The position numbers and the translations under genes were made by a program. From sequence record OR567511.1: a stretch of 64,000 nucleotides of DNA. One strand, given 5' to 3'. Each line of letters begins with the position of its first letter. Within the stretch, counting starts at the first letter, position 1. This document shows positions 1 to 64,000 of the stretch, in pieces. This DNA comes from Enterobacter phage vB_Ent31. The notes under the pieces are model-generated. The model was not told the origin of the DNA, made no database searches, and saw only the letters and a list, made by a program, of their open reading frames with translations.

Positions 1-2214
1 TTACTCATCTTCACTTTCACCTTTTAAGGAAGGAGCGCTTTCCAGCGCTCTCATAATACGGGAAATATCTTCGGCATAATTAGCTACACGCCATTCGTTT
101 AGCATATGCTCGATGACAGGATATTCTTTCTCAAACTTTTTGAATGCAGCATCTACTTCAGCTGAAGCAGCATCCGTGAGTTTATTATAAATCCGAACAC
201 ATAAAGCTAAATCATCACGAATCTGTGAAGACCCGTCAGGGCTTGCCGTGATATAAGTGTTCTTCAGATTGCGTCCAATTTCATTGATACGAGATACTCG
301 TTCGCCATTATCTTTACCAGTAATGAATTTCAACAACCATTTTAACTCAGGCGTATTGATGATGTTACTTACAACACGGCGGTTAAAGAATGTTGATGGT
401 AGATATTCATCAGCATCCAGGTCGTCAATAATCTTGATGAATTCATCAACAATGAAACGGTCCAATGATTCAAGATTATCATTCAATTTAGCAACCTTGG
501 CTGAGTTTGGACGAATAACGTAGAACTCAGTTACGCCCAGTTCTTTAGCCAAAGTTCTGATAGTTTCAATATCAATTCCAGACCAGTACAGCTCTTCAGG
601 GAACGTACGAATCTCATCACGTGAACGGAAAATTGCATAACCTTCAAGTTCCGCAATATCGTCCTTGTTCATGAATAAGTCTTCAGAAGTCCACCAACCA
701 CCTTTAGCATCTAACTTATGCAATTGACCGTTAGGAGATTTTGGACGTGGTCCACCATCACCTTTAGATGAGTTTGAGTAATGCTCTTTCTCAAACTTAC
801 GGTATTCTTCCATCTCAGAAGACTTCATAATAATGATTTCGTCTTGGTCAAAAAGCTTAATGATGTAATCTTTAATCTTCATATGCTTAGGTTCTTCTGG
901 ATTAAGCATAATGAAGTTTGCATAACGATGGAAGTCTTTCAGATACATTCCGCGGAACATTGCTGCCCGACGTGAAGGCTTATCATCAATCATGATATGC
1001 ACTTTAGCATTCTGAACGTTCAGCAGACTTGTCACCGACATACGCTTTCTTGTGGACCACGAAGATGTTAAACGCCAGCGCTCAGAATCAATGTTTACAC
1101 GGTAAGTATAAATCATTGCATCTTCGATTTTCTTTTGAATATTGTCAGTATTATAAGCGTTACACCATTCAGCATAAGTCTTATCACCAAACATGATGTT
1201 CTGACGATTCAGAATAGCGCGTTGGTTTGAATCAAATTGAGACAGCTGACGAACCAGCTCACGCTTATTCTCAATGGACTGAAGATGTGCAATATCAGCT
1301 TCAAGAGTAGCTTTTTCTAAGCTGTTAACACGTTTCTTGATGTTCTCAATTGTAACATCATCCAGTGAAAGTTCTTCACGAGATGGAGTGATGTCCAATT
1401 CGCCAAGAGGGAAATTGACGTAAACACATCCATAACGATTCAGAAGCCAAGAACATTCAAGACCTTGGAATTGGTCAATCGGATAAACAATCTTACCGTA
1501 AACCGCATACAACCCACGAGAATCTTTTCCAAATCCATTAGGAGAATGGAACCACTCTACATCTTGTGGGAAAGATTCAATGTTAATGCTTGCGCCAGTA
1601 ATAATTGGCTTAACTGGCATAGGACGCATTACATAAGCAATTTCATGAGCAAATTTTTCAACGTCTTCAAGACGAACAGGAACAGTAATTTCAATACCAG
1701 TCTGCTCGCCTTCTTTCATTGGCTCAACGAACAGAGGACGAATATCAGGTTCGCCATTGTTCATCACAGCCATGTAACCGCGAGCTTCACCTTCGTGATA
1801 AGAAACGATAGTGAAGGATTTGGTATAGCTGAATGGAGATTTTGAACCAAGGCCCAGAGCACCGATGAAGTCGTTACTTTCAGCTTTTGTCGAAGCAAAG
1901 TAGCTATTGTACAGACCAGGTTCTTCGTCATTACCACGAATCTGGAAATCACTCATACCTGGACCAAAGTCACGAATAATGAATCGTGGGTCTAACTTAT
2001 TCGGACACTTGATTTCACACGGAACATCTTGCTTTCCATTCAGAATATGAGCATCAAGCCAGTTAGTTGTAAGCTCACGAACAACAGCACGGATTTTATT
2101 CTTATAGAGCTTATCAGACAAAATCATAAAGGCCTTGGGAGAGGCCTGAATGGTGAATTTAGTTTTCTTACCAGCAGAACCTAAAACTTCTTCATTATCA
2201 GCAATTAATTTCAT
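1..2214 (-). CDS. rIIA: rIIA membrane-associated protein with GHKL-type ATPase domain; 737 aa, complete
   Basis: Full-length ORF. N-terminal histidine-kinase-like ATPase motifs (DFGPGMS, GLGSKS) and overall similarity to T4 RIIA. Sits at the start of the T4 gene order. Confidence 0.9.
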   Translation of the reverse strand: MKLIADNEEVLGSAGKKTKFTIQASPKAFMILSDKLYKNKIRAVVRELTTNWLDAHILNGKQDVPCEIKCPNKLDPRFIIRDFGPGMSDFQIRGNDEEPGLYNSYFASTKAESNDFIGALGLGSKSPFSYTKSFTIVSYHEGEARGYMAVMNNGEPDIRPLFVEPMKEGEQTGIEITVPVRLEDVEKFAHEIAYVMRPMPVKPIITGASINIESFPQDVEWFHSPNGFGKDSRGLYAVYGKIVYPIDQFQGLECSWLLNRYGCVYVNFPLGELDITPSREELSLDDVTIENIKKRVNSLEKATLEADIAHLQSIENKRELVRQLSQFDSNQRAILNRQNIMFGDKTYAEWCNAYNTDNIQKKIEDAMIYTYRVNIDSERWRLTSSWSTRKRMSVTSLLNVQNAKVHIMIDDKPSRRAAMFRGMYLKDFHRYANFIMLNPEEPKHMKIKDYIIKLFDQDEIIIMKSSEMEEYRKFEKEHYSNSSKGDGGPRPKSPNGQLHKLDAKGGWWTSEDLFMNKDDIAELEGYAIFRSRDEIRTFPEELYWSGIDIETIRTLAKELGVTEFYVIRPNSAKVAKLNDNLESLDRFIVDEFIKIIDDLDADEYLPSTFFNRRVVSNIINTPELKWLLKFITGKDNGERVSRINEIGRNLKNTYITASPDGSSQIRDDLALCVRIYNKLTDAASAEVDAAFKKFEKEYPVIEHMLNEWRVANYAEDISRIMRALESAPSLKGESEDE

Positions 2215-2219
2215 ATCTC

Positions 2220-2426
2220 TCAGTCACAGTGTCGTTTTATTAGGTTAGCTACATCCAGAAGTTCTTCCGCAGTAGCCGTATCGGTGATAAAAATTTTATT
2301 ACGAATTTCTTTAAAGCGCTCTTTGAATTCTTCAGCTTCTCCAATGTCAAAGAAGCGTTGAATGATACGATACTCTTTGTAGATAGCATCGTCGAACAGT
2401 TCAGCAGAAGGTTTTAAAGTTAACAT
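2220..2426 (-). CDS. rIIA.1-like small protein (68 aa)
   Basis: Small ORF immediately upstream of rIIA on the same strand, in the T4 rIIA.1 position. Confidence 0.55.
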   Translation of the reverse strand: MLTLKPSAELFDDAIYKEYRIIQRFFDIGEAEEFKERFKEIRNKIFITDTATAEELLDVANLIKRHCD

Positions 2427-2704
2427 TTGATAGTTCCTATTGAGTTAAGGATTTTCGCCATTTGTTTTATTGTATACTTTTCTCGGCGATTGTAAACCAC
2501 CTTCAACGCGAACGTCCGAAGGTTCATAGGAATGGTCTGGCGAGTTTCAATACAGTTAACAATATAATCTATTGCCTGTTTGAATTTAATGTGATAGGGG
2601 TCATCTGGTGAACCTCCATGCTCAGTTAGATGTCTTTCTCCGTTCTGTTTGATACATTCTGCTACGTTTTCAAGATTTACCAAAGTTCCATCATCAAGAA
2701 TCAT
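2420..2704 (-). CDS. Hypothetical protein (94 aa)
   Basis: ORF with RBS GAGGTGAA. ATGA-type overlap with the downstream gene. Confidence 0.5.
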   Translation of the reverse strand: MILDDGTLVNLENVAECIKQNGERHLTEHGGSPDDPYHIKFKQAIDYIVNCIETRQTIPMNLRTFALKVVYNRREKYTIKQMAKILNSIGTIKC

Positions 2705-2715
2705 CTGTTCACCTC

Positions 2716-2743
2716 ATAAAAATGGGACTCCCAAAGGAGCCCC
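2716..2743 (-). terminator. Stem-loop GGGGCUCC-UUUG-GGAGUCCC followed by AUUUUUAU on the transcribed (minus) strand
   Basis: Inverted repeat with one G-U pair plus a U-run, between the 51-aa ORF and the 94-aa ORF. Confidence 0.5.
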
Positions 2744-2749
2744 TAATCA

Positions 2750-2905
2750 TTACCACGAAGCACGAGAAACAATGCCTGTGACTTTAGTATAAGAGCCGTT
2801 GGTATGTCTTACACGGATAGTGACAGTATCACCTGGGAGAGGCAGAGCATCTCCCCACATGTAGCCGTAACTTCCATCTACTAATGTTACCCAAATCTGT
2901 GACAT
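2750..2905 (-). CDS. Small hypothetical ORF (51 aa) between gene 39 and the rIIA.1 block
   Basis: Below the ORF-track cutoff. Strong RBS AAGGAGCTATTATG. Flanked by stem-loops. Confidence 0.35.
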   Translation of the reverse strand: MSQIWVTLVDGSYGYMWGDALPLPGDTVTIRVRHTNGSYTKVTGIVSRASW

Positions 2906-2921
2906 AATAGCTCCTTATTGT

Positions 2922-2940
2922 ATCGGGCAAGACGCCCGAT
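2922..2940 (-). other. Stem-loop AUCGGGC-GUCUU-GCCCGAU directly after the gene 39 stop
   Basis: Perfect 7-bp inverted repeat with no U-run, so likely an RNA stability or processing element rather than a terminator. Confidence 0.4.
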
Positions 2941-2944
2941 ATAT

Positions 2945-4819
2945 TTATTCGCTCATCCACACCTTACGTGGATGAGCATCGTCACCCATAACCATCTCGA
3001 AGAGTTCTTTCCAGTTTTCCGGAAGAGAAACTACATCATAATGAGGTTCTTGGATTACTCGTTCATATTCGTCTTCTTCCAAAGAACCGAGCCCTTTGAT
3101 GTAACGAAGTTTCCAACCAGCAAGTTCATCTTTTTCAGCTTCATATTCAGCGGCAGTGTAATACCACTTCTGTTTGTCTCCTTTACTCATGATAATAACA
3201 GGAGTTTTGACGAAGCGAATTCGGCCTTCTTCAAACAGACGAGGCCAATTACTGAAGAATGCCAGAAGACTTGGATAGATTGAACCTGTTCCGTCAACAT
3301 CCGCGTCAGTCATGATAGCGATGTTTTTATAGTTCAGACTTTCATAATCTTCGCCAATAGTCAGTCCAGTAATTGCGCAGATATCGAAGACTTCTTTGTT
3401 CTTCATTGCTTCTGCTGCGGTCATTCCCCAAGTATTCAGGAACTTACCACGAAGTGGATAACCACCATGAAGTTTACGGTCACGAGTAGTCAGAAGATAA
3501 CCAATTGCAGAATCACCTTCTGTTAAGAACAGAGTGGTTTCTTCTTTATCATTACCATAAAGCTCTGGTTTAATGTGTTTAGCAACTTTAGCCTTTGAAG
3601 CGGCCTTTGCAGCTTTAGTTTCAGCAGCTTTCTCTGCCGCCAATTTACGAGCAAGCATAGCTTCAATGATTGGCATATGAATTGCTTCGGACTTCATAAC
3701 TTGTTGAGCAAGTTTTTTGTAGTCTAAGTTCAAATGAGCTTTAACTTCACCCCACGGAGATGTCAGACGTTCTTTAGTCTGAGAATCAAATCGCATGTTG
3801 CTCATATCACGAACGAACATCACGAAAGTAAAACACTCTTTGATACGAGCTTTGTTTACTTCCAATTTGTACTTGCGTTTGAGCATTGGGATAAGTTCAT
3901 TTGACAATTCGTCAACAACCAAATCAACATGAGAACCACCCTTAGAAGTATGGATGTTATTCACGTAAGTCAGTTGACGGAAACCATCATCAGAACGACC
4001 AATTGCAATTGAACAATTATCTTCATCAGCTACAATAGCTTCTTCATCAAATTGCTTAGCGAATTTCTTGAATCCGCCATTGACTTTTTTGCCTTGGAAT
4101 TTGAATTCAATATCCGGGAATACTACTGCCAGAGTTTGAAGACGGTCAAGAACAATTGATTCATCTACTTCTGTAAGTCCTGAACTTTCGAAGTGACTGA
4201 AGTCAGGAATGAACGATACTCGAGTTCCGGTCTTGGTTTGAATGAACTCTTTTTCCTTTGCTGGCTTACTATCCCAAGAGATATTCTCAGCCCCATTAGA
4301 GCATCGAACGATGATTTCGTTTTGTCCGTCACAAGTAGCTCCTGCAAAAGTTACAGAGAAAATATTAGTCAGTGCAGAACCGACACCATTCATACCACCA
4401 GTTTTGCGTTCAGCATCATCGCCAAAGTTACCACCGGCACGTGGACGAGTCCAAGCAGCTACTGGTCCAGGAATTTCATCACCTTCTGGAGTGACTACTG
4501 GAGCTTGTGGAAGACCACGACCATTATCTGTTACGATAACTTTATTGCCTTTGAGCTCAACTGAAATTTTATTTGCAAACTTGAAGTTGGTACGAATTGC
4601 TTCATCGACTGAGTTATCAATGATTTCGTCAATCAGCTTGATTACGCCAGGAACATAAGTTACACTTTGGAATTTACCAAACAGAAAACGTTCATGAGCT
4701 TCCATAGCTGAAGAGCCGATGTACATACCAGAGCGCTTAATGATATGCTCTCGGTCTGACAGAATTTTAATTTCGTTCTTAATCATCATTTGTCCTCGTT
4801 TAGGTGAACATTCTAACAT
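2945..4819 (-). CDS. 39: DNA topoisomerase II large subunit: GyrB-like ATPase plus TOPRIM, an unsplit gene 39+60 fusion (624 aa)
   Basis: GHKL ATPase motifs (NGRGLP, GGMNGVGS) and TOPRIM DADVDG in one ORF. No separate gene 60 and no bypass element. Confidence 0.9.
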   Translation of the reverse strand: MLECSPKRGQMMIKNEIKILSDREHIIKRSGMYIGSSAMEAHERFLFGKFQSVTYVPGVIKLIDEIIDNSVDEAIRTNFKFANKISVELKGNKVIVTDNGRGLPQAPVVTPEGDEIPGPVAAWTRPRAGGNFGDDAERKTGGMNGVGSALTNIFSVTFAGATCDGQNEIIVRCSNGAENISWDSKPAKEKEFIQTKTGTRVSFIPDFSHFESSGLTEVDESIVLDRLQTLAVVFPDIEFKFQGKKVNGGFKKFAKQFDEEAIVADEDNCSIAIGRSDDGFRQLTYVNNIHTSKGGSHVDLVVDELSNELIPMLKRKYKLEVNKARIKECFTFVMFVRDMSNMRFDSQTKERLTSPWGEVKAHLNLDYKKLAQQVMKSEAIHMPIIEAMLARKLAAEKAAETKAAKAASKAKVAKHIKPELYGNDKEETTLFLTEGDSAIGYLLTTRDRKLHGGYPLRGKFLNTWGMTAAEAMKNKEVFDICAITGLTIGEDYESLNYKNIAIMTDADVDGTGSIYPSLLAFFSNWPRLFEEGRIRFVKTPVIIMSKGDKQKWYYTAAEYEAEKDELAGWKLRYIKGLGSLEEDEYERVIQEPHYDVVSLPENWKELFEMVMGDDAHPRKVWMSE

Positions 4820-4834
4820 TCAAATCTTAAAGCA

Positions 4835-5221
4835 TTACATCCGAGAGATTTTTTCTTCAAGTTCTGCTTTGTATTGTAACAAATGAGTTTTAGCTTCTTC
4901 ACCATAAATTGCATCATAGGTTGGGTTATACATGCTATACAGTCCCTTTTCACGACGCTTTTTATAGAACTTATGGCGCACTTCACGAAAATTAGTATAT
5001 GCGTATATATCAACACCATAATACGCTTCGCACTCATAGCTTCCGTCTTCGTTTTGATGAACATGCTCATGACGAATCTCATAATACTTTTCAAGCCAAA
5101 TATAGCTTCCATCGACTATACGAGTAGGCCATAAAGCAAACTTCCTGCGCCCAAGCGCATTGTTCACAATTTTGAGTTGCTTGAGCAAATTTTTATGCTC
5201 TACAGTTAAACCGAATCTCAT
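4835..5221 (-). CDS. Hypothetical protein (128 aa)
   Basis: ORF downstream of an early promoter. His/Tyr-rich. No confident family assignment. Confidence 0.5.
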   Translation of the reverse strand: MRFGLTVEHKNLLKQLKIVNNALGRRKFALWPTRIVDGSYIWLEKYYEIRHEHVHQNEDGSYECEAYYGVDIYAYTNFREVRHKFYKKRREKGLYSMYNPTYDAIYGEEAKTHLLQYKAELEEKISRM

Positions 5222-5244
5222 ACTGTTCTCCTCTTTGTAGAGCT

Positions 5245-5274
5245 ATTTTATCATACTTTGTAGAGAAAGTAAAC
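5245..5274 (-). promoter_or_regulatory. T4-type early promoter GTTTAC-N18-TAAAAT (TGa extended -10)
   Basis: Read on the minus strand: GTTTACTTTCTCTACAAAGTATGATAAAAT, upstream of the 128-aa ORF. Confidence 0.55.
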
Positions 5275-5297
5275 AACAAAGGGCCCGAAGGCCCTTT
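5275..5297 (-). terminator. Intrinsic terminator GGGCC-UUCG-GGCCC followed by UUUGUUGUUU
   Basis: UUCG-tetraloop hairpin plus U-rich tail right after the SGNH-hydrolase stop. Copy 1 of 4 of this element. Confidence 0.7.
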
Positions 5298-5299
5298 CA

Positions 5300-6835
5300 T
5301 TATACTTTACCTTGCAGAACGTTAGTGAACTGCGAACCACGCCAGAAGTAGCCTTGGTCATTCGGGTGAACGTTATCGCTTGAGGTATACAGATTTGCGT
5401 TCTCTGCAGTAACCCAACCTTTAACATCTACGAACTCTAAGTCTAACTCAGTAGTAAGTTCAATCAGTGCGTCACGAATCGCTGCGATTTGGTCAGTCAT
5501 TCCAAGAGGAGTTGCTGGTCCAAATACGATAATTTTAGCTTGTGGCTGATATTGCTTAATCAGAGCAATAGACTCTCTGAAGTTAGTTTTAAGCAAATCA
5601 ATTCTGCCAGCCGGAGCGTCATTATAGCCTAAAGCTAAAGTAATGATATCCGGAGTAAAACTCAGAGTTGCAAGCTTAGCTGTGATACGAGCTTGAGGCT
5701 GAGTTGAGTTTGTTGAAGTCCAACCAGAACCACCGATACCATCAGCTAATCCAACTAAACCAAGCTTATCACAATAGAAACGGAAGTCGTTAAACGACGC
5801 CTGAGTTGCCATTGTACCGAAAGTGTAAGAGTCACCAAGCTGCCAAATCATCTTAGCCGGACGAGTAATCGCAGTGATAGTTTTTCCAGTATCAACATAA
5901 ATTCCACCAAAGGCAGTATTCACGCCAACAAGAGAATATTCACGCATTTGCTCAACACCGTTCCAATCGATGCTATAGATGTAAACTGCACCAGAAGAAT
6001 CAGTAGTGACTGAAGTTGCAGAAATACGCTGTCCATCTACATAAAGATCATACTTGGAGTTATTGCCAGCGAGTTTGAAATCAATTTTGCTTGAATCGGT
6101 TTTGAAATTAACTCGGCATTGAGTTCCGTTGCCGGTACCATTTCCTCTGAACCCAGAAACTGCGTCTTTGATATCAGAACCCCAATAAGTGATTTTAGCA
6201 TCAGTACGAGCAATCGTTACACCAGCATAAATCGTTGAAGCTACACCAGCATTAGTTGTTACAGTGAATTTAGCACCTGTGCCAGTTCCGCCTGTCGCTG
6301 AAATTTCACCGGTAGGAGCAGTTGCGTACACACCAGGTTTGCGAATTTGAGCTGTTGTAATTGCGCCATCAGCACCTACAGCAGTTACTCGAATCTGTCC
6401 AGGAACATCTCCTTCTGCTCCGGGGATATCAACAATATCTCCGAACACATATCCAGTACCACCAGAAATTATAGTAGCAGTTCCAGATAATCCAACGCCT
6501 TTAATCAATTTTTGAGTAGGCGGATTTGACATTACCGCAACCGGTTGAAGCATTGGTCCTAACGGCGGTTGAGGGTCTGGAACATCTACAGTATATTCGC
6601 TTAATGTGTATTGATAACCATTTTTAGATTCAATGAAATTAACTTCACCATAATCTACATAAGCTTGTTTGAGAGTATCAATTTGAGGGGCATATTGAGG
6701 GTCAGCGTATTCACGCCAATCTTTACCTTCTTCCTTGGCTTTAATAAGGATGTTATGAATCCACCAAGGAAGGTAAAGAAAACTTGTATTACGCCACGGA
6801 ATAGGATGTACCGTGGTCCAAATATCTATAGCCAT
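5300..6835 (-). CDS. SGNH/GDSL-family hydrolase with a large N-terminal Gly/Thr-rich beta-rich domain (511 aa)
   Basis: C-terminal blocks GDSYTFG (GDS-x), GYND and DNVHPN (D-x-x-H) are typical of SGNH esterases/lipases. The N-terminal ~350 aa are Gly/Thr/Ala-rich and look like a carbohydrate-binding or Ig-like region. Confidence 0.6.
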   Translation of the reverse strand: MAIDIWTTVHPIPWRNTSFLYLPWWIHNILIKAKEEGKDWREYADPQYAPQIDTLKQAYVDYGEVNFIESKNGYQYTLSEYTVDVPDPQPPLGPMLQPVAVMSNPPTQKLIKGVGLSGTATIISGGTGYVFGDIVDIPGAEGDVPGQIRVTAVGADGAITTAQIRKPGVYATAPTGEISATGGTGTGAKFTVTTNAGVASTIYAGVTIARTDAKITYWGSDIKDAVSGFRGNGTGNGTQCRVNFKTDSSKIDFKLAGNNSKYDLYVDGQRISATSVTTDSSGAVYIYSIDWNGVEQMREYSLVGVNTAFGGIYVDTGKTITAITRPAKMIWQLGDSYTFGTMATQASFNDFRFYCDKLGLVGLADGIGGSGWTSTNSTQPQARITAKLATLSFTPDIITLALGYNDAPAGRIDLLKTNFRESIALIKQYQPQAKIIVFGPATPLGMTDQIAAIRDALIELTTELDLEFVDVKGWVTAENANLYTSSDNVHPNDQGYFWRGSQFTNVLQGKV

Positions 6836-6866
6836 AATGTTCTCCTTATAGTCTATAGATATTTAT

Positions 6867-7079
6867 TTAAGCTTTACTAAAGAAAGGATGCTCATGGATA
6901 AAATTATGAGGCCAAGCGGCCAAAGAACGAGCATTGCGCTTTAATTGACGTAATTGTCGGCGAGTTAATGGAGTTGAAGTATAGCTTGAAATTGTACGCT
7001 TATTAATTTTGACTGAAGTCATAAAAGTCAAATCTTTGCGGTACGGATGTTTGCCAAAACTCTTTTTAATTTCCATCAT
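6867..7079 (-). CDS. Hypothetical basic protein (70 aa)
   Basis: ORF with ATGA overlap to the upstream lipoprotein gene. Confidence 0.45.
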   Translation of the reverse strand: MMEIKKSFGKHPYRKDLTFMTSVKINKRTISSYTSTPLTRRQLRQLKRNARSLAAWPHNFIHEHPFFSKA

Positions 7080-7336
7080 TCAAACCTAATTGTAGAGTTC
7101 TTAAAGAACATACCAGAGCAAACAGCACCCTTGACAGGAATACCCGTAGGACCTTTAGCAGTGAAACCTGTAGAGAAAGCATCTTTATCACAACTCAGCC
7201 ATGCGTAACCTGTGAATTCAATTTCGCTAAATCCATTAGCTTTAAGAATACGCTCTGCGCCTGTTTCATCTGTGCAACTAGACAGAATACCAATAGATAG
7301 AATAGCTGCAATCAAACCCATTACAAACACTTTCAT
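7076..7336 (-). CDS. Predicted lipoprotein (86 aa)
   Basis: Signal peptide MKVFVMGLIAAILSIGILSSC with a lipobox (LSSC). Confidence 0.6.
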   Translation of the reverse strand: MKVFVMGLIAAILSIGILSSCTDETGAERILKANGFSEIEFTGYAWLSCDKDAFSTGFTAKGPTGIPVKGAVCSGMFFKNSTIRFE

Positions 7337-7428
7337 TTCTTGGTTACCTTAATAATTTTGCCGCTATGAAGTTTAATAACCCGGCTTTCGCCGGATTTCA
7401 TGAATTTAATACGTGGACGCGTACCCAT
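7333..7428 (-). CDS. Tiny basic ORF (31 aa)
   Basis: ATGA overlaps at both ends (FmdB ORF stop and lipoprotein start). Not in the ORF track. Confidence 0.25.
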   Translation of the reverse strand: MGTRPRIKFMKSGESRVIKLHSGKIIKVTKK

Positions 7429-7604
7429 TAATAGTCACCACTTTTAAGTCCATCATAATGAACTGCCGGAGCAGAAACTACTCGTTTCATTTCGCCTTCG
7501 CAATTCAAGAATTTGCATGGCTGCGGATTATCGCGCTCAGAAATTTTAACATTCTTTTCTGATTTTTCACCACAAGCTTCGCATTGATAATCATACAATG
7601 GCAT
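7428..7604 (-). CDS. FmdB-family zinc-ribbon protein (58 aa)
   Basis: MPLYDYQCEACGEKSE...CKFLNCEG matches the MPxYxYxCxxCG...C-x-x-C signature of the FmdB/zinc-ribbon regulatory family. Not in the ORF track (<60 aa). Confidence 0.5.
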   Translation of the reverse strand: MPLYDYQCEACGEKSEKNVKISERDNPQPCKFLNCEGEMKRVVSAPAVHYDGLKSGDY

Positions 7605-7938
7605 TGACAGCCTCCGACCACTTTTTAGTTTTAAGATGAAGTTGACGATTCAACTCTTCGGTAACTGCAAGAGCAACTTCTTCATGAGAAGCTCCGTCCA
7701 TTTTATCACGCATATGCAACCAAAGAGCATCAATTACACAATTAATTACATCTGCGCATTCGCCAGCAAAGATTTCCTTCTGGCGATGAGGACGATTAAT
7801 CCAATCACACATTTCACCAGTTTCAGAAGAAAGCTGTAACATTACGGATGTGATGTTGCGCCATGGTTTACGTTCGGTATAATTAGCCGAAACACGAAGT
7901 ACTGGAGTGATATCTAATACTTGCATTATTTCTTCCAT
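7591..7938 (-). CDS. Hypothetical protein, possibly a MazG-like all-alpha NTP pyrophosphohydrolase (115 aa)
   Basis: Acidic-helix motifs (SETGEM...ECADVINCVIDAL) reminiscent of MazG/HisE; weak. Confidence 0.4.
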   Translation of the reverse strand: MEEIMQVLDITPVLRVSANYTERKPWRNITSVMLQLSSETGEMCDWINRPHRQKEIFAGECADVINCVIDALWLHMRDKMDGASHEEVALAVTEELNRQLHLKTKKWSEAVNAIV

Positions 7939-8603
7939 TTCATAGTTTTGAGAATTTCAATAGCTTGTTTTCGTTCAAATTCACTTTCAATTCTGAACAC
8001 CATTGTGCCTTCAACTTCTGCATTCCACTCTTCATCTTCAGAAATATTTTCAATCTCATCTTCAAGAGTCATTTCTTCATCTTCGAAAAAGTGTTCGTTA
8101 ATAAATCCAGGATGAACCACGTCAAAGTATTTAAGTTCAGATTTAACTAAAGCGAAATTAAGCACTTGAAGAGTTCCAGTTACGTCACGGAACGAAATTC
8201 TTTTAGTGCGAGAATAACCACAAGTATAGTCAACAACTTCTACAGTAAATGGCTTTGTTCCTACACTTAAAGCCCAACGCTTATTGATTGGACTAAGAGC
8301 AACAAAAGAATGCAAATCTTTGCAACGATATACTGTTCCTGGAACCCATTCTGATGATTTTTCGACAACATCAAAATAATTAGATTCTTTATCATAAAGA
8401 TAAAAGAACTCTGGCGAACGAGTTCCATCTGCCATTACAGCCTCAGAAACGTCCTTTCCATCCATGGCCGCAACAGTAAATGAGCCTCCATGAATTTCAA
8501 TAAAGCGGCTAATATCTTCGTTATACGGCTCTAATTTAACAAATGAATCTTCTAATTCTGGGTCAAGACGGTAAGTTAATCCAAGTTTATATTCTGTGGC
8601 CAT
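7926..8603 (-). CDS. Hypothetical protein (225 aa)
   Basis: Long ORF with an acidic C-terminus. Confidence 0.5.
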   Translation of the reverse strand: MATEYKLGLTYRLDPELEDSFVKLEPYNEDISRFIEIHGGSFTVAAMDGKDVSEAVMADGTRSPEFFYLYDKESNYFDVVEKSSEWVPGTVYRCKDLHSFVALSPINKRWALSVGTKPFTVEVVDYTCGYSRTKRISFRDVTGTLQVLNFALVKSELKYFDVVHPGFINEHFFEDEEMTLEDEIENISEDEEWNAEVEGTMVFRIESEFERKQAIEILKTMKWKK

Positions 8604-8821
8604 TAGTAAGTTTCCTTCCAGTATTCTGTGCCATCGTTAGAGATTTGACGGAACATACCATAGATTGGTAGAGCGTCACCAGCGTTTTCATAAACATAAG
8701 CAATTTGGGTGTGCTCAAGGTGACCCGTAACATCTTTCTGAACTACCACTAAGTCTGGGTTGTACAGAGTATCTTCAAATTCGTCACGAGTGATGCCGGT
8801 AATGATAGGTTCGTTTTTCAT
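8603..8821 (-). CDS. Hypothetical protein (72 aa)
   Basis: ORF directly downstream of an early-promoter cassette. Confidence 0.5.
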   Translation of the reverse strand: MKNEPIITGITRDEFEDTLYNPDLVVVQKDVTGHLEHTQIAYVYENAGDALPIYGMFRQISNDGTEYWKETY

Positions 8822-8846
8822 AATTTTTTCCTCATTGGTTTTGATA

Positions 8847-8881
8847 GGGCTATAGTATCATAGCCCTCAAGGAAAGTAAAC
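8847..8881 (-). promoter_or_regulatory. Early-promoter cassette with stem-loop: GTTTAC-N18-TACTAT, hairpin GGGCUAU-GAUACU-AUAGCCC over the -10
   Basis: Minus-strand read: GTTTACTTTCCTTGAGGGCTATGATACTATAGCCC. About 40 bp nearly identical to the cassette at 60219-60253. Confidence 0.6.
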
Positions 8882-8884
8882 GGT

Positions 8885-9337
8885 TTATGCACGTCCTGGA
8901 CGGGCGGTGCCGGACATCACATATCTGATTTTATTGGTAGGAACTACAGCATACTCACCCATGAACACAACGTTGGCTACGATTTGATCAGTATCTTCAT
9001 CACGATAAACCAGAGATACCCAAGCACCCATGCCGTTGATAGTCTTTCCGCTTGTGTTTTCCAATGCGCCATGCAAATCTACAGAAACTGGTTTGCCTTC
9101 GAACTTAGACTTTTCTTTAACAAGCGCAGTATCAATTGGCTCATTGACTTTAACGAAGCGATACTTAGCAGAAATCTTAAAACCACTTGAACCGAGAGTA
9201 GGACCTGCAACATTAATGATGTACTGACCGCGAGCTACGTTGTCAGAGACAATCCAACCGACCAGACCTTTGTTCTGACCACCAATAACTTTAACACTTT
9301 TACCAATCATTTTACTAGCCATCTTATCACCTTTCAT
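8885..9337 (-). CDS. Hypothetical protein (150 aa)
   Basis: ORF upstream of dexA. Could correspond to a T4 motB-region gene but has no recognisable motifs. Confidence 0.45.
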   Translation of the reverse strand: MKGDKMASKMIGKSVKVIGGQNKGLVGWIVSDNVARGQYIINVAGPTLGSSGFKISAKYRFVKVNEPIDTALVKEKSKFEGKPVSVDLHGALENTSGKTINGMGAWVSLVYRDEDTDQIVANVVFMGEYAVVPTNKIRYVMSGTARPGRA

Positions 9338-9376
9338 TTAAGAGAATTCAATTCTAACACATTAAGTTAAAGCAGA

Positions 9377-10066
9377 TTAACCGCGACCTTTTGGTAAAGA
9401 CAGAGGGTCAATTTCATCACCTTCTGGAGCATCTTCTAAACCAAGAGCATAGCGTTGAGCGTATTTTAACATCAAAATATCTTTAGCACAATCGTGAATA
9501 GAGTCATGCGCAATGAAACCGTCCAGGACACCCTTACGAAGAGGAGTTGTCGTCAAGTCACGAGTTAAAAGCAGAGATTCAATCGCTGTACGAATATCTC
9601 GCTGATTCCAGAACTTACAAGGCTCTAAGCCGAAAGTATCGATATCTTTTTCAGCAATACCTTTACGAGCTTCGCCTTCACGGAGAATATCCACAAGAAT
9701 TGGGAAGTCGAAAGATTGACCACGACACCAACCGAAAGATTTCCATGGGTCAACACCATTGTCTTTCAGGAATTGAAGCAGCTTGTACAGACCTTCAACA
9801 TGGTCAATATCTTCATCAGATGGAAGCAGGTTTTTACGAGCTTCTTCAGATTGAGATTTCCACCACTTCATAGTAGAAGCACCGAACAGACGAACACCTT
9901 GTTGTGCTTTAAGGTTGAACTTCAGTTTCATACCTCGCTGAACAAGTTCGTCAAATGTTTCAACTACTTCTGGGTTCGGGTCAAATACAACCGCGGCCAC
10001 ATCAATAACAGCAGAACGAGAGACGTTACCAAACGTCTCCCAGTCAATAATAAAATCTTTAATCAT
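9377..10066 (-). CDS. dexA: Exonuclease A (DEDDh 3'-5' exonuclease), 229 aa
   Basis: IIDWETFG (Exo I) and HDSIHDC (Exo III) motifs. Size and position match T4 DexA. Confidence 0.8.
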   Translation of the reverse strand: MIKDFIIDWETFGNVSRSAVIDVAAVVFDPNPEVVETFDELVQRGMKLKFNLKAQQGVRLFGASTMKWWKSQSEEARKNLLPSDEDIDHVEGLYKLLQFLKDNGVDPWKSFGWCRGQSFDFPILVDILREGEARKGIAEKDIDTFGLEPCKFWNQRDIRTAIESLLLTRDLTTTPLRKGVLDGFIAHDSIHDCAKDILMLKYAQRYALGLEDAPEGDEIDPLSLPKGRG

Positions 10067-10314
10067 GTCATTTCCTTAAATTCGCGGATATTACCTGCTA
10101 CAAATTCAGACAGAGTAATTTTTGGATAATATCCAGTATACCACGAAATAGCTTTAGCATCTCGGATAATATCGTTTAATTCCAACACAATCTGGCTACC
10201 TTTCATGTTGATTCCGCGCTCAGTTGTAGTAGATGGATTTGACACCATGTTATCTTTGACACCGGCTACAATAGCCTCTGCGTCTTCAACAGTAATTGTG
10301 TACATAAGCCTCAC
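10063..10314 (-). CDS. Hypothetical protein (83 aa), dexA.1 position
   Basis: ORF with ATGA-type overlaps to both neighbours. Confidence 0.45.
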   Translation of the reverse strand: MRLMYTITVEDAEAIVAGVKDNMVSNPSTTTERGINMKGSQIVLELNDIIRDAKAISWYTGYYPKITLSEFVAGNIREFKEMT

Positions 10315-11642
10315 ACATAATAAACATTTTTACGAGCACGAGTTGTGCCAACATAAAGCAGCTGTTGAGCTAATTCAGCATCAGCCATATGAATACATGG
10401 AGTGTAAACATAGCAGTTATCAACTGAAACGCCCTGTGCTTTGTGGAAGGTCGAGCATGGAAGTGCTTTCACCTTATGATAACGGCGCTTAGCAGCCCAG
10501 AAATCTTTCCAAGGTGCTTTACCACCTTTGTTCCAATTTTTGTAAGTATCAGCTGCTTTAGCCAAGAAGAACTGGAACTTGTTCTGTTCCTGTTCATCGG
10601 CAATTACTCGGATAGTTTCTCTGTAGTAATCGTCTTCTTCGCCGTAAGTTTCAAGTTCTAAATCCCAATGGCGAACCATGTATTCGCCTGGAACTCCTTT
10701 CGCCCCAATGAAATCTGAGGACTCTTTACATGAAAGAATACGAACATATTGACCATTATTGAAGATGACCTCAGAGAACTTCTTACCGTCATATTCTAAC
10801 TCTTTGATGAGTGGTTCCTGCATCACTACCACTTCACCAACGATAAATGGCTCTTCCGTCTGAAAAATTCGTCGACGAATAATAGAGTTCAATTTATCAA
10901 CAGATTTGTTGGTGAATGCTAACATTCGGTTCTCAAACATGTCTTCCATGGTTTTGACATTTTCAAAGTATGTCATCATGAAATCGCGTAGCGCAGTTTG
11001 AGAAGTAAAGCCATGAACACCTTCGCCATCTACGAGATGCTCATAAATCCACTCACCGTTACGAATGTCAGTAGCAACTTTAATTATCGGAGCATTACTT
11101 CGCATTACCTCAGTAAGATAAAGCTGCTCAAAATCTTTGTGAGTAAAGAACGGAGATAGAGCCGGAACAGTGCTTCCTGGTTCTACTGGACGAATCTGAG
11201 ATTTATCACCAATAGCAATAATCAGACACCAGCTTGGAATTGTTGCCATGATAATTTGGAAAAGCTTACGGTCATACATTGAAGCTTCGTCACAAATTAG
11301 AACTCGGCATTTAGCCATGTCCGGAACTTCACTTTGCTCGAAGAGCATGTTCTCTTCATAAGTGGTCGGGTTAATCTTAAGAATGCTATGAATAGTGTTA
11401 GCAGCCATACCCGCAAGCTTACTAAGTACTCGTTTAGCTCCGTGAGTAGGAGCAGCCAGCATTACACCCGATACTCCGGTTGAAATTAAATAATTGATGA
11501 TGAACTTTGTCATCGTGGTCTTACCTGTGCCGGCAGGACCATTAATAGTGATGTGACCACCACGACCAGCTTTAATACGTTCAACTACACGGTTGAACGT
11601 AGACTTCTGGCCTTCGTTGAGCATATCAAATGTAATATTCAA
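10311..11642 (-). CDS. dda: Dda SF1B DNA helicase (443 aa)
   Basis: Walker A GPAGTGKTT and a SF1B motif set. Synteny matches dexA-dda. Confidence 0.85.
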   Translation of the reverse strand: MNITFDMLNEGQKSTFNRVVERIKAGRGGHITINGPAGTGKTTMTKFIINYLISTGVSGVMLAAPTHGAKRVLSKLAGMAANTIHSILKINPTTYEENMLFEQSEVPDMAKCRVLICDEASMYDRKLFQIIMATIPSWCLIIAIGDKSQIRPVEPGSTVPALSPFFTHKDFEQLYLTEVMRSNAPIIKVATDIRNGEWIYEHLVDGEGVHGFTSQTALRDFMMTYFENVKTMEDMFENRMLAFTNKSVDKLNSIIRRRIFQTEEPFIVGEVVVMQEPLIKELEYDGKKFSEVIFNNGQYVRILSCKESSDFIGAKGVPGEYMVRHWDLELETYGEEDDYYRETIRVIADEQEQNKFQFFLAKAADTYKNWNKGGKAPWKDFWAAKRRYHKVKALPCSTFHKAQGVSVDNCYVYTPCIHMADAELAQQLLYVGTTRARKNVYYV

Positions 11643-11650
11643 AACTTCTC

Positions 11651-11968
11651 CTACGCGACTTTAACCTTTTTAACTTGCAATGTGTTAATCATTTGTTGAA
11701 CATTTCGGCGCTCTTGTTCAGTGAGCGGTATATGTTCAATAATATCACGTTTGAAGAAAAGCCATTTTGTTTCTTGGTACTCAATTTTACGTCCATACTT
11801 CATCAGATATTGAAGTTTTCCAAGTTGAGTTCCACAATAACGCTCAGCTGCATATTTACCTGTGAAGATAATACACATTCCAAGTGGGTCTTTATCCCAA
11901 GACTCATAGAACGGAATCTCAAATCCATCTTTATCTTTTGTAATCAGCGCGTAGCCATAGTGCATCAC
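11651..11968 (-). CDS. Hypothetical protein (105 aa), dda.1 position
   Basis: ORF only. Confidence 0.45.
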   Translation of the reverse strand: MMHYGYALITKDKDGFEIPFYESWDKDPLGMCIIFTGKYAAERYCGTQLGKLQYLMKYGRKIEYQETKWLFFKRDIIEHIPLTEQERRNVQQMINTLQVKKVKVA

Positions 11969-12717
11969 ATTTTACCTCGAATAAGTTGAAACATTGAAGC
12001 AGATAATGGGAGACCTTTATTCAGCTTAGCTTTATCAATAAAAGATAAGTTCTGGAAGCGAGTTAATCCCTTAATTACTATATCATAATTATGGACAGAA
12101 TTTTCTGCTTTTGTGGCCTTTTTACTTGTGGTTGCAGCTTTTGAAGCCAACTTATCAGTGTTCCCAGAGACTTTACGAAGACGCTTAAGTTCAGCTTTGC
12201 CGCCAGTGATACGAGCCTGTAAAGACTTTTTCACTTCCGCTGGAACGCCCTTTTGCTTCATATGTTGTTCACGCTTGGCGATATTGTTCAGAATAGCTAA
12301 GTACTGCTTGTGATACTTTTTGGCGATGCCGGCTAGCGGGTCTTCAGATTCTGGTTCTTGTTGGTCGACAATGACGTGACCGCCAGCATCTGCAGCGCGA
12401 ACAATACGAGAAGCTAACTCATCTCGTTTCTCAATCAGCTCCTCTAAGGAGAAGTTTCCACGGGCAGAATTGTACTTCTTCTTAACTGGGATGACATTAC
12501 CTGGAATATATCCTTTGTCGTTGTCAAAACGCTCAAGTGTCATCATGTCATCGTTAACGCCTTCACAGAATGGCTCGCCTGAGTAAGCACATACTTTCTG
12601 TTGAGCAATGTTAGCAAGATACGCCATAGTTAATCCAAAATCTTTTTGGCGTTTCGTAGCTGAAGCATAAGTGTTAACTAAACGAGTTGCAATGACAATT
12701 TCTAATGGCTTGGCCAT
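11965..12717 (-). CDS. Hypothetical 250-aa protein in the srd position (possible sigma-factor decoy Srd homologue)
   Basis: Size and position (dda - dda.1 - srd - mod) match T4 srd. I cannot verify the sequence match from memory. Confidence 0.4.
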   Translation of the reverse strand: MAKPLEIVIATRLVNTYASATKRQKDFGLTMAYLANIAQQKVCAYSGEPFCEGVNDDMMTLERFDNDKGYIPGNVIPVKKKYNSARGNFSLEELIEKRDELASRIVRAADAGGHVIVDQQEPESEDPLAGIAKKYHKQYLAILNNIAKREQHMKQKGVPAEVKKSLQARITGGKAELKRLRKVSGNTDKLASKAATTSKKATKAENSVHNYDIVIKGLTRFQNLSFIDKAKLNKGLPLSASMFQLIRGKM

Positions 12718-12770
12718 ATGATATCCTTATATGCTTTTGCGAAAGTAGCGGTATAATGGTTTCAAGGAGT

Positions 12771-12800
12771 ATTCTATAACATCTGATTCCGGTTGTAAAC
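12771..12800 (-). promoter_or_regulatory. Early promoter GTTTAC-N18-TAGAAT
   Basis: Minus-strand read: GTTTACAACCGGAATCAGATGTTATAGAAT, upstream of the srd-like gene. Confidence 0.5.
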
Positions 12801-12802
12801 GG

Positions 12803-13480
12803 TCAGAATGAAATAAGTTCTACATCATAGATTGTATGCATTCCACCTGGATTGAAATCCACATCCTCAATGCTAGTTACTCGGAACTTCGTTCCGATTG
12901 GCATCATCCATTCCTGTTCATCCTGGACCATGTTGATTTTATTCTTACGGTCAATTTTTGCTAAAGGGTCGTAAGGTGCTGCGCTGAACTCACAATTTGG
13001 AGCTGCGGCTAAAATCTTTAGCATATCTTCCTGATAGTTATAAGCTATCGTAGGGTTAGACCAGCGAATGACTGTCTTGGTCCCATAGCATCCAAAGCTA
13101 GCAAAACTTCTTGCTGTGTTAAAGTCGGTTGAAAAGCTTACAACTCTTTCAGATGTAAAAACCTCTCCAACTTCGACGTTTTGAAGAACATTGAGCATTC
13201 GTCTGTTGACACCACGATAAAGCATTTCAGGAGTAGCAGTTGTCATACGACGGCGGATAACTTTATCCAACCCACGATTAACCCAGTCTTCCACTTTATC
13301 GTTCAAACACTTCCATAGAACTGCTTGTTCTTCATCAGTGAACATCGAGTTAACTTCAGACTCGAGCATTTTACGCTCGACTTCCTCTGAGCCTTCCCAA
13401 TACTCATAGATTCCACCAGAAGGAACTGGTATTGATGGTGTGATTTCTACTTCAATGACAGGACTTTGAAATGATGCCAT
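12803..13480 (-). CDS. Mod/Alt-family ADP-ribosyltransferase (225 aa from Met-12 of the listed ORF)
   Basis: R-S-ExE triad: LYRGV, VVSFSTD, QDEQEWM. RBS GGAGG precedes ATG at 13480. The longer listed ORF start (13513) would run through the early promoter. Confidence 0.65.
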   Translation of the reverse strand: MASFQSPVIEVEITPSIPVPSGGIYEYWEGSEEVERKMLESEVNSMFTDEEQAVLWKCLNDKVEDWVNRGLDKVIRRRMTTATPEMLYRGVNRRMLNVLQNVEVGEVFTSERVVSFSTDFNTARSFASFGCYGTKTVIRWSNPTIAYNYQEDMLKILAAAPNCEFSAAPYDPLAKIDRKNKINMVQDEQEWMMPIGTKFRVTSIEDVDFNPGGMHTIYDVELISF

Positions 13481-13508
13481 GATAACCTCCGTTTGTTTTA
13501 CGGAAGCT

Positions 13509-13538
13509 ATCATAACACAGAAGAGAATGGATGTAAAC
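13509..13538 (-). promoter_or_regulatory. Early promoter GTTTAC-N18-TATGAT (TGt extended -10)
   Basis: Minus-strand read: GTTTACATCCATTCTCTTCTGTGTTATGAT, followed by GGAGG-N5-ATG of the mod-like gene. Confidence 0.6.
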
Positions 13539-13540
13539 GG

Positions 13541-13750
13541 TTATTTTGCCCAGGGAGCCCAAGGCGGAGGGTCTGCCCACAGTGAGGACAGTTCTTCACA
13601 TAAAGGTTTTGTGTAATCTACCCCATGCTTTTTGAAGATTAGTTCTAGCTCAGTAGCGATACTCTGGTCCACATTCGGACCAGATTTCATATCAGCCTCA
13701 ACATATCCTTCAGGAATGTCTTCTTCAAACATATCGAAAATGTTACTCAA
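13541..13750 (-). CDS. Hypothetical protein (69 aa)
   Basis: ORF with ATGA overlap to the upstream gene. Confidence 0.45.
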   Translation of the reverse strand: MSNIFDMFEEDIPEGYVEADMKSGPNVDQSIATELELIFKKHGVDYTKPLCEELSSLWADPPPWAPWAK

Positions 13751-14304
13751 CGCGGAAGTGCCTCCGTTTTAGGAACACCCAATAGATGCCAAATACCTCT
13801 ACGAAAAAGAATCATATCAAATTGGTCTGTGATTAACCAATTGTTAAAATTCATAGTTCCGTATTCATCAGTGTGCATCATATTTGGAATTTTCACAGTA
13901 TCGACACTTTTAACACCGAATTTAGGTTCTGGAATAATGTCAATCAGATTAGTTTGTGGAATTTTCCAGCCACCAAGCAAGAAACTTTCTTGAACATCAA
14001 ATGGAGAATTTTTAGTTTTCACATAAGTGTTGTATTCTTTGATGATAACATCAACACCTTCAGGCCAACCATTTTTCAATTCACTTGGGTCAACATTATC
14101 ACGACAACCAGTTCCATATTCTAAAAATGGATTATAGCAGATAGCTACCATGATTTCCCTTTTATGAAGAGGATGCCTTTTATCGGTGAACGATGGAAAA
14201 TCGCGAGAAACAAATTCCAACCCGAATGTAGTAATTTTGTATTGTTTATCAGTCACAGGTGAAGCCTCCGCCAGTGTCACAGGATGTATTTGAGGGACTA
14301 TCAA
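13747..14304 (-). CDS. Hypothetical protein (185 aa; alternative start at 14151 gives 134 aa)
   Basis: The first ATG lacks an RBS and overlaps the upstream ORF by 56 nt. An internal ATG at 14151 has RBS AAGGGAAATC. Confidence 0.45.
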   Translation of the reverse strand: MIVPQIHPVTLAEASPVTDKQYKITTFGLEFVSRDFPSFTDKRHPLHKREIMVAICYNPFLEYGTGCRDNVDPSELKNGWPEGVDVIIKEYNTYVKTKNSPFDVQESFLLGGWKIPQTNLIDIIPEPKFGVKSVDTVKIPNMMHTDEYGTMNFNNWLITDQFDMILFRRGIWHLLGVPKTEALPR

Positions 14305-14644
14305 TATATGATGTTGTATGTATCATTGGACTATCAGAATAAGATGCTCTGGATGAACTAGAGTGATTCTGGCGATTAACTGGAGTATGAGTTACGCGTC
14401 CAGTATAAGTCTGCCCATTTCGTTGAACTTTCTCTTTCTTCGTTATCACTTCTTCCATCATTCCGTCGCCCATGTAAATCCATTCACGTTGTTCATTTGC
14501 GCCTTCCTCATATGCAACGGCCATATCATTGGCTCCATACATATGTTGATTGATGCTTTCATCAAGTCGAGCTTCTTCAGCTTTGATTTGGGTATCTGAC
14601 CGAGGATTACCGAATAACCCTCTTACAAAATTCATAATCATCAA
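14249..14644 (-). CDS. Hypothetical protein (131 aa) with a Ser-rich low-complexity C-terminus
   Basis: Good RBS (GGAG-N7-ATG) and an ATGA overlap upstream. The C-terminal 40 aa look like out-of-frame read-through. Confidence 0.4.
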   Translation of the reverse strand: MMIMNFVRGLFGNPRSDTQIKAEEARLDESINQHMYGANDMAVAYEEGANEQREWIYMGDGMMEEVITKKEKVQRNGQTYTGRVTHTPVNRQNHSSSSRASYSDSPMIHTTSYIDSPSNTSCDTGGGFTCD

Positions 14645-14919
14645 TAACTCCAGTTCAAAAATTGAATGTTGAATACATTTCTTTTGTAAACGCCATCAAC
14701 TTTAACTAAATCATAATACAGAACTTCAATAGCACATTCAAGAGATGTTCCAACTTCTCTGTAAGCATGTAACTTGACATCAACAAAGAAATCGGTATTA
14801 GTTTCTCTTTCTATATACTTTAAGCGAACTAAATCGCTGATTCCACCACAATCGCCTACCGGTTTACGCCATGGAGTTGTTTTAACATTCATAGTATTTT
14901 CCTCATTTAGTGAAGTCAT
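14641..14919 (-). CDS. Hypothetical protein (92 aa)
   Basis: ORF downstream of the soc terminator. Confidence 0.45.
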   Translation of the reverse strand: MTSLNEENTMNVKTTPWRKPVGDCGGISDLVRLKYIERETNTDFFVDVKLHAYREVGTSLECAIEVLYYDLVKVDGVYKRNVFNIQFLNWSY

Positions 14920-14939
14920 TATACACTACTCTATAAAAG

Positions 14940-14975
14940 CAAAAAGGGACTCCTTCGGGAGTCCCTAAATTTTTA
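14940..14975. terminator. Bidirectional intrinsic terminator AGGGACUCC-UUCG-GGAGUCCCU flanked by A-run and U-run
   Basis: Perfect 9-bp stem with UUCG loop and AAAAA/TTTTT flanks, immediately after the soc stop. Confidence 0.7.
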
Positions 14976-15212
14976 GTCATCAGATGGCGCAGGCCCGTTG
15001 ACCAGTTCTTCGTTGAAAGCTACCCAAGCATCACGCTGGTTGTACTCAAACTTAGTAGAGAACAGAGCAGTTTCTGTGGTTGAGATGATGTACATTGTAC
15101 CAGCAATCTTGTGAACGTCAGAGTACAGTTTGAAATCTACTGAAACTTCTTTCGCTGGAATTGAAGTACCTTTGAATGTACGAGCTTTGGTCTTAATATT
15201 AACGTATGGCAT
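14973..15212 (-). CDS. soc: Small outer capsid protein Soc (79 aa)
   Basis: YVNIKT...VDFKLYSDVHKIAG matches T4 Soc (YVNIKT...VAFPLYSDVHKISG). AATAAATA late-promoter-like sequence upstream. Confidence 0.8.
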   Translation of the reverse strand: MPYVNIKTKARTFKGTSIPAKEVSVDFKLYSDVHKIAGTMYIISTTETALFSTKFEYNQRDAWVAFNEELVNGPAPSDD

Positions 15213-15240
15213 AATAGCTCCTTTGGTGAATAATACAATA

Positions 15241-15444
15241 TTATTTATTCACTAAGAACTTATCGGTAACACTGAAATAACCGCCGCCGCGTACGAGAAT
15301 TACCCAATCACCATCAATTAAAACAGCAGTGTATGCTTCAATCTCGTTAAATTTCCAATGAAGACGCAGGTCGTATGCATCTGAACCCTTATAAGGAGAG
15401 GCCGGACGTCCGGCCTTCTGCCATGCATAAAAATCAAATACCAT
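15241..15444 (-). CDS. Hypothetical protein (67 aa)
   Basis: ORF between soc and gene 56. Confidence 0.45.
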   Translation of the reverse strand: MVFDFYAWQKAGRPASPYKGSDAYDLRLHWKFNEIEAYTAVLIDGDWVILVRGGGYFSVTDKFLVNK

Positions 15445-15962
15445 TAATAACCTCTTTCTTGACGAGCAAAGTTCTCTGCATTTTTCAGGTAATACAGTTT
15501 GAATACTTCTTCTGCTGTCATGCCAAGAGCCATGATTTTATTCAGGAAGAAGTGAAGCTGGTCAATCAGTTCAAATTTGATTTCGAGCTGGTCTTCTGGA
15601 GAAAGGTCTTTAATTTTCTTGGCCTGCATTTCTACATGCTGAGCTTTCCAAGGTTTCCAGACAGCAGAAGCAGCTTTTTCACCATTGCTCATACCACCAA
15701 GTGCAGTGTACAACTCACGAGTTTCATCTGCGATATAGTCGTCTTGTGCACGTAACCAAGCCAGAACTTCACCAGCAGTTTCCAGAGAATCAGGATGACG
15801 GTTACTGAATGGTTTATCTTCAGCCAGTTTAACCTGCAGAGATTTTTGCATATCGAGCATTACTTGCAGAGGGTCCTGATGATTATCAATTACTGCATTA
15901 TACGCACCGTTTGCTTGGTCCGCGCCTTCAATTAGATGTGAGCATTCATTAAAATGAGCCAT
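15444..15962 (-). CDS. 56: dCTP pyrophosphatase gp56 (MazG-like), 172 aa
   Basis: MAHFNECSHLIEG...LQVMLDMQ...FKLYYLKNAENFARQERGY is near-identical in pattern to T4 gp56. Confidence 0.85.
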   Translation of the reverse strand: MAHFNECSHLIEGADQANGAYNAVIDNHQDPLQVMLDMQKSLQVKLAEDKPFSNRHPDSLETAGEVLAWLRAQDDYIADETRELYTALGGMSNGEKAASAVWKPWKAQHVEMQAKKIKDLSPEDQLEIKFELIDQLHFFLNKIMALGMTAEEVFKLYYLKNAENFARQERGY

Positions 15963-15992
15963 TGTGTTTTCCTTTTGTCAAATCAGAAATAA

Positions 15993-16017
15993 ATTATATC
16001 ATTAACTTTATTTAGCA
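15993..16017 (-). promoter_or_regulatory. Candidate MotA-dependent middle promoter: TGCTAAA-N12-TATAAT
   Basis: Minus-strand read: TTGCTAAATAAAGTTAATGATATAAT. A MotA-box-like element 12 bp from a sigma70 -10, upstream of gene 56. Confidence 0.45.
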
Positions 16018-16292
16018 ACGAATCCAAGGTTTTCAGACATTTTGCGGAATTTTTCCATCTTTTCAAATTTCTTCCAAACTTCTTCTCTGTCTTCTACGAA
16101 ATCAAAATCGGTGTGTACTCGCAAATTCAGAAGACAACCCATGATGTCATTTAATTCAGCAATCAATCTTGCGCGATTAGTTTTGCCTTCATATTCTGAA
16201 TCAATTCCGAATTGAATAATCTTAGAGCAAAGCATTGCGACTTCAGTACATTCTTCGCCTAACTTAAGAAAAGCATGTTGTTCTATGTTCAT
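16008..16292 (-). CDS. Small MazG-like nucleotide pyrophosphohydrolase (94 aa)
   Basis: KLGEECTEVAM ... AELNDIMGCLL, typical EExxE/D helices of all-alpha NTP-PPases. Confidence 0.5.
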   Translation of the reverse strand: MNIEQHAFLKLGEECTEVAMLCSKIIQFGIDSEYEGKTNRARLIAELNDIMGCLLNLRVHTDFDFVEDREEVWKKFEKMEKFRKMSENLGFVAK

Positions 16293-17314
16293 ATTTTAGC
16301 ATACCGAGTAAATCTCATCTTAGCCATTAAGCCTGATTCGATATTGTTGTTGATGTAATCCATGATTTGTTCAGGTGTAGCACCTTCTTTCATAATCATG
16401 TCATTCACGTCTTTTGAAGACCAAGGTGACTTATCCCAAAAGACAACTCTTTCTCCAGCGTCAATAAGCTTCTTCATGCGCTTTATTGTATCTGGATGAC
16501 GAGGTTCATGGTCCATAATCCAAGCACGATTACCTTCATATGGAACCATACTCAGCTCAATAGAACCACCAGTAATTGCGATAGCATTGTTGATGAACAA
16601 ACTATCCAATGGGCCTTCCATAACAAACACGAGCTTATTAGGGTCTACTGTATCTTGACCATAAATTTTCGTAGCAAGCTCATGAGCTTTAATTGTCATG
16701 TATTTTTGGGGAGCGTCTTTTGAGAGGGCTCGCCCTTGGAAGGATTCAATTTTGCCTTTTTCATTAAAGATTGGAATAACCAAGCGCGGTTCATTTTTCT
16801 CATGCGAGTATGTACCTTCGTTTACTGAGTTAACGAGAGCCGGCCATTGAGTAGTAAACCACAGTCGGTTCCATTTATCTTTAGGAATTTTACGTCCTGC
16901 GACGTATTTGCATATTGGATGAGCCGGTGAAAGTCTATCTAATCGCTCACAATAATCAAGCTTTTGAATGAATTTCTTTTCAACCGGAGGAAGTTTAACT
17001 TCTTTCTTAGGAGCTGAACGAGATTGACCTTGTTCTTTACGAACTTCAAGAATGTACTCTCGATATAAGTCCGGCTCATTTTCTCGCAAATATTTAGCTA
17101 ATCCTAAGTGTGCATCACAGTTATAGCAATGGACTACAATTCCGCCAGTTGGTTGTTCGTATGCCCATCCGCGAGCTTTGAATTGGTCTTTTTGGGAGTC
17201 ACCACAAATTGGGCAACGAAAATTCAATTTAAAACGATGACCATTTGTTACTTGTTTGAATCTTGGAAGGTGTGAAAATGCGCGGTACGCAAACTCGTTA
17301 TCAACCCAACTCAC
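16289..17314 (-). CDS. 61: DNA primase gp61 (zinc ribbon plus TOPRIM), 341 aa
   Basis: CPICGDS...HCYNC zinc ribbon and a TOPRIM region. Synteny 56-61-41 matches T4. Confidence 0.85.
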   Translation of the reverse strand: MSWVDNEFAYRAFSHLPRFKQVTNGHRFKLNFRCPICGDSQKDQFKARGWAYEQPTGGIVVHCYNCDAHLGLAKYLRENEPDLYREYILEVRKEQGQSRSAPKKEVKLPPVEKKFIQKLDYCERLDRLSPAHPICKYVAGRKIPKDKWNRLWFTTQWPALVNSVNEGTYSHEKNEPRLVIPIFNEKGKIESFQGRALSKDAPQKYMTIKAHELATKIYGQDTVDPNKLVFVMEGPLDSLFINNAIAITGGSIELSMVPYEGNRAWIMDHEPRHPDTIKRMKKLIDAGERVVFWDKSPWSSKDVNDMIMKEGATPEQIMDYINNNIESGLMAKMRFTRYAKI

Positions 17315-17353
17315 TATATTCTCCTTAGTGGCCTTATTTCTAAGGCCATTATA

Positions 17354-17818
17354 TCACAGTTTATTGAGATTTACTTTGATGCGCTTACGTTTCTTTGGTA
17401 GGGTCTCAGGACCTTTATTGACAATTGCTCCGGTTGTGGTACCAGAGGCGATATTCTGGACACTTCCACCGGAATCTCCGGCTACCATGTCCTCGAACAA
17501 GGGAAGAGCCTCAAATATCTCTTTTTGTTCGGATTCAGTGATATTGTAACGTGAAGCTACTGCTGACCATGCACTCATCATGGATGCTACTCCATTGAGT
17601 CCTGGAACAGTTGTTAACATTCTTTTGATTGAACGCACAGATGCGTGGAAAGCGGTATAAGATGCTTTCTCTTCAGGAGTAGTAGGTCGCTTCAGAACCG
17701 TACCCTTTTCATCGATTATCTTGGCTTCATATGCTTTCCATTCAGTAAATGGTTTTTGCATCAGCCTAATAAACTTATACGCATAGACGGCGTCAATACC
17801 GCTTTTAATAGTTGACAT
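17354..17818 (-). CDS. Hypothetical protein (154 aa), 61.1 position
   Basis: ORF with a C-terminal KKRKR basic patch. Confidence 0.45.
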   Translation of the reverse strand: MSTIKSGIDAVYAYKFIRLMQKPFTEWKAYEAKIIDEKGTVLKRPTTPEEKASYTAFHASVRSIKRMLTTVPGLNGVASMMSAWSAVASRYNITESEQKEIFEALPLFEDMVAGDSGGSVQNIASGTTTGAIVNKGPETLPKKRKRIKVNLNKL

Positions 17819-17833
17819 AGTCTCCTCTTCTAT

Positions 17834-18034
17834 TTATCGTTTAACACAGACGAATTTAGCAGAGGTTGAAAAATCGCGAGCAGATGTGCGCCACTCTTCA
17901 CCAGCTTGGTTACACAGTTCTTCGGCAGTTGGCCCAGTTTGCGTCGGTTTAAACTCAATTTGATTCATAGCAACTCCGCCGTGTTCACTAATTAGAGTCA
18001 TGATTAAAATGAATGTGCTCATCGTTTCATCCAC
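17834..18034 (-). CDS. Hypothetical protein (66 aa)
   Basis: ORF only. Confidence 0.35.
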   Translation of the reverse strand: MDETMSTFILIMTLISEHGGVAMNQIEFKPTQTGPTAEELCNQAGEEWRTSARDFSTSAKFVCVKR

Positions 18035-18354
18035 GCGTTAAAAATTTCATCATCACTACCGGTATAGTTCAGTTGCTCTTCAAATGATTCGCAATCGACA
18101 TGGATTACTTCAATTCCTTCCCAGAGCAAATCATCATCAATGCCGGATTCCCAGGCAGAATCTTTGGCTAATTTTTCAATCAGCTGCTTTGTCAAAAGTT
18201 GACCTTCATGAACAAAGCTTGAACCAAATGATAAATCTACTTTAAATACTCTTTTAAAGATATCATAATGAACTGAACCGCATTCACATCCGCATTCATC
18301 GATGAAACTAATTAACCCTTGGTGTTCATTGCAAATAGCTTTCATTTTATACAT
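18019..18354 (-). CDS. Hypothetical Cys-rich protein (111 aa)
   Basis: ORF with CNEH...CGCEC cysteines. Confidence 0.45.
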   Translation of the reverse strand: MYKMKAICNEHQGLISFIDECGCECGSVHYDIFKRVFKVDLSFGSSFVHEGQLLTKQLIEKLAKDSAWESGIDDDLLWEGIEVIHVDCESFEEQLNYTGSDDEIFNAWMKR

Positions 18355-18545
18355 CGTCTTTCCTGCTCTGTTTTAATTGCGACTAATACTAGACCTTTAC
18401 GATATGATTCGCGAGGGTCTGCTGGAAATCCCCAACGAGTAAGACCGGTGTCAATTTCACGTTCAAAACGTAAACGAAGCTGAGCCAATTCAGCGTCATG
18501 ATAATCTACAAGGTCTCTACCTTCAAAAATCATAAGCCAATCCAC
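18342..18545 (-). CDS. Hypothetical protein (67 aa)
   Basis: ORF only. Confidence 0.4.
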   Translation of the reverse strand: MDWLMIFEGRDLVDYHDAELAQLRLRFEREIDTGLTRWGFPADPRESYRKGLVLVAIKTEQERRCIK

Positions 18546-18811
18546 TCTAAAACTTCTGGAACAGAAGCATTTTCACAATACAGATTTGTGCCAGCTACTA
18601 CCAGGTCGCTTTCACCCAGGTCTTCGATTAGCATCTTTTGGTTCTTATCTGCACCAGCTTCAAGGTCATGAATCAGCTTAGGCTTAACTTTGTCCCAGTC
18701 ACCTTCAACAAACTTGATGCATGGAATTGAGGTGTAATCTGCTTTAGCCATAGCTGGAACAGCAGAGCAAGATGATACAGCAAAGATTAATGCAAGTACA
18801 AGTTTTTTCAT
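18530..18811 (-). CDS. sp: Spackle periplasmic protein Sp (93 aa, signal peptide)
   Basis: MKKLVLALIFAVSSCSAVPAMA signal peptide. Size and position between genes 61 and 41 match T4 Sp (61.3). Confidence 0.6.
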   Translation of the reverse strand: MKKLVLALIFAVSSCSAVPAMAKADYTSIPCIKFVEGDWDKVKPKLIHDLEAGADKNQKMLIEDLGESDLVVAGTNLYCENASVPEVLEWIGL

Positions 18812-18829
18812 TATCCTATCCTCATGTTG

Positions 18830-18866
18830 TAGGGCTATTATAACATAGCCCTACCAAAATGTAAAC
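18830..18866 (-). promoter_or_regulatory. Early-promoter cassette GTTTAC-N18-TATAAT (TGt extended -10) with hairpin UAGGGCUAU-GUUAUA-AUAGCCCUA
   Basis: Minus-strand read: GTTTACATTTTGGTAGGGCTATGTTATAATAGCCCTA. Consensus sigma70/T4-early geometry. Confidence 0.65.
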
Positions 18867-18868
18867 GG

Positions 18869-20311
18869 TTAGAATTTGAGGTCTTCAGCCAATGCATCGA
18901 GTTTAGCTCTTGCACTAGCGTTTTGTTCAACACGAGTCATTCGGTTGCCTTCTGCAACTCGCTGCTGAGCGCCAGAAGTCTCTTTGACTGAAGTTGGTTG
19001 TTCACCATGTTCTTGAGCTATTTCTACCCAACGCTGATTGCCTTTACTTACACCAATCAAGAACTTATTGTTGATGTTCTTGTCGCCATAACGAGACTTA
19101 ATCTGCTTGATGAGCTGTTGACCCTGCTGAGCAAGTTCTTCAGTTTCAATTACCGCTAGCATAAAGTCTGCTGTTGCTGGTAGACCTGCAGATTCTGCAA
19201 CATCACTCATTGAAACATCAGAAGCATCCCAACCTGAACGAGTTGTCTGAGCTGCTGTCCACAAAACAGTTTCAGATTCGACAGCCAGAGCACGAAGTTC
19301 TTCTGCAATAGCTTTAACTAATGTGTAGCTGTTTTCGGTGTAAACCTTGATACGACAAGAAGCACAGATACCCAGATAGTCAATAATGATGACATCAGGA
19401 ACAAAGTTCTTCTTAAGTTTAAGTTCATTCAGTAACGCACGAAACGTATTTGCATGAGCTCCACCGGTTGGATATTGCTTGATAATCAGACGGCCAAGAG
19501 TATTCTTTGAGCGCCATTTTTCCATCTTACCTTTGTATTCAGCATATGAAATGTGGCCATCGTCAATATCATCCAGTGATACATCAAGTAAGTTAGCATC
19601 GATACGTTTTGCACAAACTTCTTCTGCCATTTCCATGGAGATATACAGAACGTTCTTACCCATCTGAAGATAGTCAGCAGCAAGAGAACACAGACCTAAT
19701 GACTTACCAACGTTTACACCAGCGAGTAATACGTTCAGAGTACCAGTCTCTGCACCACCCTTTGTGATTCGATTCAGAATATTGAGTTTGAATGCAACCT
19801 TACGAGCTTTGTTCTGATAAGCCAACCAACGAGCTTCATGGTCTTCCATCCAATCATGACCAATGTAACTATCAAATGAAATTGACAGAGCAGCTCGCAT
19901 GATGTCCGGAATTGCACCTACATCAGGAAGTTTTTTGTTTCGTTTTTCTGGTGGAAGCTGGGCGTTAGTCTGAATTTCAATAATCTTTGATGTTGCGTTG
20001 TACATCGCAGATTCTTGAACGAAACGTTCAGTTTCAGCTACGAGCCAGTTTAAATCTTCTGGAGTATCTTGAAGCTTATTAATTAACTCACTTGCGCCCT
20101 GTACTTCAGTTTCAACTAACTGACTATTATCCAAAGCCACTGTCAATGCAGTTTTACTTGGAACAGCTTGATATTTCAATACGTGCTGATGAATCAGTTT
20201 GAAAACATTTTTGGCTGGGCCATGTTCAAAATACTCATCTCCCATATAAGGCCAAACCTTCGAGAAGAAGGCTTGGTTATACAGCAAATGAGATAAGATT
20301 GTTTCTACCAC
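18869..20311 (-). CDS. 41: Replicative DNA helicase gp41 (DnaB-like), 480 aa
   Basis: Walker A GVNVGKSLGL and a DnaB-like C-terminal domain. Correct T4 position. Confidence 0.85.
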   Translation of the reverse strand: MVETILSHLLYNQAFFSKVWPYMGDEYFEHGPAKNVFKLIHQHVLKYQAVPSKTALTVALDNSQLVETEVQGASELINKLQDTPEDLNWLVAETERFVQESAMYNATSKIIEIQTNAQLPPEKRNKKLPDVGAIPDIMRAALSISFDSYIGHDWMEDHEARWLAYQNKARKVAFKLNILNRITKGGAETGTLNVLLAGVNVGKSLGLCSLAADYLQMGKNVLYISMEMAEEVCAKRIDANLLDVSLDDIDDGHISYAEYKGKMEKWRSKNTLGRLIIKQYPTGGAHANTFRALLNELKLKKNFVPDVIIIDYLGICASCRIKVYTENSYTLVKAIAEELRALAVESETVLWTAAQTTRSGWDASDVSMSDVAESAGLPATADFMLAVIETEELAQQGQQLIKQIKSRYGDKNINNKFLIGVSKGNQRWVEIAQEHGEQPTSVKETSGAQQRVAEGNRMTRVEQNASARAKLDALAEDLKF

Positions 20312-20321
20312 GGGAACCTCA

Positions 20322-20690
20322 TTAAAATAGTTTGAAACGTTTTTTCTTTCTCATAATCTCGGCATGAGCCTGTTGAATTTGTATTTTAATACATTTTTCA
20401 ACATGTGGTGCAAGGTCGGCTTTTCGCGATTCGTCCAACGTAGAGAACTCTAGTGACACCTGGCCGCTTTCATCCAAGTGTAATGAGGTAACATATACGA
20501 TATGTTCTTCGCCATCTTCTAGGGTTATCAGGATTTCCTGAACGACATTCTCCATAGCCTTTTGGACTATTTCTAGACTCTTTTTAAACATCCGCTCGGT
20601 TCTTTCAAATTCCCCCTCCGAAGAGGGGGTTTCATCTTGAACTTCAACATCAGTCAAATCGAGGTCTAAATCCTCGAAATCATTTTTCAT
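20322..20690 (-). CDS. 40: gp40-position protein (head vertex assembly chaperone in T4), 122 aa
   Basis: Assigned by synteny between 41 and uvsX. Size matches; acidic protein. Confidence 0.55.
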   Translation of the reverse strand: MKNDFEDLDLDLTDVEVQDETPSSEGEFERTERMFKKSLEIVQKAMENVVQEILITLEDGEEHIVYVTSLHLDESGQVSLEFSTLDESRKADLAPHVEKCIKIQIQQAHAEIMRKKKRFKLF

Positions 20691-21880
20691 TACAGACCTT
20701 CTGTTGGACCACCCATAGGTTCGTCGTCGTAATTGTCAAGTTCATCTTCGATTGAAGCTGGAGTTGCTCTTACTTCGCCTTCCGGAGCATGGAACTCTTC
20801 GGTCTTCGAATTAATCAGAGCATCAACTTCTTCATCTACTACTGCATTGGTTTCAATAGCACCCAACTGATAGCGATTTTTAATAGCATCGCGGAATGGC
20901 TGATGTTTAAACAGAGGACCCCAGAATGCGGTACTTGAAGTATCTTTTGCACGCCATGATTTCTCTTCGCGAACCATTTCACCGGTATCTACGTCCAGAT
21001 ATTCACGAGCATACCAACCGTTTTTAGGTTTAACTACAAAACCAAGTTCCAGCGCCATATCTAACAGACCAGAGTAAGGGTCAATACCACCATCGAATTT
21101 AACATCAATGAAGAACTTACTCTTCTCTTTGACAGTACGAGATTTCTCGGCGTTCAGAACAAACTGATAACCTTGAAGATCTGTACCATCTTTAATTTGG
21201 CGTTTACCGATGATGAATACAGTATCTGCTGAATACATTGGACCAGTACCACCAGTCATTACAGTCTTACTGAACATCTCAATTGTTTCGATTGTGTGGT
21301 TAACCGCAACGCATGGAATGTTTTTGATAGAGAAGTAAGGTGTAACAATACGGAACAGAGACTTCAGTGATTTCGCACGAGTCATATCCGCAACTGATTT
21401 TTCGTTCAGCGCATCTTCTGTTTCTTTCTTAGACGCCAGGTTACCAATGGAGTCGATGAATACGATAACTTTCTCACCGCGTTCAATTTCTTCCAGCTGA
21501 TTTACCATGTCAATCTTAAGCTGTTCAACAGATTGTACAGGAGTGTGTACTACACGGTCCGGGTCAACACCCATTGCGCGAAGATATGCTGGAGTGATAC
21601 CGAATTCTGAGTCGTAGAACAGACAAATAGCATCCGGATATTTTGTCATATAAGCGGAAACCATAGTCAGACTCATATTTGACTTGAAGTGCTTTGACGG
21701 GCCCGCAAAGATTGTTAAACCTGATTGCATGCCACCATCTAATGCACCTGAAATCGCGATATTAAGCATCGGAATCTTAGTACGAACTACATCCTTTTCA
21801 TTGAAGAATTTGGATTTATCCAGAGATGCAGTCATTTTAGAAGTGGATGCTTTAATCAGACGAGATTTTAAATCAGACAT
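20690..21880 (-). CDS. uvsX: UvsX RecA-like recombinase (396 aa)
   Basis: Walker A GPSKHFKS, RecA-fold motifs and an acidic C-terminus. Correct T4 position. Confidence 0.85.
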   Translation of the reverse strand: MSDLKSRLIKASTSKMTASLDKSKFFNEKDVVRTKIPMLNIAISGALDGGMQSGLTIFAGPSKHFKSNMSLTMVSAYMTKYPDAICLFYDSEFGITPAYLRAMGVDPDRVVHTPVQSVEQLKIDMVNQLEEIERGEKVIVFIDSIGNLASKKETEDALNEKSVADMTRAKSLKSLFRIVTPYFSIKNIPCVAVNHTIETIEMFSKTVMTGGTGPMYSADTVFIIGKRQIKDGTDLQGYQFVLNAEKSRTVKEKSKFFIDVKFDGGIDPYSGLLDMALELGFVVKPKNGWYAREYLDVDTGEMVREEKSWRAKDTSSTAFWGPLFKHQPFRDAIKNRYQLGAIETNAVVDEEVDALINSKTEEFHAPEGEVRATPASIEDELDNYDDEPMGGPTEGL

Positions 21881-21935
21881 TAATTATTTTCCATAAGTCT
21901 CCATAATATTTTTCTCACAGGTTTAAGATAGAGTA

Positions 21936-21960
21936 ATTATATCAACTACGGTTTAAAGCG
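21936..21960 (-). promoter_or_regulatory. Candidate middle promoter CGCTTTA-N12-TATAAT upstream of uvsX
   Basis: Minus-strand read: CCGCTTTAAACCGTAGTTGATATAAT. MotA-box-like (xGCTTTA) 12 bp from an extended -10 TGaTATAAT. Confidence 0.4.
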
Positions 21961-22014
21961 GATTGCAATGCGGTGAATCATTTTGACAAGGTGTGTAACA
22001 GCAAGCATTACAAT

Positions 22015-22038
22015 GACCACCGACTTTGTCGGTGGTGT
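22015..22038 (-). other. Stem-loop CACCGAC-AAAG-UCGGUG after the beta-gt stop
   Basis: Inverted repeat with no U-run. Possible RNA processing or stability element. Confidence 0.35.
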
Positions 22039-22043
22039 ATTCT

Positions 22044-23120
22044 TTAGATTTCAATTGCTTTCTTGAATTCAGCTTGCCAAATTGGTTTTTCATCAAGATA
22101 TTTTTGAAGAATTTTGTGCTGATATTCCAGAGTTTCAATTCTAAAGTCCTCGTCGTTTTTAATTTTATTAATTTTATCAACAAGCTCTTGACGATTGCTC
22201 ACATAGAAGAAATCATTTCCTTCCATGATATTCATGTCAGGGTCAAATGTGATATCGAAGAACGCCACTGCAGTAGATGCCAGAGCTTCCCATACACGAG
22301 GAGTGATTTGGTTATTATCGTAAGTCTTATCACCGAGTACGATAGTAGCATACGCGGTTGAGTTACGTTGAACCATTTCACGAGAATCTACCTTCCCAGG
22401 AAATACAGGAGGAGTAGTCCAAGGGAATTCCGGATTCTTGAATTGGTCTGCCTTTACTGAACCGAAGAACTCAACGTCCAATCCAGTATCAAACAGATAT
22501 TCAACCATCTTTTGTTCGCGATTACCTGAACGGAACGTTCCACCATAAATCAGGTCACGCATTTTGATGCCATCTGCAGCAATCTTGAAGACGCTGTGAT
22601 ACATCTTATGACGGTCCAATGCGAAGTGTACAAATTCCATTCGGTCTTTAGAGACACCGACTAAACGGTCAGAGTGAATTCGTTTGGCTTGTTCCAGGTC
22701 GCGTCCTTGAGAAACTACACGAATTGGAGAGCGAACAATGAACTGCTCTTCAGTGTATTTGCTGGACCATTTTTTCTTCGACATTCGACGCCACGCTTGT
22801 TCCCATGGAAGACGAATGTCAGTGAACAGATAATAAATCTTTGACTTATATTTGTTCAAGAACATATAAGCCGCTTTATTCATCTTGTTCTCTTCACCGC
22901 CGTAGAAGTTCAGAGAAGCATTAACTACCAGAACTCGGTCGTATACATTCGGGTCTGGGACATCATCAAATGCGATGCCGTATTGAGTATTTTTCATTGA
23001 AATGAGGTCAACATCAAGCCCCATATCTTTTAAGCATTCGGACAGATAAATTGTCTCAGAAGCAGGGGTTGTTTTAAACCCCTGGATGTTGTTACCTAAG
23101 TTCAGGATAGCAATTTTCAT
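22044..23120 (-). CDS. bgt: DNA beta-glucosyltransferase (358 aa)
   Basis: MKIAILNLGNNIQGFKTTPASETIYL ... KIYYLFTDIRLP ... IYGGTFRSGNREQKMVEYLFDTGL is closely similar to T4 beta-gt. Confidence 0.85.
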   Translation of the reverse strand: MKIAILNLGNNIQGFKTTPASETIYLSECLKDMGLDVDLISMKNTQYGIAFDDVPDPNVYDRVLVVNASLNFYGGEENKMNKAAYMFLNKYKSKIYYLFTDIRLPWEQAWRRMSKKKWSSKYTEEQFIVRSPIRVVSQGRDLEQAKRIHSDRLVGVSKDRMEFVHFALDRHKMYHSVFKIAADGIKMRDLIYGGTFRSGNREQKMVEYLFDTGLDVEFFGSVKADQFKNPEFPWTTPPVFPGKVDSREMVQRNSTAYATIVLGDKTYDNNQITPRVWEALASTAVAFFDITFDPDMNIMEGNDFFYVSNRQELVDKINKIKNDEDFRIETLEYQHKILQKYLDEKPIWQAEFKKAIEI

Positions 23121-23953
23121 AAAGTAGGCTCAATCTCACTGAATTTGTTGAAAGCATCTGACTTTTGTTTCTTGGCTACGCACATACGAAGTACTTTCAG
23201 AGGTTCGTCAGTGCCAAACATAGTTTTGGTTGGGTCACCTTCTGATTTCCAACGAGCTTGAGTTGGGAAGTCAGCATGAATTTTTTCTAATGCACGGTTT
23301 TGTTTAGCCGCATTACGCATAGATGATACGCCGCCAGGAGCTTGTCCTTTGCCAGATTTGACGAGATATTTGAAAATCGCCAGATGAGGATAACCCATAT
23401 TAATGAGTTTAAGGAACGCGTATGTATCTTCGGACAGGTCTACTATACCATATCCAATGTCATCAGCAGAAAGTTTGCTTAAATCGTAAAAAGTGTTAGT
23501 GAATCCGTAAGAGTTCTCACGGAAATGACCCCACTTAGAATCAATCTTGAAGATAGGCAAACGAGCATGACCATGATAAAATCCACAGTCCATAGCTGCT
23601 TCAACATACTGAGTGAGTTTATTGAATTCGTCCCATGTCATTCCAACATCGTGAAGAATACGACGGTCGTCTTTAGCACGAATCTCAGTAGTATGAATTG
23701 TAGTGTCATCGTCCAGCATCCAGATTCGTTGACCTTGATACATTTCAGTAATAAGACGACGAGTACCAGCAATACCATTTACATCATCTGGAATAGTTAC
23801 GATTTTAGCCAACGCACCATAATGCATCTCATATTCTTCTTTCTGAGACTCACGTACTACTAAATGAGGTACATAACCAGTAGGGAACATGTCCAGGGCA
23901 GTTACTGCCCCAGCACGATTGTAACTCGGAATTACAAATTGAATCATTTCCAT
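23117..23953 (-). CDS. GT-A fold (GT2-like) glycosyltransferase (278 aa), a candidate second DNA-sugar-modifying enzyme
   Basis: VIPSYNRAG (GT2 N-terminal motif) and IWMLDDDTT (DxD). Sits between beta-gt and gene 42, where T4 has no such gene. Confidence 0.55.
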   Translation of the reverse strand: MEMIQFVIPSYNRAGAVTALDMFPTGYVPHLVVRESQKEEYEMHYGALAKIVTIPDDVNGIAGTRRLITEMYQGQRIWMLDDDTTIHTTEIRAKDDRRILHDVGMTWDEFNKLTQYVEAAMDCGFYHGHARLPIFKIDSKWGHFRENSYGFTNTFYDLSKLSADDIGYGIVDLSEDTYAFLKLINMGYPHLAIFKYLVKSGKGQAPGGVSSMRNAAKQNRALEKIHADFPTQARWKSEGDPTKTMFGTDEPLKVLRMCVAKKQKSDAFNKFSEIEPTL

Positions 23954-24711
23954 TTGCCTTTGTAGTCAGATTTCTTAACATCAATCCGGCCGGTTTGACG
24001 ATAATAGTCAACCAGATAGAAATGACGCTCATACACGTGCAGAGACCCAGCGTTCCAAATAATGTCGCCTGGAACATACTTTTCACCAGAACCTGCATTA
24101 ACTGTTTCTACTAATGATTCTAATACATATTTCTGCCAAGCATAATCATTGCGGAAACCAAATACAACATCATTGCTTCGCATATTAACGATAGCGTTTA
24201 CACGACCATCACGAATAAGATATTGAACTGTGTTAGTGCACATGAAATCACTCATACCATCACGTTCAAAATCAACTTGCATACTTGGACGAGTGTAAAT
24301 CATAATTGCACGACGAGAATCTGGTTTTTCAATCAGCTCAGTTGCACAGAATGAGAATTGATTATAGTTTTCAGCAGACCAAATAGCCCAGCCGTAGTTT
24401 GAGTTAATTTCACCCTTTGAAGATGAAACCTGTTCCCAAATCGCCGGAGTACCGCCTGGAATATCTTTCACGAACAGAGACTTAGATTTGTACCATGCAA
24501 GTTCACGTTCAACATATTCTTGGTTAACTGTTCCGAAAATTGAATCTTCGGTTACTACAAAAGATGGACCAATTAACTCAATGGTCTTTGCGCCAGTTTT
24601 GTCAATTACAAACATCTCATTGAACAGAGCATGGCACAGTTCATCACGAATGTCTTCGTTAGTCAGTGGAGTTACAATCATTTTGCCTCTTCGTAGTTTT
24701 TCTTCATACAA
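23944..24711 (-). CDS. 42: dCMP hydroxymethylase gp42 (255 aa)
   Basis: Long near-identical stretches to T4 gp42 (YKSKSLFVKDIPG, GMSDFMCTNTVQYLIRD, MRSNDVVFGFRNDYAWQKYVL). Confidence 0.9.
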   Translation of the reverse strand: MYEEKLRRGKMIVTPLTNEDIRDELCHALFNEMFVIDKTGAKTIELIGPSFVVTEDSIFGTVNQEYVERELAWYKSKSLFVKDIPGGTPAIWEQVSSSKGEINSNYGWAIWSAENYNQFSFCATELIEKPDSRRAIMIYTRPSMQVDFERDGMSDFMCTNTVQYLIRDGRVNAIVNMRSNDVVFGFRNDYAWQKYVLESLVETVNAGSGEKYVPGDIIWNAGSLHVYERHFYLVDYYRQTGRIDVKKSDYKGKWK

Positions 24712-25118
24712 CGCTTAAATGCTTCATATTGGCCAGAAGACCTGAAGTTTTCAAATTCATTGATATTTTTGCTGGTAGGATTATTATACATCGTTTGATA
24801 TAAGCCTGCACCATGGAACTCAACGATAGCTTGACACTTACGAGCAGCTACTTGCTTCTCATAGGTTGCGTCAAATTCGCGTTGTTTCTTCATGACACGT
24901 GCTTGGTCACGAGCGATAGGGTCATTAGCCTGCTGTTGAGCAAGATACTCTTCGCCTGCACGAACAGAAGACTGATTGATTTGAGGGGTTGAACGAGCAT
25001 ACACCAGACCGGTGCCGCCTACATACTTAACTTGCCCTACAGTACTAGCATGAACAGTGTCTCCTTGATAAGCACAACCTGCCAGTAGCATAGCAGCAGC
25101 TACTGCTAAAAATTTCAT
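24678..25118 (-). CDS. Predicted lipoprotein (146 aa) at the T4 imm position
   Basis: MKFLAVAAAMLLAGC lipobox. Sits between genes 42 and 43, where T4 encodes the Imm superinfection-immunity membrane protein. Confidence 0.55.
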   Translation of the reverse strand: MKFLAVAAAMLLAGCAYQGDTVHASTVGQVKYVGGTGLVYARSTPQINQSSVRAGEEYLAQQQANDPIARDQARVMKKQREFDATYEKQVAARKCQAIVEFHGAGLYQTMYNNPTSKNINEFENFRSSGQYEAFKRCMKKNYEEAK

Positions 25119-25128
25119 TTCAATATCC

Positions 25129-25353
25129 TCATTTGTGAGTTACAAGTTTATAAGTCCAATCACTTTCATCTTCACGATAGACGTTAACTATAGAAGTCTC
25201 TTTGAGTTTAGCTCGCAGATTCTTTTCGGTGATTTCAGTGCCGTCATCAAAGAAAATCTTATCAGACCCGCCAGCACTCAGGAAACGAAAAGTGCTTCTG
25301 AGATTGAACTTCAGTACTGGAATGTAGCTATCGTCGGTGATTGAGTAAATCAT
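25129..25353 (-). CDS. Hypothetical protein (74 aa)
   Basis: ORF with an early promoter upstream. Confidence 0.45.
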   Translation of the reverse strand: MIYSITDDSYIPVLKFNLRSTFRFLSAGGSDKIFFDDGTEITEKNLRAKLKETSIVNVYREDESDWTYKLVTHK

Positions 25354-25379
25354 TTTATTCTCCTTTTATGTATAAGAGA

Positions 25380-25409
25380 ATTATACCACATCCGTGTGGT
25401 AATGTACAA
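25380..25409 (-). promoter_or_regulatory. Early-type promoter TTGTAC-N18-TATAAT (TGg extended) with CCACA-CGGA-UGUGG hairpin in the spacer
   Basis: Minus-strand read: TTGTACATTACCACACGGATGTGGTATAAT. Confidence 0.5.
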
Positions 25410-25413
25410 TGCT

Positions 25414-28122
25414 TTAGAAATCAAACATATTGTCTAAAGACGCTTTTTCTTCATAGTCCAATCCAGAAGCTTCTGACATACCAGCAAGTGGCTTAACGAA
25501 AGACTTTTGGAATAGAGTCATGTAGTCTAACCAAGCCAGAACATCTTGACGAATTTCCTGCGGAAGTTCTGTGCCAGATGGCCAAGCGATACATTTGTCA
25601 CCGAATGGGTTACCCTGACGAAGTGGAAGAACCATCACCTTGTTACCCTCGAGAATCGGAGTGACAGAGAATCCGGCTGTTGCACGATTATAAGTCAGTG
25701 CACCACGAACGTGATATGGACATTTCAGACCAGGGAAACCATTATCGTCATATTTACCGATGTCATTGCAAGTTTTAACTTCTGCAATAACTTTGTAGTC
25801 CAGCTGACGATATTCCTTCTCAAACTGTTTGTAGTATTCTTGCAGTGATTCTTCACCTTCTTGAACCATGCGGCGAATACTTTCTTCCAATGCCTTCTGA
25901 ACTGCTTTTGGAGTAGAAGATTGCTGAGTCTCCATGCCCATAATCTTCAGGTGTGGTTCAGCATAACGCTTATCTTCCATATCGTAAACGTTTAGTGCAT
26001 AACGTTTCTTAGCTTTCCAGAATCCACCACAACCTTTTGAACCAAGCGGAGGACATGAAATAGCTTCTCGGTCCATGTGCATTAGGTGTTCACGGTTATT
26101 GAAGTACTCGCACAGTTCACGGTAAGCAGTGTCAATCATCGGTTCCATTTTCTTCTTACCGAATTGGTTCATAAATTCAACCACTTCGTCAGTTGTTTTG
26201 AAACGTTCGAGACCTACTTTTTCAATAACTTTGTCAACTGAAACATAGATTGAGTCGGTATCACCTGCTGCAATGAAATCAAATCCTTCAGTTCCACACA
26301 CTTTATTCAGATACTCGTTAACTTTACGAGCAATCCAACGAATACCTACTTGACCAAATAACGTAATCGCAGATGCGTTACGAAGGTCATAATAACGGAA
26401 GTAGATGTTACCCAAAGCACCATAAAGACTGTTGATAAGAATTTTACGGTTCAACTGGTTTGTGTTTGCCAGAATAGCAGCAGACTCACAACGAGCCAGC
26501 ATAGTTTCCAACACCAACTTCGTGTACTTATTCAGAGACGCTTTCTGTTCGTCAGTGTACTGAGTATAACGAGTTTCATCTGGAGTATCAATGTCACCGA
26601 ATACGCCAGCTGCCAGAACTTTCTTAATTTCTTCTGCGTTACGTTCTTCTGCGAACATCTTTTTCTTCCAATCTTTACGCTGGAAGAACACCTTAGCGAT
26701 TTCTACTGGGATGACACCTTCAATATCTTTACGATACATCCAACCGTTCGGTGAACATGAATATTCGTCACTTGGACGTGGTGCAGTCTTATTGATATAA
26801 GCTTCAATATCATAAAGTTTGAATTGACCAACAATAGTTTCCGGAGAAATATTCACCTGACGAATGATACTCGGATACAGAGATGTTAAGTCGAAACTCA
26901 TGATGTACTTACGAGCACATGCTAATGGTTCAAATACATATGCACCTGGATAACTTTGCTTGATATGACGCTTACCTTGAGGAACAACTTTGTTCTGTTC
27001 TTTCAGGGAGTTAAAGATAATTGCGTCCCAAGTTTTAATTGGAGACATTACACCGCCAAACGGCATCTTAGCATAATAAGACATACTCAGTGCCAGGTCA
27101 ATGAATCCACGAACTCGGTCAATACCACCTACAGACTCAACGTCCATGATGTTATAAGAAATATAACGTTGGTGATTTGTTTCACGAAGTTTGTTAATTG
27201 GACCGTCATATGGCAACTTACCACGTTTCGTCTCATATAGAGCAATGTAGTCCAAGTTATAAGTTGGCTGGTTCGTGAATGAATACTTCTTGTACAAATC
27301 CATGTAATCCAGAATTGTTACACCATCAATACTGAATACTTCTTTTTCACCATACATGTTCTGAATGAGTTTTGAATTCACTCGGTTGATTGGAGAGAAT
27401 CGTTTCATTGAACGTTCACCCAACACATGTTTAACACGGTTCATGATGTATGGAATATCGAAGCCTTCAATGTTCCAACCCGTGAAGATTGCTGGACGCT
27501 TTTGTTCCCAGAGATTGATGTATTCCAGCAGAAGTTCTTTCTCTGAATAGAACGGCATGTACACTACACGGTCAAGAATATGCTGCGGAACTTCATCACC
27601 GCCTTCTTTATCACTTCGTGCAGCTAACTTCACGTCCCATTCTGAAACTGAGCCATACAGAGAATCCAACAAATCGAAAACGTAGAACTTATCATCGATT
27701 GAATCATAATGGGTGATTGCATCGATTTCATACATCGCTTTCATTGGGTCTGGGAATTTGTCGCCTGTAACTTCGATGTCACAGTTCGCAACACGAATGA
27801 ATTTCTTGTCATAAACAATTTCAGAGCCATAAGTGTCGGAGATATAAGCAAGTTTGAAGTCATCCATACCCATGGCTTCAAGACCAATATCTTCCATACG
27901 ACGAATCCAATCACGAGCATCTTTCATGGTTGGGAATGTGTTTTTGATACATGGTTTCCCATAGATATCAAAGAACTTTGTCTTCACGCCTTGTTGAGCA
28001 TGAGAAAACATAGTTGGAGAATATTCAATTCGTCGCTGACGTTCTACACCATTGGAGTCAATATAGCGTTCAATGATGTCATTACCTGCGGTTTCAATAG
28101 AGATATAAAATTCTTGTGCCAT
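25414..28122 (-). CDS. 43: DNA polymerase gp43 (family B), 902 aa
   Basis: Exo motifs (FDIE...), polymerase motifs (SLYPSII, KILINSLYG, AAGDTDSIYV) and size match T4 gp43. Confidence 0.92.
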   Translation of the reverse strand: MAQEFYISIETAGNDIIERYIDSNGVERQRRIEYSPTMFSHAQQGVKTKFFDIYGKPCIKNTFPTMKDARDWIRRMEDIGLEAMGMDDFKLAYISDTYGSEIVYDKKFIRVANCDIEVTGDKFPDPMKAMYEIDAITHYDSIDDKFYVFDLLDSLYGSVSEWDVKLAARSDKEGGDEVPQHILDRVVYMPFYSEKELLLEYINLWEQKRPAIFTGWNIEGFDIPYIMNRVKHVLGERSMKRFSPINRVNSKLIQNMYGEKEVFSIDGVTILDYMDLYKKYSFTNQPTYNLDYIALYETKRGKLPYDGPINKLRETNHQRYISYNIMDVESVGGIDRVRGFIDLALSMSYYAKMPFGGVMSPIKTWDAIIFNSLKEQNKVVPQGKRHIKQSYPGAYVFEPLACARKYIMSFDLTSLYPSIIRQVNISPETIVGQFKLYDIEAYINKTAPRPSDEYSCSPNGWMYRKDIEGVIPVEIAKVFFQRKDWKKKMFAEERNAEEIKKVLAAGVFGDIDTPDETRYTQYTDEQKASLNKYTKLVLETMLARCESAAILANTNQLNRKILINSLYGALGNIYFRYYDLRNASAITLFGQVGIRWIARKVNEYLNKVCGTEGFDFIAAGDTDSIYVSVDKVIEKVGLERFKTTDEVVEFMNQFGKKKMEPMIDTAYRELCEYFNNREHLMHMDREAISCPPLGSKGCGGFWKAKKRYALNVYDMEDKRYAEPHLKIMGMETQQSSTPKAVQKALEESIRRMVQEGEESLQEYYKQFEKEYRQLDYKVIAEVKTCNDIGKYDDNGFPGLKCPYHVRGALTYNRATAGFSVTPILEGNKVMVLPLRQGNPFGDKCIAWPSGTELPQEIRQDVLAWLDYMTLFQKSFVKPLAGMSEASGLDYEEKASLDNMFDF

Positions 28123-28173
28123 GAGTTTCCTTAGTTTTTCCTATAGACCGAGTGATTGGTCTTTGGTGTGTCT

Positions 28174-28216
28174 ATTATACTCCGCTCTGCCGATAGCAGA
28201 AAGGGCCCGAAGGCCC
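28174..28216 (-). promoter_or_regulatory. Terminator GGGCC-UUCG-GGCCC (copy 2) fused to a candidate middle promoter TGCTATC-N12-TATAAT upstream of gene 43
   Basis: Minus-strand read: GGGCCTTCGGGCCCTTTCTGCTATCGGCAGAGCGGAGTATAAT. Confidence 0.55.
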
Positions 28217-28219
28217 TCT

Positions 28220-28417
28220 TTAGATTTGTGCAGCTTCGTATTGAACTACGCCTTCTTCGTCTTTCCAATACGCCATGAAAGCGTAACCATCAGGATAAAC
28301 TCGTTTTCCATCTGTAGTCATGGCAGAGCGAAGTTTTTCTTTTTGGCGTTCAATTTGCTCTTCTTTAGTACCTTCAAACATTATGCACCTATCGTGTATT
28401 TTGATTTGAGAGTCCAT
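28220..28417 (-). CDS. Hypothetical protein (65 aa)
   Basis: ORF between regA and gene 43. Overlaps the regA start by 37 nt. Confidence 0.4.
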   Translation of the reverse strand: MDSQIKIHDRCIMFEGTKEEQIERQKEKLRSAMTTDGKRVYPDGYAFMAYWKDEEGVVQYEAAQI

Positions 28418-28746
28418 TCAGATTTCTGCTGGAATGTGATAACACGGAAGTTATTCTGCATTTCAGCAAGATGAACATCCGGAGTCACGATATCAAGTAA
28501 GCCCCATCCTTGTAATAGTTGGGCAATTGAATCTCGACGGATGTAGTCTTCAGAATCAATAGTAACAGGACGACCATCGAGCTTCAACATTTCTTTGAAG
28601 TGAACGATGTAGTACTTGCCCTGTTTCTGAAGAATGTGGCAACTTTGATATAGTACCTTATCTTTGTTATTAGCAATACCCATACGAGTTAGGGTTTCTT
28701 TCACTTTCAGAAAATCTTCAGGTTGTTTCAGAGTAATTTCAATCAT
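28381..28746 (-). CDS. regA: Translational repressor RegA (121 aa)
   Basis: MIEITLKQPEDFLKVKETLTRMGIANNKDKVLYQSCHILQK is near-identical to T4 RegA. Confidence 0.92.
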   Translation of the reverse strand: MIEITLKQPEDFLKVKETLTRMGIANNKDKVLYQSCHILQKQGKYYIVHFKEMLKLDGRPVTIDSEDYIRRDSIAQLLQGWGLLDIVTPDVHLAEMQNNFRVITFQQKSEWTLKSKYTIGA

Positions 28747-28747
28747 T

Positions 28748-29311
28748 TTACCATTCCAATGCTAATTTTTTAAGTTGCTTTTGTTCTTTCACGTTTTTGG
28801 TAATGCTTTTGACTAGCTCATCAGTCACTGTACCTTTAAGACGTTTTAATGTCTCGGACAGTTTATTTTTGTTGGCTAGAGTCACTCTATAACGCTCAGC
28901 GTCATTGATATTGATTGTATAATGATTCATCAATACTTTCAGAATGAGTGTCTCCTGGGCGCTCTCGTTTAACTTAGCCCACTTACCAAAACGGCGTCCT
29001 CGAGGAACAGCCGCTTTCAGATAATTGAAGTGAGCTTCATCTGACAAGCCAGAACCAACTAAATTCATCACATAAACTGATGGCATACATTCTGGAAATT
29101 GAGATAGAGCATTTTCTACCATGAACTTCGAATAATCACGAGTTCCGATTGAGATATCTTTCTTCTCGTTAATTGCACCGATTATTGCGAAGAATTCATT
29201 TTCTGCTGTTTCTTTGAAAGTATCAGAGAGACGTTTAATCTCCGCCTCATCTTTACTATACCAAGCAATCTGGTGTTCGTTCAGCTGAACGTCATCTTCG
29301 AATAAACTCAT
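28748..29311 (-). CDS. 62: Clamp-loader subunit gp62 (187 aa)
   Basis: Size and synteny (regA-62-44-45). Conserved motifs SQFPECMP and [15 protein letters not shown]. Confidence 0.85.
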
Positions 29312-30267
29312 TTGAATTGCATCTCTACAACAAGTTGCATGAACATATAAGTTATGTGCAGTTCCGTTGAAGCTGCTACACCATGATATTGATTGTTCTC
29401 ACCGACAATCTCATACATCCGAATTATGCTGGCTTTATCAAGTTTAGTGTAAAGCTCGTTGGCAAGTTTCTCGATAAACCAAGAATAATTGACCGCATAC
29501 TTAGGAGCCAGTGCACGAAGTTGTTTAACATCTTTTGATTTCAGTGCATCAATAACATCACTGATATCTCCAGAAGTTTTTGTCACCAAATCCAAAATTC
29601 CAGAGTCAATAACGCCTTTGGAAGAATAATGGTCCAAATCACCAATCGTCTTACGAAAATCTGGGAAGTTCTTGTTAACCAATGCCGCGATGACTTTAAG
29701 GTCTTCAACCTTGATATTTTCATTTTTACAGATTTCTACACAACGACGAATCATCTCTTTCATCATGTTGCGTTTATCGTCATCGGTTGCTTGACCGAAT
29801 TTGATAACACGGCAACGAGATTGAAGTGGTTCAATAATACCGTCAATGTTGTTAGCGGTGATGATGATTGTGCAGTTGCTTGAATAAGCTTCCATGAAAG
29901 AACGCAAGTGACGCTGAGATTCAGCAAGACCTGAACGGTCAAATTCGTCAATCACAATAACTTTCTGCTTACCAGATAATGAGGCAGCAGTTGCAAAGTT
30001 TGTCAGTGGTCCACGTACGAAATCAATCTTACAATCTGAACCATTAACGAACATCATTTCAACACCGACGTCGTTACAAAGTGCTTTTGCTAAAGTAGTT
30101 TTGCCTGTACCCGGAGATGCAGATACCAGAATCATATGAGGGATGGTGCCTTTCTTGATGATAGCATCGAATACTTGGCGGTCAAATTCCGGAAGAATAC
30201 ATTCCGAAATTGATTGTGGACGATATTTCTGTTCGAAGATGTGTTCTTTTTCGTTAATGCTTAACAT
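29308..30267 (-). CDS. 44: Clamp-loader AAA+ ATPase gp44 (319 aa)
   Basis: Walker A SPGTGKTT, Walker B VIDEFD and SRC motif. Correct T4 position. Confidence 0.9.
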
Positions 30268-30326
30268 AATTTCCTCATATTGAATTAATCAAATCAGTGG
30301 ATGGTCCGAAGACCATCCTATCACAA

Positions 30327-31013
30327 TTAGAAATCGTGAGTACTATCTGCTTCCATTGCTACTACATAACTTGCATGTTCACCTTCGAACTTAGCAGCAG
30401 TTTTCTTACCTTGTGCCCAGAGCAGCAGTTTATAATCGGCAGGCTGCATCTTCATGTTACCCATGTTGATAACGAAGTTGAAGTTATTCGTACCATCATA
30501 ATCACCGAGAGTCAGAGAATATTTGGTACGAACAAGTGCAGAATCTTCTACCTTATTGAAGCCGTTCAGAACAATCTTACCATCTTTATTAGTGATGGTG
30601 ATTGTGTCAATCTGCAGACCGCGAGATACTCGCATCAGCTGTTGCAGGTCTTCAGATTTGAAGTCAACGATAACAGAAGCAACCGGGAATGGAATTGGTT
30701 TGCTTGGGAATACGATAGTGCTTGGGTCAGCTGCTGGCCAGAAAATGGTTGAACGAGCATCGGCAATTTTGATGTTACCGTCATCAGCCAGAGAAATTTC
30801 TGCATCTTCATTAACCAGAGACAGAATACCAAGGAAGCCGTTCAGTTCATAAATCGCAACTTCAAAATCAATCTCGTCAGCGATAGTTGCTTCAGCGTAA
30901 GTTGTACCATTAACTGCACGAGTCATGATGAACTTACCAGGTTTCAGCATAATACCGGAGTTGATGGTAGAGAAGTTTTTCAGAATATTCAGAGTATCTT
31001 TAGACAGTTTCAT
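30327..31013 (-). CDS. 45: Sliding clamp gp45 (228 aa)
   Basis: Strong similarity to T4 gp45 (MKLSKDT...FIMTRAVNGTTYAEA...). Confidence 0.9.
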   Translation of the reverse strand: MKLSKDTLNILKNFSTINSGIMLKPGKFIMTRAVNGTTYAEATIADEIDFEVAIYELNGFLGILSLVNEDAEISLADDGNIKIADARSTIFWPAADPSTIVFPSKPIPFPVASVIVDFKSEDLQQLMRVSRGLQIDTITITNKDGKIVLNGFNKVEDSALVRTKYSLTLGDYDGTNNFNFVINMGNMKMQPADYKLLLWAQGKKTAAKFEGEHASYVVAMEADSTHDF

Positions 31014-31021
31014 GTTTTTCC

Positions 31022-31441
31022 TTAGTTCAATTCAATTTCAGATGATTCAGATTTTACAACAAATGGAGCGAAGCTATCATAAACTTCTTGAGCAACGATT
31101 TCAGCAGCTACCAACAGCTGTTCATCAGCGTTAGTACAGAATTCGTCTTCCAGACGTTCACCACCGACCTTATCGAGAATAACTTTAGCGCCGGCTTTAA
31201 TTGAACGGTCATAGTGCTTACGCATTACTTCAATCCACTTTTCAGAGACTGAATTATCAACAGAAGAGTAATAAGCGAAGCGAACTTCTGCGTCTGGCAG
31301 TTTGCGTTTAATAGCTTCTTTAATTTCTTCAGGCAGCATCAGAACCCATGCACGACGGATTTTATTCTGATTGTTCGGGTTGGAGTCAGTACGTACGTTT
31401 TTAGGTTGGATTTCTTTAACATCAGTAACGATATTCAGCAT
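31022..31441 (-). CDS. rpbA: RpbA-position protein (RNA-polymerase-binding protein A in T4), 139 aa
   Basis: Assigned by synteny directly upstream of gene 45. Confidence 0.45.
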   Translation of the reverse strand: MLNIVTDVKEIQPKNVRTDSNPNNQNKIRRAWVLMLPEEIKEAIKRKLPDAEVRFAYYSSVDNSVSEKWIEVMRKHYDRSIKAGAKVILDKVGGERLEDEFCTNADEQLLVAAEIVAQEVYDSFAPFVVKSESSEIELN

Positions 31442-31450
31442 ATTATTTTC

Positions 31451-31642
31451 TCATTCAAAAAATTCAGAAACTGTCCAAGCAGGATGCCTGTTGGAAGATA
31501 TTTTATCATAGTCTTTACCGAAAGCATCTTTTAAATGCTGTTCAGTAACGATATGTTCTTCACCAGAAAAATTATTGATGAGAACATATCTTTTAAGTTC
31601 AGGGAACGTTAATAACTCGTTCCCGGTTGCGTATTGTTTCAT
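31451..31642 (-). CDS. Hypothetical protein (63 aa)
   Basis: ORF with ATGA overlap to gene 46. Confidence 0.4.
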   Translation of the reverse strand: MKQYATGNELLTFPELKRYVLINNFSGEEHIVTEQHLKDAFGKDYDKISSNRHPAWTVSEFFE

Positions 31643-33327
31643 TCCAGTACCGTAAAGCGACCAACTTTCTTCATTTGAAGATGTTGACCGTATGCTTGAG
31701 GGTCATGGTCACGATGGCTGATGATGAAGATATTTGAATCTTGCATCTTGTTGAGTATTTGTGTGATAGATTTTACACCGTCAACGTCCGTAGCAGAATC
31801 GAATACTTCATCTAAGAACAAACAGTTAATCTTAACACCAGATACTAATTCAGCTATATCACGCCAAGTGAATAACAGCGCAATATCAATACGTGCCTTT
31901 TCACCCTGACTAAAAGAGTTGTAACTAAATTCTTCGCGTCCGCGAGATTTGATAGTTTCATTGAACTCTTCGTTCAAAGTAAAGACATAATCAGCATCCA
32001 TCACTTTCAAATAAGAATTAATTTGCTTATTGAACAACGGAATGTACTTCTTAATTATTAAGCCTTTAATACCAGAATCCTTGAACATCTCCGTAAGAAT
32101 ACCACGAAGATATTTTTCCATGACTGAATTGGATTTGGTATCAACTATTTTATTCAATTCTTCATTAAGCGTTTTGATTTCATCTGAATAATCAATGAAC
32201 TCTTCAGCTGCTTTATCAATAGCTGCTTTAATCTTGCGAATACGCTCAACAGCTGCTTTTAACTCTTCAGTTTTGGCTGCTACCTGTCCTCGGATGTCTC
32301 TGGCTCGACGTTTAACCGCTTCATATTCCATCTGGGATGCTTGAAGATTCTCTAGATGCGTTTTTAACTCAGCATGTTTGATATTACATTCATCAACTTT
32401 CGAGTTAATCTGGCCGATTAGAGTGTCACTGGAGTGCAAATCCTGCAAACATGTTGGACAATGACCACCTTTATCATACAACGACAGAACTTTTGTGTAT
32501 GACTCGATGCGGTTCAGGATAGTTATCCCAGCCATTTGAGTCTTCTGAATTCCCTCAGACACATCATCTTCTTCGCCAATTACGATATTAGCCAAGTTCT
32601 TGTTCAACTCATCAATAGCAGAACGAATATTACGAGCATCAGCCATAGACTCTTCATACATGCTCTGCCAGCGAGCAACGTTTTCACCAGAAAGTTTCTT
32701 TTGCTTCTCTATGTTTTCTTCATAGATTTTGATTTGTTGCTGAATTCCGTCTTTCTTTGCGTCAAGAACTTGAACTTGAGAATTCAACTCTCGAACAAGT
32801 GACTTGTTCAGTTTATCCATTTCAGCAATGATTGAAACTTCAAGCAGGTCTTCTACTAACTTTCTCCGAGCGGGTGTACTAAGACCCATAAACGGAGTGT
32901 AGCCTGCTGTTCCGAGTACCACGACCTGCTTGAAACTTGTGTATGACATTCCAATGAGTTCTTCGAAATAACTTTGGAAGTCTTTAACTGAAGCTGCTTC
33001 ATCAAGTTTAGCACCGTCGCGTTCAATTTCAAAGACATTTGGTTTCTGTCCACGTTTGATGTAATACGAATGACCATCATATTCCATCCACAATTCGCAG
33101 AGCAATCCTTTCTTATTTGTGGAATTAATTAATTGGCCTTTCTTGAAATCACGGAATGGCTTACCAAACAATGCAAATGTAATTGCTTCAAGCATTGTAC
33201 TTTTACCGGCGCCATTCTTGCCAGTGATTAATGTTTTGTGGACCTTGTCAAGTTGAATATCAATGGGCTGTCCGCCCACTGACATAATATTTTGATATTT
33301 GACTCGGTTCAATTTGAAAATCTTCAT
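31639..33327 (-). CDS. 46: Recombination/repair ATPase gp46 (Rad50/SbcC-like), 562 aa
   Basis: Walker A GKNGAGKST, a long coiled-coil, and C-terminal signature/Walker B motifs (SQGEKARIDIALLF...LFLDEVFD). Confidence 0.9.
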   Translation of the reverse strand: MKIFKLNRVKYQNIMSVGGQPIDIQLDKVHKTLITGKNGAGKSTMLEAITFALFGKPFRDFKKGQLINSTNKKGLLCELWMEYDGHSYYIKRGQKPNVFEIERDGAKLDEAASVKDFQSYFEELIGMSYTSFKQVVVLGTAGYTPFMGLSTPARRKLVEDLLEVSIIAEMDKLNKSLVRELNSQVQVLDAKKDGIQQQIKIYEENIEKQKKLSGENVARWQSMYEESMADARNIRSAIDELNKNLANIVIGEEDDVSEGIQKTQMAGITILNRIESYTKVLSLYDKGGHCPTCLQDLHSSDTLIGQINSKVDECNIKHAELKTHLENLQASQMEYEAVKRRARDIRGQVAAKTEELKAAVERIRKIKAAIDKAAEEFIDYSDEIKTLNEELNKIVDTKSNSVMEKYLRGILTEMFKDSGIKGLIIKKYIPLFNKQINSYLKVMDADYVFTLNEEFNETIKSRGREEFSYNSFSQGEKARIDIALLFTWRDIAELVSGVKINCLFLDEVFDSATDVDGVKSITQILNKMQDSNIFIISHRDHDPQAYGQHLQMKKVGRFTVLE

Positions 33328-33548
33328 GTATTATTCGCCTTAATGAATCGTTCAACATGCTCTAGCATTTCTTCTGAATCTTCAAAGTATTCATCAAGTT
33401 CAGCATACCATGCTACGCCTTCAGAATATTCTGAAGTTACGTACATAGTGCCCTTGTAATGACAATTCTCTTCTGTCCATTCAACATTTCCAAACCACCC
33501 ATCGCCAATATTAAAATCGTGATGATATGAAAATTTTTGTTCTATCAT
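33324..33548 (-). CDS. Hypothetical protein (74 aa), 46.1 position
   Basis: ORF with ATGA overlaps to both neighbours. Confidence 0.45.
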   Translation of the reverse strand: MIEQKFSYHHDFNIGDGWFGNVEWTEENCHYKGTMYVTSEYSEGVAWYAELDEYFEDSEEMLEHVERFIKANNT

Positions 33549-34567
33549 TGATTCTGAGCCTCAACATAAAGAGCTTGTGCGAATTTTTTCAGAGCTGCAT
33601 TATCGGTTGGAGGTAAGTCTTCCAATGCATCAATATATTCTGACATCAAATCCAATAAGCTTTTAACTTCGATATCTTCTTCATCATCAGATTCAACCGA
33701 GTTGTCAATCTTAGAAACCATGCGCAGTTCATGAACTACTTTTTCTAGTTCAGTTTCAAACTTCGTGATGTCTTTATCAATATCAGTGACAATTACTCGG
33801 ACTGAAAGATTTTTGTAGTCGTTGTAATCAATCTTACCTGTGAATGGATATTGAAGTCTTACATGCCAAGTGGTTTCATTTGGCACAAAATCCATACTTC
33901 CCGTTGCGGTATCGAAAATCCAGAATCCGCGAGGGTCGTTCTCGTCACCTGCTGTAAGGGTCCAGGGAGTGCCGATATACTTAACATTGGCAGCAGAGGA
34001 TATAGTATGGAAATGCCCTGACCACACTTGCTTATATGACTTAAGGAAATCTGGCTCGAGACCATGAGATTTTAAACCTTTGTAGTAATAGAAGCCATTA
34101 AGCTCCCAGTGTCCAATACAATACTCTGCAGATGATTCTTTAACATGCTTCATAATAGAAGCTACGTTTTCATCACAAAGCCATGGAATTAGGTCTATTA
34201 AGCATCCGTCAAAATCAACAGTAGTAGGCACATCATAAATTTTGATGTGGTCATGTTTGCCCAATACTTCTGTGATAGCATTAGGATGAATTTTATTCTT
34301 ATAATGCATGTCGTGGTTTCCGATGATTGTATGCATCGTAATCCCAGCTTCTGCTAGCATATCAACTATTTCACGAGCGAATTCCATCGTCTTGTGAGTA
34401 ATAGCTTTACGCACGTCAAAAATATCTCCATACTGAATCCACACAGTAATTCCGTGCTTCTTCGAATACTCAATTTTTTGACGAATACCATCACGTTGAA
34501 TTTCTTGAAGCCAAGGGTCATCACCCTTTACGCCCAGATGCCAGTCACCTGTGTGAAGAATTTTCAT
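33545..34567 (-). CDS. 47: Recombination nuclease gp47 (Mre11/SbcD-like), 340 aa
   Basis: Calcineurin-like phosphoesterase motifs (GDWHLG, GDIFD, GNHD). Confidence 0.9.
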   Translation of the reverse strand: MKILHTGDWHLGVKGDDPWLQEIQRDGIRQKIEYSKKHGITVWIQYGDIFDVRKAITHKTMEFAREIVDMLAEAGITMHTIIGNHDMHYKNKIHPNAITEVLGKHDHIKIYDVPTTVDFDGCLIDLIPWLCDENVASIMKHVKESSAEYCIGHWELNGFYYYKGLKSHGLEPDFLKSYKQVWSGHFHTISSAANVKYIGTPWTLTAGDENDPRGFWIFDTATGSMDFVPNETTWHVRLQYPFTGKIDYNDYKNLSVRVIVTDIDKDITKFETELEKVVHELRMVSKIDNSVESDDEEDIEVKSLLDLMSEYIDALEDLPPTDNAALKKFAQALYVEAQNQ

Positions 34568-34665
34568 TTCTTTTTCCTCAATTTAAGACGGCGATGTGGA
34601 AGTTTTATTTTAATCGCAGATGTATGTTCTCTTTTACCTGATATTTGAATCCAGTTAATTTTCAT
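34564..34665 (-). CDS. Tiny basic ORF (33 aa) upstream of gene 47
   Basis: RBS GAGGTGAAAT-ATG and an ATGA overlap with gene 47. Not in the ORF track. Confidence 0.25.
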   Translation of the reverse strand: MKINWIQISGKREHTSAIKIKLPHRRLKLRKKK

Positions 34666-34681
34666 ATTTCACCTCAAAGAG

Positions 34682-34724
34682 ATTATATTCTATACTCCAG
34701 AAAGCAGAAAAGGCCCGAAGGCCC
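34682..34724 (-). promoter_or_regulatory. Degenerate GGCC-UUCG-GGCC hairpin (copy 3) fused to a candidate middle promoter TGCTTTC-N12-TATAAT
   Basis: Minus-strand read: AAAGGGCCTTCGGGCCTTTTCTGCTTTCTGGAGTATAGAATATAAT. Same architecture as the copy upstream of gene 43. Confidence 0.5.
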
Positions 34725-34725
34725 T

Positions 34726-34938
34726 TTAAATTTTACTGTATGTGATAGTTACTTCGGCTTTTGCTTTATCATAGGACGTCTTGATCTGCCTCATCATTTC
34801 AGTCTTGCCGTTATGAATCTTTGCATAATCAATAGCCTTCTCTAAAGCTTTGGCTGAATAAACGGTTCCATTACGTGATACTACACCAGCCTTGGCTACC
34901 GCTGCCACCAGGGTTTCACCATCAGTGTGTCGACCCAT
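34726..34938 (-). CDS. Hypothetical protein (70 aa)
   Basis: ORF only. Confidence 0.4.
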   Translation of the reverse strand: MGRHTDGETLVAAVAKAGVVSRNGTVYSAKALEKAIDYAKIHNGKTEMMRQIKTSYDKAKAEVTITYSKI

Positions 34939-35093
34939 ACAATTTCCTTACGAGTAGCCTGAATTGGACGATCTGTAGTGCCCAGAATCCGGTAGTGAGT
35001 TTCGGAGAGCTTTACCGCCATCACCCCATCGGCAATAGACAGAGTAAAACCTGCATTAACTTTTAAACGCTTAAACGGTTTTTGTACCAGCAT
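34896..35093 (-). CDS. Hypothetical protein (66 aa from an internal ATG of the listed 116-aa ORF)
   Basis: The listed 116-aa frame overlaps the convincing 108-aa gene by 176 nt. An internal ATG at 35093 with GGGAAA upstream removes most of the overlap. Confidence 0.3.
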   Translation of the reverse strand: MLVQKPFKRLKVNAGFTLSIADGVMAVKLSETHYRILGTTDRPIQATRKEIVWVDTLMVKPWWQR

Positions 35094-35397
35094 TGATGAT
35101 TTCCCATACTTGTTGGCGTGTAGTCTGCCAGTTAACACGGATGATTTCGTCATTATAAGGTTGTTTGTAAATGTCACGCAGTTTACAGAGAGCGTACTTA
35201 TATGCTTCGAAATTATTTTCGAGGACTGCGCCAGCTGCATGGTCATTCAGTCGCTTAATTTCACGACGATTCTTTTTGAAGATTTTAGTCGCCATAGCAT
35301 TTGCACGTCTCTGGCTTTCTTCTTCAATCAAACGCTTAATACGTTCTTCTTCGTTATCGTCGATTTGTTCTACGCTGTCAATATTACGTTCGTTCAT
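35071..35397 (-). CDS. Hypothetical charged helical protein (108 aa)
   Basis: ORF with a coiled-coil-like composition. Confidence 0.5.
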   Translation of the reverse strand: MNERNIDSVEQIDDNEEERIKRLIEEESQRRANAMATKIFKKNRREIKRLNDHAAGAVLENNFEAYKYALCKLRDIYKQPYNDEIIRVNWQTTRQQVWEIINAGTKTV

Positions 35398-35402
35398 TTG
35401 AC

Positions 35403-35657
35403 CTACTTACTTTTGTAATCAATTGTTATGCTAAAATCATTTTCTCCTAGATTATAACTGTGAGTTATCTCAGCATTATCAGAAGTGAATTCAGCGTCAT
35501 GTGGGTTCTTGGGGTCGATGTGAATGTCCAAATCTAATACCTCCCTCATATACATTTTAAGCAAATAAGGGATAGCATCGTAATCGGGCACTTCTTCCAG
35601 GAAACCTGCGAGGTTAATCGTCAGCCTCATATAAAAAATCCAAGTTCGGACCTTCAT
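35403..35657 (-). CDS. Hypothetical protein (84 aa; start uncertain)
   Basis: The ORF overlaps the gene 55 stop by 44 nt, so the real start is probably an internal Met. Confidence 0.35.
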
Positions 35658-36147
35658 CTACAACATCGCTCTTTTTGTCAGACCCTGGCTGTTTGTAGGT
35701 GGAGGTTTCGTAATGCGTCATTTTATCGTAGATGTCTTGAATAAAAGTTTCATCTACTAACGCAACCATATCATCGTCACGAGCGTCATAGACGTTGTGA
35801 ACAAAATAGCTATACTTTTTAGCAACTTCCTTACGTTCTTTCTTGATACGTTGGACGAATGCGTTAAAGCAAGCACGGGTTATATACGCATGCGGGTTGT
35901 CGTACTTTGTTTCATCGAAGTTGTGTAGACCTTTGATAGAAGCTTCTACACCGTCTGAAATCATTTCATCTTTCCAAGAGCGGGTGTACCCCGAAAAGTT
36001 AAAACGCTTACTCAGACCCTCAGATATCAACATAATTGCTCTGCCGATAGTATCATTCTGACGAACGGGTTTACCAGCTTCGCGACATTGCTGTTTCCAC
36101 TCAGTGATGGCTTTCAGCAACTCCTTATTATTTACATAGTTAGCCAT
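35614..36147 (-). CDS. 55: Late sigma factor gp55 (177 aa)
   Basis: NYVNNKELL...[49 protein letters not shown] is near-identical to T4 gp55. Confidence 0.9.
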
Positions 36148-36213
36148 ATTACCTCTTCCGCTTCATTTAATAAGAATATTATAACACGTTTGGAGGAAGG
36201 GTATTTTAAGCAT

Positions 36214-36510
36214 CTATTTAAGGAGTTCGTAAAGCGAAAAGCACTTAATCATAAGTTTGCGGAAAGTAACAAAATCGAGTTCAGGCTCAAAAGCATTTTC
36301 ATTACAGAATCTGAGCCATGATTTCCAAAGTTCGATGTAGCCGTTTTCGTTCAGCTTAGATACATGACCTCGCCAGACGTATTCTAAACTCGGACCAGGT
36401 TCATTTGAATCTGAGAATGTAATTCCCATCCACTTATCTACGAAAAATTCACCTAATCCAGTAACACGGAATGATGCGATTTCAATATTATCTAAAGTAA
36501 TTCTGCTCAT
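36214..36510 (-). CDS. Hypothetical protein (98 aa)
   Basis: ORF in the 55.x region. Confidence 0.45.
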   Translation of the reverse strand: MSRITLDNIEIASFRVTGLGEFFVDKWMGITFSDSNEPGPSLEYVWRGHVSKLNENGYIELWKSWLRFCNENAFEPELDFVTFRKLMIKCFSLYELLK

Positions 36511-36758
36511 AGGTCAAATATCCTAAAAGTATCTTCGACTAAAGTCTTGAACGTATTGTAGTGCATAGGTTCAAGGTCTTCACAAGTTTCTTCACAGAAT
36601 TCACGATAAAGAATATCTGAAGTGTAATCGCGGAAAATAGCAATATCAGATTCCCAGTAAGCACCAGTTTCTTCATCAGAGAAATAAACAGTACCATCAC
36701 GACGAATAACCCAGTCGCCGTAGTTCAATACTGTGATAGTGAATTGATTATATTTCAT
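36507..36758 (-). CDS. Hypothetical protein (83 aa)
   Basis: ORF with ATGA overlap. Confidence 0.45.
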   Translation of the reverse strand: MKYNQFTITVLNYGDWVIRRDGTVYFSDEETGAYWESDIAIFRDYTSDILYREFCEETCEDLEPMHYNTFKTLVEDTFRIFDL

Positions 36759-36982
36759 AAGACAAGCTCCTTAGCGCATTCAATAGCTTCATCCATACTT
36801 CCGAATGCATCTACTGAGTGATAATCTTTCCCAGTGTATTCATAAACCCACCAGGCGTCAAAATCTTCTTCAATAACGAAATCAACATCGTTCTTTGAAG
36901 TACCTTCAATCATTAGGCGGCCGTCTTCAGTACGCTTTGTTTGAAATCCGGCTAGCTGCAAGTCACTTTCAATTTTATTCAT
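36755..36982 (-). CDS. Hypothetical protein (75 aa)
   Basis: ORF with ATGA overlap. Confidence 0.45.
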   Translation of the reverse strand: MNKIESDLQLAGFQTKRTEDGRLMIEGTSKNDVDFVIEEDFDAWWVYEYTGKDYHSVDAFGSMDEAIECAKELVL

Positions 36983-37238
36983 CGAGGTACTCCTTCAGTT
37001 CTTCCTCTGTCATTCCTTCTTCCCACATATGATAAAAAGGACAATCCACACTTCTGTTTTGGACCGGGAAATATCTAACTTGGAAATTTTTGTTTATCAT
37101 TTCGCATGCTTTGAGATAATCAACAGCATTATTGATATCTTCCCAATTGGTTCCAAAGACGAATCGAGCATGCAGCTTAGAATGCCAAACGTCTATTTTA
37201 TGAGATATCAATATGATAACATTTATACCTTCATTCAT
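36975..37238 (-). CDS. Hypothetical protein (87 aa)
   Basis: ORF with overlap to its neighbours. Confidence 0.45.
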   Translation of the reverse strand: MNEGINVIILISHKIDVWHSKLHARFVFGTNWEDINNAVDYLKACEMINKNFQVRYFPVQNRSVDCPFYHMWEEGMTEEELKEYLDE

Positions 37239-37573
37239 TTGGCAGCCTTAACAATTTTGAGGTCGACGAAGCCTTTCTTGCGCTGGTTCTTCATCTTACG
37301 GATAGTGCTGTCAGAGATTTCTTTACGCTTTGTAGTTGGAATACCGAAAGCATCAAGATTAAATTCGGACAGAATGTAAGCAACAACCAGTTCACGGATA
37401 CGAGCTTTACCAATTTTCTGGTCATTTTCTTTCATCGTACCATGCAGTTCAACTTCCCACTTATCCAGCAACTTAGGAGTCACGATAACGTCTTTGAACT
37501 CACCATCAACTTTCATTGCTTCCACCTTCGGGAATACGAAAGCGTTCAGTACGTTTTTGATAGCCTGTGACAT
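37235..37573 (-). CDS. Hypothetical protein (112 aa)
   Basis: ORF with a middle-promoter-like element upstream. Confidence 0.45.
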   Translation of the reverse strand: MSQAIKNVLNAFVFPKVEAMKVDGEFKDVIVTPKLLDKWEVELHGTMKENDQKIGKARIRELVVAYILSEFNLDAFGIPTTKRKEISDSTIRKMKNQRKKGFVDLKIVKAAK

Positions 37574-37610
37574 ATTGATTTCCTCATTTTAACTAAGTTT
37601 GACATAAGAG

Positions 37611-37636
37611 ATTCTATTCCGAATCCCTTATAGCAA
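37611..37636 (-). promoter_or_regulatory. Candidate middle promoter TTGCTAT-N13-TAGAAT
   Basis: Minus-strand read: TTTTGCTATAAGGGATTCGGAATAGAAT. Confidence 0.35.
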
Positions 37637-37638
37637 AA

Positions 37639-37905
37639 TTAGCAGTTTTTGACGTATTCGTAGATAGCACGAGTCAGTTCAGCCGCTTCATCTTTTTCAA
37701 TATCTGAAATCAGAGCATAGATAGCATTAGTGATTGAACTTGGGCGATGACGGGCAGCACTAATTGAAACTTCTGTCATACACGAACGACCACGAAGAAC
37801 AACTTCAACGTTGTTGATTTCAATGTTCATACGTTCTTGACCACGGCTTTCAGAACGAATGAAAACTCCTAACTCGACAGTTACTTTCTTTTTCAGTGTA
37901 ATCAT
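37639..37905 (-). CDS. Hypothetical protein (88 aa from Met-25 of the listed ORF)
   Basis: RBS AAGGAGAG precedes ATG at 37905. The longer listed start would run through the early promoter. Confidence 0.45.
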   Translation of the reverse strand: MITLKKKVTVELGVFIRSESRGQERMNIEINNVEVVLRGRSCMTEVSISAARHRPSSITNAIYALISDIEKDEAAELTRAIYEYVKNC

Positions 37906-37932
37906 GTTACTCTCCTTGGTTGGTGTAAGAGT

Positions 37933-37962
37933 ATAGTAACACCTTCCGCAACGGATGTAAAC
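37933..37962 (-). promoter_or_regulatory. Early promoter GTTTAC-N18-TACTAT (TGt extended)
   Basis: Minus-strand read: GTTTACATCCGTTGCGGAAGGTGTTACTAT. Confidence 0.55.
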
Positions 37963-37974
37963 GGTTGGTAGAAA

Positions 37975-38012
37975 CAAAAATGGGGACCGCTAGGGTCCCC
38001 GAAGATGTGAGC
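37975..38012 (-). terminator. Intrinsic terminator GGGGACC-CUAGC-GGUCCCC followed by AUUUUUGUUU
   Basis: Perfect 7-bp GC-rich stem plus U-run, after the nrdH-like gene and immediately upstream of the early promoter. Confidence 0.7.
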
Positions 38013-38051
38013 CATATGTTTATATGGACTTCAAAAGAAAGTGTCTTAGAG

Positions 38052-38366
38052 TTAATCCAGCGAATCGAGGTCGTAACCTAGTTCACCGAGTCTTTCTTTT
38101 ATTGTTCTTAGATTTGGGTAATATACACCACCGAGGACAACGACCGGGTAATTGACGCGCTTGCTTGGGAAAACTCCTGAGGCTTTAGCGGCTTCTTCAA
38201 TCGCCTTGTAGTTGTATTGGACGTCACCGGCCATGTAGATAACGTCGATGAACTCATACGGAATTTTGAATTCGTCAAAAATTTCTTTGACTGCTGCGCA
38301 ACCAGCGCAGCGATAGACGTCTTCCGGAATTCCATAAATTTTAGCTCTTAGTTGTGAGTTTTCCAT
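38052..38366 (-). CDS. nrdH: NrdH-like glutaredoxin (104 aa from an internal Met)
   Basis: KIYGIPE..CAGC..K..FDEFKIPYEFIDV is a CxxC glutaredoxin fold. Adjacent to nrdG as in T4. Confidence 0.55.
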   Translation of the reverse strand: MENSQLRAKIYGIPEDVYRCAGCAAVKEIFDEFKIPYEFIDVIYMAGDVQYNYKAIEEAAKASGVFPSKRVNYPVVVLGGVYYPNLRTIKERLGELGYDLDSLD

Positions 38367-38616
38367 TGACTGTAACCTCAAGCTTATCATCTAAACCAAT
38401 ATCCTTAAGCGCATCAGTCATTCGACGAATACGAGCAGTAACTTCTTCAGGAGAAAGTTTAGGCTTATCATCAGTCTTCGGAGCGATAATCACTGCCAGT
38501 CCGAATACCAAGAGTGCAGGTACAGCAACAATAATTCCGTAAGCAATAACAATATAAGCCAGAAGCTTAGATAAAGCAGTTCGAGTTCCGTTGAAGAAAG
38601 ATTTTATGTGTTTCAT
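38341..38616 (-). CDS. Small membrane protein (91 aa, one TM)
   Basis: Hydrophobic segment LLAYIVIAYGIIVAVPALLVFGLAVIIA. Confidence 0.45.
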   Translation of the reverse strand: MKHIKSFFNGTRTALSKLLAYIVIAYGIIVAVPALLVFGLAVIIAPKTDDKPKLSPEEVTARIRRMTDALKDIGLDDKLEVTVNGKLTTKS

Positions 38617-38624
38617 GTTTTTCC

Positions 38625-38732
38625 TTAGGAGAAAGTTACGATACCGGCGAAAACATACAGAGCTGGAAATTCTTCACCCCAACTTTGAATGATGAAGTTT
38701 GCGTTTAATGCGAGTTTATTCAGGATGTTCAT
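38625..38732 (-). CDS. Small hydrophobic peptide (35 aa)
   Basis: RBS GAGGAACACA-ATG. Ends right at the RBS of the next gene. The track's longer 74-aa frame overlaps nrdG. Confidence 0.25.
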   Translation of the reverse strand: MNILNKLALNANFIIQSWGEEFPALYVFAGIVTFS

Positions 38733-39201
38733 TGTGTTCCTCATTCCAAGTTCCGCTGTTAATCCACAGCCTTTGATTATCACTGCCTCTCCAAAGCTTT
38801 TTAGTTGGTAGAGACTGTTCATATTTACCATCGATAATAACATCAACATAATTTAGCAGTTCCAAGTCCTTGATATCTTCGAACTTGTACCCAGTCCACA
38901 TCCAAACATCTTTGTGAGGGTGACTATTATGTAAGCACTTAAGTAGTGCTTCTATAGTTTCTCTATTGTCTGGATAAAGAGGGTCTCCACCGGTAAGAGT
39001 GATTCCTTGAATGTAATCTTTGCTTAAAAGCTCTCTGATTTCTTCAATGGTTTCACCGGTGAACTCTGTTCCATTACGCGGATTCCATGTAGATTTATTG
39101 TAACATCCTTCGCATTTATGCAAACACCCGGTGACGAAAAGAACGACCCTGCAACCAGGGCCATTCACAAAATCACAAGGATAGATTCTGTCATACTTCA
39201 C
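38716..39201 (-). CDS. nrdG: Anaerobic RNR activating protein NrdG (radical SAM), 161 aa
   Basis: CDFVNGPGCRVVLFVTGCLHKCEGCYN cysteine motif. Confidence 0.85.
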   Translation of the reverse strand: MKYDRIYPCDFVNGPGCRVVLFVTGCLHKCEGCYNKSTWNPRNGTEFTGETIEEIRELLSKDYIQGITLTGGDPLYPDNRETIEALLKCLHNSHPHKDVWMWTGYKFEDIKDLELLNYVDVIIDGKYEQSLPTKKLWRGSDNQRLWINSGTWNEEHNEHPE

Positions 39202-41020
39202 AGTGTTTCGTCCTGTGCATTATTTCTTTGTTCTTGCCAAGATTAAATCCGCGTTCAGACGGATTACCAAGATATCCACAAGTGCGTCTGATTGTGTTCA
39301 TCTTTTTAGGGTCTGATTCACCGCATTCATGACAGACGAATCCATCTTCAGTTGGAGTCATTTCATGAGTTGAACCGCATGTAAAGCACTTATCAACCGG
39401 CATGTTCACACCGAAGTAATCAAGATGCTCAACAGCATAATCCCATACAGCTTCAAGGCCTTTGAGATTGTTCTTCATATCAGGAAGTTCTACATAACTG
39501 ATATGACCACCTTTGGCAATAAAGTGGAAAATAGATTCACGGTCAATTTTACCGAATGGAGAAATCTTTTCTTCTACTGAAACATGGAAGCTGTTGGTGT
39601 ACCACCCTTTATCGGTGACGCCTTTAATGTCACCATGGACTTCAGCATCAATCTTACAGAAGCGATAACACAAGTTCTCTGCTGGAGTTGAATAAAGGCT
39701 AAAAGCAAATCCAGTTTCTTTAGTCCATTCAGCGAGATAATCATTCAAGCATTTCAGAAGAAGCTTACCGATATCAGCACCAAGAAGAGTTTGAACTTCA
39801 TGGATTCCAATATACCCTAATGAAATTGAAGAACGACCATTTCGGAAGATGTCGAGAATCTCGTCATTTGGCTTAAGACGAACACCAAAAGCGCCTTCTT
39901 GATAAAGAATAGGAGCTACCGAAGCTGTTACACCACGGAGTGATTCAATACGAGCCAAAAGAGCTTCTTTACAAATCTTCAAACGGTCATCAAGAATATG
40001 GAAGAACTTAGTCAAATCTGGACGACCATCAACCATACAATCGAGTGCTACTCGTGGAAGGTTAATTGTCACTACGCCAAGATTATTACGTCCGTCAAGA
40101 ATTTCTTCACCGTCTTTGTTCTTCCATACGCCAAGGAATGAACGACATCCCATTGGAGAAACTGGAACAGAAGAACCAGTGATTAGACGGTTATTCTTTG
40201 AACTAATGATGTCAGGATACATTCGTTTACTTGCACATTCCAATGCAAGTTGTTTGATGTCATAATTCACATCAGTTGGATGAAGGTTAATTCCTTCTTC
40301 AACAAACATAACGAGCTTAGGAAAAATTGGAGTGATTCCGTCTCGTCCAAGGCCTTTGATTCTATTTTTGAGAATAGCTTTTTGAATCATTCGTTCATAA
40401 TCGCTTGTACCAGTACCAAAGGTAATTGTCACGAATGGAGTTTGTCCATTTGAACTGAACAGAGTATTGACTTCATATTCATAAGCCTGGAATGCATCAT
40501 ATACGTCTTTTTCTGTTTTCTCAATCGCGTATACGTAGTCATTGACGTGCTCAATACCGTATCTTTCTGCATCACGTAAATGCTTAAAGAAAGTCTTCTC
40601 TACAAAAGGAGCAAGCACAACATCAACATTAGCAAATGTCGTTCCACCGTATTGATGAGAAGCTACTTGAGCAGTGATTTGAGCCATGATAGCAGTTGCT
40701 ACACCAATTGACTTTGGAGTCTCAATTTGAGCATTACCAAGTTTAAATCCATTGCTGAGCATACCCTTCAAATCGACTAAGCAACAGTTAGTGAATGGAA
40801 GAGCTGGAGAATAGTCTAAGTCATGAAAATGAATAAGACCTTTATCATGAGCATTTAGAACAGTAGGAGAGATAACCTGACGAGCAATGTGTTTTGAAAC
40901 AATTCCTGCCATCAGGTCTCGTTGAGTTGGAAAAACACGAGAATCTTTATTAGCATTCTCATTAAGTAAGTCTTTGTTGGTACGGTTGATTAAACCCTGG
41001 ATTTCTGATTCAATTGTCAT
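39191..41020 (-). CDS. nrdD: Anaerobic ribonucleoside-triphosphate reductase NrdD (609 aa), no intron
   Basis: Glycyl-radical C-terminus (RRTCGYLG) and C-x-x-C...C-x-x-C Zn site. Continuous ORF with no I-TevIII-like insertion. Confidence 0.9.
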   Translation of the reverse strand: MTIESEIQGLINRTNKDLLNENANKDSRVFPTQRDLMAGIVSKHIARQVISPTVLNAHDKGLIHFHDLDYSPALPFTNCCLVDLKGMLSNGFKLGNAQIETPKSIGVATAIMAQITAQVASHQYGGTTFANVDVVLAPFVEKTFFKHLRDAERYGIEHVNDYVYAIEKTEKDVYDAFQAYEYEVNTLFSSNGQTPFVTITFGTGTSDYERMIQKAILKNRIKGLGRDGITPIFPKLVMFVEEGINLHPTDVNYDIKQLALECASKRMYPDIISSKNNRLITGSSVPVSPMGCRSFLGVWKNKDGEEILDGRNNLGVVTINLPRVALDCMVDGRPDLTKFFHILDDRLKICKEALLARIESLRGVTASVAPILYQEGAFGVRLKPNDEILDIFRNGRSSISLGYIGIHEVQTLLGADIGKLLLKCLNDYLAEWTKETGFAFSLYSTPAENLCYRFCKIDAEVHGDIKGVTDKGWYTNSFHVSVEEKISPFGKIDRESIFHFIAKGGHISYVELPDMKNNLKGLEAVWDYAVEHLDYFGVNMPVDKCFTCGSTHEMTPTEDGFVCHECGESDPKKMNTIRRTCGYLGNPSERGFNLGKNKEIMHRTKHCEV

Positions 41021-41490
41021 TTTAAACTCTTACGAAGTTGCTTTTTGAATGAAGCAACAAGCTTTGGTTTGGAATCATCTTCAGAATAGGTAAACCCGTA
41101 AGCATTCATTTCAGCTATCATCTCGGGTTTACCAAGTCGACTGAATTCTTTTGACTTATCGCCAATGAAATTAGGATGAATGTTATTTTTAGTATAGTCA
41201 TTCTTCAGATAGGTCAGCAAACTCTCAAGCCACTCGAGGTAGTCGACTTCACGACCTTTTAAACCAGAGCGGTTGAACTTATGCTTCATTTGACCTTCTG
41301 CTGCGTTACACAGATTACATAGTAAACCACGAACTTTACCGGCTTTTGGTCCGTTCAATTCATGGTCGTGGTCAAGGTGGTTACTTTGAACATCGCTGTC
41401 TAATTCGCGTTTACAAATCGGACAGATACCATGCTGTGCATCAAATAGTCTTTGTTTTTCTTCTTTGTAGAGTTTGCTGGTCAATAACAT
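41017..41490 (-). CDS. 49: Endonuclease VII gp49 (Holliday-junction resolvase), 157 aa
   Basis: HLDHDHELNGPKAGKVRGLLCNLCNAAEGQMKHKFNRSGLKG is near-identical to T4 gp49. Confidence 0.9.
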   Translation of the reverse strand: MLLTSKLYKEEKQRLFDAQHGICPICKRELDSDVQSNHLDHDHELNGPKAGKVRGLLCNLCNAAEGQMKHKFNRSGLKGREVDYLEWLESLLTYLKNDYTKNNIHPNFIGDKSKEFSRLGKPEMIAEMNAYGFTYSEDDSKPKLVASFKKQLRKSLK

Positions 41491-41523
41491 AGTTCACCTC
41501 AATATTAGATGAACTATTTATTG

Positions 41524-41688
41524 TTAATTATGATACCACATCTGACGAGAATATTTTTTGCGACGACGAATCTGAGCTTTTGTTGGTTTAGTAGAGAACC
41601 ACCAACAAACACCATAATCATCATCAAAATCAATGTTCAAATGCCATCCAGACTCTTTACAAGATACATATTTTAATTCAATTTTCAT
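41524..41688 (-). CDS. Small basic protein (54 aa)
   Basis: RBS AAGGAAATTTTG-ATG with a 1-nt stop/start overlap to the upstream gene. Not in the ORF track. Confidence 0.35.
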   Translation of the reverse strand: MKIELKYVSCKESGWHLNIDFDDDYGVCWWFSTKPTKAQIRRRKKYSRQMWYHN

Positions 41689-42152
41689 CAAAATTTCCTT
41701 GAGTTAAATTCAAGTTGAGCTTCAAGCCAACGAATATAATCTGCAGCAGCTTGCATCAAATCGTATTCTTCAGAATCACAATTTTCTTGACCAGCCATTT
41801 TATAGAGCTGCGCAGTGATATCTTTTCCGTTAAAAAGGTTACGAGGGATATCTTCAGAAGAGCCATATTGGTCAGAAGAAAGTTCTTCAAGTTCTTCTAA
41901 ATGGTCAATCTCATCAGAATAGAAGCACCAGAACCATGAATCTTGTCCGCTGATTTCTGGATGAGTAGCAGTTTTAACATGAACATAAGGGCCGTTCTTA
42001 AATTGAACAGAAGTCATGCCAGTTGATTCGCCTACTTTACTGATGCTAAGAACTTTAAATTCTGCGCCCTTAACAAATTCAGGGAATTGAGAAAGTAGCT
42101 CTTCATCTTCTGCAATAACACGAAAAACTTTATTCAGGAAACTCATATCCAA
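41688..42152 (-). CDS. Hypothetical acidic protein (154 aa), pin/49.x position
   Basis: ORF only. Confidence 0.45.
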   Translation of the reverse strand: MDMSFLNKVFRVIAEDEELLSQFPEFVKGAEFKVLSISKVGESTGMTSVQFKNGPYVHVKTATHPEISGQDSWFWCFYSDEIDHLEELEELSSDQYGSSEDIPRNLFNGKDITAQLYKMAGQENCDSEEYDLMQAAADYIRWLEAQLEFNSRKF

Positions 42153-42260
42153 ACTCCATATCGATTAATTCATTGTTGGTAGGTTCATTATAATCATCTT
42201 CAGGAAAGCGTTCTTCTTCCTCTGGCTCGAGGGTTTCCCATCGAGCCGCATACCAAGGTT

Positions 42261-42572
42261 TTAGAGCGTAACCCATTCTGTGATAGTCTTAGTTACTTCA
42301 CGTTCGCGTTTTTCAACTAACGATACATCAGGTTCCATGTAGTACCAATCAGTATGATACGAACCAGAACGAGTTTCATTTACAGCAACGTGTACGTCAT
42401 GCTTCTTGCTGTAGTAAACTACTTGACGATATTGATACTTGTGATTCTGAGTCCATTCATCATGGTCTACTTCTTCAAGATAATCGGAATCTTCAAAGTC
42501 ATAATACTCTGAATGCCCATCATGGTCTTCCATGATTTCTTTCAGAATTTTTTCTTTCATTTCAGAAATCAT
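42261..42572 (-). CDS. Hypothetical protein (103 aa)
   Basis: ORF with His/Tyr-rich composition. Confidence 0.45.
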   Translation of the reverse strand: MISEMKEKILKEIMEDHDGHSEYYDFEDSDYLEEVDHDEWTQNHKYQYRQVVYYSKKHDVHVAVNETRSGSYHTDWYYMEPDVSLVEKREREVTKTITEWVTL

Positions 42573-42745
42573 TATTCACCTCGTAAAGTTTCAAGAACTT
42601 CATCATCAACCCAAGATTCTAAACCACTTGGAAGAGAACGTTCGACTTCCCAAAGTAAAGCTTCGCATTCGCGAAGACGAGCAAGCTCAGCAGAGCAAAT
42701 TACTTCTTCTGTCTTTGGGTCAATCAATACAGAGTTCAGACTCAT
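42572..42745 (-). CDS. Small acidic protein (57 aa)
   Basis: RBS AAGGAATATTTGAA-ATG. TAATG overlap downstream and ATGA overlap with nrdC upstream. Not in the ORF track. Confidence 0.35.
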   Translation of the reverse strand: MSLNSVLIDPKTEEVICSAELARLRECEALLWEVERSLPSGLESWVDDEVLETLRGE

Positions 42746-43038
42746 TTCAAATATTCCTTCAATTCAGTAAATCCACCGATAGGCGAACCTTTTTCATCAA
42801 AAATCTGGGGCATTGTCAGACCAACACGAGATGGTCTATTCAAACGCGTCAGAAGCTCAGAGATAACTTCTTCATTAAAGATTGGTGTACCATCTTCATT
42901 ATTACCTGAAGTCACAGAGATGAACTCGTAATCTTTACGTTTAGCATCTAACAGACGCTTAGAGTTAATGCATGGAACACATTTAAAATGCTTGCTGTCG
43001 TAACCGAAAACCTTGAATGTCACTAGAGATGTCCTCAA
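42742..43038 (-). CDS. nrdC: Thioredoxin/glutaredoxin NrdC (98 aa)
   Basis: FKVFGYDSKHFKCVPC...GLTMPQIFDEKGSPIGGFTELKEYLK matches T4 NrdC. Confidence 0.75.
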   Translation of the reverse strand: MRTSLVTFKVFGYDSKHFKCVPCINSKRLLDAKRKDYEFISVTSGNNEDGTPIFNEEVISELLTRLNRPSRVGLTMPQIFDEKGSPIGGFTELKEYLK

Positions 43039-43276
43039 TAACTGATGAGACTACTTTATCGTAGTCGGGATGATTTTGTGTGCGATGGTCCCATTTAACA
43101 CCAAGACGTTTTGCAACTTCACGGTTAATTGATCCAAACGCAAATGAATGAGCACGGGTTAAAGCACTCTTCAAAACTGAATAAGAATCCGGCATTTTAC
43201 CATGGTCTTTATGATAAGCTACCATCATTCGGAGGAGGCTGTCTTCAGCCTCAATCATATATTCTTTACGGCTCAT
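42983..43276 (-). CDS. Hypothetical protein (97 aa)
   Basis: ORF in the nrdC.x region. Overlaps the nrdC start by 56 nt, so its start may be internal. Confidence 0.4.
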   Translation of the reverse strand: MSRKEYMIEAEDSLLRMMVAYHKDHGKMPDSYSVLKSALTRAHSFAFGSINREVAKRLGVKWDHRTQNHPDYDKVVSSVIEDISSDIQGFRLRQQAF

Positions 43277-43566
43277 AGTTCTTTCAATCTCTTATAAGAC
43301 TCGTGAGCTGCAACAGCAATCTTTTCACTCATTGGAAGAGAAGTGTTAGGCTGACTATTCAATTGATGGTATGCATATGTTTTGAACATTATAACATCAA
43401 AATCAATTGAAGCGTGAAGAGAACGATGGACATGGTCCATGTTAAGATTTTCACCTTTTTCTTCAGCGTATTGAAGACAAATACGCCCGGCAACTTCACG
43501 AAGCTCTTTAAACAGAGATTTCATCTCTTCAGTTTCAGAAATAGCACTACTTTGAAATGGATTCAT
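43273..43566 (-). CDS. Hypothetical protein (97 aa)
   Basis: ORF with ATGA overlap. Confidence 0.45.
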   Translation of the reverse strand: MNPFQSSAISETEEMKSLFKELREVAGRICLQYAEEKGENLNMDHVHRSLHASIDFDVIMFKTYAYHQLNSQPNTSLPMSEKIAVAAHESYKRLKEL

Positions 43567-43898
43567 TTGACCGCCTTAACACCAGGAACGTTGCGGATGA
43601 CTTCTAACACTTCGTCAAAATCGTCTTTGTTGACTGTGACCACAATAGTGCGAGTTGTTTGCTTCTTTTTCCAACGCTTAAAGAAAGTTTCTAAACGAAG
43701 GTCATGAGCTGTAAAACTGTCTTCATCATTTTTATAGACGTAACCAGACTCAATTGTAACTACTGCATCTGGAGCTGGGTCTTCATAATCTTCAACTTCT
43801 ACACCATCAAACAGAATCAGTGTATCGTCATGATAATAGCCTTCCCAGAAGGCTTCATCGTTGTAGAATTCTTTCCAAAGCGCGCCAGTAGTTTTCAT
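43563..43898 (-). CDS. Hypothetical protein (111 aa)
   Basis: ORF with ATGA overlap. Confidence 0.45.
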   Translation of the reverse strand: MKTTGALWKEFYNDEAFWEGYYHDDTLILFDGVEVEDYEDPAPDAVVTIESGYVYKNDEDSFTAHDLRLETFFKRWKKKQTTRTIVVTVNKDDFDEVLEVIRNVPGVKAVK

Positions 43899-43987
43899 TT
43901 CTTCACCTCAGGGAAAGCGGCAGCGATACGTTCAGCAATTGCTTTGTAAAGCATATCACCGAAGTGATTATTCATACGAGCTGTCAT
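43895..43987 (-). CDS. Tiny ORF (30 aa)
   Basis: RBS AAGGAATTAAA-ATG with ATGA overlaps at both ends. Confidence 0.25.
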   Translation of the reverse strand: MTARMNNHFGDMLYKAIAERIAAAFPEVKK

Positions 43988-44241
43988 TTTAATTCCTTCA
44001 CAAATTTATGAAAACAAATTCGGCATTTCATCTGAAGTTGAGGAGTCTGCCAGTTAACTAATTGTACTTGAATACTATCACACTTTGGGCAAGGCGTAAC
44101 TTGTTTAGCTGCTGCTTCACGTCGTTCAACCATTTCCATCATCGCTTCCCAGCGAGTAGCGGCCAGAAGCCGCTCCATTCCTTCAGGGTCATCTAAAATT
44201 TCTTGACTTAAGTCAATATCTTCATGTAATTGCTTTTTCAT
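43984..44241 (-). CDS. Zinc-ribbon protein (85 aa)
   Basis: CPKC...CRIC four-cysteine motif. Confidence 0.45.
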   Translation of the reverse strand: MKKQLHEDIDLSQEILDDPEGMERLLAATRWEAMMEMVERREAAAKQVTPCPKCDSIQVQLVNWQTPQLQMKCRICFHKFVKELK

Positions 44242-45302
44242 ACGCCAGCCTTAGGTTCAGAAATAACTTCTAATGAGATTCGCAGTGTTTCCATTTGGCG
44301 TTTCAGCTGAATAGTACGTGAACTGATTCGTGAAACTTCGTCATTAAGATTACGCTTTTTCGTTTCAAGTTCATTGAACTCTTTTTCAAGCTCGTTAATT
44401 TTCGCTTTAATAACTTTGCCTGCATCTACAGGAGTTTCAACAATTTCTTTGACTGTGTTAGGAGTCACAATTGGCTCTTCTGGAGCAACGAAATCTTCCT
44501 TTTTCTTAATATTCAAGTTAACCATAATTTGATGCTGACGTGGTGTTTCAACAACAAGATTATGGAAACGCACAATATTCATTCGTTTAAGAGCTGAAAT
44601 AATCTGCTTAGAGATTCGTTCCATATCACCATTTTCACGGTGTCCAGACCGAATAACGATTGTCATTACATCATCACTTTCTTCAATAAATGAAATTGTT
44701 GGAATAGTCCATTTACTAGTTGAAAGCATGAAGTTAGTTTTAGCTTTGTCGTTTTCAGTCAGAAAAGCTGCACCCAAACGTAACAGACGAGGAAACTCAA
44801 AAGAAAACTGATTAATGATGAAATTAACAGCGCTTTGATTATGCATTTTATTCGTGTGCACATTAGTCTTATCACCATCAGCGTTATAATAAAGAGCATT
44901 GTATTCGTCAGGAGCTTGCATTAAGTAATGACGAAGACGGTTATTTGCTTTAACACGGCGGAGAATTCCACTGGTGCGTAGTACATCAATCCAGGCGTCG
45001 GGTTTATTAGCATCTCCAGCAGATATTCGCGCAGCGTTGATGCGAGCATCAATTCCCATTTTACCAAATTCAGTGTTTAAAATGGTTGAAATCCACTGAC
45101 GAATACATCCAAGTTTTTCAATTCGGTCAGCTCGTAATCCTTCGCCTGGGACGAAGTTGAAAGACGTTTCAGCATTAGCAATAAGTTCTTTGATGTAAGT
45201 ATTGAAATTGTTGTTGGTCAACACATTTACTAATTTCATTTCTATTCCTTCATTGTCAGGCGTAAGATTTGATTGAGAATCCGTGAAACCATTATACATC
45301 AC
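44238..45302 (-). CDS. Hypothetical 354-aa protein with a C-terminal coiled coil
   Basis: Long ORF. The C-terminal ~70 aa have heptad-like periodicity (KAKINELEKEFNELETKKRNLNDEVSR...). No recognisable enzymatic motif. Confidence 0.5.
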   Translation of the reverse strand: MMYNGFTDSQSNLTPDNEGIEMKLVNVLTNNNFNTYIKELIANAETSFNFVPGEGLRADRIEKLGCIRQWISTILNTEFGKMGIDARINAARISAGDANKPDAWIDVLRTSGILRRVKANNRLRHYLMQAPDEYNALYYNADGDKTNVHTNKMHNQSAVNFIINQFSFEFPRLLRLGAAFLTENDKAKTNFMLSTSKWTIPTISFIEESDDVMTIVIRSGHRENGDMERISKQIISALKRMNIVRFHNLVVETPRQHQIMVNLNIKKKEDFVAPEEPIVTPNTVKEIVETPVDAGKVIKAKINELEKEFNELETKKRNLNDEVSRISSRTIQLKRQMETLRISLEVISEPKAGV

Positions 45303-45315
45303 GGATTTTAAAGCA

Positions 45316-45522
45316 TTAATCGAAGATGATTGCGCAAATCCAAAACAGCGGCCAAGTTGCTACTTTAAGGATAAAAATAACCCAAACCACTGGCCAAAGC
45401 ATCATAATAAATGCAGCAGTATCACCATCAATGTCGATGAACCAGTCTTCTACAAGCTTAAAGAATCCAGTTGATACTGCGCCGATGGCCAAGTAAACCA
45501 GAATAGCTCCTACGATTTCCAT
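45316..45522 (-). CDS. Small membrane protein (68 aa, 2 TM)
   Basis: Two hydrophobic segments. Confidence 0.45.
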   Translation of the reverse strand: MEIVGAILVYLAIGAVSTGFFKLVEDWFIDIDGDTAAFIMMLWPVVWVIFILKVATWPLFWICAIIFD

Positions 45523-45947
45523 AGTATTTCTCTCGCTTCAATGATACGAAGTTGTGCTTGCTTGTAAGTATACACTGCTTCTTTTAGTTGAGCATTTGAA
45601 ACTTGAAGATGGTCTTTATACCACTTGTTCAAGTCCTGATGCTTTTTAAAAGTTTCAACCAGTTTGTTATTTGATTCAATTAAAGCTTCTTGAAGTTTAT
45701 CAAAAGTCTTTTCAATAACTTCGCGCTTTACTGAACCGTCATAGTTCAATTTACAAAGAATGTTAGCATGACGCCAAATTTCTCTGAGTTCTCCAAGGAC
45801 GTTTTTCTTATCACCCCAAGTGAACTTATAAAGCTCTTCACAAATAGCTTCCGCCTGCTTTTCTGCTTTACTTTTAGCCATTCCAGCGTAGATATAAGCA
45901 GGAGGATAAAGGGCCGTGTTATCGACCCAGTTAGAAAGAATCAGCAT
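45510..45947 (-). CDS. Hypothetical protein (145 aa)
   Basis: ORF only. Confidence 0.45.
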   Translation of the reverse strand: MLILSNWVDNTALYPPAYIYAGMAKSKAEKQAEAICEELYKFTWGDKKNVLGELREIWRHANILCKLNYDGSVKREVIEKTFDKLQEALIESNNKLVETFKKHQDLNKWYKDHLQVSNAQLKEAVYTYKQAQLRIIEAREILWKS

Positions 45948-46717
45948 ATAACCACCTTAGTTGGACGCTTAAAGAATGAATGAGTGCTATCGTCTTTAGC
46001 ATGTTCAAAAGTTGCAGAGAATTCAATGACTCCACGATAATCCATCGGAACTGCTTTTGGCAGAGAGCCGTAGACCGTTGCACCGTTTTCAAGACGGACA
46101 GTCATTTTGACTTGCATCCCGTAATAATCTTCCCAGCACTTAACTGAGACGACTTTACCTTTAACTACTTGCTTACCAGTAGGTGCTTCGCCTTTGTTCT
46201 TTTTGAACGATTCATACAGTTCATCAAAGAACTTCTTAGAAGCTTCTTGAATAGCTACAAGAATGTTCTTATGAGCTCTGACTTCAACCATCATAACGGT
46301 GGTGAAATCTTCAAGTTCCCAACGTTTGTAAGGTTCACGGACCTCGATAGGATGTCCGTAAAGTTTAAGTTCAACATACATTGCTGCAGTTAAACGAAGT
46401 TTCCACCATCCATGGTCTCTTGTGTACTCTGGTTTGTCAAAGTAATCAAGTTCCGTAACGTATGGAAGATAACTACCAGCGTGATATGCTTCCACTTCGC
46501 CTAAATCATTTTCCCAGAGATAACCATCGAACGGAGCATGTGGACGATCATCAATTCCCCAGGTTGGAGCAACCACCTTATCAAATCCTTCACGACCGTA
46601 GTGGGTCTTCGCCCATCCAGCATTCAATTCCAAAGCGCGTTCTTCAACTTTCGCTCGGCGTGCTGCATGTGCTTTACGATTTTCATCTAAGATTGAGTCG
46701 ATGATTTCAGTTAGCAT
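45941..46717 (-). CDS. Hypothetical protein (258 aa from Met-27 of the listed ORF)
   Basis: RBS GGAGAAACAAA-ATG at 46717. The listed upstream extension contains the early promoter. Confidence 0.5.
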   Translation of the reverse strand: MLTEIIDSILDENRKAHAARRAKVEERALELNAGWAKTHYGREGFDKVVAPTWGIDDRPHAPFDGYLWENDLGEVEAYHAGSYLPYVTELDYFDKPEYTRDHGWWKLRLTAAMYVELKLYGHPIEVREPYKRWELEDFTTVMMVEVRAHKNILVAIQEASKKFFDELYESFKKNKGEAPTGKQVVKGKVVSVKCWEDYYGMQVKMTVRLENGATVYGSLPKAVPMDYRGVIEFSATFEHAKDDSTHSFFKRPTKVVIC

Positions 46718-46747
46718 TTTGTTTCTCCGTTGGTTGATTACGAGACT

Positions 46748-46777
46748 ATCATATACTAACTTTTTAGTGTTGTAAAC
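46748..46777 (-). promoter_or_regulatory. Early promoter GTTTAC-N18-TATGAT
   Basis: Minus-strand read: GTTTACAACACTAAAAAGTTAGTATATGAT. Confidence 0.55.
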
Positions 46778-46847
46778 GGTTGAATGCGGATTCACCAGAA
46801 CGGTTGAGAGGAACTTTCTTGGGAGGGATGATAAATCATATTACGAG

Positions 46848-46878
46848 GATACAAAAATGCCCCAGCGAAGCCGGGGCG
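46848..46878 (-). terminator. Intrinsic terminator CCCCGGC-UUC-GCUGGGG (one G-U) followed by CAUUUUUGUAU
   Basis: Hairpin plus U-run directly after the stop at 46883. Confidence 0.55.
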
Positions 46879-46882
46879 AACT

Positions 46883-47248
46883 TTAGTGATAAGCTGGAGC
46901 ATTAGGGTCGCCAGAAAACCACACAGACTTTTCTATAACAGCTGTTTGCAATTGATTGTTATAAAGAGTCTCATTAATAATTTTTTCCATCTCAAACAAA
47001 TGCGCAGCTTGCAACTGCTCGCGGTCCATTGCGATTAGAGCTTTACATTTTTCTTTCATATAAGTTCGTTTGCCAATCTGTCTTCCTACCAATGGCACTT
47101 CACTTCCCAATTTAAGCCAGTTATTAAAAGCAGCATCCGTAGAGTTTTTATATTCTACTATAGAATCAGTCATACGATTATAAAAGTCTAATTTTGCTTC
47201 TCTATTGTTCTTTCGAAGCATTTCCAAAGCTGTAGATTTCAAACTCAT
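46883..47248 (-). CDS. Hypothetical protein (121 aa from Met-22)
   Basis: An ATGA overlap with the upstream ORF stop supports a start at 47248. Confidence 0.45.
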   Translation of the reverse strand: MSLKSTALEMLRKNNREAKLDFYNRMTDSIVEYKNSTDAAFNNWLKLGSEVPLVGRQIGKRTYMKEKCKALIAMDREQLQAAHLFEMEKIINETLYNNQLQTAVIEKSVWFSGDPNAPAYH

Positions 47249-47661
47249 CGCTTCCACTCCTCTGTTCGACCTATTCGGTCGGGGTGACAATTCCAGAAAT
47301 AGTCCTTGCACTTATTTCCATTAGTGCGGCAGAACTTTTGCTGGTACGATTTCTTTTTAAACGGCTCACCACAGCTTGGACACACAAGTGTAGAACCAAC
47401 TTTCATTAATGCATTATTCCGGTAGATAGGTTCCATAATATCGTACCGGGTTGTTGGCTTCTGCCCTTTAGCACTTTTACTACTATGCTTTCCTTTTCCA
47501 TTTTTGTTCTGTCGCTGAGCATCACTAAGAAGTCTGAGGACTTCAATTCGCTCGCCATGCAAGTTGATGGGTCGAGGTTCATATCCATATTCTTCATTTT
47601 CATAGTCCTCGTCTTCATAATCATCATACCAATCGTTGAGTTCATCTAATCCGTAGCCCAT
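47245..47661 (-). CDS. Hypothetical protein with acidic N-terminus and Cys-rich C-terminus (138 aa)
   Basis: ORF with CPSCGEP...CRTNGNKC. Confidence 0.45.
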   Translation of the reverse strand: MGYGLDELNDWYDDYEDEDYENEEYGYEPRPINLHGERIEVLRLLSDAQRQNKNGKGKHSSKSAKGQKPTTRYDIMEPIYRNNALMKVGSTLVCPSCGEPFKKKSYQQKFCRTNGNKCKDYFWNCHPDRIGRTEEWKR

Positions 47662-47876
47662 TATTTACCTGCAATTAAAACGACAACCATGAAAATAATC
47701 CAGAATGGATAAAACAAAACCATAGACCATTCTGCTAAACATTTAACCACTTTCTGTTTAGCGGTGTGACAGCTTGATGCCGGCATTCCAAGACACCAAG
47801 CGAAAGTGCTGGCAAAGAAAACTCCGCCAAGTAAATAAATTGCAATAGCTATTGCAATAAGAATCGGAGTTACCAT
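47661..47876 (-). CDS. Small membrane protein (71 aa, 2 TM)
   Basis: Two hydrophobic segments. Confidence 0.45.
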   Translation of the reverse strand: MVTPILIAIAIAIYLLGGVFFASTFAWCLGMPASSCHTAKQKVVKCLAEWSMVLFYPFWIIFMVVVLIAGK

Positions 47877-48055
47877 AAGTCTTTCCTTAGTAGATTTTCA
47901 ACATCGCTTCTGTAAATGGATGAAGAAGTTATAAGTTCATCGCCAAATTTCACTTCAACCTCTAACGTTCCAAATAATGAATCATTGCGAACTTCTATTG
48001 TTAAGTTCTCTTTAAGCATTTCTTTTAATAATGCTCGAATCTCTTCAGGGTTCAT
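47870..48055 (-). CDS. Hypothetical protein (61 aa)
   Basis: ORF only. Confidence 0.35.
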   Translation of the reverse strand: MNPEEIRALLKEMLKENLTIEVRNDSLFGTLEVEVKFGDELITSSSIYRSDVENLLRKDLW

Positions 48056-48555
48056 AATTTCACCTCAACTCGTTCTTTGCTTTTAACGCCTTTCCCATTA
48101 TCAGAATATTTGCGTTCCATAACAAAATCATATGGGTCATCAATGTCCATACGCATCCAGAAAACACCGAGCTGAATATTCTTAGGGTTACAATTTTCTG
48201 AAGCTGTGCAACGCCCTTGGTCACGACGAGTATAACGATGACAACCATTTTCGTCCATGATAGTTTCATAACCAGTGCGACGGTCCGGGCCAAGGTCTTT
48301 GAATTTCGTCATCAAGACTTTATCACCAGATAGAGTTTCGTAAGTCCAACCTTCTTCGAAATAAGATGGATTTCCGTCTTTTGATTGAACCATAACAATA
48401 ACGTCTTCAATGTTCTGGTCATCATTATAAGTGCCAAGATGCCATACAGCTTGATATTGATTCTCAGCTTTTACAGTTGCTACACGGAACTTTTCGTCCC
48501 AAATACCGTTGACAAAACGCTTAAATTTAATTTCATAAGTGATTAATTTACTCAT
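48052..48555 (-). CDS. Hypothetical protein (167 aa)
   Basis: ORF only. Confidence 0.45.
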   Translation of the reverse strand: MSKLITYEIKFKRFVNGIWDEKFRVATVKAENQYQAVWHLGTYNDDQNIEDVIVMVQSKDGNPSYFEEGWTYETLSGDKVLMTKFKDLGPDRRTGYETIMDENGCHRYTRRDQGRCTASENCNPKNIQLGVFWMRMDIDDPYDFVMERKYSDNGKGVKSKERVEVKL

Positions 48556-48565
48556 TATAATTTCC

Positions 48566-48907
48566 TCAGATTAAGCCTAATGCACGTTTTTCTTCGGGGT
48601 TCAATTTAGATAAAGCATATTGTTTTACTTTTTCTAAACGAGCAACTCGTTCTGCTTCTGTTTCAGTGCGAATTTCAAAACCATCTTTCTTTAAGAAAGA
48701 AAGTTTGCTTCCGTCTTCAAAGGTAAGTGTCAAAGCTTTGACAGGCTGACGGTCAACAGTACCATTTGAACCATACCAAGATTTACCAGCGACACTCTCT
48801 TCAGCTTTAAAGTAAGAGTCATAGTAACCATAAACTTCTGAGCGGCGGTCGTCTGGCGAAATTCTGGCGACATATACATCACTTTCTTTTACACTGATTA
48901 CTTTCAT
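48566..48907 (-). CDS. Hypothetical protein (113 aa; ATG start at 48907 rather than the GTG at 48916)
   Basis: The ORF-track start is a GTG. The in-frame ATG 9 nt downstream makes an ATGA overlap with the upstream small ORF. Confidence 0.45.
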   Translation of the reverse strand: MKVISVKESDVYVARISPDDRRSEVYGYYDSYFKAEESVAGKSWYGSNGTVDRQPVKALTLTFEDGSKLSFLKKDGFEIRTETEAERVARLEKVKQYALSKLNPEEKRALGLI

Positions 48908-49050
48908 TGTACCCACTCTCCATTTTCGTCGATATAATTAATCCAGTTTGAAATGGTCCAAGAAGAAGTATTTCCTTTAGGAACATCAACAATATACATT
49001 CCGCTTTTAAATAAAATTCGCTTTACATCATTGGAAATTAAAGAAGCCAT
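48904..49050 (-). CDS. Small protein (48 aa)
   Basis: RBS GAGGAAAATATT-ATG with an ATGA overlap downstream. Not in the ORF track. Confidence 0.3.
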   Translation of the reverse strand: MASLISNDVKRILFKSGMYIVDVPKGNTSSWTISNWINYIDENGEWVQ

Positions 49051-49066
49051 AATATTTTCCTCAATT

Positions 49067-49080
49067 GGGGCTTTCGCCCC
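49067..49080 (-). other. Stem-loop GGGGC-GAAA-GCCCC after the ATPase gene
   Basis: Perfect GC stem with a GNRA loop and no U-run. Confidence 0.4.
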
Positions 49081-49088
49081 GTGGTTGA

Positions 49089-50066
49089 TTATTTCAGCAT
49101 AGTTACTTCAGCAATTTCAGTCCAGTTTTTCTCGTCAGTAGCGACGAAATCTGCCAGGTAAAGAGCTGTGCGGAGAGATACATTACGAAGACGATTAACG
49201 TTGTTTTGCATAAATGCCAGAACGTCAAGTACTTGGTAATGCTTTAATCCGCGGTTCTGCAACATGTCGGTTGTCATAATAACATCTTCAACACGAGACA
49301 TGATTTCTTCATTTGTGTGAACACCGAGGTCCAGATAAACAGAACGAGATACCAAAGCAGAAAGATGCGGAGCTAATTTGCTACCACGTTCTAATTCTTT
49401 GTCAATATCAACGTTAGTGATGAATACGATAGTACCTTCAAATTCAAATTCGTTTGGAATATCTTTTTCTTCCAGGAAAGCAGAAGCGGTTGACCAGCAA
49501 ACTTTACGTTTTTCGCCAGAATCAAGAGCAGCTTTCAGAAGATTCAAGATGTCCATATCAGAAAATACGTCCACATCATCAATAAGCAGAACAGAATTTG
49601 AATGGCGAGATTCCCAAAGACGGCAGTAAAGACCGATACCAGAAATCTTACCATTAACCATTTTGTATTCAATATCACCACGAGCATCTGCTTTAGTTAA
49701 TGCTTTGTCCAAGGAGAAAGTCTTACCGATACCAGCAGCACCTGAGATAATCAGTGAACGAATGTTCCCGTTAACCAGACCAGCAGTCATTAACCCCATA
49801 ACGTTGAAGCGTTTAGCGATACGTGCTTTCATTTCTTCAACAGATTCGGTCAGAACTTCTTTAGCTTCTTGACCTTCAATTTTGTAATCACCGTGGAAAA
49901 CCCATACTCCGCGTTTCTTACCATCGATGTTTACGAATACTTTACCATCACCCTGAGCAGCGTCAGATTCTGATAAATCTTTTGGGAACCACTGATCAAT
50001 GAATTCAAAAGTACCAGAAATTTCTTTACCGAAGTTAGTACCTTTAGCGATAGTGATGGTTTTCAT
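49089..50066 (-). CDS. Walker A/B P-loop ATPase of unknown function (325 aa), possibly AAA-type
   Basis: Walker A GAAGIGKT and Walker B LLIDDVD, preceded by a ~100-aa N-terminal domain. No confident T4 counterpart identified. Confidence 0.6.
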   Translation of the reverse strand: MKTITIAKGTNFGKEISGTFEFIDQWFPKDLSESDAAQGDGKVFVNIDGKKRGVWVFHGDYKIEGQEAKEVLTESVEEMKARIAKRFNVMGLMTAGLVNGNIRSLIISGAAGIGKTFSLDKALTKADARGDIEYKMVNGKISGIGLYCRLWESRHSNSVLLIDDVDVFSDMDILNLLKAALDSGEKRKVCWSTASAFLEEKDIPNEFEFEGTIVFITNVDIDKELERGSKLAPHLSALVSRSVYLDLGVHTNEEIMSRVEDVIMTTDMLQNRGLKHYQVLDVLAFMQNNVNRLRNVSLRTALYLADFVATDEKNWTEIAEVTMLK

Positions 50067-50103
50067 TTTGTTCTCCGAGTTTCTATTTGTTTGGTATGAG
50101 GTA

Positions 50104-50133
50104 ATAGTATCATCATCTCATACCGTTGTAAAC
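50104..50133 (-). promoter_or_regulatory. Early-promoter cassette GTTTAC-N18-TACTAT with GGUAUGAG...CUCAUACC inverted repeat over the -10
   Basis: Minus-strand read: GTTTACAACGGTATGAGATGATGATACTATTACCTCATACC. Confidence 0.55.
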
Positions 50134-50136
50134 AAT

Positions 50137-50400
50137 TTATTTTAATGTCCGCCAAATTTTTACTGCTTCTCGTCGAGAAACTTCTACAGCTCCAAGCTCT
50201 ACAGCTTTTTGACGACGGTCTGCACGCAAGTCATAGTGCTTAATGCGTTTGTCCTGGAACCAAGAACGTTTCATTCCGATTGCTTCTGCTACTTTATGTA
50301 GCTCTTCGATATCTCCATCAGTGAACATGTGACAATTTTTAGTTGGATGACCGCGAAGCTTCCATCCGTGATTCATTAGAACATCCACGTAAACTGTCAT
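50137..50400 (-). CDS. DUF4031-like protein (87 aa)
   Basis: VYVD..M...WKLRGHP.K.CHMF.DG..EELH..A..IG.KR.WFQ...HYDL...R...A.ELGA.EV is the characteristic DUF4031 pattern. Confidence 0.5.
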   Translation of the reverse strand: MTVYVDVLMNHGWKLRGHPTKNCHMFTDGDIEELHKVAEAIGMKRSWFQDKRIKHYDLRADRRQKAVELGAVEVSRREAVKIWRTLK

Positions 50401-50546
50401 TGGTTTTTCTCCAAATAAGTTTCGATAATTTTCTGGGCGAGATAAACTGCGTTATCTTCGGTTGCATCTTCTAAGAAGCTTTCAAAACATGCTGAAATTT
50501 CTTCTGTGTCAATCAACTTCTTTACTTCAATCGGTGTAGTTTTCAT
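50397..50546 (-). CDS. Small acidic protein (49 aa)
   Basis: ATGA and TAATG overlaps at both ends. Not in the ORF track. Confidence 0.3.
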   Translation of the reverse strand: MKTTPIEVKKLIDTEEISACFESFLEDATEDNAVYLAQKIIETYLEKNQ

Positions 50547-50758
50547 TAGCTTTCCAAAATTTCGTTGATGTAGTAAGGACGAACTGAAGAATTCAGGAAG
50601 AATTCATCTACGAAGTCAATCAGAGCATCTGAAGTACCTTCCAAAACGATGTAATACTTTTCTGAAATTTGCTTTTCAGAAGTGATTTCAACTTTATACT
50701 CCTGTGCTACTGCTTTAGCTTGAGCGATATTTTTAACTACGATTTCTAAAGTTTTCAT
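50546..50758 (-). CDS. Hypothetical protein (70 aa from Met-21)
   Basis: RBS AAGGAGAACAAA-ATG at 50758. The listed upstream extension contains the early promoter. Confidence 0.45.
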   Translation of the reverse strand: MKTLEIVVKNIAQAKAVAQEYKVEITSEKQISEKYYIVLEGTSDALIDFVDEFFLNSSVRPYYINEILES

Positions 50759-50786
50759 TTTGTTCTCCTTTGGTTTTGATAGTGCT

Positions 50787-50816
50787 ATAATACCATATGC
50801 TATAGCATCTGTAAAC
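50787..50816 (-). promoter_or_regulatory. Early promoter GTTTAC-N18-TATTAT (TGg extended) with a palindromic TGCTATAGCA spacer
   Basis: Minus-strand read: GTTTACAGATGCTATAGCATATGGTATTAT. Confidence 0.55.
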
Positions 50817-50837
50817 ACTTTTTGAAAACTTTCTTCA

Positions 50838-50866
50838 AAAACAACAAAACCTCCCGAAGGAGGTTA
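50838..50866 (-). terminator. Intrinsic terminator AACCUCC-UUCG-GGAGGUU followed by UUGUUGUUUUUG
   Basis: UUCG-loop hairpin plus U-rich tail, after the 86-aa membrane protein gene. Confidence 0.65.
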
Positions 50867-51124
50867 TTTTGAGTGTTTTTCTAGCTGGCGTTCAGCAAAC
50901 AGCTTTGGCTGCATTAACAACCAACTTAAGATACGCCAGATGACTTGTATGACACCGACAGGCAACCATAATATAATACTAAACAAGTAATTAAAAGGTG
51001 TCTCTATGTACCCTCGTTTAACGAGAGCGTTTGTGATGAGCCACCCGGCGGCTAGATAAACCAATGCAATAAAGACGGGCATAATCCACCATAGTTGAGC
51101 CAAAAGTAAAGTAACCATAATCAC
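50864..51124 (-). CDS. Small 2-TM membrane protein (86 aa)
   Basis: Two hydrophobic helices. Start overlaps the nucleotidyltransferase stop (ATGA). Confidence 0.5.
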   Translation of the reverse strand: MIMVTLLLAQLWWIMPVFIALVYLAAGWLITNALVKRGYIETPFNYLFSIILWLPVGVIQVIWRILSWLLMQPKLFAERQLEKHSK

Positions 51125-52131
51125 CTGTAGTAAGAGTTGTGGTTCGCCAGATAAACCTCTTCAAGGAACTCGTCCCAGAATGTCATGTCAACTTTATCAG
51201 GCATACCGTTTTTAGAAGCGATGATGCTTTGGCGTTCAACTTCATCTACACAGTTTTCTAACCATTCTTGAACTTCTTTGAATGGAATAGTGCCAGCTTT
51301 AACTTTCTTGATAAACTCAGCATCTTTAAGCGGATAAACCAAATCACCGGTGGTGTAGATTTCCTGGAGCTGAAGACCGCCACGAAGAGCATGAGACAGA
51401 GCTTTCCAGTCTACACCTTCGTTAGCTTCCGCCTTACGTGCACGTTCACCATATTCGTTCCACAGCTTAGTGAGACTATACTTCATTTCAGTGACGGTGA
51501 TTGTCGTCTGGAACTTACGACCTAACACATTATAGAAGTGTTGTACGCCAGATTTATGGTCAACAAATTCAGTCCATTCCAGAAACTCTGAAGTCGGAAG
51601 CAAATGAGCAATATCACCAACTTTCCAACGAACATTATGAGCTTTGTCTTTTGGACGGTCTTCGAATCGCCATTCTGGATAAGGCTCTAATACTTCAAGC
51701 ACTTTACGAAGTTCAGCTAAACGAGAACCCTTAACACCATACTTAGCTGCTTGCTTACGAACATAACCAAGATAAGCTTTCATATCGGTGGTGTAGAAAC
51801 GCCAGCGGTTATCTTGAATGAATTTCCATACTTCAGGAAGTTCAGACTTAACGACCATATTTGCAGGAGTATGAAGCATGTCAAGCGCGACAGTTTCACC
51901 TGTAGCTGCTAATTGCAGGAAGTACTTCAAAGAATAGAGTTCATGGTCAACATCATCATGGGAGTTCTTTGTTGATGTGTTGTTTGTGTTCAAGTTGGTG
52001 TGATTCATTGCACGACCAAGAAGAATTTCCTTCGGATGAGGAACGAAGATTTCTTTGAAGTCTGTGTCACTTTCTGGTGTTGACGTACCATAAAGATGGC
52101 TACCGAAGTAGCCTTTCATAATTGTTTTCAT
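51121..52131 (-). CDS. Pol-beta-superfamily nucleotidyltransferase (336 aa)
   Basis: GSHLYGTSTPESDTD (G[GS]-x9-13-D-x-[DE]) followed by a third acidic residue in VALDMLH about 60 aa later. C-terminal helical domain. Confidence 0.55.
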   Translation of the reverse strand: MKTIMKGYFGSHLYGTSTPESDTDFKEIFVPHPKEILLGRAMNHTNLNTNNTSTKNSHDDVDHELYSLKYFLQLAATGETVALDMLHTPANMVVKSELPEVWKFIQDNRWRFYTTDMKAYLGYVRKQAAKYGVKGSRLAELRKVLEVLEPYPEWRFEDRPKDKAHNVRWKVGDIAHLLPTSEFLEWTEFVDHKSGVQHFYNVLGRKFQTTITVTEMKYSLTKLWNEYGERARKAEANEGVDWKALSHALRGGLQLQEIYTTGDLVYPLKDAEFIKKVKAGTIPFKEVQEWLENCVDEVERQSIIASKNGMPDKVDMTFWDEFLEEVYLANHNSYYR

Positions 52132-52553
52132 AGATAAATGTGTTGTCCTTTGGCAAATTTTACTAGCTCATTGGTAATTTTAACACATTGTTCAACGTGT
52201 TCTTTATCTTCGCTTTTCTTTGAAGTTCTATTAATATTTCCAACTTTCTGTTGAGAATAATAGTATTTCACTTCATGCGTATGATATTCTTGGCCATCTG
52301 GATGTTGTTCCCGCTGAACATGTTCTTTTAACATAGTTTCATAGAGTGGAACTAATGCCCAATCACTTCCGGTATTAATGATTGCCACTTGAATGTTAAT
52401 CTTATTCCACTTAAAAGCATTAACATATCCAAGGACCCTTTGAGAAGGGTCCATCATAGCAAATTTTATTCCGGAAATAGAAGCCATTGGCATTTGTTTT
52501 AGCAATGACATACTAAGTTTTTTCTTAGTAGTTACAACTTCTATTTCAATCAT
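52128..52553 (-). CDS. Hypothetical protein (141 aa)
   Basis: ORF with ATGA overlap to the upstream gene. Confidence 0.45.
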   Translation of the reverse strand: MIEIEVVTTKKKLSMSLLKQMPMASISGIKFAMMDPSQRVLGYVNAFKWNKINIQVAIINTGSDWALVPLYETMLKEHVQREQHPDGQEYHTHEVKYYYSQQKVGNINRTSKKSEDKEHVEQCVKITNELVKFAKGQHIYL

Positions 52554-53101
52554 TTAGTCGGACCCCATGTGAATTGACCACCGAAAGCCGCAATCAAGGA
52601 AGTGTCATTCAGATTAACTGGCAGACCGTCACCACTTTCAGATTCGAGGAACATTGTACCACCATTTTTAGTGATAGCAATTACGGTGAATTCTTTAGAA
52701 CCTTTTTGGAATACATCACCAACAACTACCGGAATATTTTTGAAACCAGAAGCTTCCGCTTCATAAATCTCACGATAACGCTCATCTTTTGTGGTGTAAA
52801 CCCGAAAATCAACCAAATACTTATTTCGGTTAGAAGTTACAAAAACACTAGTAACGCCGTATGATGTAATTTTATCTTCATCATAAATGAAGAGTTCAAT
52901 CATTACACGAGTTGAATATACTTTTAAAACAGCTCGTTGGTTTTTATTGATTTTAAGAAAAATATGAGTTGTTCCTTGACAACGGCTAATAAAATCAATT
53001 TCACCGTCAAATTCTGCAGTTCCAGATTGAACCGTAATTGAGCGGCCAACTTCAAGTTCTTTCTTTACAATACCTTTAGCTTTTACTTGACGAATAAACA
53101 T
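52550..53101 (-). CDS. Hypothetical protein (183 aa)
   Basis: ORF with ATGA overlap. Confidence 0.45.
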   Translation of the reverse strand: MFIRQVKAKGIVKKELEVGRSITVQSGTAEFDGEIDFISRCQGTTHIFLKINKNQRAVLKVYSTRVMIELFIYDEDKITSYGVTSVFVTSNRNKYLVDFRVYTTKDERYREIYEAEASGFKNIPVVVGDVFQKGSKEFTVIAITKNGGTMFLESESGDGLPVNLNDTSLIAAFGGQFTWGPTK

Positions 53102-53110
53102 AATATTTTC

Positions 53111-53332
53111 CTATACGAAGCGCCATGAACCATTACGATAAGCAATTGCACGGTCCATCAAATCGGAAGCGGTTGATGTACCTTTCAGGTTGTTGTGAAC
53201 AACTCGAATAATCTTGCCATCAGGGAAAGTGAATTCTGCCACAGGGAAGAGGCCCATAAGGCCTCGTTCAACCGTTGCATTAAACTTTGCAGATTCACCA
53301 TTAATTACATAATTGTGGTCTTGTTTAAGCAT
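53111..53332 (-). CDS. Hypothetical protein (73 aa)
   Basis: ORF only. Confidence 0.4.
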   Translation of the reverse strand: MLKQDHNYVINGESAKFNATVERGLMGLFPVAEFTFPDGKIIRVVHNNLKGTSTASDLMDRAIAYRNGSWRFV

Positions 53333-53784
53333 TATTTAAATTCCAGTGTTGGACAGAACTTCTCTTTGCGGGCTTTAATGAATGCAATAACGATATTAGG
53401 CTGTGGTGGAACGTAAGTACCATTTATGATAGCTTCCCATTTTTTATCTTCTTTCTTTTCTTTTTGTCTTTTAACGACTCGATAAATTCCGTAACCAATA
53501 CAGAAAATTGTACCAAAAATAGCGGCCAGAATAAGCCAACCAACAATCAACCCGGGAATAATTGCTGCGGCAGAAGACAGAACTACACCGCATTGAGCAA
53601 ACAACCATGTAGCTACATCAACACCAGAACCCCAGCCAGCGAAGCATACAGCAAACGCAGCGAAAGCCAGCAGGAACGTGTGCCATACGCCTTTCCAAAA
53701 ATAAGGACACAGAGAACGTGGAGCGCTTTCGGCACCATTCATAGTAACGAGTTTATAGTGCCAAGAGTTAGTATTGATTTGCAT
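53332..53784 (-). CDS. Multi-pass membrane protein (150 aa, about 3 TM)
   Basis: Three hydrophobic segments and a basic C-terminal region. Confidence 0.5.
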   Translation of the reverse strand: MQINTNSWHYKLVTMNGAESAPRSLCPYFWKGVWHTFLLAFAAFAVCFAGWGSGVDVATWLFAQCGVVLSSAAAIIPGLIVGWLILAAIFGTIFCIGYGIYRVVKRQKEKKEDKKWEAIINGTYVPPQPNIVIAFIKARKEKFCPTLEFK

Positions 53785-53812
53785 TATAATTTCCTTTCAG
53801 TTCAGGTTTTAG

Positions 53813-54058
53813 TTATTTAAAGTTTTTGGAAGTGATCATATGAGGTATTGTAACCTGTAACCAGGAAAGCAATTTCTCAGCTTCTTCTTTAAGAAGCTCA
53901 ACTTCTTCGCCTTGAGAATAGATTGTGATTGTATCTTTCTCATCATCAACAGAGAGATGAGTTTTAATATCAACATGGGCACCATTTAGCGTGTCCGCTT
54001 CATACTTGATAGTAGCATCTAATCCTGGGACTTTCCAGTCTAAAGTGCATTTAACCAT
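53813..54058 (-). CDS. Hypothetical protein (81 aa)
   Basis: ORF only. Confidence 0.4.
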   Translation of the reverse strand: MVKCTLDWKVPGLDATIKYEADTLNGAHVDIKTHLSVDDEKDTITIYSQGEEVELLKEEAEKLLSWLQVTIPHMITSKNFK

Positions 54059-54329
54059 TTGCTTGTTCCTTACGAGCGCGTTCTTTTAGTTGCTCTTGAA
54101 TTTTGAGCATTGTTTCCGGGTATTCTTCTGAATTAGCTTTTATGATGCTAGAAGAATACGGAAGGGATTCATGATATTTTAAAAATCTCTCAAGATACGG
54201 TTTATATTGAGTAGAGAAATTGTACATCAAAAATCCTGTAGCACTTACGTGAGTACAAATCTCATACTGAAATGTTCCGTCATACTGACGAGTAACAATA
54301 AGGTCTTTTAACTCAAGACTTAGGCTCAT
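54051..54329 (-). CDS. Hypothetical protein (92 aa)
   Basis: ORF only. Confidence 0.4.
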   Translation of the reverse strand: MSLSLELKDLIVTRQYDGTFQYEICTHVSATGFLMYNFSTQYKPYLERFLKYHESLPYSSSIIKANSEEYPETMLKIQEQLKERARKEQANG

Positions 54330-54619
54330 TGCATTTCCTTAATAGCTTTTAAGAAGTTATCAAGATTCTCTTTACTGCAAAAAGATACGCAGCCATAGCT
54401 TCCGTCTTTTGCTTCAAAAGTAAATGAATCATCACCGTAATCAGTGTAATCAATATTAGGGCATTGATTGAATGCAATCAGATGTGCTTTGTCCAGACGA
54501 AAATGGATTTTGAACAAATCTTCATCGCCTTCATGACCAAGTTTGCAAAAGTTTCCACGTACTTCAAGAACCAGAGGACCATGTACTGAACCGCTTTCAA
54601 ATGTATGTTTCATAATCAC
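54326..54619 (-). CDS. Hypothetical protein (97 aa)
   Basis: ORF with ATGA overlap. Confidence 0.4.
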   Translation of the reverse strand: MIMKHTFESGSVHGPLVLEVRGNFCKLGHEGDEDLFKIHFRLDKAHLIAFNQCPNIDYTDYGDDSFTFEAKDGSYGCVSFCSKENLDNFLKAIKEMQ

Positions 54620-54885
54620 CTCAATTGCGAATCTTTTGAACCGCGTCTGTTGTAAGACGCTTTAATGATAGTGTCATGTGAGCTTTGGCAAGCTACGCAC
54701 CGGGTGCATCCTTTTTGAGCTTTGCGTCTAGCTTCCGGAATTTCTCCGTCGCAATCTTCACAGTATTTTTCACTCTCACGATTTTGAGATTTGATGAGCT
54801 CTAAACGAGCCCATTCAATTCCATCACTTACTGTAGCTTCAATAGCTGCAAATCCGTCGTCACTTGGACCCCATCCACTTGCCAT
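54616..54885 (-). CDS. TraR/DksA-family C4 zinc-finger protein (89 aa)
   Basis: CEDCDGEIPEARRKAQKGCTRCVAC matches the C-x2-C-x17-C-x2-C DksA/TraR zinc finger. Confidence 0.5.
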   Translation of the reverse strand: MASGWGPSDDGFAAIEATVSDGIEWARLELIKSQNRESEKYCEDCDGEIPEARRKAQKGCTRCVACQSSHDTIIKASYNRRGSKDSQLR

Positions 54886-54909
54886 TACAAACTCCTTTGA
54901 ACGAAGTCC

Positions 54910-54939
54910 ATTATACCATTAACCAAGTTGTATGTAAAC
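54910..54939 (-). promoter_or_regulatory. Early promoter GTTTAC-N18-TATAAT (TGg extended)
   Basis: Minus-strand read: GTTTACATACAACTTGGTTAATGGTATAAT, followed by AAGGAG-ATG of the zinc-finger gene. Confidence 0.6.
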
Positions 54940-54991
54940 AACGGATTGTGGTATTGAACAAATAGATAAAGCAGTACAAATACCGTTCTCA

Positions 54992-55450
54992 TTACCAACC
55001 TGCCGTATCAAATTCACCATCATCGTAGATGTCCCAAGCCATTCGTTCTTCCAGAACTCGGACTGGTGTCCAATAGTCCGCATATTCTTGGTCTTCCGGA
55101 GAAGAGAATTTATTTGCTTTAAGTTCAGCCATAAATTCCAAAGCAGATTCAACATCACCGAACAGACGGTTCAAGTTGTGAGGTTTACGTTCAGGGTCTT
55201 CAAATACTGCGTTATCACCCGGGCAAATTTGAGTACGATAAGAACGCTTTGTTTCGCCGTTGATGTCAGTATACTCGCAGATGATATCAACCATCAAGAT
55301 ATCTGATGTTGGACTACGATATGGTTTACTGAGGATAATGTACTTGCTAACTTCATCAAGCGACACAGTAGTTTCAGTACGAGATACACCGTACACATGA
55401 TACATGATGCGGCCTGGAACGAAATCAGATAATTTAGTAATGCGATTCAT
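54992..55450 (-). CDS. Hypothetical protein (152 aa from Met-36 of the listed ORF)
   Basis: RBS GAGGAGAACATC-ATG at 55450. The listed N-terminal extension runs through the early promoter. Confidence 0.45.
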   Translation of the reverse strand: MNRITKLSDFVPGRIMYHVYGVSRTETTVSLDEVSKYIILSKPYRSPTSDILMVDIICEYTDINGETKRSYRTQICPGDNAVFEDPERKPHNLNRLFGDVESALEFMAELKANKFSSPEDQEYADYWTPVRVLEERMAWDIYDDGEFDTAGW

Positions 55451-55478
55451 GATGTTCTCCTCTTGTTTGTGTAAGGTC

Positions 55479-55508
55479 ATAGTATCACCTTTTGAAGAGG
55501 ATGTAAAC
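55479..55508 (-). promoter_or_regulatory. Early promoter GTTTAC-N18-TACTAT (TGa extended)
   Basis: Minus-strand read: GTTTACATCCTCTTCAAAAGGTGATACTAT. Confidence 0.55.
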
Positions 55509-55516
55509 GGTTCCTT

Positions 55517-55552
55517 TAAAACAACAAAAGCCCTGACCAAAAAGTCAGGGCT
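55517..55552 (-). terminator. Intrinsic terminator AGCCCUGAC-UUUUUG-GUCAGGGCU followed by UUUGUUGUUUU
   Basis: 9-bp stem plus U-rich tail right after the stop at 55557. Confidence 0.7.
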
Positions 55553-55556
55553 CAAA

Positions 55557-55949
55557 TTATTCCAAAGACAGCAAGTATTTGGTTTGAAACACTATACCAT
55601 TGATTTCGTCAATTGTGTTTCTGATTGCTCCAGGCATCTTATCGTAGATGCTTTCAGCTTTTGCTGTGATGCTATCGAGCATCTCAATCGTGTCAGTAGG
55701 CAAATCCTGTTGCGATGGTATAGATGGGGTGTACTTTTTACCGGACCATCCAAGCCATTGCTCTCCGAACTTGTCGGTTAACTCAGGGATTGCATCAAAG
55801 AAGAAATTGTATGCTTTGTGACGAGCATAACTTTTAGTTTCAAAATGAGCTGAATGGAAGTATGACGCAGAAGCCATCAAAAGACCAATGAACTCATCCT
55901 CTGGAAGTTTCTTTCCGGTTGTTATGAAATCTTCAAATTTCGTTTTCAA
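55557..55949 (-). CDS. Hypothetical protein (130 aa), T4 rI.-1 position
   Basis: ORF immediately downstream of rI in the transcription direction. Confidence 0.45.
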   Translation of the reverse strand: MKTKFEDFITTGKKLPEDEFIGLLMASASYFHSAHFETKSYARHKAYNFFFDAIPELTDKFGEQWLGWSGKKYTPSIPSQQDLPTDTIEMLDSITAKAESIYDKMPGAIRNTIDEINGIVFQTKYLLSLE

Positions 55950-56208
55950 GTTTAACCTTCGTTAGAGAAACATATTGCTTACCAGCATGAACTCCTTCTT
56001 CAGTGCACTGGGTAGTACAACTTGAAGCTGCCCATTTCTGCTTAATGAAAGAAAAGAAACGTTCAGATTCTTCTTTAGAAGGTTCTTTGAACTTGCTATA
56101 TACTACCATAGCACCATCAGCGTATTGTTCAAAGTTTGCTTCTTCTGCCGATACGGGCGAGATTAAAGTGGCTGCAAATAAAATAGCAGCCAATGCGCGT
56201 AGAGTCAT
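55933..56208 (-). CDS. rI: Lysis-inhibition regulator RI-like periplasmic antiholin (91 aa from Met-37)
   Basis: N-terminal signal/anchor MTLRALAAILFAATLISPVSA. ...FFSFIK...C..C... pattern parallels T4 RI. Late-promoter-driven locus upstream of tk, as in T4. Confidence 0.55.
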   Translation of the reverse strand: MTLRALAAILFAATLISPVSAEEANFEQYADGAMVVYSKFKEPSKEESERFFSFIKQKWAASSCTTQCTEEGVHAGKQYVSLTKVKLENEI

Positions 56209-56215
56209 AAAAGCC

Positions 56216-56428
56216 TCAGCGTTGTCCTGTATTAAGTTTGTGCTGAAGAACAGCCTTAACTTTATCGAGGTATTTTTGCAGCTGGCGTTTACGCAAATAG
56301 TCTGGACGTGCACCATGCTGGCGAAACTCTTCGTTTAGACTTGAGATAGCGTGGCCAATCTCGCACTTAATTTCTTCCAGTTGAGATACACCAAGATTAC
56401 GAAGTTGCTTATCGTTCAAATGCTTCAT
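56216..56428 (-). CDS. Hypothetical late protein (70 aa), rI.1 position
   Basis: Directly downstream of the only canonical late promoter in the window. RBS TGAGGTATGT-ATG. Confidence 0.5.
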   Translation of the reverse strand: MKHLNDKQLRNLGVSQLEEIKCEIGHAISSLNEEFRQHGARPDYLRKRQLQKYLDKVKAVLQHKLNTGQR

Positions 56429-56442
56429 ACATACCTCATTAG

Positions 56443-56468
56443 TTAGTAATAGTATTTATAAAGGGGAG
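56443..56468 (-). promoter_or_regulatory. T4 late promoter TATAAATACTATT preceded by terminator hairpin GGGGAGC-AU-GCUCCCC
   Basis: Minus-strand read: GGGGAGCATGCTCCCCTTTATAAATACTATTACT. The only exact TATAAATA on the coding strand in the window. Confidence 0.7.
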
Positions 56469-56487
56469 CATGCTCCCCAATTTAACT

Positions 56488-56871
56488 TTAGTCCCACAAC
56501 ATTTGGCACAGACCTTTCTCATACTTACGAGCAGCCTTTTCGTCCCAGTTATAGTCCGTACCGTTTCTCAACGAATGTTTGATTTCCATCTTGTGAAATA
56601 CACGAGGAATCGGTGAAGCATAGCGCATCCAGCGCAGAGTCTTCCAGAATGAATCACGATGGCGCTTTTTCATCATAGAAGCAAGCTCTAACGGTCTTTC
56701 CATGTTTTCGACAATTTTCTTATCAACGTATTTCTGCTGATATTCTTTGTCTTTCTTTGTCTTAACATATTCGGTATATCGTTTAATATAAGCGAATTCG
56801 TTATTCTTCTGGTCGTGCCATTTAGCTGAAGTTGTTACGTGCCAGCCTTTACGACGAATAGTTCTTGACAT
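56488..56871 (-). CDS. Hypothetical basic protein (127 aa)
   Basis: Lys/Arg/Trp-rich ORF upstream of the late promoter. Confidence 0.45.
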   Translation of the reverse strand: MSRTIRRKGWHVTTSAKWHDQKNNEFAYIKRYTEYVKTKKDKEYQQKYVDKKIVENMERPLELASMMKKRHRDSFWKTLRWMRYASPIPRVFHKMEIKHSLRNGTDYNWDEKAARKYEKGLCQMLWD

Positions 56872-56927
56872 ATCTACCTCTTGAGTTAAAGTACCTCAAT
56901 GGTAGTAAAATCCTGCTTTAAAATATT

Positions 56928-57038
56928 TCATGGTGATACTTTCCCTTCAATTAAAATCTTTAAGAATCCAAGTAAAGCTGCTATGATAAATCCAGCGGCT
57001 GGAAAAGCGAATAACCAAAATAATACTTCAATAGTCAT
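56928..57038 (-). CDS. Small hydrophobic peptide (36 aa)
   Basis: ATGA overlap with the upstream zinc-ribbon ORF. Single TM helix. Not in the ORF track. Confidence 0.2.
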   Translation of the reverse strand: MTIEVLFWLFAFPAAGFIIAALLGFLKILIEGKVSP

Positions 57039-57166
57039 CCTAATATTACCTTACATTTGCATTTTGGGCATTCAGCTTCTTTTACTCGAAGACGCTTTGT
57101 CTTTGTACGAGGAGCGGTATCATGGTCATAAACATGAAGACAACGATAACAGATGACTAATTTCAT
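57035..57166 (-). CDS. Small zinc-ribbon-like peptide (43 aa)
   Basis: CYRC...CPKCKC. Not in the ORF track. The plus-strand ORF 56899..57156 is its antisense shadow. Confidence 0.25.
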   Translation of the reverse strand: MKLVICYRCLHVYDHDTAPRTKTKRLRVKEAECPKCKCKVILG

Positions 57167-57193
57167 CAGTAGATAGCCTCGAAGATTTTTACA

Positions 57194-57778
57194 CTATTCA
57201 TAAATACCAGTCATTTCACACCAATGTTTTCGACAGAGTGAGACGTATTTGTCTTCACCACCTAATTCAATAGTATCACCTTCTACGATAGCATTTCCTT
57301 CTTGGTCAACACGAGCAACCATTGTTGCTTTACGACCACAATGGCAAACACCCTTCAGTTCGCAGAGTTTATCTGCAGTCGCCAGAAGAGCGGCAGAGCC
57401 CTTAAATAGGTTACCACGGAAATCTGTACGAAGTCCATAGGCCATCACTGGAGTGTTATAGAGGTCAACAATCTGACATAACTGAAGTACATGAGACTGA
57501 GTCAAGAATTGAGCTTCATCAACAAACACACAATGAATATCTTTTTGAGTCTGTGCCCATTTGAAGAACTCAAGAATGTCCATGTCTTCAGTGATGGTAT
57601 TTGCTTCAGCATGTAGACCAACACGAGATACAACTTCATTTGCTGAATCTCGTGTGTCAATAGCCGGTTTAAGAATGAGTGTTCCCATTCCACGCTCTTT
57701 ATAGTTATGAGCTGCTGTAAGCAGAGATGCTGATTTACCAGCGTTCATTGAAGCATAGTTAAAATAAAGCTGAGCCAT
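57194..57778 (-). CDS. tk: Thymidine kinase (194 aa)
   Basis: P-loop NAGKSASLL, VFVDEAQF and the C-terminal Zn ribbon CHCGRKA...SLCRKHW are near-identical in pattern to T4 Tk. Confidence 0.9.
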   Translation of the reverse strand: MAQLYFNYASMNAGKSASLLTAAHNYKERGMGTLILKPAIDTRDSANEVVSRVGLHAEANTITEDMDILEFFKWAQTQKDIHCVFVDEAQFLTQSHVLQLCQIVDLYNTPVMAYGLRTDFRGNLFKGSAALLATADKLCELKGVCHCGRKATMVARVDQEGNAIVEGDTIELGGEDKYVSLCRKHWCEMTGIYE

Positions 57779-57987
57779 TACTTTGGTTCCTCAAATTCAA
57801 TCCAGTCTGGGGTGTTTTGGAAAATTCCTTCGCCTACATGGTTTTCACACCCTTTATTAGAGCAATAGTTCCAATAGTCCCAATCACACGCCATTTCATC
57901 ATTACAGAGCGCAAATACTACTGGCCATTTACACTTCTTACACCGCTTGTTTTTATAGATGTAAGTTTGCATTATTCGCCGTCCCAA
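57778..57987 (-). CDS. Cys-rich small protein (69 aa)
   Basis: CKKCKWP...C..C...CSNKGC. Confidence 0.4.
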   Translation of the reverse strand: MGRRIMQTYIYKNKRCKKCKWPVVFALCNDEMACDWDYWNYCSNKGCENHVGEGIFQNTPDWIEFEEPK

Positions 57988-58427
57988 TCAACTACAATAA
58001 TATTAACATTCGTAGTGAACATATTAATTAGTGCTTCAATTTTTTCCCAATCACCACCAGCGATGCCAGCACCAATACGAGGAATATAAACATCCATTTT
58101 GAACAAAGACCCAGATAAGAATTTGTCCATTTTCTGAAAAGCATTAACTAATGCACCATAATCAAGATTAGGACCAGGCTCATATTGAGTGTAAAGATTA
58201 AAGCAAGCACCACCATTTAATGCTAACGCTAAGCTAAAAGTTCCAAGCTTTTTATGGTCAGCATAATCTGTAGCTGCTTTATCAGTTGACAAAATAACAG
58301 GAAATTTTGAAGCAAGTTGTCCTGCTACGCCAGCACCCATAGTATGGAAACAGTTACAACCATGAGCAATGACTTTGCCTTCAGAATACAGCTTAACAAT
58401 ATCACCTTTAATGTAATTTACAATCAT
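57972..58427 (-). CDS. Macro-domain protein (ADP-ribose binding/hydrolase family), 151 aa
   Basis: VIAHGCNCFHTMGAGVAGQLASKFP is the N-terminal Gly-rich ADP-ribose-binding loop of macro domains. IGAGIAGGDW is the second Gly-rich loop. Confidence 0.55.
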   Translation of the reverse strand: MIVNYIKGDIVKLYSEGKVIAHGCNCFHTMGAGVAGQLASKFPVILSTDKAATDYADHKKLGTFSLALALNGGACFNLYTQYEPGPNLDYGALVNAFQKMDKFLSGSLFKMDVYIPRIGAGIAGGDWEKIEALINMFTTNVNIIVVDWDGE

Positions 58428-58843
58428 CTTTTCCTCAACTCAGGTATGCTTTTAAATTGATAAGTAGCGTAGTTTTCGAATTCATCGTAAACTCGCACAT
58501 AAATTTCTTCGCCACATGTTAAATTCTTAAAAGACTTCAAATCTCTTTCAGAAAAATCTATCGATACTCCATTGATGATTCCGGAGGATTTGGCTCCGCA
58601 ACCTCGAAAATGAATTGAACCACCCGGAATAATAGCTTGGTCTTCTTTGCTGGAGTAATTGTAAAATGATACACCAAAAGCTTTCTTTTTCGGATAGTAA
58701 GAAACTTCAATATTCTTTTTAAACGAACCAGTTGTTTCAACTAGCTTACCATCAATAGCGTAGATATTATCAGGATAGCCTGGGAGTTTTTCCCAGGCAT
58801 TTACCGATAATGGTAGAGCTAGCAGAAATGCTGCTATTTTCAC
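58424..58843 (-). CDS. Secreted protein with signal peptide (139 aa)
   Basis: MKIAAFLLALPLSVNA signal peptide. Confidence 0.5.
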   Translation of the reverse strand: MKIAAFLLALPLSVNAWEKLPGYPDNIYAIDGKLVETTGSFKKNIEVSYYPKKKAFGVSFYNYSSKEDQAIIPGGSIHFRGCGAKSSGIINGVSIDFSERDLKSFKNLTCGEEIYVRVYDEFENYATYQFKSIPELRKR

Positions 58844-59166
58844 TTAGATAATCCCGCTATATACACCCTCAATAACGTGTCACGATATTCTTCGCAAACA
58901 TTCATATCAGGTGCATTATCACACAACGACTCCAGGTCTTTAGCCTTACGAGCCACCAAGGTAGACCATTTAAAGCGGCTACCAGAATCAGTTTGTCCTT
59001 CAGCGTAAGTTTTGTCAAAGTCAAATGACAAAATGTTCAAACACTCCGTATTAGTCTTAGTGCAGAATTGCTTTGCTAATGCCAGGGAATCGTCCTGCTC
59101 AGTAGCAAAATCCATCTTACACCCAGATAGAGCAACAACTACTAGAAGTACAAACAGCTTTTTCAT
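58840..59166 (-). CDS. Predicted lipoprotein (108 aa)
   Basis: MKKLFVLLVVVALSGC lipobox. Confidence 0.55.
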   Translation of the reverse strand: MKKLFVLLVVVALSGCKMDFATEQDDSLALAKQFCTKTNTECLNILSFDFDKTYAEGQTDSGSRFKWSTLVARKAKDLESLCDNAPDMNVCEEYRDTLLRVYIAGLSK

Positions 59167-59714
59167 TATTCCACCGTATAATGAAGCATTTTACGAGATT
59201 TCAAGTAATTCGCCTTTGCTAATACATCAGAGGCGTACTTGTTACCGGCTTTCCACTTGTTTCCAGCGTTATATGACGCTATGGCTTTTCTCATATCACC
59301 GTTATGACGGTCCAACCAATAGCTTAATTCAATGTACGCCCAAGAGGCGGAGTGCTTCCGGTTCTTTAGCATGCGGATGATTTCAGCGTCTGTCATTGAC
59401 CATCCGGCTTGTTTAACTCTTTCCCTAAGTGTAGGAAGATAATTTTGAAATATCCCGTAGGCGTGGTGGCCTTGTTTACCGGTTGTAATTACTCCAGCAG
59501 AACTTTCCTGCCAGGCTAATGCAGCCATGATATAACCAAGTCCATTGTTATCATACCGCTTACTGGGTTCTTTAAACTTCCCATTCTTCTGAAATTGTTC
59601 ACCAAACGAATATGCGTAATGCAAATTGTCGAGTTGGACATTACTGAAGGTGTGTTCGGACGCGAATCCTAGAGACGAAACTAGGAGTAACGCCGCGCAT
59701 AGAGCTTTTTTCAT
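59166..59714 (-). CDS. Secreted lytic-transglycosylase-like protein (SLT domain), 182 aa
   Basis: Signal peptide MKKALCAALLLVSSLGFA. SLT motifs ALAWQESS (catalytic E-S), AYGIFQ and YNAG. Confidence 0.6.
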   Translation of the reverse strand: MKKALCAALLLVSSLGFASEHTFSNVQLDNLHYAYSFGEQFQKNGKFKEPSKRYDNNGLGYIMAALAWQESSAGVITTGKQGHHAYGIFQNYLPTLRERVKQAGWSMTDAEIIRMLKNRKHSASWAYIELSYWLDRHNGDMRKAIASYNAGNKWKAGNKYASDVLAKANYLKSRKMLHYTVE

Positions 59715-59732
59715 GTTTACCTCAAATTAAAG

Positions 59733-60203
59733 CTATAACTTGATAATCTTTGTGCTGATTTTACCTTTCAAGCGTTTATCATTTACAAATGCCATGCGAC
59801 ATTGCATGGAATGACCACGGAACGGATGTTCTGGGTTTGGTAAAGAAACAGTCATTCCAAGCCATAGAGTACCATCTGTGATTTCCAGACGTTGAGGTCT
59901 GTACTCTACTTCTGGGTCAATTTCCGATGGGTCAATTGGAAGCATCGGCATTTCTAAGAACTCGTGAATTTCTGTTACATGTTTGTGTACTTTGTGGAAC
60001 AGAGCGAACACATACTCTTCATCAATTTCTCGCTGGATAGCACGGTCCAGGAGGTGATTAGAATATTTAATAAAGAAAGCTGGAATACCAGCAGATGCGC
60101 AAGCACTACGTATAGAATCGTTTACACTCTTGAATTCAGTCTCAAAGCGACGACGTAGCTTGTTTCGGCGGATGAATACTTCTGGGTTGGTTGTCATTTT
60201 CAA
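59733..60203 (-). CDS. regB: RegB sequence-specific endoribonuclease (156 aa)
   Basis: EVFIRRNKLRR.FE.EF...N..IR.A..AG......KYS.HLLDRAIQREIDE.YVF.LFHK matches T4 RegB. Confidence 0.85.
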   Translation of the reverse strand: MKMTTNPEVFIRRNKLRRRFETEFKSVNDSIRSACASAGIPAFFIKYSNHLLDRAIQREIDEEYVFALFHKVHKHVTEIHEFLEMPMLPIDPSEIDPEVEYRPQRLEITDGTLWLGMTVSLPNPEHPFRGHSMQCRMAFVNDKRLKGKISTKIIKL

Positions 60204-60218
60204 TCTCCTTTGTTGATA

Positions 60219-60253
60219 GGGCTATAGTATCATAGCCCTTGGAGAAAGTAAAT
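60219..60253 (-). promoter_or_regulatory. Early-promoter cassette ATTTAC-N18-TACTAT with hairpin GGGCUAU-GAUACU-AUAGCCC (near-identical repeat of 8847-8881)
   Basis: Minus-strand read: ATTTACTTTCTCCAAGGGCTATGATACTATAGCCC, then AAGGAG-ATG of regB. Confidence 0.55.
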
Positions 60254-60255
60254 AG

Positions 60256-60486
60256 TCAGTAGTTGTGGTCATCGTAGAACACTTGAAGCAGAACATTGCT
60301 GCGCAGCTTCTTGGTGTCAGCGATGCGTTGGCGGAGCTTGGAGATTTTATCCTGAACCGCATTGAAAGCATCAGAAGTCTTAGGGTCGTGAAGACCCATA
60401 GACTCATCCACAAGCTGCTCCATCTTTTCTTCCATAGCATTGATAGCTTCAGAGAAAGACTCGGAGACTTTGTTGCGGATAGACAT
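60256..60486 (-). CDS. Hypothetical protein (76 aa from Met-15)
   Basis: An ATGA overlap with the upstream ORF stop supports the start at 60486. Confidence 0.4.
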   Translation of the reverse strand: MSIRNKVSESFSEAINAMEEKMEQLVDESMGLHDPKTSDAFNAVQDKISKLRQRIADTKKLRSNVLLQVFYDDHNY

Positions 60487-60764
60487 TAATACTTTTCTTC
60501 TGGTTGGAATACTGAACGGCATGCCCACATAGAAGCTTCTTTCAAACGATCAATTGCATTACGAATCTGAGTGATTCTAGAATGAGCTAGATCGAATTCT
60601 TCGTCGCTTATAGTATCAACATCCAAGTCCATGTATACTTTTACATGCTCTTCTTCAAGAGCTTTAAAAATGAGCCCAAGACGAACTTCAGCATCTTTGA
60701 TGGCGTTCACTTTACCGATTTTATCATCGGTATGCGGCTTATAGCCCTTGATATCTTCAATCAT
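60486..60764 (-). CDS. Hypothetical protein (92 aa)
   Basis: ORF only. Confidence 0.45.
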   Translation of the reverse strand: MIEDIKGYKPHTDDKIGKVNAIKDAEVRLGLIFKALEEEHVKVYMDLDVDTISDEEFDLAHSRITQIRNAIDRLKEASMWACRSVFQPEEKY

Positions 60765-60925
60765 TCAGCTTTCCTTAATTTAAAAATTTGACCCGTAGGA
60801 GAAACCATTTTCTGAAGACCCCACGTTTTACCATAACCTGCTTCTTCAGCAGATTTGTAATTGAATGGAGAAGGAGATTCATCCACTTCATCTTCCAATT
60901 CATAATCTTTACGTTCAATTGACAT
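60761..60925 (-). CDS. Hypothetical protein (54 aa from internal Met)
   Basis: RBS GAGGAAATTCCTT-ATG at 60925. Confidence 0.35.
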   Translation of the reverse strand: MSIERKDYELEDEVDESPSPFNYKSAEEAGYGKTWGLQKMVSPTGQIFKLRKAE

Positions 60926-61154
60926 AAGGAATTTCCTCGTCAGTTTCTTTATCATACTCACGAATTTTGATTGGTTCATTAATTCCATAACCACTTACAG
61001 TAAGACCAGTTTTAGCATCTTCCCACTGCATTGTTTTATCATTCCACACACCGTTAGCATGTGCTTCCATTAAATCTTGTTCGCCTTGGTTTGAAAACCA
61101 GCCGCAGAAAGATTCAACCAGGTGGTCGGGGATGTCGATAATAATTTGCGCCAT
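60915..61154 (-). CDS. Hypothetical protein (79 aa)
   Basis: RBS GGAG-N6-ATG. Protein-like composition. Confidence 0.5.
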   Translation of the reverse strand: MAQIIIDIPDHLVESFCGWFSNQGEQDLMEAHANGVWNDKTMQWEDAKTGLTVSGYGINEPIKIREYDKETDEEIPYVN

Positions 61155-61489
61155 GTTGGCTCCAAAGAAATGACCCTGCGGTCGTAAGTAATTAAGCTTG
61201 AAGTTTTGATGCCTTTACAAGGACCAGAGATAAACTCTACTTCAAACCATGAATGCTCATTCATCAGACCAACATCTGGCGAAGTGCAGAGGAATAATGA
61301 GCCTTTAAAAGGTCCATCTAAAAATCGATACAGCTTTGGTTCAAGAACTGCGCCATCTGAAAACTTGATATGCAGAATATTAATCAAAGACTCTACATTA
61401 CATTTTCCAGTAGAACGCAAAAAGCGAATATATTCACCAATTGTCATATCAAGGGCCCGAAGGCCCTTATTAAAATTTTCTTTCATCAT
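61070..61489 (-). CDS. Hypothetical protein (139 aa; alternatively starts at 61450)
   Basis: Overlaps the next gene by 85 nt at its 3' end. A full GGGCCTTCGGGCCC hairpin lies inside codons 8-13. Confidence 0.35.
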   Translation of the reverse strand: MMKENFNKGLRALDMTIGEYIRFLRSTGKCNVESLINILHIKFSDGAVLEPKLYRFLDGPFKGSLFLCTSPDVGLMNEHSWFEVEFISGPCKGIKTSSLITYDRRVISLEPTWRKLLSTSPTTWLNLSAAGFQTKANKI

Positions 61490-62073
61490 TGCATTCCTAT
61501 CACAAAGAACAATGGTAATGCTTCTTTACCCGGAGCGTGAGACTGAGTAATGCAAGCATAAAATGGACCTTTGAAATGGGCTTCATAGAACTTTTCCATT
61601 TCAGGGAGTTTCATTGGTTCTTCTATAATATACAAGATTCTGTTAAGCGTTCGACCGCGAGCCTTTGAACCACCATCACTAAGGAAACTTCTCGTGGTGT
61701 CCATGATTATCATGCGTTTGGCTTCTTCTGGATTTGCTTGATGAATGAGTTCTTTCTCATAACAAGCTCTTATTCTTTTAGCTGTTTCTTCAGAGTTTCG
61801 TTGGTGAGTGCTAATAATCCAGACGGTTCCACCATCATGTAACCAATCTGCTGCAAATTCAGCAACAGCTTTAGTTTTACCTGATTGGCGTCCACCATCG
61901 ATTTTTAGCGTAGCATATTCGCGTAGAATATCTACAGGAGTGTAATGACTTTCTTTGAGGATTTCTATACAATCATCAGCACGGATTTTAAATGCATGCA
62001 TCAGGGATAGATATGGAGCAAATAGAGATTTCATTTTCATAGAGTTACCATTAGTGAGGGCCATCCTTGGCAC
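61486..62073 (-). CDS. P-loop NTPase-like hypothetical protein (195 aa)
   Basis: GGRQSGKT Walker A-like motif. The start codon is uncertain (GTG in the track; weak RBS for the ATGs). Confidence 0.45.
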   Translation of the reverse strand: MPRMALTNGNSMKMKSLFAPYLSLMHAFKIRADDCIEILKESHYTPVDILREYATLKIDGGRQSGKTKAVAEFAADWLHDGGTVWIISTHQRNSEETAKRIRACYEKELIHQANPEEAKRMIIMDTTRSFLSDGGSKARGRTLNRILYIIEEPMKLPEMEKFYEAHFKGPFYACITQSHAPGKEALPLFFVIGMQ

Positions 62074-62310
62074 GCTATAGTCCTTTCGATACCACGTGTA
62101 AACCCCTTACCGCCGCGGGCTGACCTTATTACAGGTGGGAAAGGCCCATTCTTACGAGAGGGTTGGTTCACCTTTTTTACAGCCACCGAGATTGGTGGGA
62201 CCCTGATTGTAACTGGCTTTACCGCACTTGGGCTCGACCTTTTCACAGGTACCAGAAGCTACTTCACTCAGAGGACACGACGTTCATGAGGAGAGGTCCA
62301 GGTTGGCTTT

Positions 62311-62724
62311 TTAAGAGTAGATAGCTACTCCATAATGCTTGTACCACTCAGGACGTTGAGCAATTTTCTCGTTTAAACGTTCTTGAGACAAACGAATAGC
62401 ACGGTCAGTTGGAATATAGTCATTGCACCACTCGGGCGGAATGTCACTAATATCAACTGTTGTGTCTTTTATATTGAAACCTCGTTTCAAACATTCAGCA
62501 ATGATAGCTTCTTGTCGCTTACGAAGAAATTCAAGTTTGTTGTAAAAGAACGTTACATGGCCTGAACCAAGAATAAAGTGTTCAGAAATCTTAAACTGCC
62601 AGACCTTTTTACCATTAGCAATATGCTTACGAACAGCACCGAATACTCGTGGAAGCTCGCGGTATTCGGCAATGAGATGCTGGTCTGCAAGTTCAGAAAC
62701 GAGTGTGAGATTAATGCGAGTCAT
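62311..62724 (-). CDS. denV: Endonuclease V (pyrimidine-dimer DNA glycosylase), 137 aa
   Basis: [37 protein letters not shown] is near-identical to T4 DenV. Confidence 0.92.
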
Positions 62725-62727
62725 AGT

Positions 62728-62780
62728 GTCCTCCGTTTGTTTAGGAGGACATCATATCACAAAATCTCTAGGATGTAAAC
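62728..62780 (-). promoter_or_regulatory. Early promoter GTTTAC-N18-TATGAT, plus a GUCCUCC...GGAGGAC hairpin that sequesters the denV RBS
   Basis: Minus-strand read: GTTTACATCCTAGAGATTTTGTGATATGATGTCCTCCTAAACAAACGGAGGACACTATG. Confidence 0.55.
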
Positions 62781-63268
62781 TACTCGTATGCCTTCCACGT
62801 TCCAGTACGGAATGTTTCAATTACTCGTTTAGCACGATTTGGTGTCTGACGATACCACTTCGAATTAGCGAGTTCTTTCGCAGCTGCTTCCCATTGATGA
62901 GATTTAAGCAAGCGCATTGACGCTGGGAAACCAGCTACACCTGCTACACCCATCTGAAACACCATATTAATAAGTGCAGCTCGACGAACTCCATCAAGTA
63001 CATCATATACTGGTTTTAATACAGCATTTCCGAGAATCCCTCGAGTTGCTTTATCGACGTCTTTCGCAAAAATAGCTTCTGCTTCAGCTTTTGTGATTTG
63101 ACCATTACATGGACGCCCCACAAGCTTATCAAGTTCTCGTTTAGCAACATCAAGAGAAGGGTCACGTGTCAAAAGGTGACCAATACCGATTGTCCAAAAA
63201 CCTTCGGTATCTTTATAGATTTTAGAATCGTATCCTTCATCAATACGAAGCATGCCAAAAATGTCCAT
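62780..63268 (-). CDS. e: Endolysin (T4 lysozyme e), 162 aa
   Basis: MLRIDEG...[16 protein letters not shown]...NMVFQMG..GVAGF...NRAKRVI.TFRTGTW is near-identical to T4 lysozyme, with the catalytic Glu/Asp/Thr context conserved. Confidence 0.92.
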
Positions 63269-63301
63269 GAGGACCTCCTATTAGTTGATAGGAGTATTTA
63301 T

Positions 63302-63781
63302 TTAGCATTCCCAAAGAGCATCTTGAATGACCTTTGGATAAAGCTTCTGTATAACTGAGAAAAGACTTGGACCCATTACTACATTCCACATACGTGGATG
63401 AATCAAAGCAAAAGCATCAATCTCCGGGAATTCATTTCCGTCTTCATCTGTATGATATTCCGTGCAAATACAATCTCTGAATTGAGAGTGTTCCACTGGG
63501 AACGGATATTCAAAGATATGTATATCTTTATTGCTGGCATAATCGTGGCAGCCTAGGTCCACTAGATGTCCTGGATTATAATCGACGAATCCACTTTCTT
63601 CTCTGCATTCACGAACTGCAGCTTCAAGAGGAGATTCACCTGGCTCAATATGCCCCTTTGGAATATCCCAACGAGATGGTCCACCGCCTAGTCCAGAATT
63701 AGTCACTCGACCCATGAATAGTTCTTTGTCTTTTGTAAAGAACAAAATACCAGCAGAGACTTCTTTAATTTTCTTACTCAA
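63302..63781 (-). CDS. nudE: Nudix hydrolase NudE (e.1), 159 aa
   Basis: Nudix box GHIEPGESPLEAAVRECREESG. Position directly after e, as in T4. Confidence 0.85.
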   Translation of the reverse strand: MSKKIKEVSAGILFFTKDKELFMGRVTNSGLGGGPSRWDIPKGHIEPGESPLEAAVRECREESGFVDYNPGHLVDLGCHDYASNKDIHIFEYPFPVEHSQFRDCICTEYHTDEDGNEFPEIDAFALIHPRMWNVVMGPSLFSVIQKLYPKVIQDALWEC

Positions 63782-63963
63782 ATTTCACCCCAACTAATTT
63801 CACGAAGTCTATGCATAAGCGACTCAACTTCTTCAATCATATCTTCGTCACAATCAAAAGAACCTGTCACCATCCAATCAGCGATTGGAGTGAACATTTC
63901 CAGGTCCGTTGACAGACGATTACGAATATCATCAACTGACTCGTTATCATTGAAAGAGTACAA
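63778..63963 (-). CDS. Hypothetical protein (61 aa), e.2 position
   Basis: ORF with ATGA overlap. Confidence 0.4.
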   Translation of the reverse strand: MYSFNDNESVDDIRNRLSTDLEMFTPIADWMVTGSFDCDEDMIEEVESLMHRLREISWGEI

Positions 63964-64000
63964 GTAAGAATCAGCTGATTCAGATTTTACAAATACTGCA
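63960..64000 (-). CDS. 3' end of a further minus-strand gene, truncated by the window edge
   Basis: An open frame continues off the window; only about 13 codons are visible. Confidence 0.2.

Follow-up and report, generated by a model that had tools for sequence, protein, structure and literature searches.

The early promoters of T4-like phages commonly contain selected internal complementarity, and in the window analysed here, a 64-kb stretch of Enterobacter phage vB_Ent31 (OR567511.1), about a third of the promoter copies carry it as an inverted repeat nested across the -10. On balance, we infer that these nested hairpins are probably PeSL stem-loops compacted into the promoter itself, accompanied by a separate class of pairings that would mask the ribosome site.

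A search of both strands of the window for GTTTAC-N18-TANNAT returned 12 exact matches against 0.21 expected (100 shuffles gave at most 2), every one of them on the minus (coding) strand and none on the non-coding strand. Two degenerate copies, one with a single mismatch (ATTTAC, 60224) and one with two -35 mismatches (TTGTAC-N18-TATAAT, 25380-25409), bring the total to 14 early promoters, all on the coding strand and all intergenic. The original prediction of about 15 intergenic minus-strand copies was thus correct in strand and location but slightly high in number. All 14 of its sites exist, although the one given as 8851 starts at 8852 and those at 60224 and 25380 are the degenerate ones. 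TGn, described as frequent at the spacer end, precedes the -10 in 12 of 14 copies, and N-termini assigned by the ORF caller do run through promoters (e.g. 12803..13513, 37639..37977, 45941..46795, 50546..50818 and 54992..55555). An A/C-rich leader, SD and ATG come next in every case, with 17-47 nt from promoter to SD and ATG; the leaders launched are predicted to be short, G-poor and unstructured.

The window is the rIIA-proximal stretch (64 kb) of a CC31-like Karamvirus (97-98% identity), and the genes driven are early genes, including cef, srd, modA, regB and denV. The strand and location of the motif also fit what early promoters would show. As anticipated from its geometry, the motif equals the published T4 early consensus, which places GTTTAC at -36 to -31 and the -10 at -12 to -7 (PMC1524935). 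Compared with sigma-70 promoters, the -35 GTTTAC can be read as TTTACA followed by a spacer of 17 bp; most copies have the extended -10 TGn and all have TAnnAT. In the whole CC31 genome, 25 of 25 motif matches lie on the early strand. Subtracting 36 from the position of the -36 G gives the T4 annotation 'Pe133295', confirming the start-site numbering used here. On this evidence it is established, or nearly so, that the 14 copies in the window are T4-type early promoters dependent on sigma-70; their predicted start sites are listed in the table. The promoters themselves are ordinary, strong and of a known kind.

Table. Early promoters and associated hairpins in the window (promoters match GTTTAC-N18-TANNAT exactly unless marked degenerate).
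Feature	Coordinates	Strand	Predicted start	ATG	Details
Early promoter 1	5245..5274	-	5238	5221	GTTTAC-N18-TAAAAT, TGn; drives ORF upstream of topoisomerase gene 39
Upstream terminator hairpin, promoter 1	5279..5296	-			GGGCC-TTCG-GGCCC + T-run; PeSL-type; family D3
Early promoter 2	8852..8881	-	8845	8821	drives cef; upstream stop 3 nt from -35
Nested hairpin across -10, promoter 2	8846..8867	-			AGGGCTAT-N6-ATAGCCCT; arms 8846-8853 / 8860-8867; -13.1 kcal/mol, z -4.6
Outer pair, promoter 2	8827-8846 / 8856-8875	-			70% complementary; extends to SD
Early promoter 3	12771..12800	-		12717	drives srd; without TGn; 47-nt leader
Early promoter 4	13509..13538	-	13502	13480	drives modA
Inverted repeat, promoter 4	13479..13513	-			14-nt, 86%; -10 + discriminator pairs with SD + AUG; predicted in read-through RNA only
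Early promoter 5	18837..18866	-	18830	18811	drives spackle-like ORF; gene 41 stop 2 nt from -35
Nested hairpin across -10, promoter 5	18829..18854	-			GTAGGGCTAT-N6-ATAGCCCTAC; arms 18829-18838 / 18845-18854; -17.6 kcal/mol, z -4.8
Degenerate early-type promoter	25380..25409	-	25373	25353	TTGTAC-N18-TATAAT, TGn
Spacer hairpin, degenerate promoter	25384-25401	-			TACCACA/TGTGGTA
Early promoter 7	37933..37962	-		37905	
Upstream terminator hairpin, promoter 7	37982..38000	-			GGGGACC-CTAGC-GGTCCCC + T-run
Early promoter 8	46748..46777	-		46717	without TGn
Terminator-like hairpin, promoter 8	46859..46877	-			about 80 nt upstream
Early promoter 9	50104..50133	-	50097	50066	drives nrdC.10; upstream stop 3 nt from -35
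Nested hairpin, promoter 9	50093..50124	-			GGTATGAG...CTCATACC; 13 nt at 85%; 6-nt central loop; -11.5 axis; -14.1 kcal/mol, z -5.7
Early promoter 10	50787..50816	-		50758	
7-bp repeat, promoter 10	50783-50789 / 50801-50807	-			weak fold, z -1.0
Upstream terminator, promoter 10	50848..50865	-			AACCTCC-TTCG-GGAGGTT + T-run
Early promoter 11	54910..54939	-		54885	drives DksA-like zinc-finger ORF
Discriminator, promoter 11					GGACTTCG; predicted to pair with SD region in read-through folds
Early promoter 12	55479..55508	-		55450	
Spacer-SD complementarity, promoter 12	55458..55501	-			TCCTCTT / AAGAGGA, 7 nt, 30 nt apart
Upstream terminator, promoter 12	55528..55553	-			11-bp stem + T-run
Early promoter 13 (degenerate)	60224..60253	-	60217	60197	drives regB; ATTTAC; upstream stop 2 nt from -35
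Nested hairpin, promoter 13	60218..60239	-			AGGGCTAT-N6-ATAGCCCT; arms 60218-60225 / 60232-60239; -13.0 kcal/mol, z -4.9; cassette paralogous to that at 8852, 90% identical
Early promoter 14	62751..62780	-	62744	62724	drives denV; upstream stop overlaps first -35 G
Hairpin, promoter 14	62727..62751	-			8-bp perfect, TGTCCTCC...GGAGGACA; 5' arm = last -10 base + discriminator + +1; 3' arm = SD

Inverted repeats over the -10 had been reported for at least five copies, and we observed a perfect repeat of at least 7 bp in 5 of 13 window copies where column-permuted promoters predict 0.27 (0 of 2000 permutations gave as many). As originally described, the repeats map upstream of the predicted start sites. 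Four of these five have predicted folding energies between -13 and -17.6 kcal/mol (z from -4.6 to -5.7, with none of 200 shuffles matching their stability), and GGGCTAT...ATAGCCC occurs three times within the window. The feature extends well beyond this phage. Among 130 non-redundant T4-type early promoters, thinned to below 85% identity though still sharing phylogeny and with the AGGGCTAT arm in 9 of 26 repeats, 26 carry a repeat of at least 7 bp compared with 3.1 expected (z 13) and 20 one of at least 8 bp compared with 0.8, under a column-permuted null that retains the consensus dyad. The 26 repeat promoters include at least 18 unrelated arm sequences with loops of 6 to 23 nt, and 14 share an axis at -11.5. 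Over all 127 aligned promoters, pairing was found in 55.6% of cells (null 51.5 +/- 0.9) and the covariation score was 0.237 (null 0.190), neither value being reached in any of 500 shuffles, while slid registers pair in just 32-45%. Further, the orthologous frd.1 promoters of T4 (AGGGTAGT/ATTACCCT) and CC31 (AGGGCTAT/ATAGCCCT) keep the same pairing register through two double changes and one G.U pair.

The presence of a nested repeat follows the layout of the upstream cistron. The median gap between the upstream stop codon and the -35 is 2.5 nt for nested-repeat promoters versus 25 nt for others, with gaps of at most 10 nt in 81% and 38%, respectively (Fisher p 0.00017). Conversely, an upstream terminator-like hairpin accompanies only 1 of 26 nested-repeat promoters compared with 22 of 104 others (p 0.044). 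The window splits cleanly, gaps of at most 4 nt going with nested or translation initiation region (TIR) hairpins and gaps of at least 25 nt with upstream terminators. In PeSL cassettes, the stem-loop is a terminator directly upstream of the promoter (PMC4122927; PMC2839356), an architecture found in 5 of the 14 window copies (those ending at 5274, 37962, 46777, 50816 and 55508). The proposed resemblance to PeSLs thus applies to these five, whereas the repeats across the -10 represent a different, nested arrangement. The nested hairpins are not followed by a U-tract and are therefore not canonical terminators.

We propose that the -10-spanning repeat may serve as the PeSL stem-loop inside the promoter, marking the upstream cistron on its 3' side. 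A nested hairpin would be used where the upstream stop abuts the -35, leaving no space for a separate terminator. In such compact intergenic regions, the free promoter positions, namely the spacer (-30 to -15) and the discriminator (-8 to +5), may have evolved to form one helix arm or both. Because the promoter's own transcripts start downstream of the 5' arm, the helix would form only in read-through RNA from a promoter farther upstream. The most plausible role of this intercistronic hairpin would be that of a 3' exonuclease barrier, or else of an attenuator or an insulator.

It is unlikely, although not far-fetched, that the palindromes lack function and arose by templated quasi-palindrome correction, seeded by the consensus dyad (TAT..ATA or TGT..ATA around -11.5), together with copying or gene conversion of paralogous cassettes. 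The consensus alone gives a 3-bp dyad at the common axis (columns 20-22 with 29-31), the 8852 and 60224 cassettes are near-copies, and one roughly 45-nt cassette precedes at least five different genes. Templated correction, reportedly documented in Ripley's T4 work, would likewise yield seemingly compensatory double changes. However, the excess of repeats persists over a null that keeps the dyad, the arms are diverse in sequence and the AGGGCTAT arm is found in three registers relative to its partner. Moreover, a neutral process would not follow the distance to the upstream stop codon.

Action at the DNA level we likewise judge improbable. A cruciform or single-stranded DNA hairpin centred on the -10 would influence how readily the promoter melts or how strong it is, or draw structure-specific recombination or repair proteins and make promoters recombination hot spots. 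The arms of the repeats are mostly perfectly Watson-Crick paired and often centred exactly on the -10. The region from -36 to -1 alone shows no sense/antisense folding asymmetry (z -0.5) and, in the flanks of the arms, G.T mismatches occur at about the same frequency as A.C mismatches, so strictly upstream repeats may pair in DNA. Further, the breakpoints of promoter mosaics and swaps fall at the conserved boxes, and GGGC/GCCC, the commonest arm here, matches the inverted repeats at T4 deletion endpoints in a statement of Mosig's as quoted in a passage by Arbiol et al. Compared with column-permuted nulls, the sense strand nevertheless folds better than the antisense strand overall (z -4.6) and from -30 to +6 (z -3.0), and one G.U pair is present in the frd.1 helix of T4. 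Extrusion is poor for arms as short as 7-10 bp around loops of 6-16 nt, and promoter melting gives no reason for the link to stop-codon distance or the anticorrelation with terminators. Of the three readings initially offered for the hairpin, its presence just in read-through RNA is hence the best supported by these predicted folds and gap statistics.

In T4, the genes e, soc, 49 and I-TevI have their ribosome-binding sites hidden in read-through RNA. That the -10-spanning repeats are themselves such translational masks seems quite improbable to us. The hairpins at 8852 and CC31 71138 do each cap a longer helix, at the base of which the spacer pairs with the SD, and SDs are predicted to be less accessible in read-through than in proximal RNA. 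However, promoters with a repeat of at least 7 bp are no more masked (0.39 vs 0.32), a scrambled left arm makes the SD slightly less, not more, accessible (0.33), and the SDs at 50133 (0.84) and 50816 (0.69) are predicted to be open. Predicted accessibility with and without the arm thus disfavours this role. A role as operator for a dimeric protein that recognises a specific sequence, such as a factor shutting off early promoters, is very improbable because the arms differ wholly between promoters, with variable loops and a repeat in just about 20% of promoters, even though the palindrome overlaps the -10, one version recurs in the window and the shut-off mechanism is stated to be unresolved (PMC2988021; PMC3014915); the earlier suggestion of a protein-binding site is accordingly not favoured.

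Masking is instead predicted for a second class of pairings, separate from the nested repeats, in which the spacer or discriminator would pair with the SD and AUG. The ribosome site of read-through RNA would thereby be hidden, with most translation of the gene coming from its own early mRNA. Spacers pair more strongly with their own SD region than with non-cognate ones (-5.29 vs -4.16 kcal/mol, p<0.0002), and 11 of 130 promoters lie beyond the 1st percentile where 1.3 are expected; support on 25 promoters gave p 0.00015. The predicted SD unpaired probability is 0.24 in read-through RNA versus 0.63 in the proximal transcript and, in read-through context, 0.23 for promoter-linked genes versus 0.40 for 87 others (p 0.007). 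Masking is mostly generic, given that swapped upstream regions hide the SD nearly equally (0.36 vs 0.34, p 0.12). Members in the window include the promoters ending at 62780, 13538 and 55508, together with the outer helix at 8852. The T4 modB promoter shows the same -10/discriminator to SD/AUG pairing as the modA promoter of the window (13479..13513).

The suggested association of the cassettes with gene-order breakpoints is overall no stronger than that of gene boundaries generally, but single cases exist at 18866, 62780 and 25380. The ORF downstream of the 25380 promoter is absent from CC31.

The original prediction had described a regular minus-strand element recurring in intergenic gaps, and a search for GTTTAC-N18-TANNAT on both strands of the window bore this out. 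Twelve matches were found, all on the minus strand, compared with 0.21 expected and a maximum of 2 in 100 shuffles. Allowing one mismatch added the copy at 60224 (ATTTAC); the remaining one-mismatch matches lay inside ORFs, had poor -10 boxes and looked like chance. The copy expected at 25380 is present, but as a degenerate TTGTAC-N18-TATAAT (25380-25409). The -35 boxes of these 14 copies thus comprise 12 exact GTTTAC, one ATTTAC and one TTGTAC, the 18-nt spacing to TAnnAT is kept in all 14, and TGn precedes the -10 in 12 (exceptions: 12771 and 46748). All 14 are intergenic on the minus strand; downstream of each come a leader of 17-47 nt, rich in A/C and poor in G, a Shine-Dalgarno (SD) sequence and ATG. 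Promoters are referred to here by their low coordinate or by the G of the -35 box (for example, 8852 = 8881).

This motif equals the consensus published for T4 early promoters, with GTTTAC at -36 to -31, a TAnnAT -10 box at -12 to -7 and a C-rich stretch at -3 to -1 (PMC1524935; PMC2988021), and can be read for sigma-70 as TTTACA-17-TAnnAT with an extended -10. The copies further resemble the T4 promoters in TGn, in C/T-rich bases at -3 to -1, in lying on the early-gene strand and in directly preceding early genes and small ORFs with their SD and ATG; they differ in carrying aACC immediately before the -35 box and ATCC after it. Downstream genes include cef, srd, modA, a spackle-like ORF, nrdC.10, a DksA-like ORF, regB, denV and small unknown ORFs. 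Because of the consensus match and these typical early genes, the 14 elements can be assigned securely from sequence as T4-type sigma-70 early promoters, a known kind of element. A generic sigma-70 consensus scan gave 44 matches compared with 46.6 expected, so that only the T4-specific motif discriminates. The +1 was set 36 nt past the G at -36 (the T4 record's 'Pe133295' equals the G at 133331 minus 36). The UP-like region upstream of -40 showed a weak a/t consensus over a set of 130 promoters and varied between window copies, many of which have coding sequence right up to the -35 box.

A 12-kb probe matched CC31-like Enterobacter phages (Karamvirus, Tevenvirinae) over its full length at 95-98% identity, and the CC31 genome is colinear with the window from base 1 (rIIA). 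The minus strand carries nearly all window genes, which is also the pattern of the T4 early and middle region, and all 25 occurrences of the motif in whole CC31 are on the early strand. The replication-gene block at 19-37 kb contains the degenerate copy alone and no strong early promoter. Genes of this block (19000-37000) are 41, uvsX, 42, 43, 45, 44/62, 46/47 and 55, and it is presumably served by MotA-type middle promoters; its poverty in early promoters agrees with middle-mode control, the genes motA and asiA being present in CC31.

All 14 leaders are A/C-rich and nearly G-free before the SD (for example, 8822-8845, 37906-37926 and 55451-55472). Proximal transcripts were predicted to be unstructured, at about 0 to -3 kcal/mol in 12 of the 13 folded copies (the degenerate 25380 being left out), the exception being the 47-nt leader at 12800 (-7.1 kcal/mol). 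As had been suspected, mechanically called ORF starts run through promoters (12803..13513, 37639..37977, 45941..46795, 50546..50818 and 54992..55555), and at 13513 an ATG within the -10 TATGAT was called as a start. The start of CC31p006 (4835-5302) in the CC31 record is over-extended likewise. The promoters themselves are expected, and are of use for correcting gene starts in Karamvirus annotations.

Inverted repeats and SD-pairing segments at early promoters of the window
Feature	Promoter	Position	Strand
Perfect repeat AGGGCTAT/ATAGCCCT, 6-nt loop, encloses -10	8852 = 8881	8846-8853 / 8860-8867	minus
Perfect repeat AGGGCTAT/ATAGCCCT, 6-nt loop, encloses -10	60224 = 60253	60218-60225 / 60232-60239	minus
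10-bp perfect repeat enclosing -10	18837 = 18866	18829-18838 / 18845-18854	minus
8-bp core repeat, 13 nt at 85%	50104 = 50133	within 50093-50124	minus
Weak 7-bp pair		50783-50789 / 50801-50807	minus
Discriminator-SD pairing, 8 bp	denV, 62751 = 62780	62727-62734 / 62744-62751	minus
Pairing, 14 nt at 86%	modA, 13509 = 13538	13479-13492 / 13500-13513	minus
Spacer-SD pairing, 7 nt	55479 = 55508	55458-55464 / 55495-55501	minus

Nested inverted repeats, that is repeats enclosing the -10, were found with arms of at least 7 bp in 5 of 13 window copies, compared with 0.27 expected under a column permutation that keeps the consensus (0/2000). RNA folds of four of them reached -13 to -17.6 kcal/mol (z -4.6 to -5.7), and that of the weak 7-bp pair was not significant. 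Cassettes 8852 and 60224 are paralogues with 90% identity. The expectation that the hairpin sits over the -10, upstream of the transcription start, held, the right arms ending at -1 to +5 relative to the predicted +1.

We then pooled promoters from the window, whole CC31, T4 early regions and IMG/VR contigs and reduced them to 130 with less than 85% identity, a set that is not phylogenetically independent. Perfect repeats of at least 7 bp spanning the -10 occur in 26 of the 130, compared with 3.1 expected (z 13), and repeats of at least 8 bp in 20, compared with 0.8 expected. Arm sequences are unrelated (AAGGCCAT, GAGGACA, GGGACCA, GGTAGAG, GGTGTAAGAT, TGATGAGGTA, TTTGTAGGAGAC, ATGGGCTCAT and more). 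An axis at -11.5 is common to 14 of the 26 nested repeats, because the three innermost pairs (T/A, G.U or A/U, T/A) are already given by the consensus. In a gap-free alignment of 127 distinct promoters, 55.6% of cells in a 10-bp helix about this axis were paired (51.5 +/- 0.9 after shuffling) with a covariation score of 0.237 (0.190 after shuffling); none of 500 shuffles reached either score or pairing, and slid registers were merely 32-45% paired. T4 has nested repeats of its own at the ipI, motB, cd.3, frd.1 and other promoters, and at frd.1 the pairing register is common to T4 and the orthologous CC31 promoter, through two double substitutions and with a G.U in T4. The reviews of T4 early promoters consulted leave a hairpin spanning the -10 unmentioned (PMC2988021; PMC1524935), and no description of one was found in the openly accessible literature searched. 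The nested stem-loop is a real, general and apparently little-described variant feature of ordinary T4-type early promoters.

The presence of a nested repeat correlates with how closely the promoter follows the upstream cistron. The gap from the upstream stop codon to the -35 box had a median of 2.5 nt for nested-repeat promoters, with 81% at 10 nt or less, compared with a median of 25 nt and 38% for other promoters (Fisher p 0.00017). Terminator-like hairpins within 60 nt upstream were found for 1 of 26 nested-repeat promoters and 22 of 104 others (p 0.044). In the window, promoters with a gap of at most 4 nt have nested repeats (8881, 18866, 50133 and 60253), a spacer repeat (25409) or a hairpin that pairs the -10/discriminator with the translation initiation region (13538 and 62780); 12800 has no hairpin of any of these kinds. 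For gaps of at least 25 nt, upstream terminators are present at 5274, 37962, 46777, 50816 and 55508, and 54939 has none. Folding exceeded column-permuted nulls on both strands, more so on the sense strand; the sense/antisense asymmetry was z -4.6 for -36 to +22 and z -3.0 for -30 to +6, and was absent for -36 to -1. Taken together, the stop-gap dependence, the scarcity of upstream terminators and the sense-strand folding lead us to favour, as a model, an RNA stem-loop that is associated with the upstream cistron's end and nested in the promoter where room is lacking.

Such an element could be called a compacted PeSL, after the promoter-early stem-loop cassettes known from RB49/phi1, PST/T4 and nt-1/KVP40 (Arbiol 2010, PMC2839356; Comeau 2014, PMC4122927). 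The resemblance to these cassettes noted earlier stands in part. Like them, the window elements are composites of early promoter, stem-loop, SD and start codon in compact intergenic regions, are duplicated ahead of unrelated genes, and in some module swaps break within the cassette. A canonical terminator upstream of the promoter is found in the five wide-gap copies out of 14, but the copies originally highlighted have their arms inside the promoter: in 4-5 window copies these surround the -10 from within the spacer and discriminator and have no U-tract. We therefore rejected the nested repeats as the PeSL stem-loop itself, which is a terminator upstream of the promoter, and for want of a U-tract the nested hairpin is not a canonical terminator. 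A compacted PeSL might block exonucleases once the leader or SD has been cut, or might act as an attenuator or an insulator.

A structure formed at the DNA level is a possible alternative, and would fit the perfect Watson-Crick arms, the fixed axis and the lack of strand bias within -36 to -1. Flanking mismatches, which bear on RNA versus DNA pairing, numbered 22 G.T and 19 A.C (expected 16 and 15). The promoters of coliphage N4 virion RNA polymerase are recognised as hairpins with short 3-nt loops by the phage polymerase. The repeats considered here likewise lie just upstream of the start site and could extrude from supercoiled DNA, but they belong to canonical sigma-70 duplex promoters and hold the -10 hexamer in the loop. 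Possibly, too, neutral quasi-palindrome correction made the repeats; the dependence on the stop-codon gap is explained neither by this process nor by DNA structure. The idea that the repeats spanning the -10 mask the SD was rejected, repeat-bearing promoters being no more masked in read-through folds (0.39 vs 0.32) and scrambling of the left arm leaving the SD unopened. A sequence-specific operator was dismissed as the arms are unrelated from promoter to promoter. An Rfam scan of the whole window returned no family, and an IMG/VR scan with the bare palindrome placed 13 of 246 matches in promoter context, the matches being mostly chance hits in unrelated viruses.

Besides the nested stem-loop there is a second class of complementarity: in many promoters the SD region is matched by a complementary stretch in the promoter's own spacer or discriminator. 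Perfect matches of 12, 11, 10 and 9 nt to the own SD occur in CC31 at 64452, 125799, 133853 and 163781, and the T4 regB promoter (62797) has a 15-bp spacer-SD match with two G.U pairs. Cognate spacer-SD duplexes were stronger than non-cognate ones (p 0.00015 for 25 promoters, p <0.0002 for 130), and 11 of 130 lay beyond the 1st percentile compared with 1.3 expected. For -12 to +28, excess folding was confined to the sense strand. The predicted unpaired probability of the SD was 0.24 in read-through RNA, started at a promoter further upstream, and 0.63 in the proximal transcript; it was 0.23 for promoter-linked genes compared with 0.40 for 87 other window genes (p 0.007). Exchanging cognate for swapped upstream regions gave no significant difference in SD accessibility. 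As swapped regions mask nearly as well, much of the masking is generic to pyrimidine-rich promoter segments, and specific masking is, in these folding models, confined to the spacer-SD subset. The SD or AUG is predicted to be hidden in upstream transcripts and open in the proximal one at 62780, 13538, 55508 and, through an outer helix, 8852.

The window's regB promoter (60197-60253) combines a TCTCC/GGAGA spacer-SD pairing with a nested hairpin. Its product RegB cuts GGAG in early SDs, and read-through regB RNA is predicted to hide its own GGAG. The denV promoter and leader are wholly unlike those at CC31 64452 and the SD can be hidden in both, its partner being the discriminator (8 bp) in the window and the spacer (12 nt) in CC31.

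This arrangement has a counterpart in T4 e, soc, 49 and I-TevI, where an RNA hairpin with a promoter inside it hides the ribosome site in long transcripts; the cases reviewed involve late promoters only (PMC3014915). The predicted geometry is the same at 62780, 13538 and 55508 and in the outer helix at 8852: the 5' arm precedes the proximal start site and the 3' arm is formed by the SD or AUG. Unlike in those genes, the internal promoter is early (sigma-70) and not late (gp55, TATAAATA), and the predicted effect is to confine translation to immediate-early transcripts, not to delay it. The same model does not account for the repeats spanning the -10. More tentatively, and with considerable doubt on our part, the free positions of spacer and discriminator may systematically encode helix arms that exist only in upstream-started transcripts. 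Early promoters would then double as RNA structural elements, through a nested stem-loop closing the upstream cistron or an anti-SD segment silencing read-through translation, extending the e/soc/49/I-TevI principle across Tevenvirinae early promoters. If so, the behaviour of early-gene RNA would depend on where transcription began.

If the nested hairpin is functional, spacer and discriminator would be under a dual constraint (DNA signal and RNA structure) in these very compact genomes, which would account for the base-for-base conservation of some T4-type cassettes at unrelated loci. It would also offer a handle on the splitting of long read-through early transcripts into separately stable or translated units, a partitioning that bears on immediate-early versus delayed-early expression and on RegB-dependent mRNA inactivation. 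In engineering T4-like phages or borrowing their promoters, spacer changes may act post-transcriptionally.

Promoter, SD and start codon form one conserved repeated unit in the window cassettes, as in PeSLs, and in T4-like contigs a unit of about 45 nt, CCGTTTACTTTCCTTGA-GGGCTATGATACTATAGCCC-TATCAA, is found ahead of five or more different genes. At 18866, VPA32 and KMB17 carry other sequence in place of the promoter and next gene from just past aaccGTTTACA on, and the non-homologous denV segment (62072-62783) ends exactly at the -35 box. Two promoter types meet at the -10 in the chimeric KMB17 promoter 19479, a mosaic that points to recombination between promoters at conserved boxes. It has the spacer of one type and the discriminator and leader of the other (TACCTC|ataccaaaca), as seen against VPA32 21412 and window 50104-50133. 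Gap edges fell within 60 nt of a promoter in 2/20, 3/22 and 4/30 cases, compared with about 0.6-0.8 at random (p 0.1, 0.02 and 0.008). The proposed association with gene-order breakpoints therefore exceeds random positions, with 18866, 25380 and 62780 as single cases, but is no stronger than for gene boundaries generally, a point of difference from PeSLs: promoters are found at 14% of gene boundaries, about equal to the gap-edge rate of 10-14%. As the two rates agree, a special role of the cassettes in module shuffling is plausible from the sequence comparison and no firmer.

Several smaller features were also noted. Four near-identical terminator hairpins, GGGCC-TTCG-GGCCC with a UUCG tetraloop on the minus strand, lie at 5279-5305, 28201-28227, 34709-34735 and 61451-61477, and a longer 44-nt repeat of 80% identity is common to two of them (28174-28217 and 34682-34725). 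The spacer hairpin CCACA-N4-TGTGG at 25384-25401, whose 3' arm forms the extended -10 (TGTGGTA), also occurs at T4 promoters 2458 and 50973 and at CC31 143763, and is near-identical between T4 and Karamvirus promoters. At 37933-37962, the spacer hairpin TCCG-TTG-CGGA corresponds to TCTG-TTG-CAGA at VPA32 40033, a double change that preserves pairing. Many of these early promoters have GC-rich discriminators (AGCCCT), a trait that makes host promoters sensitive to DksA/ppGpp, and a DksA/TraR-like zinc-finger ORF (54616-54885) lies directly behind the early promoter 54939.
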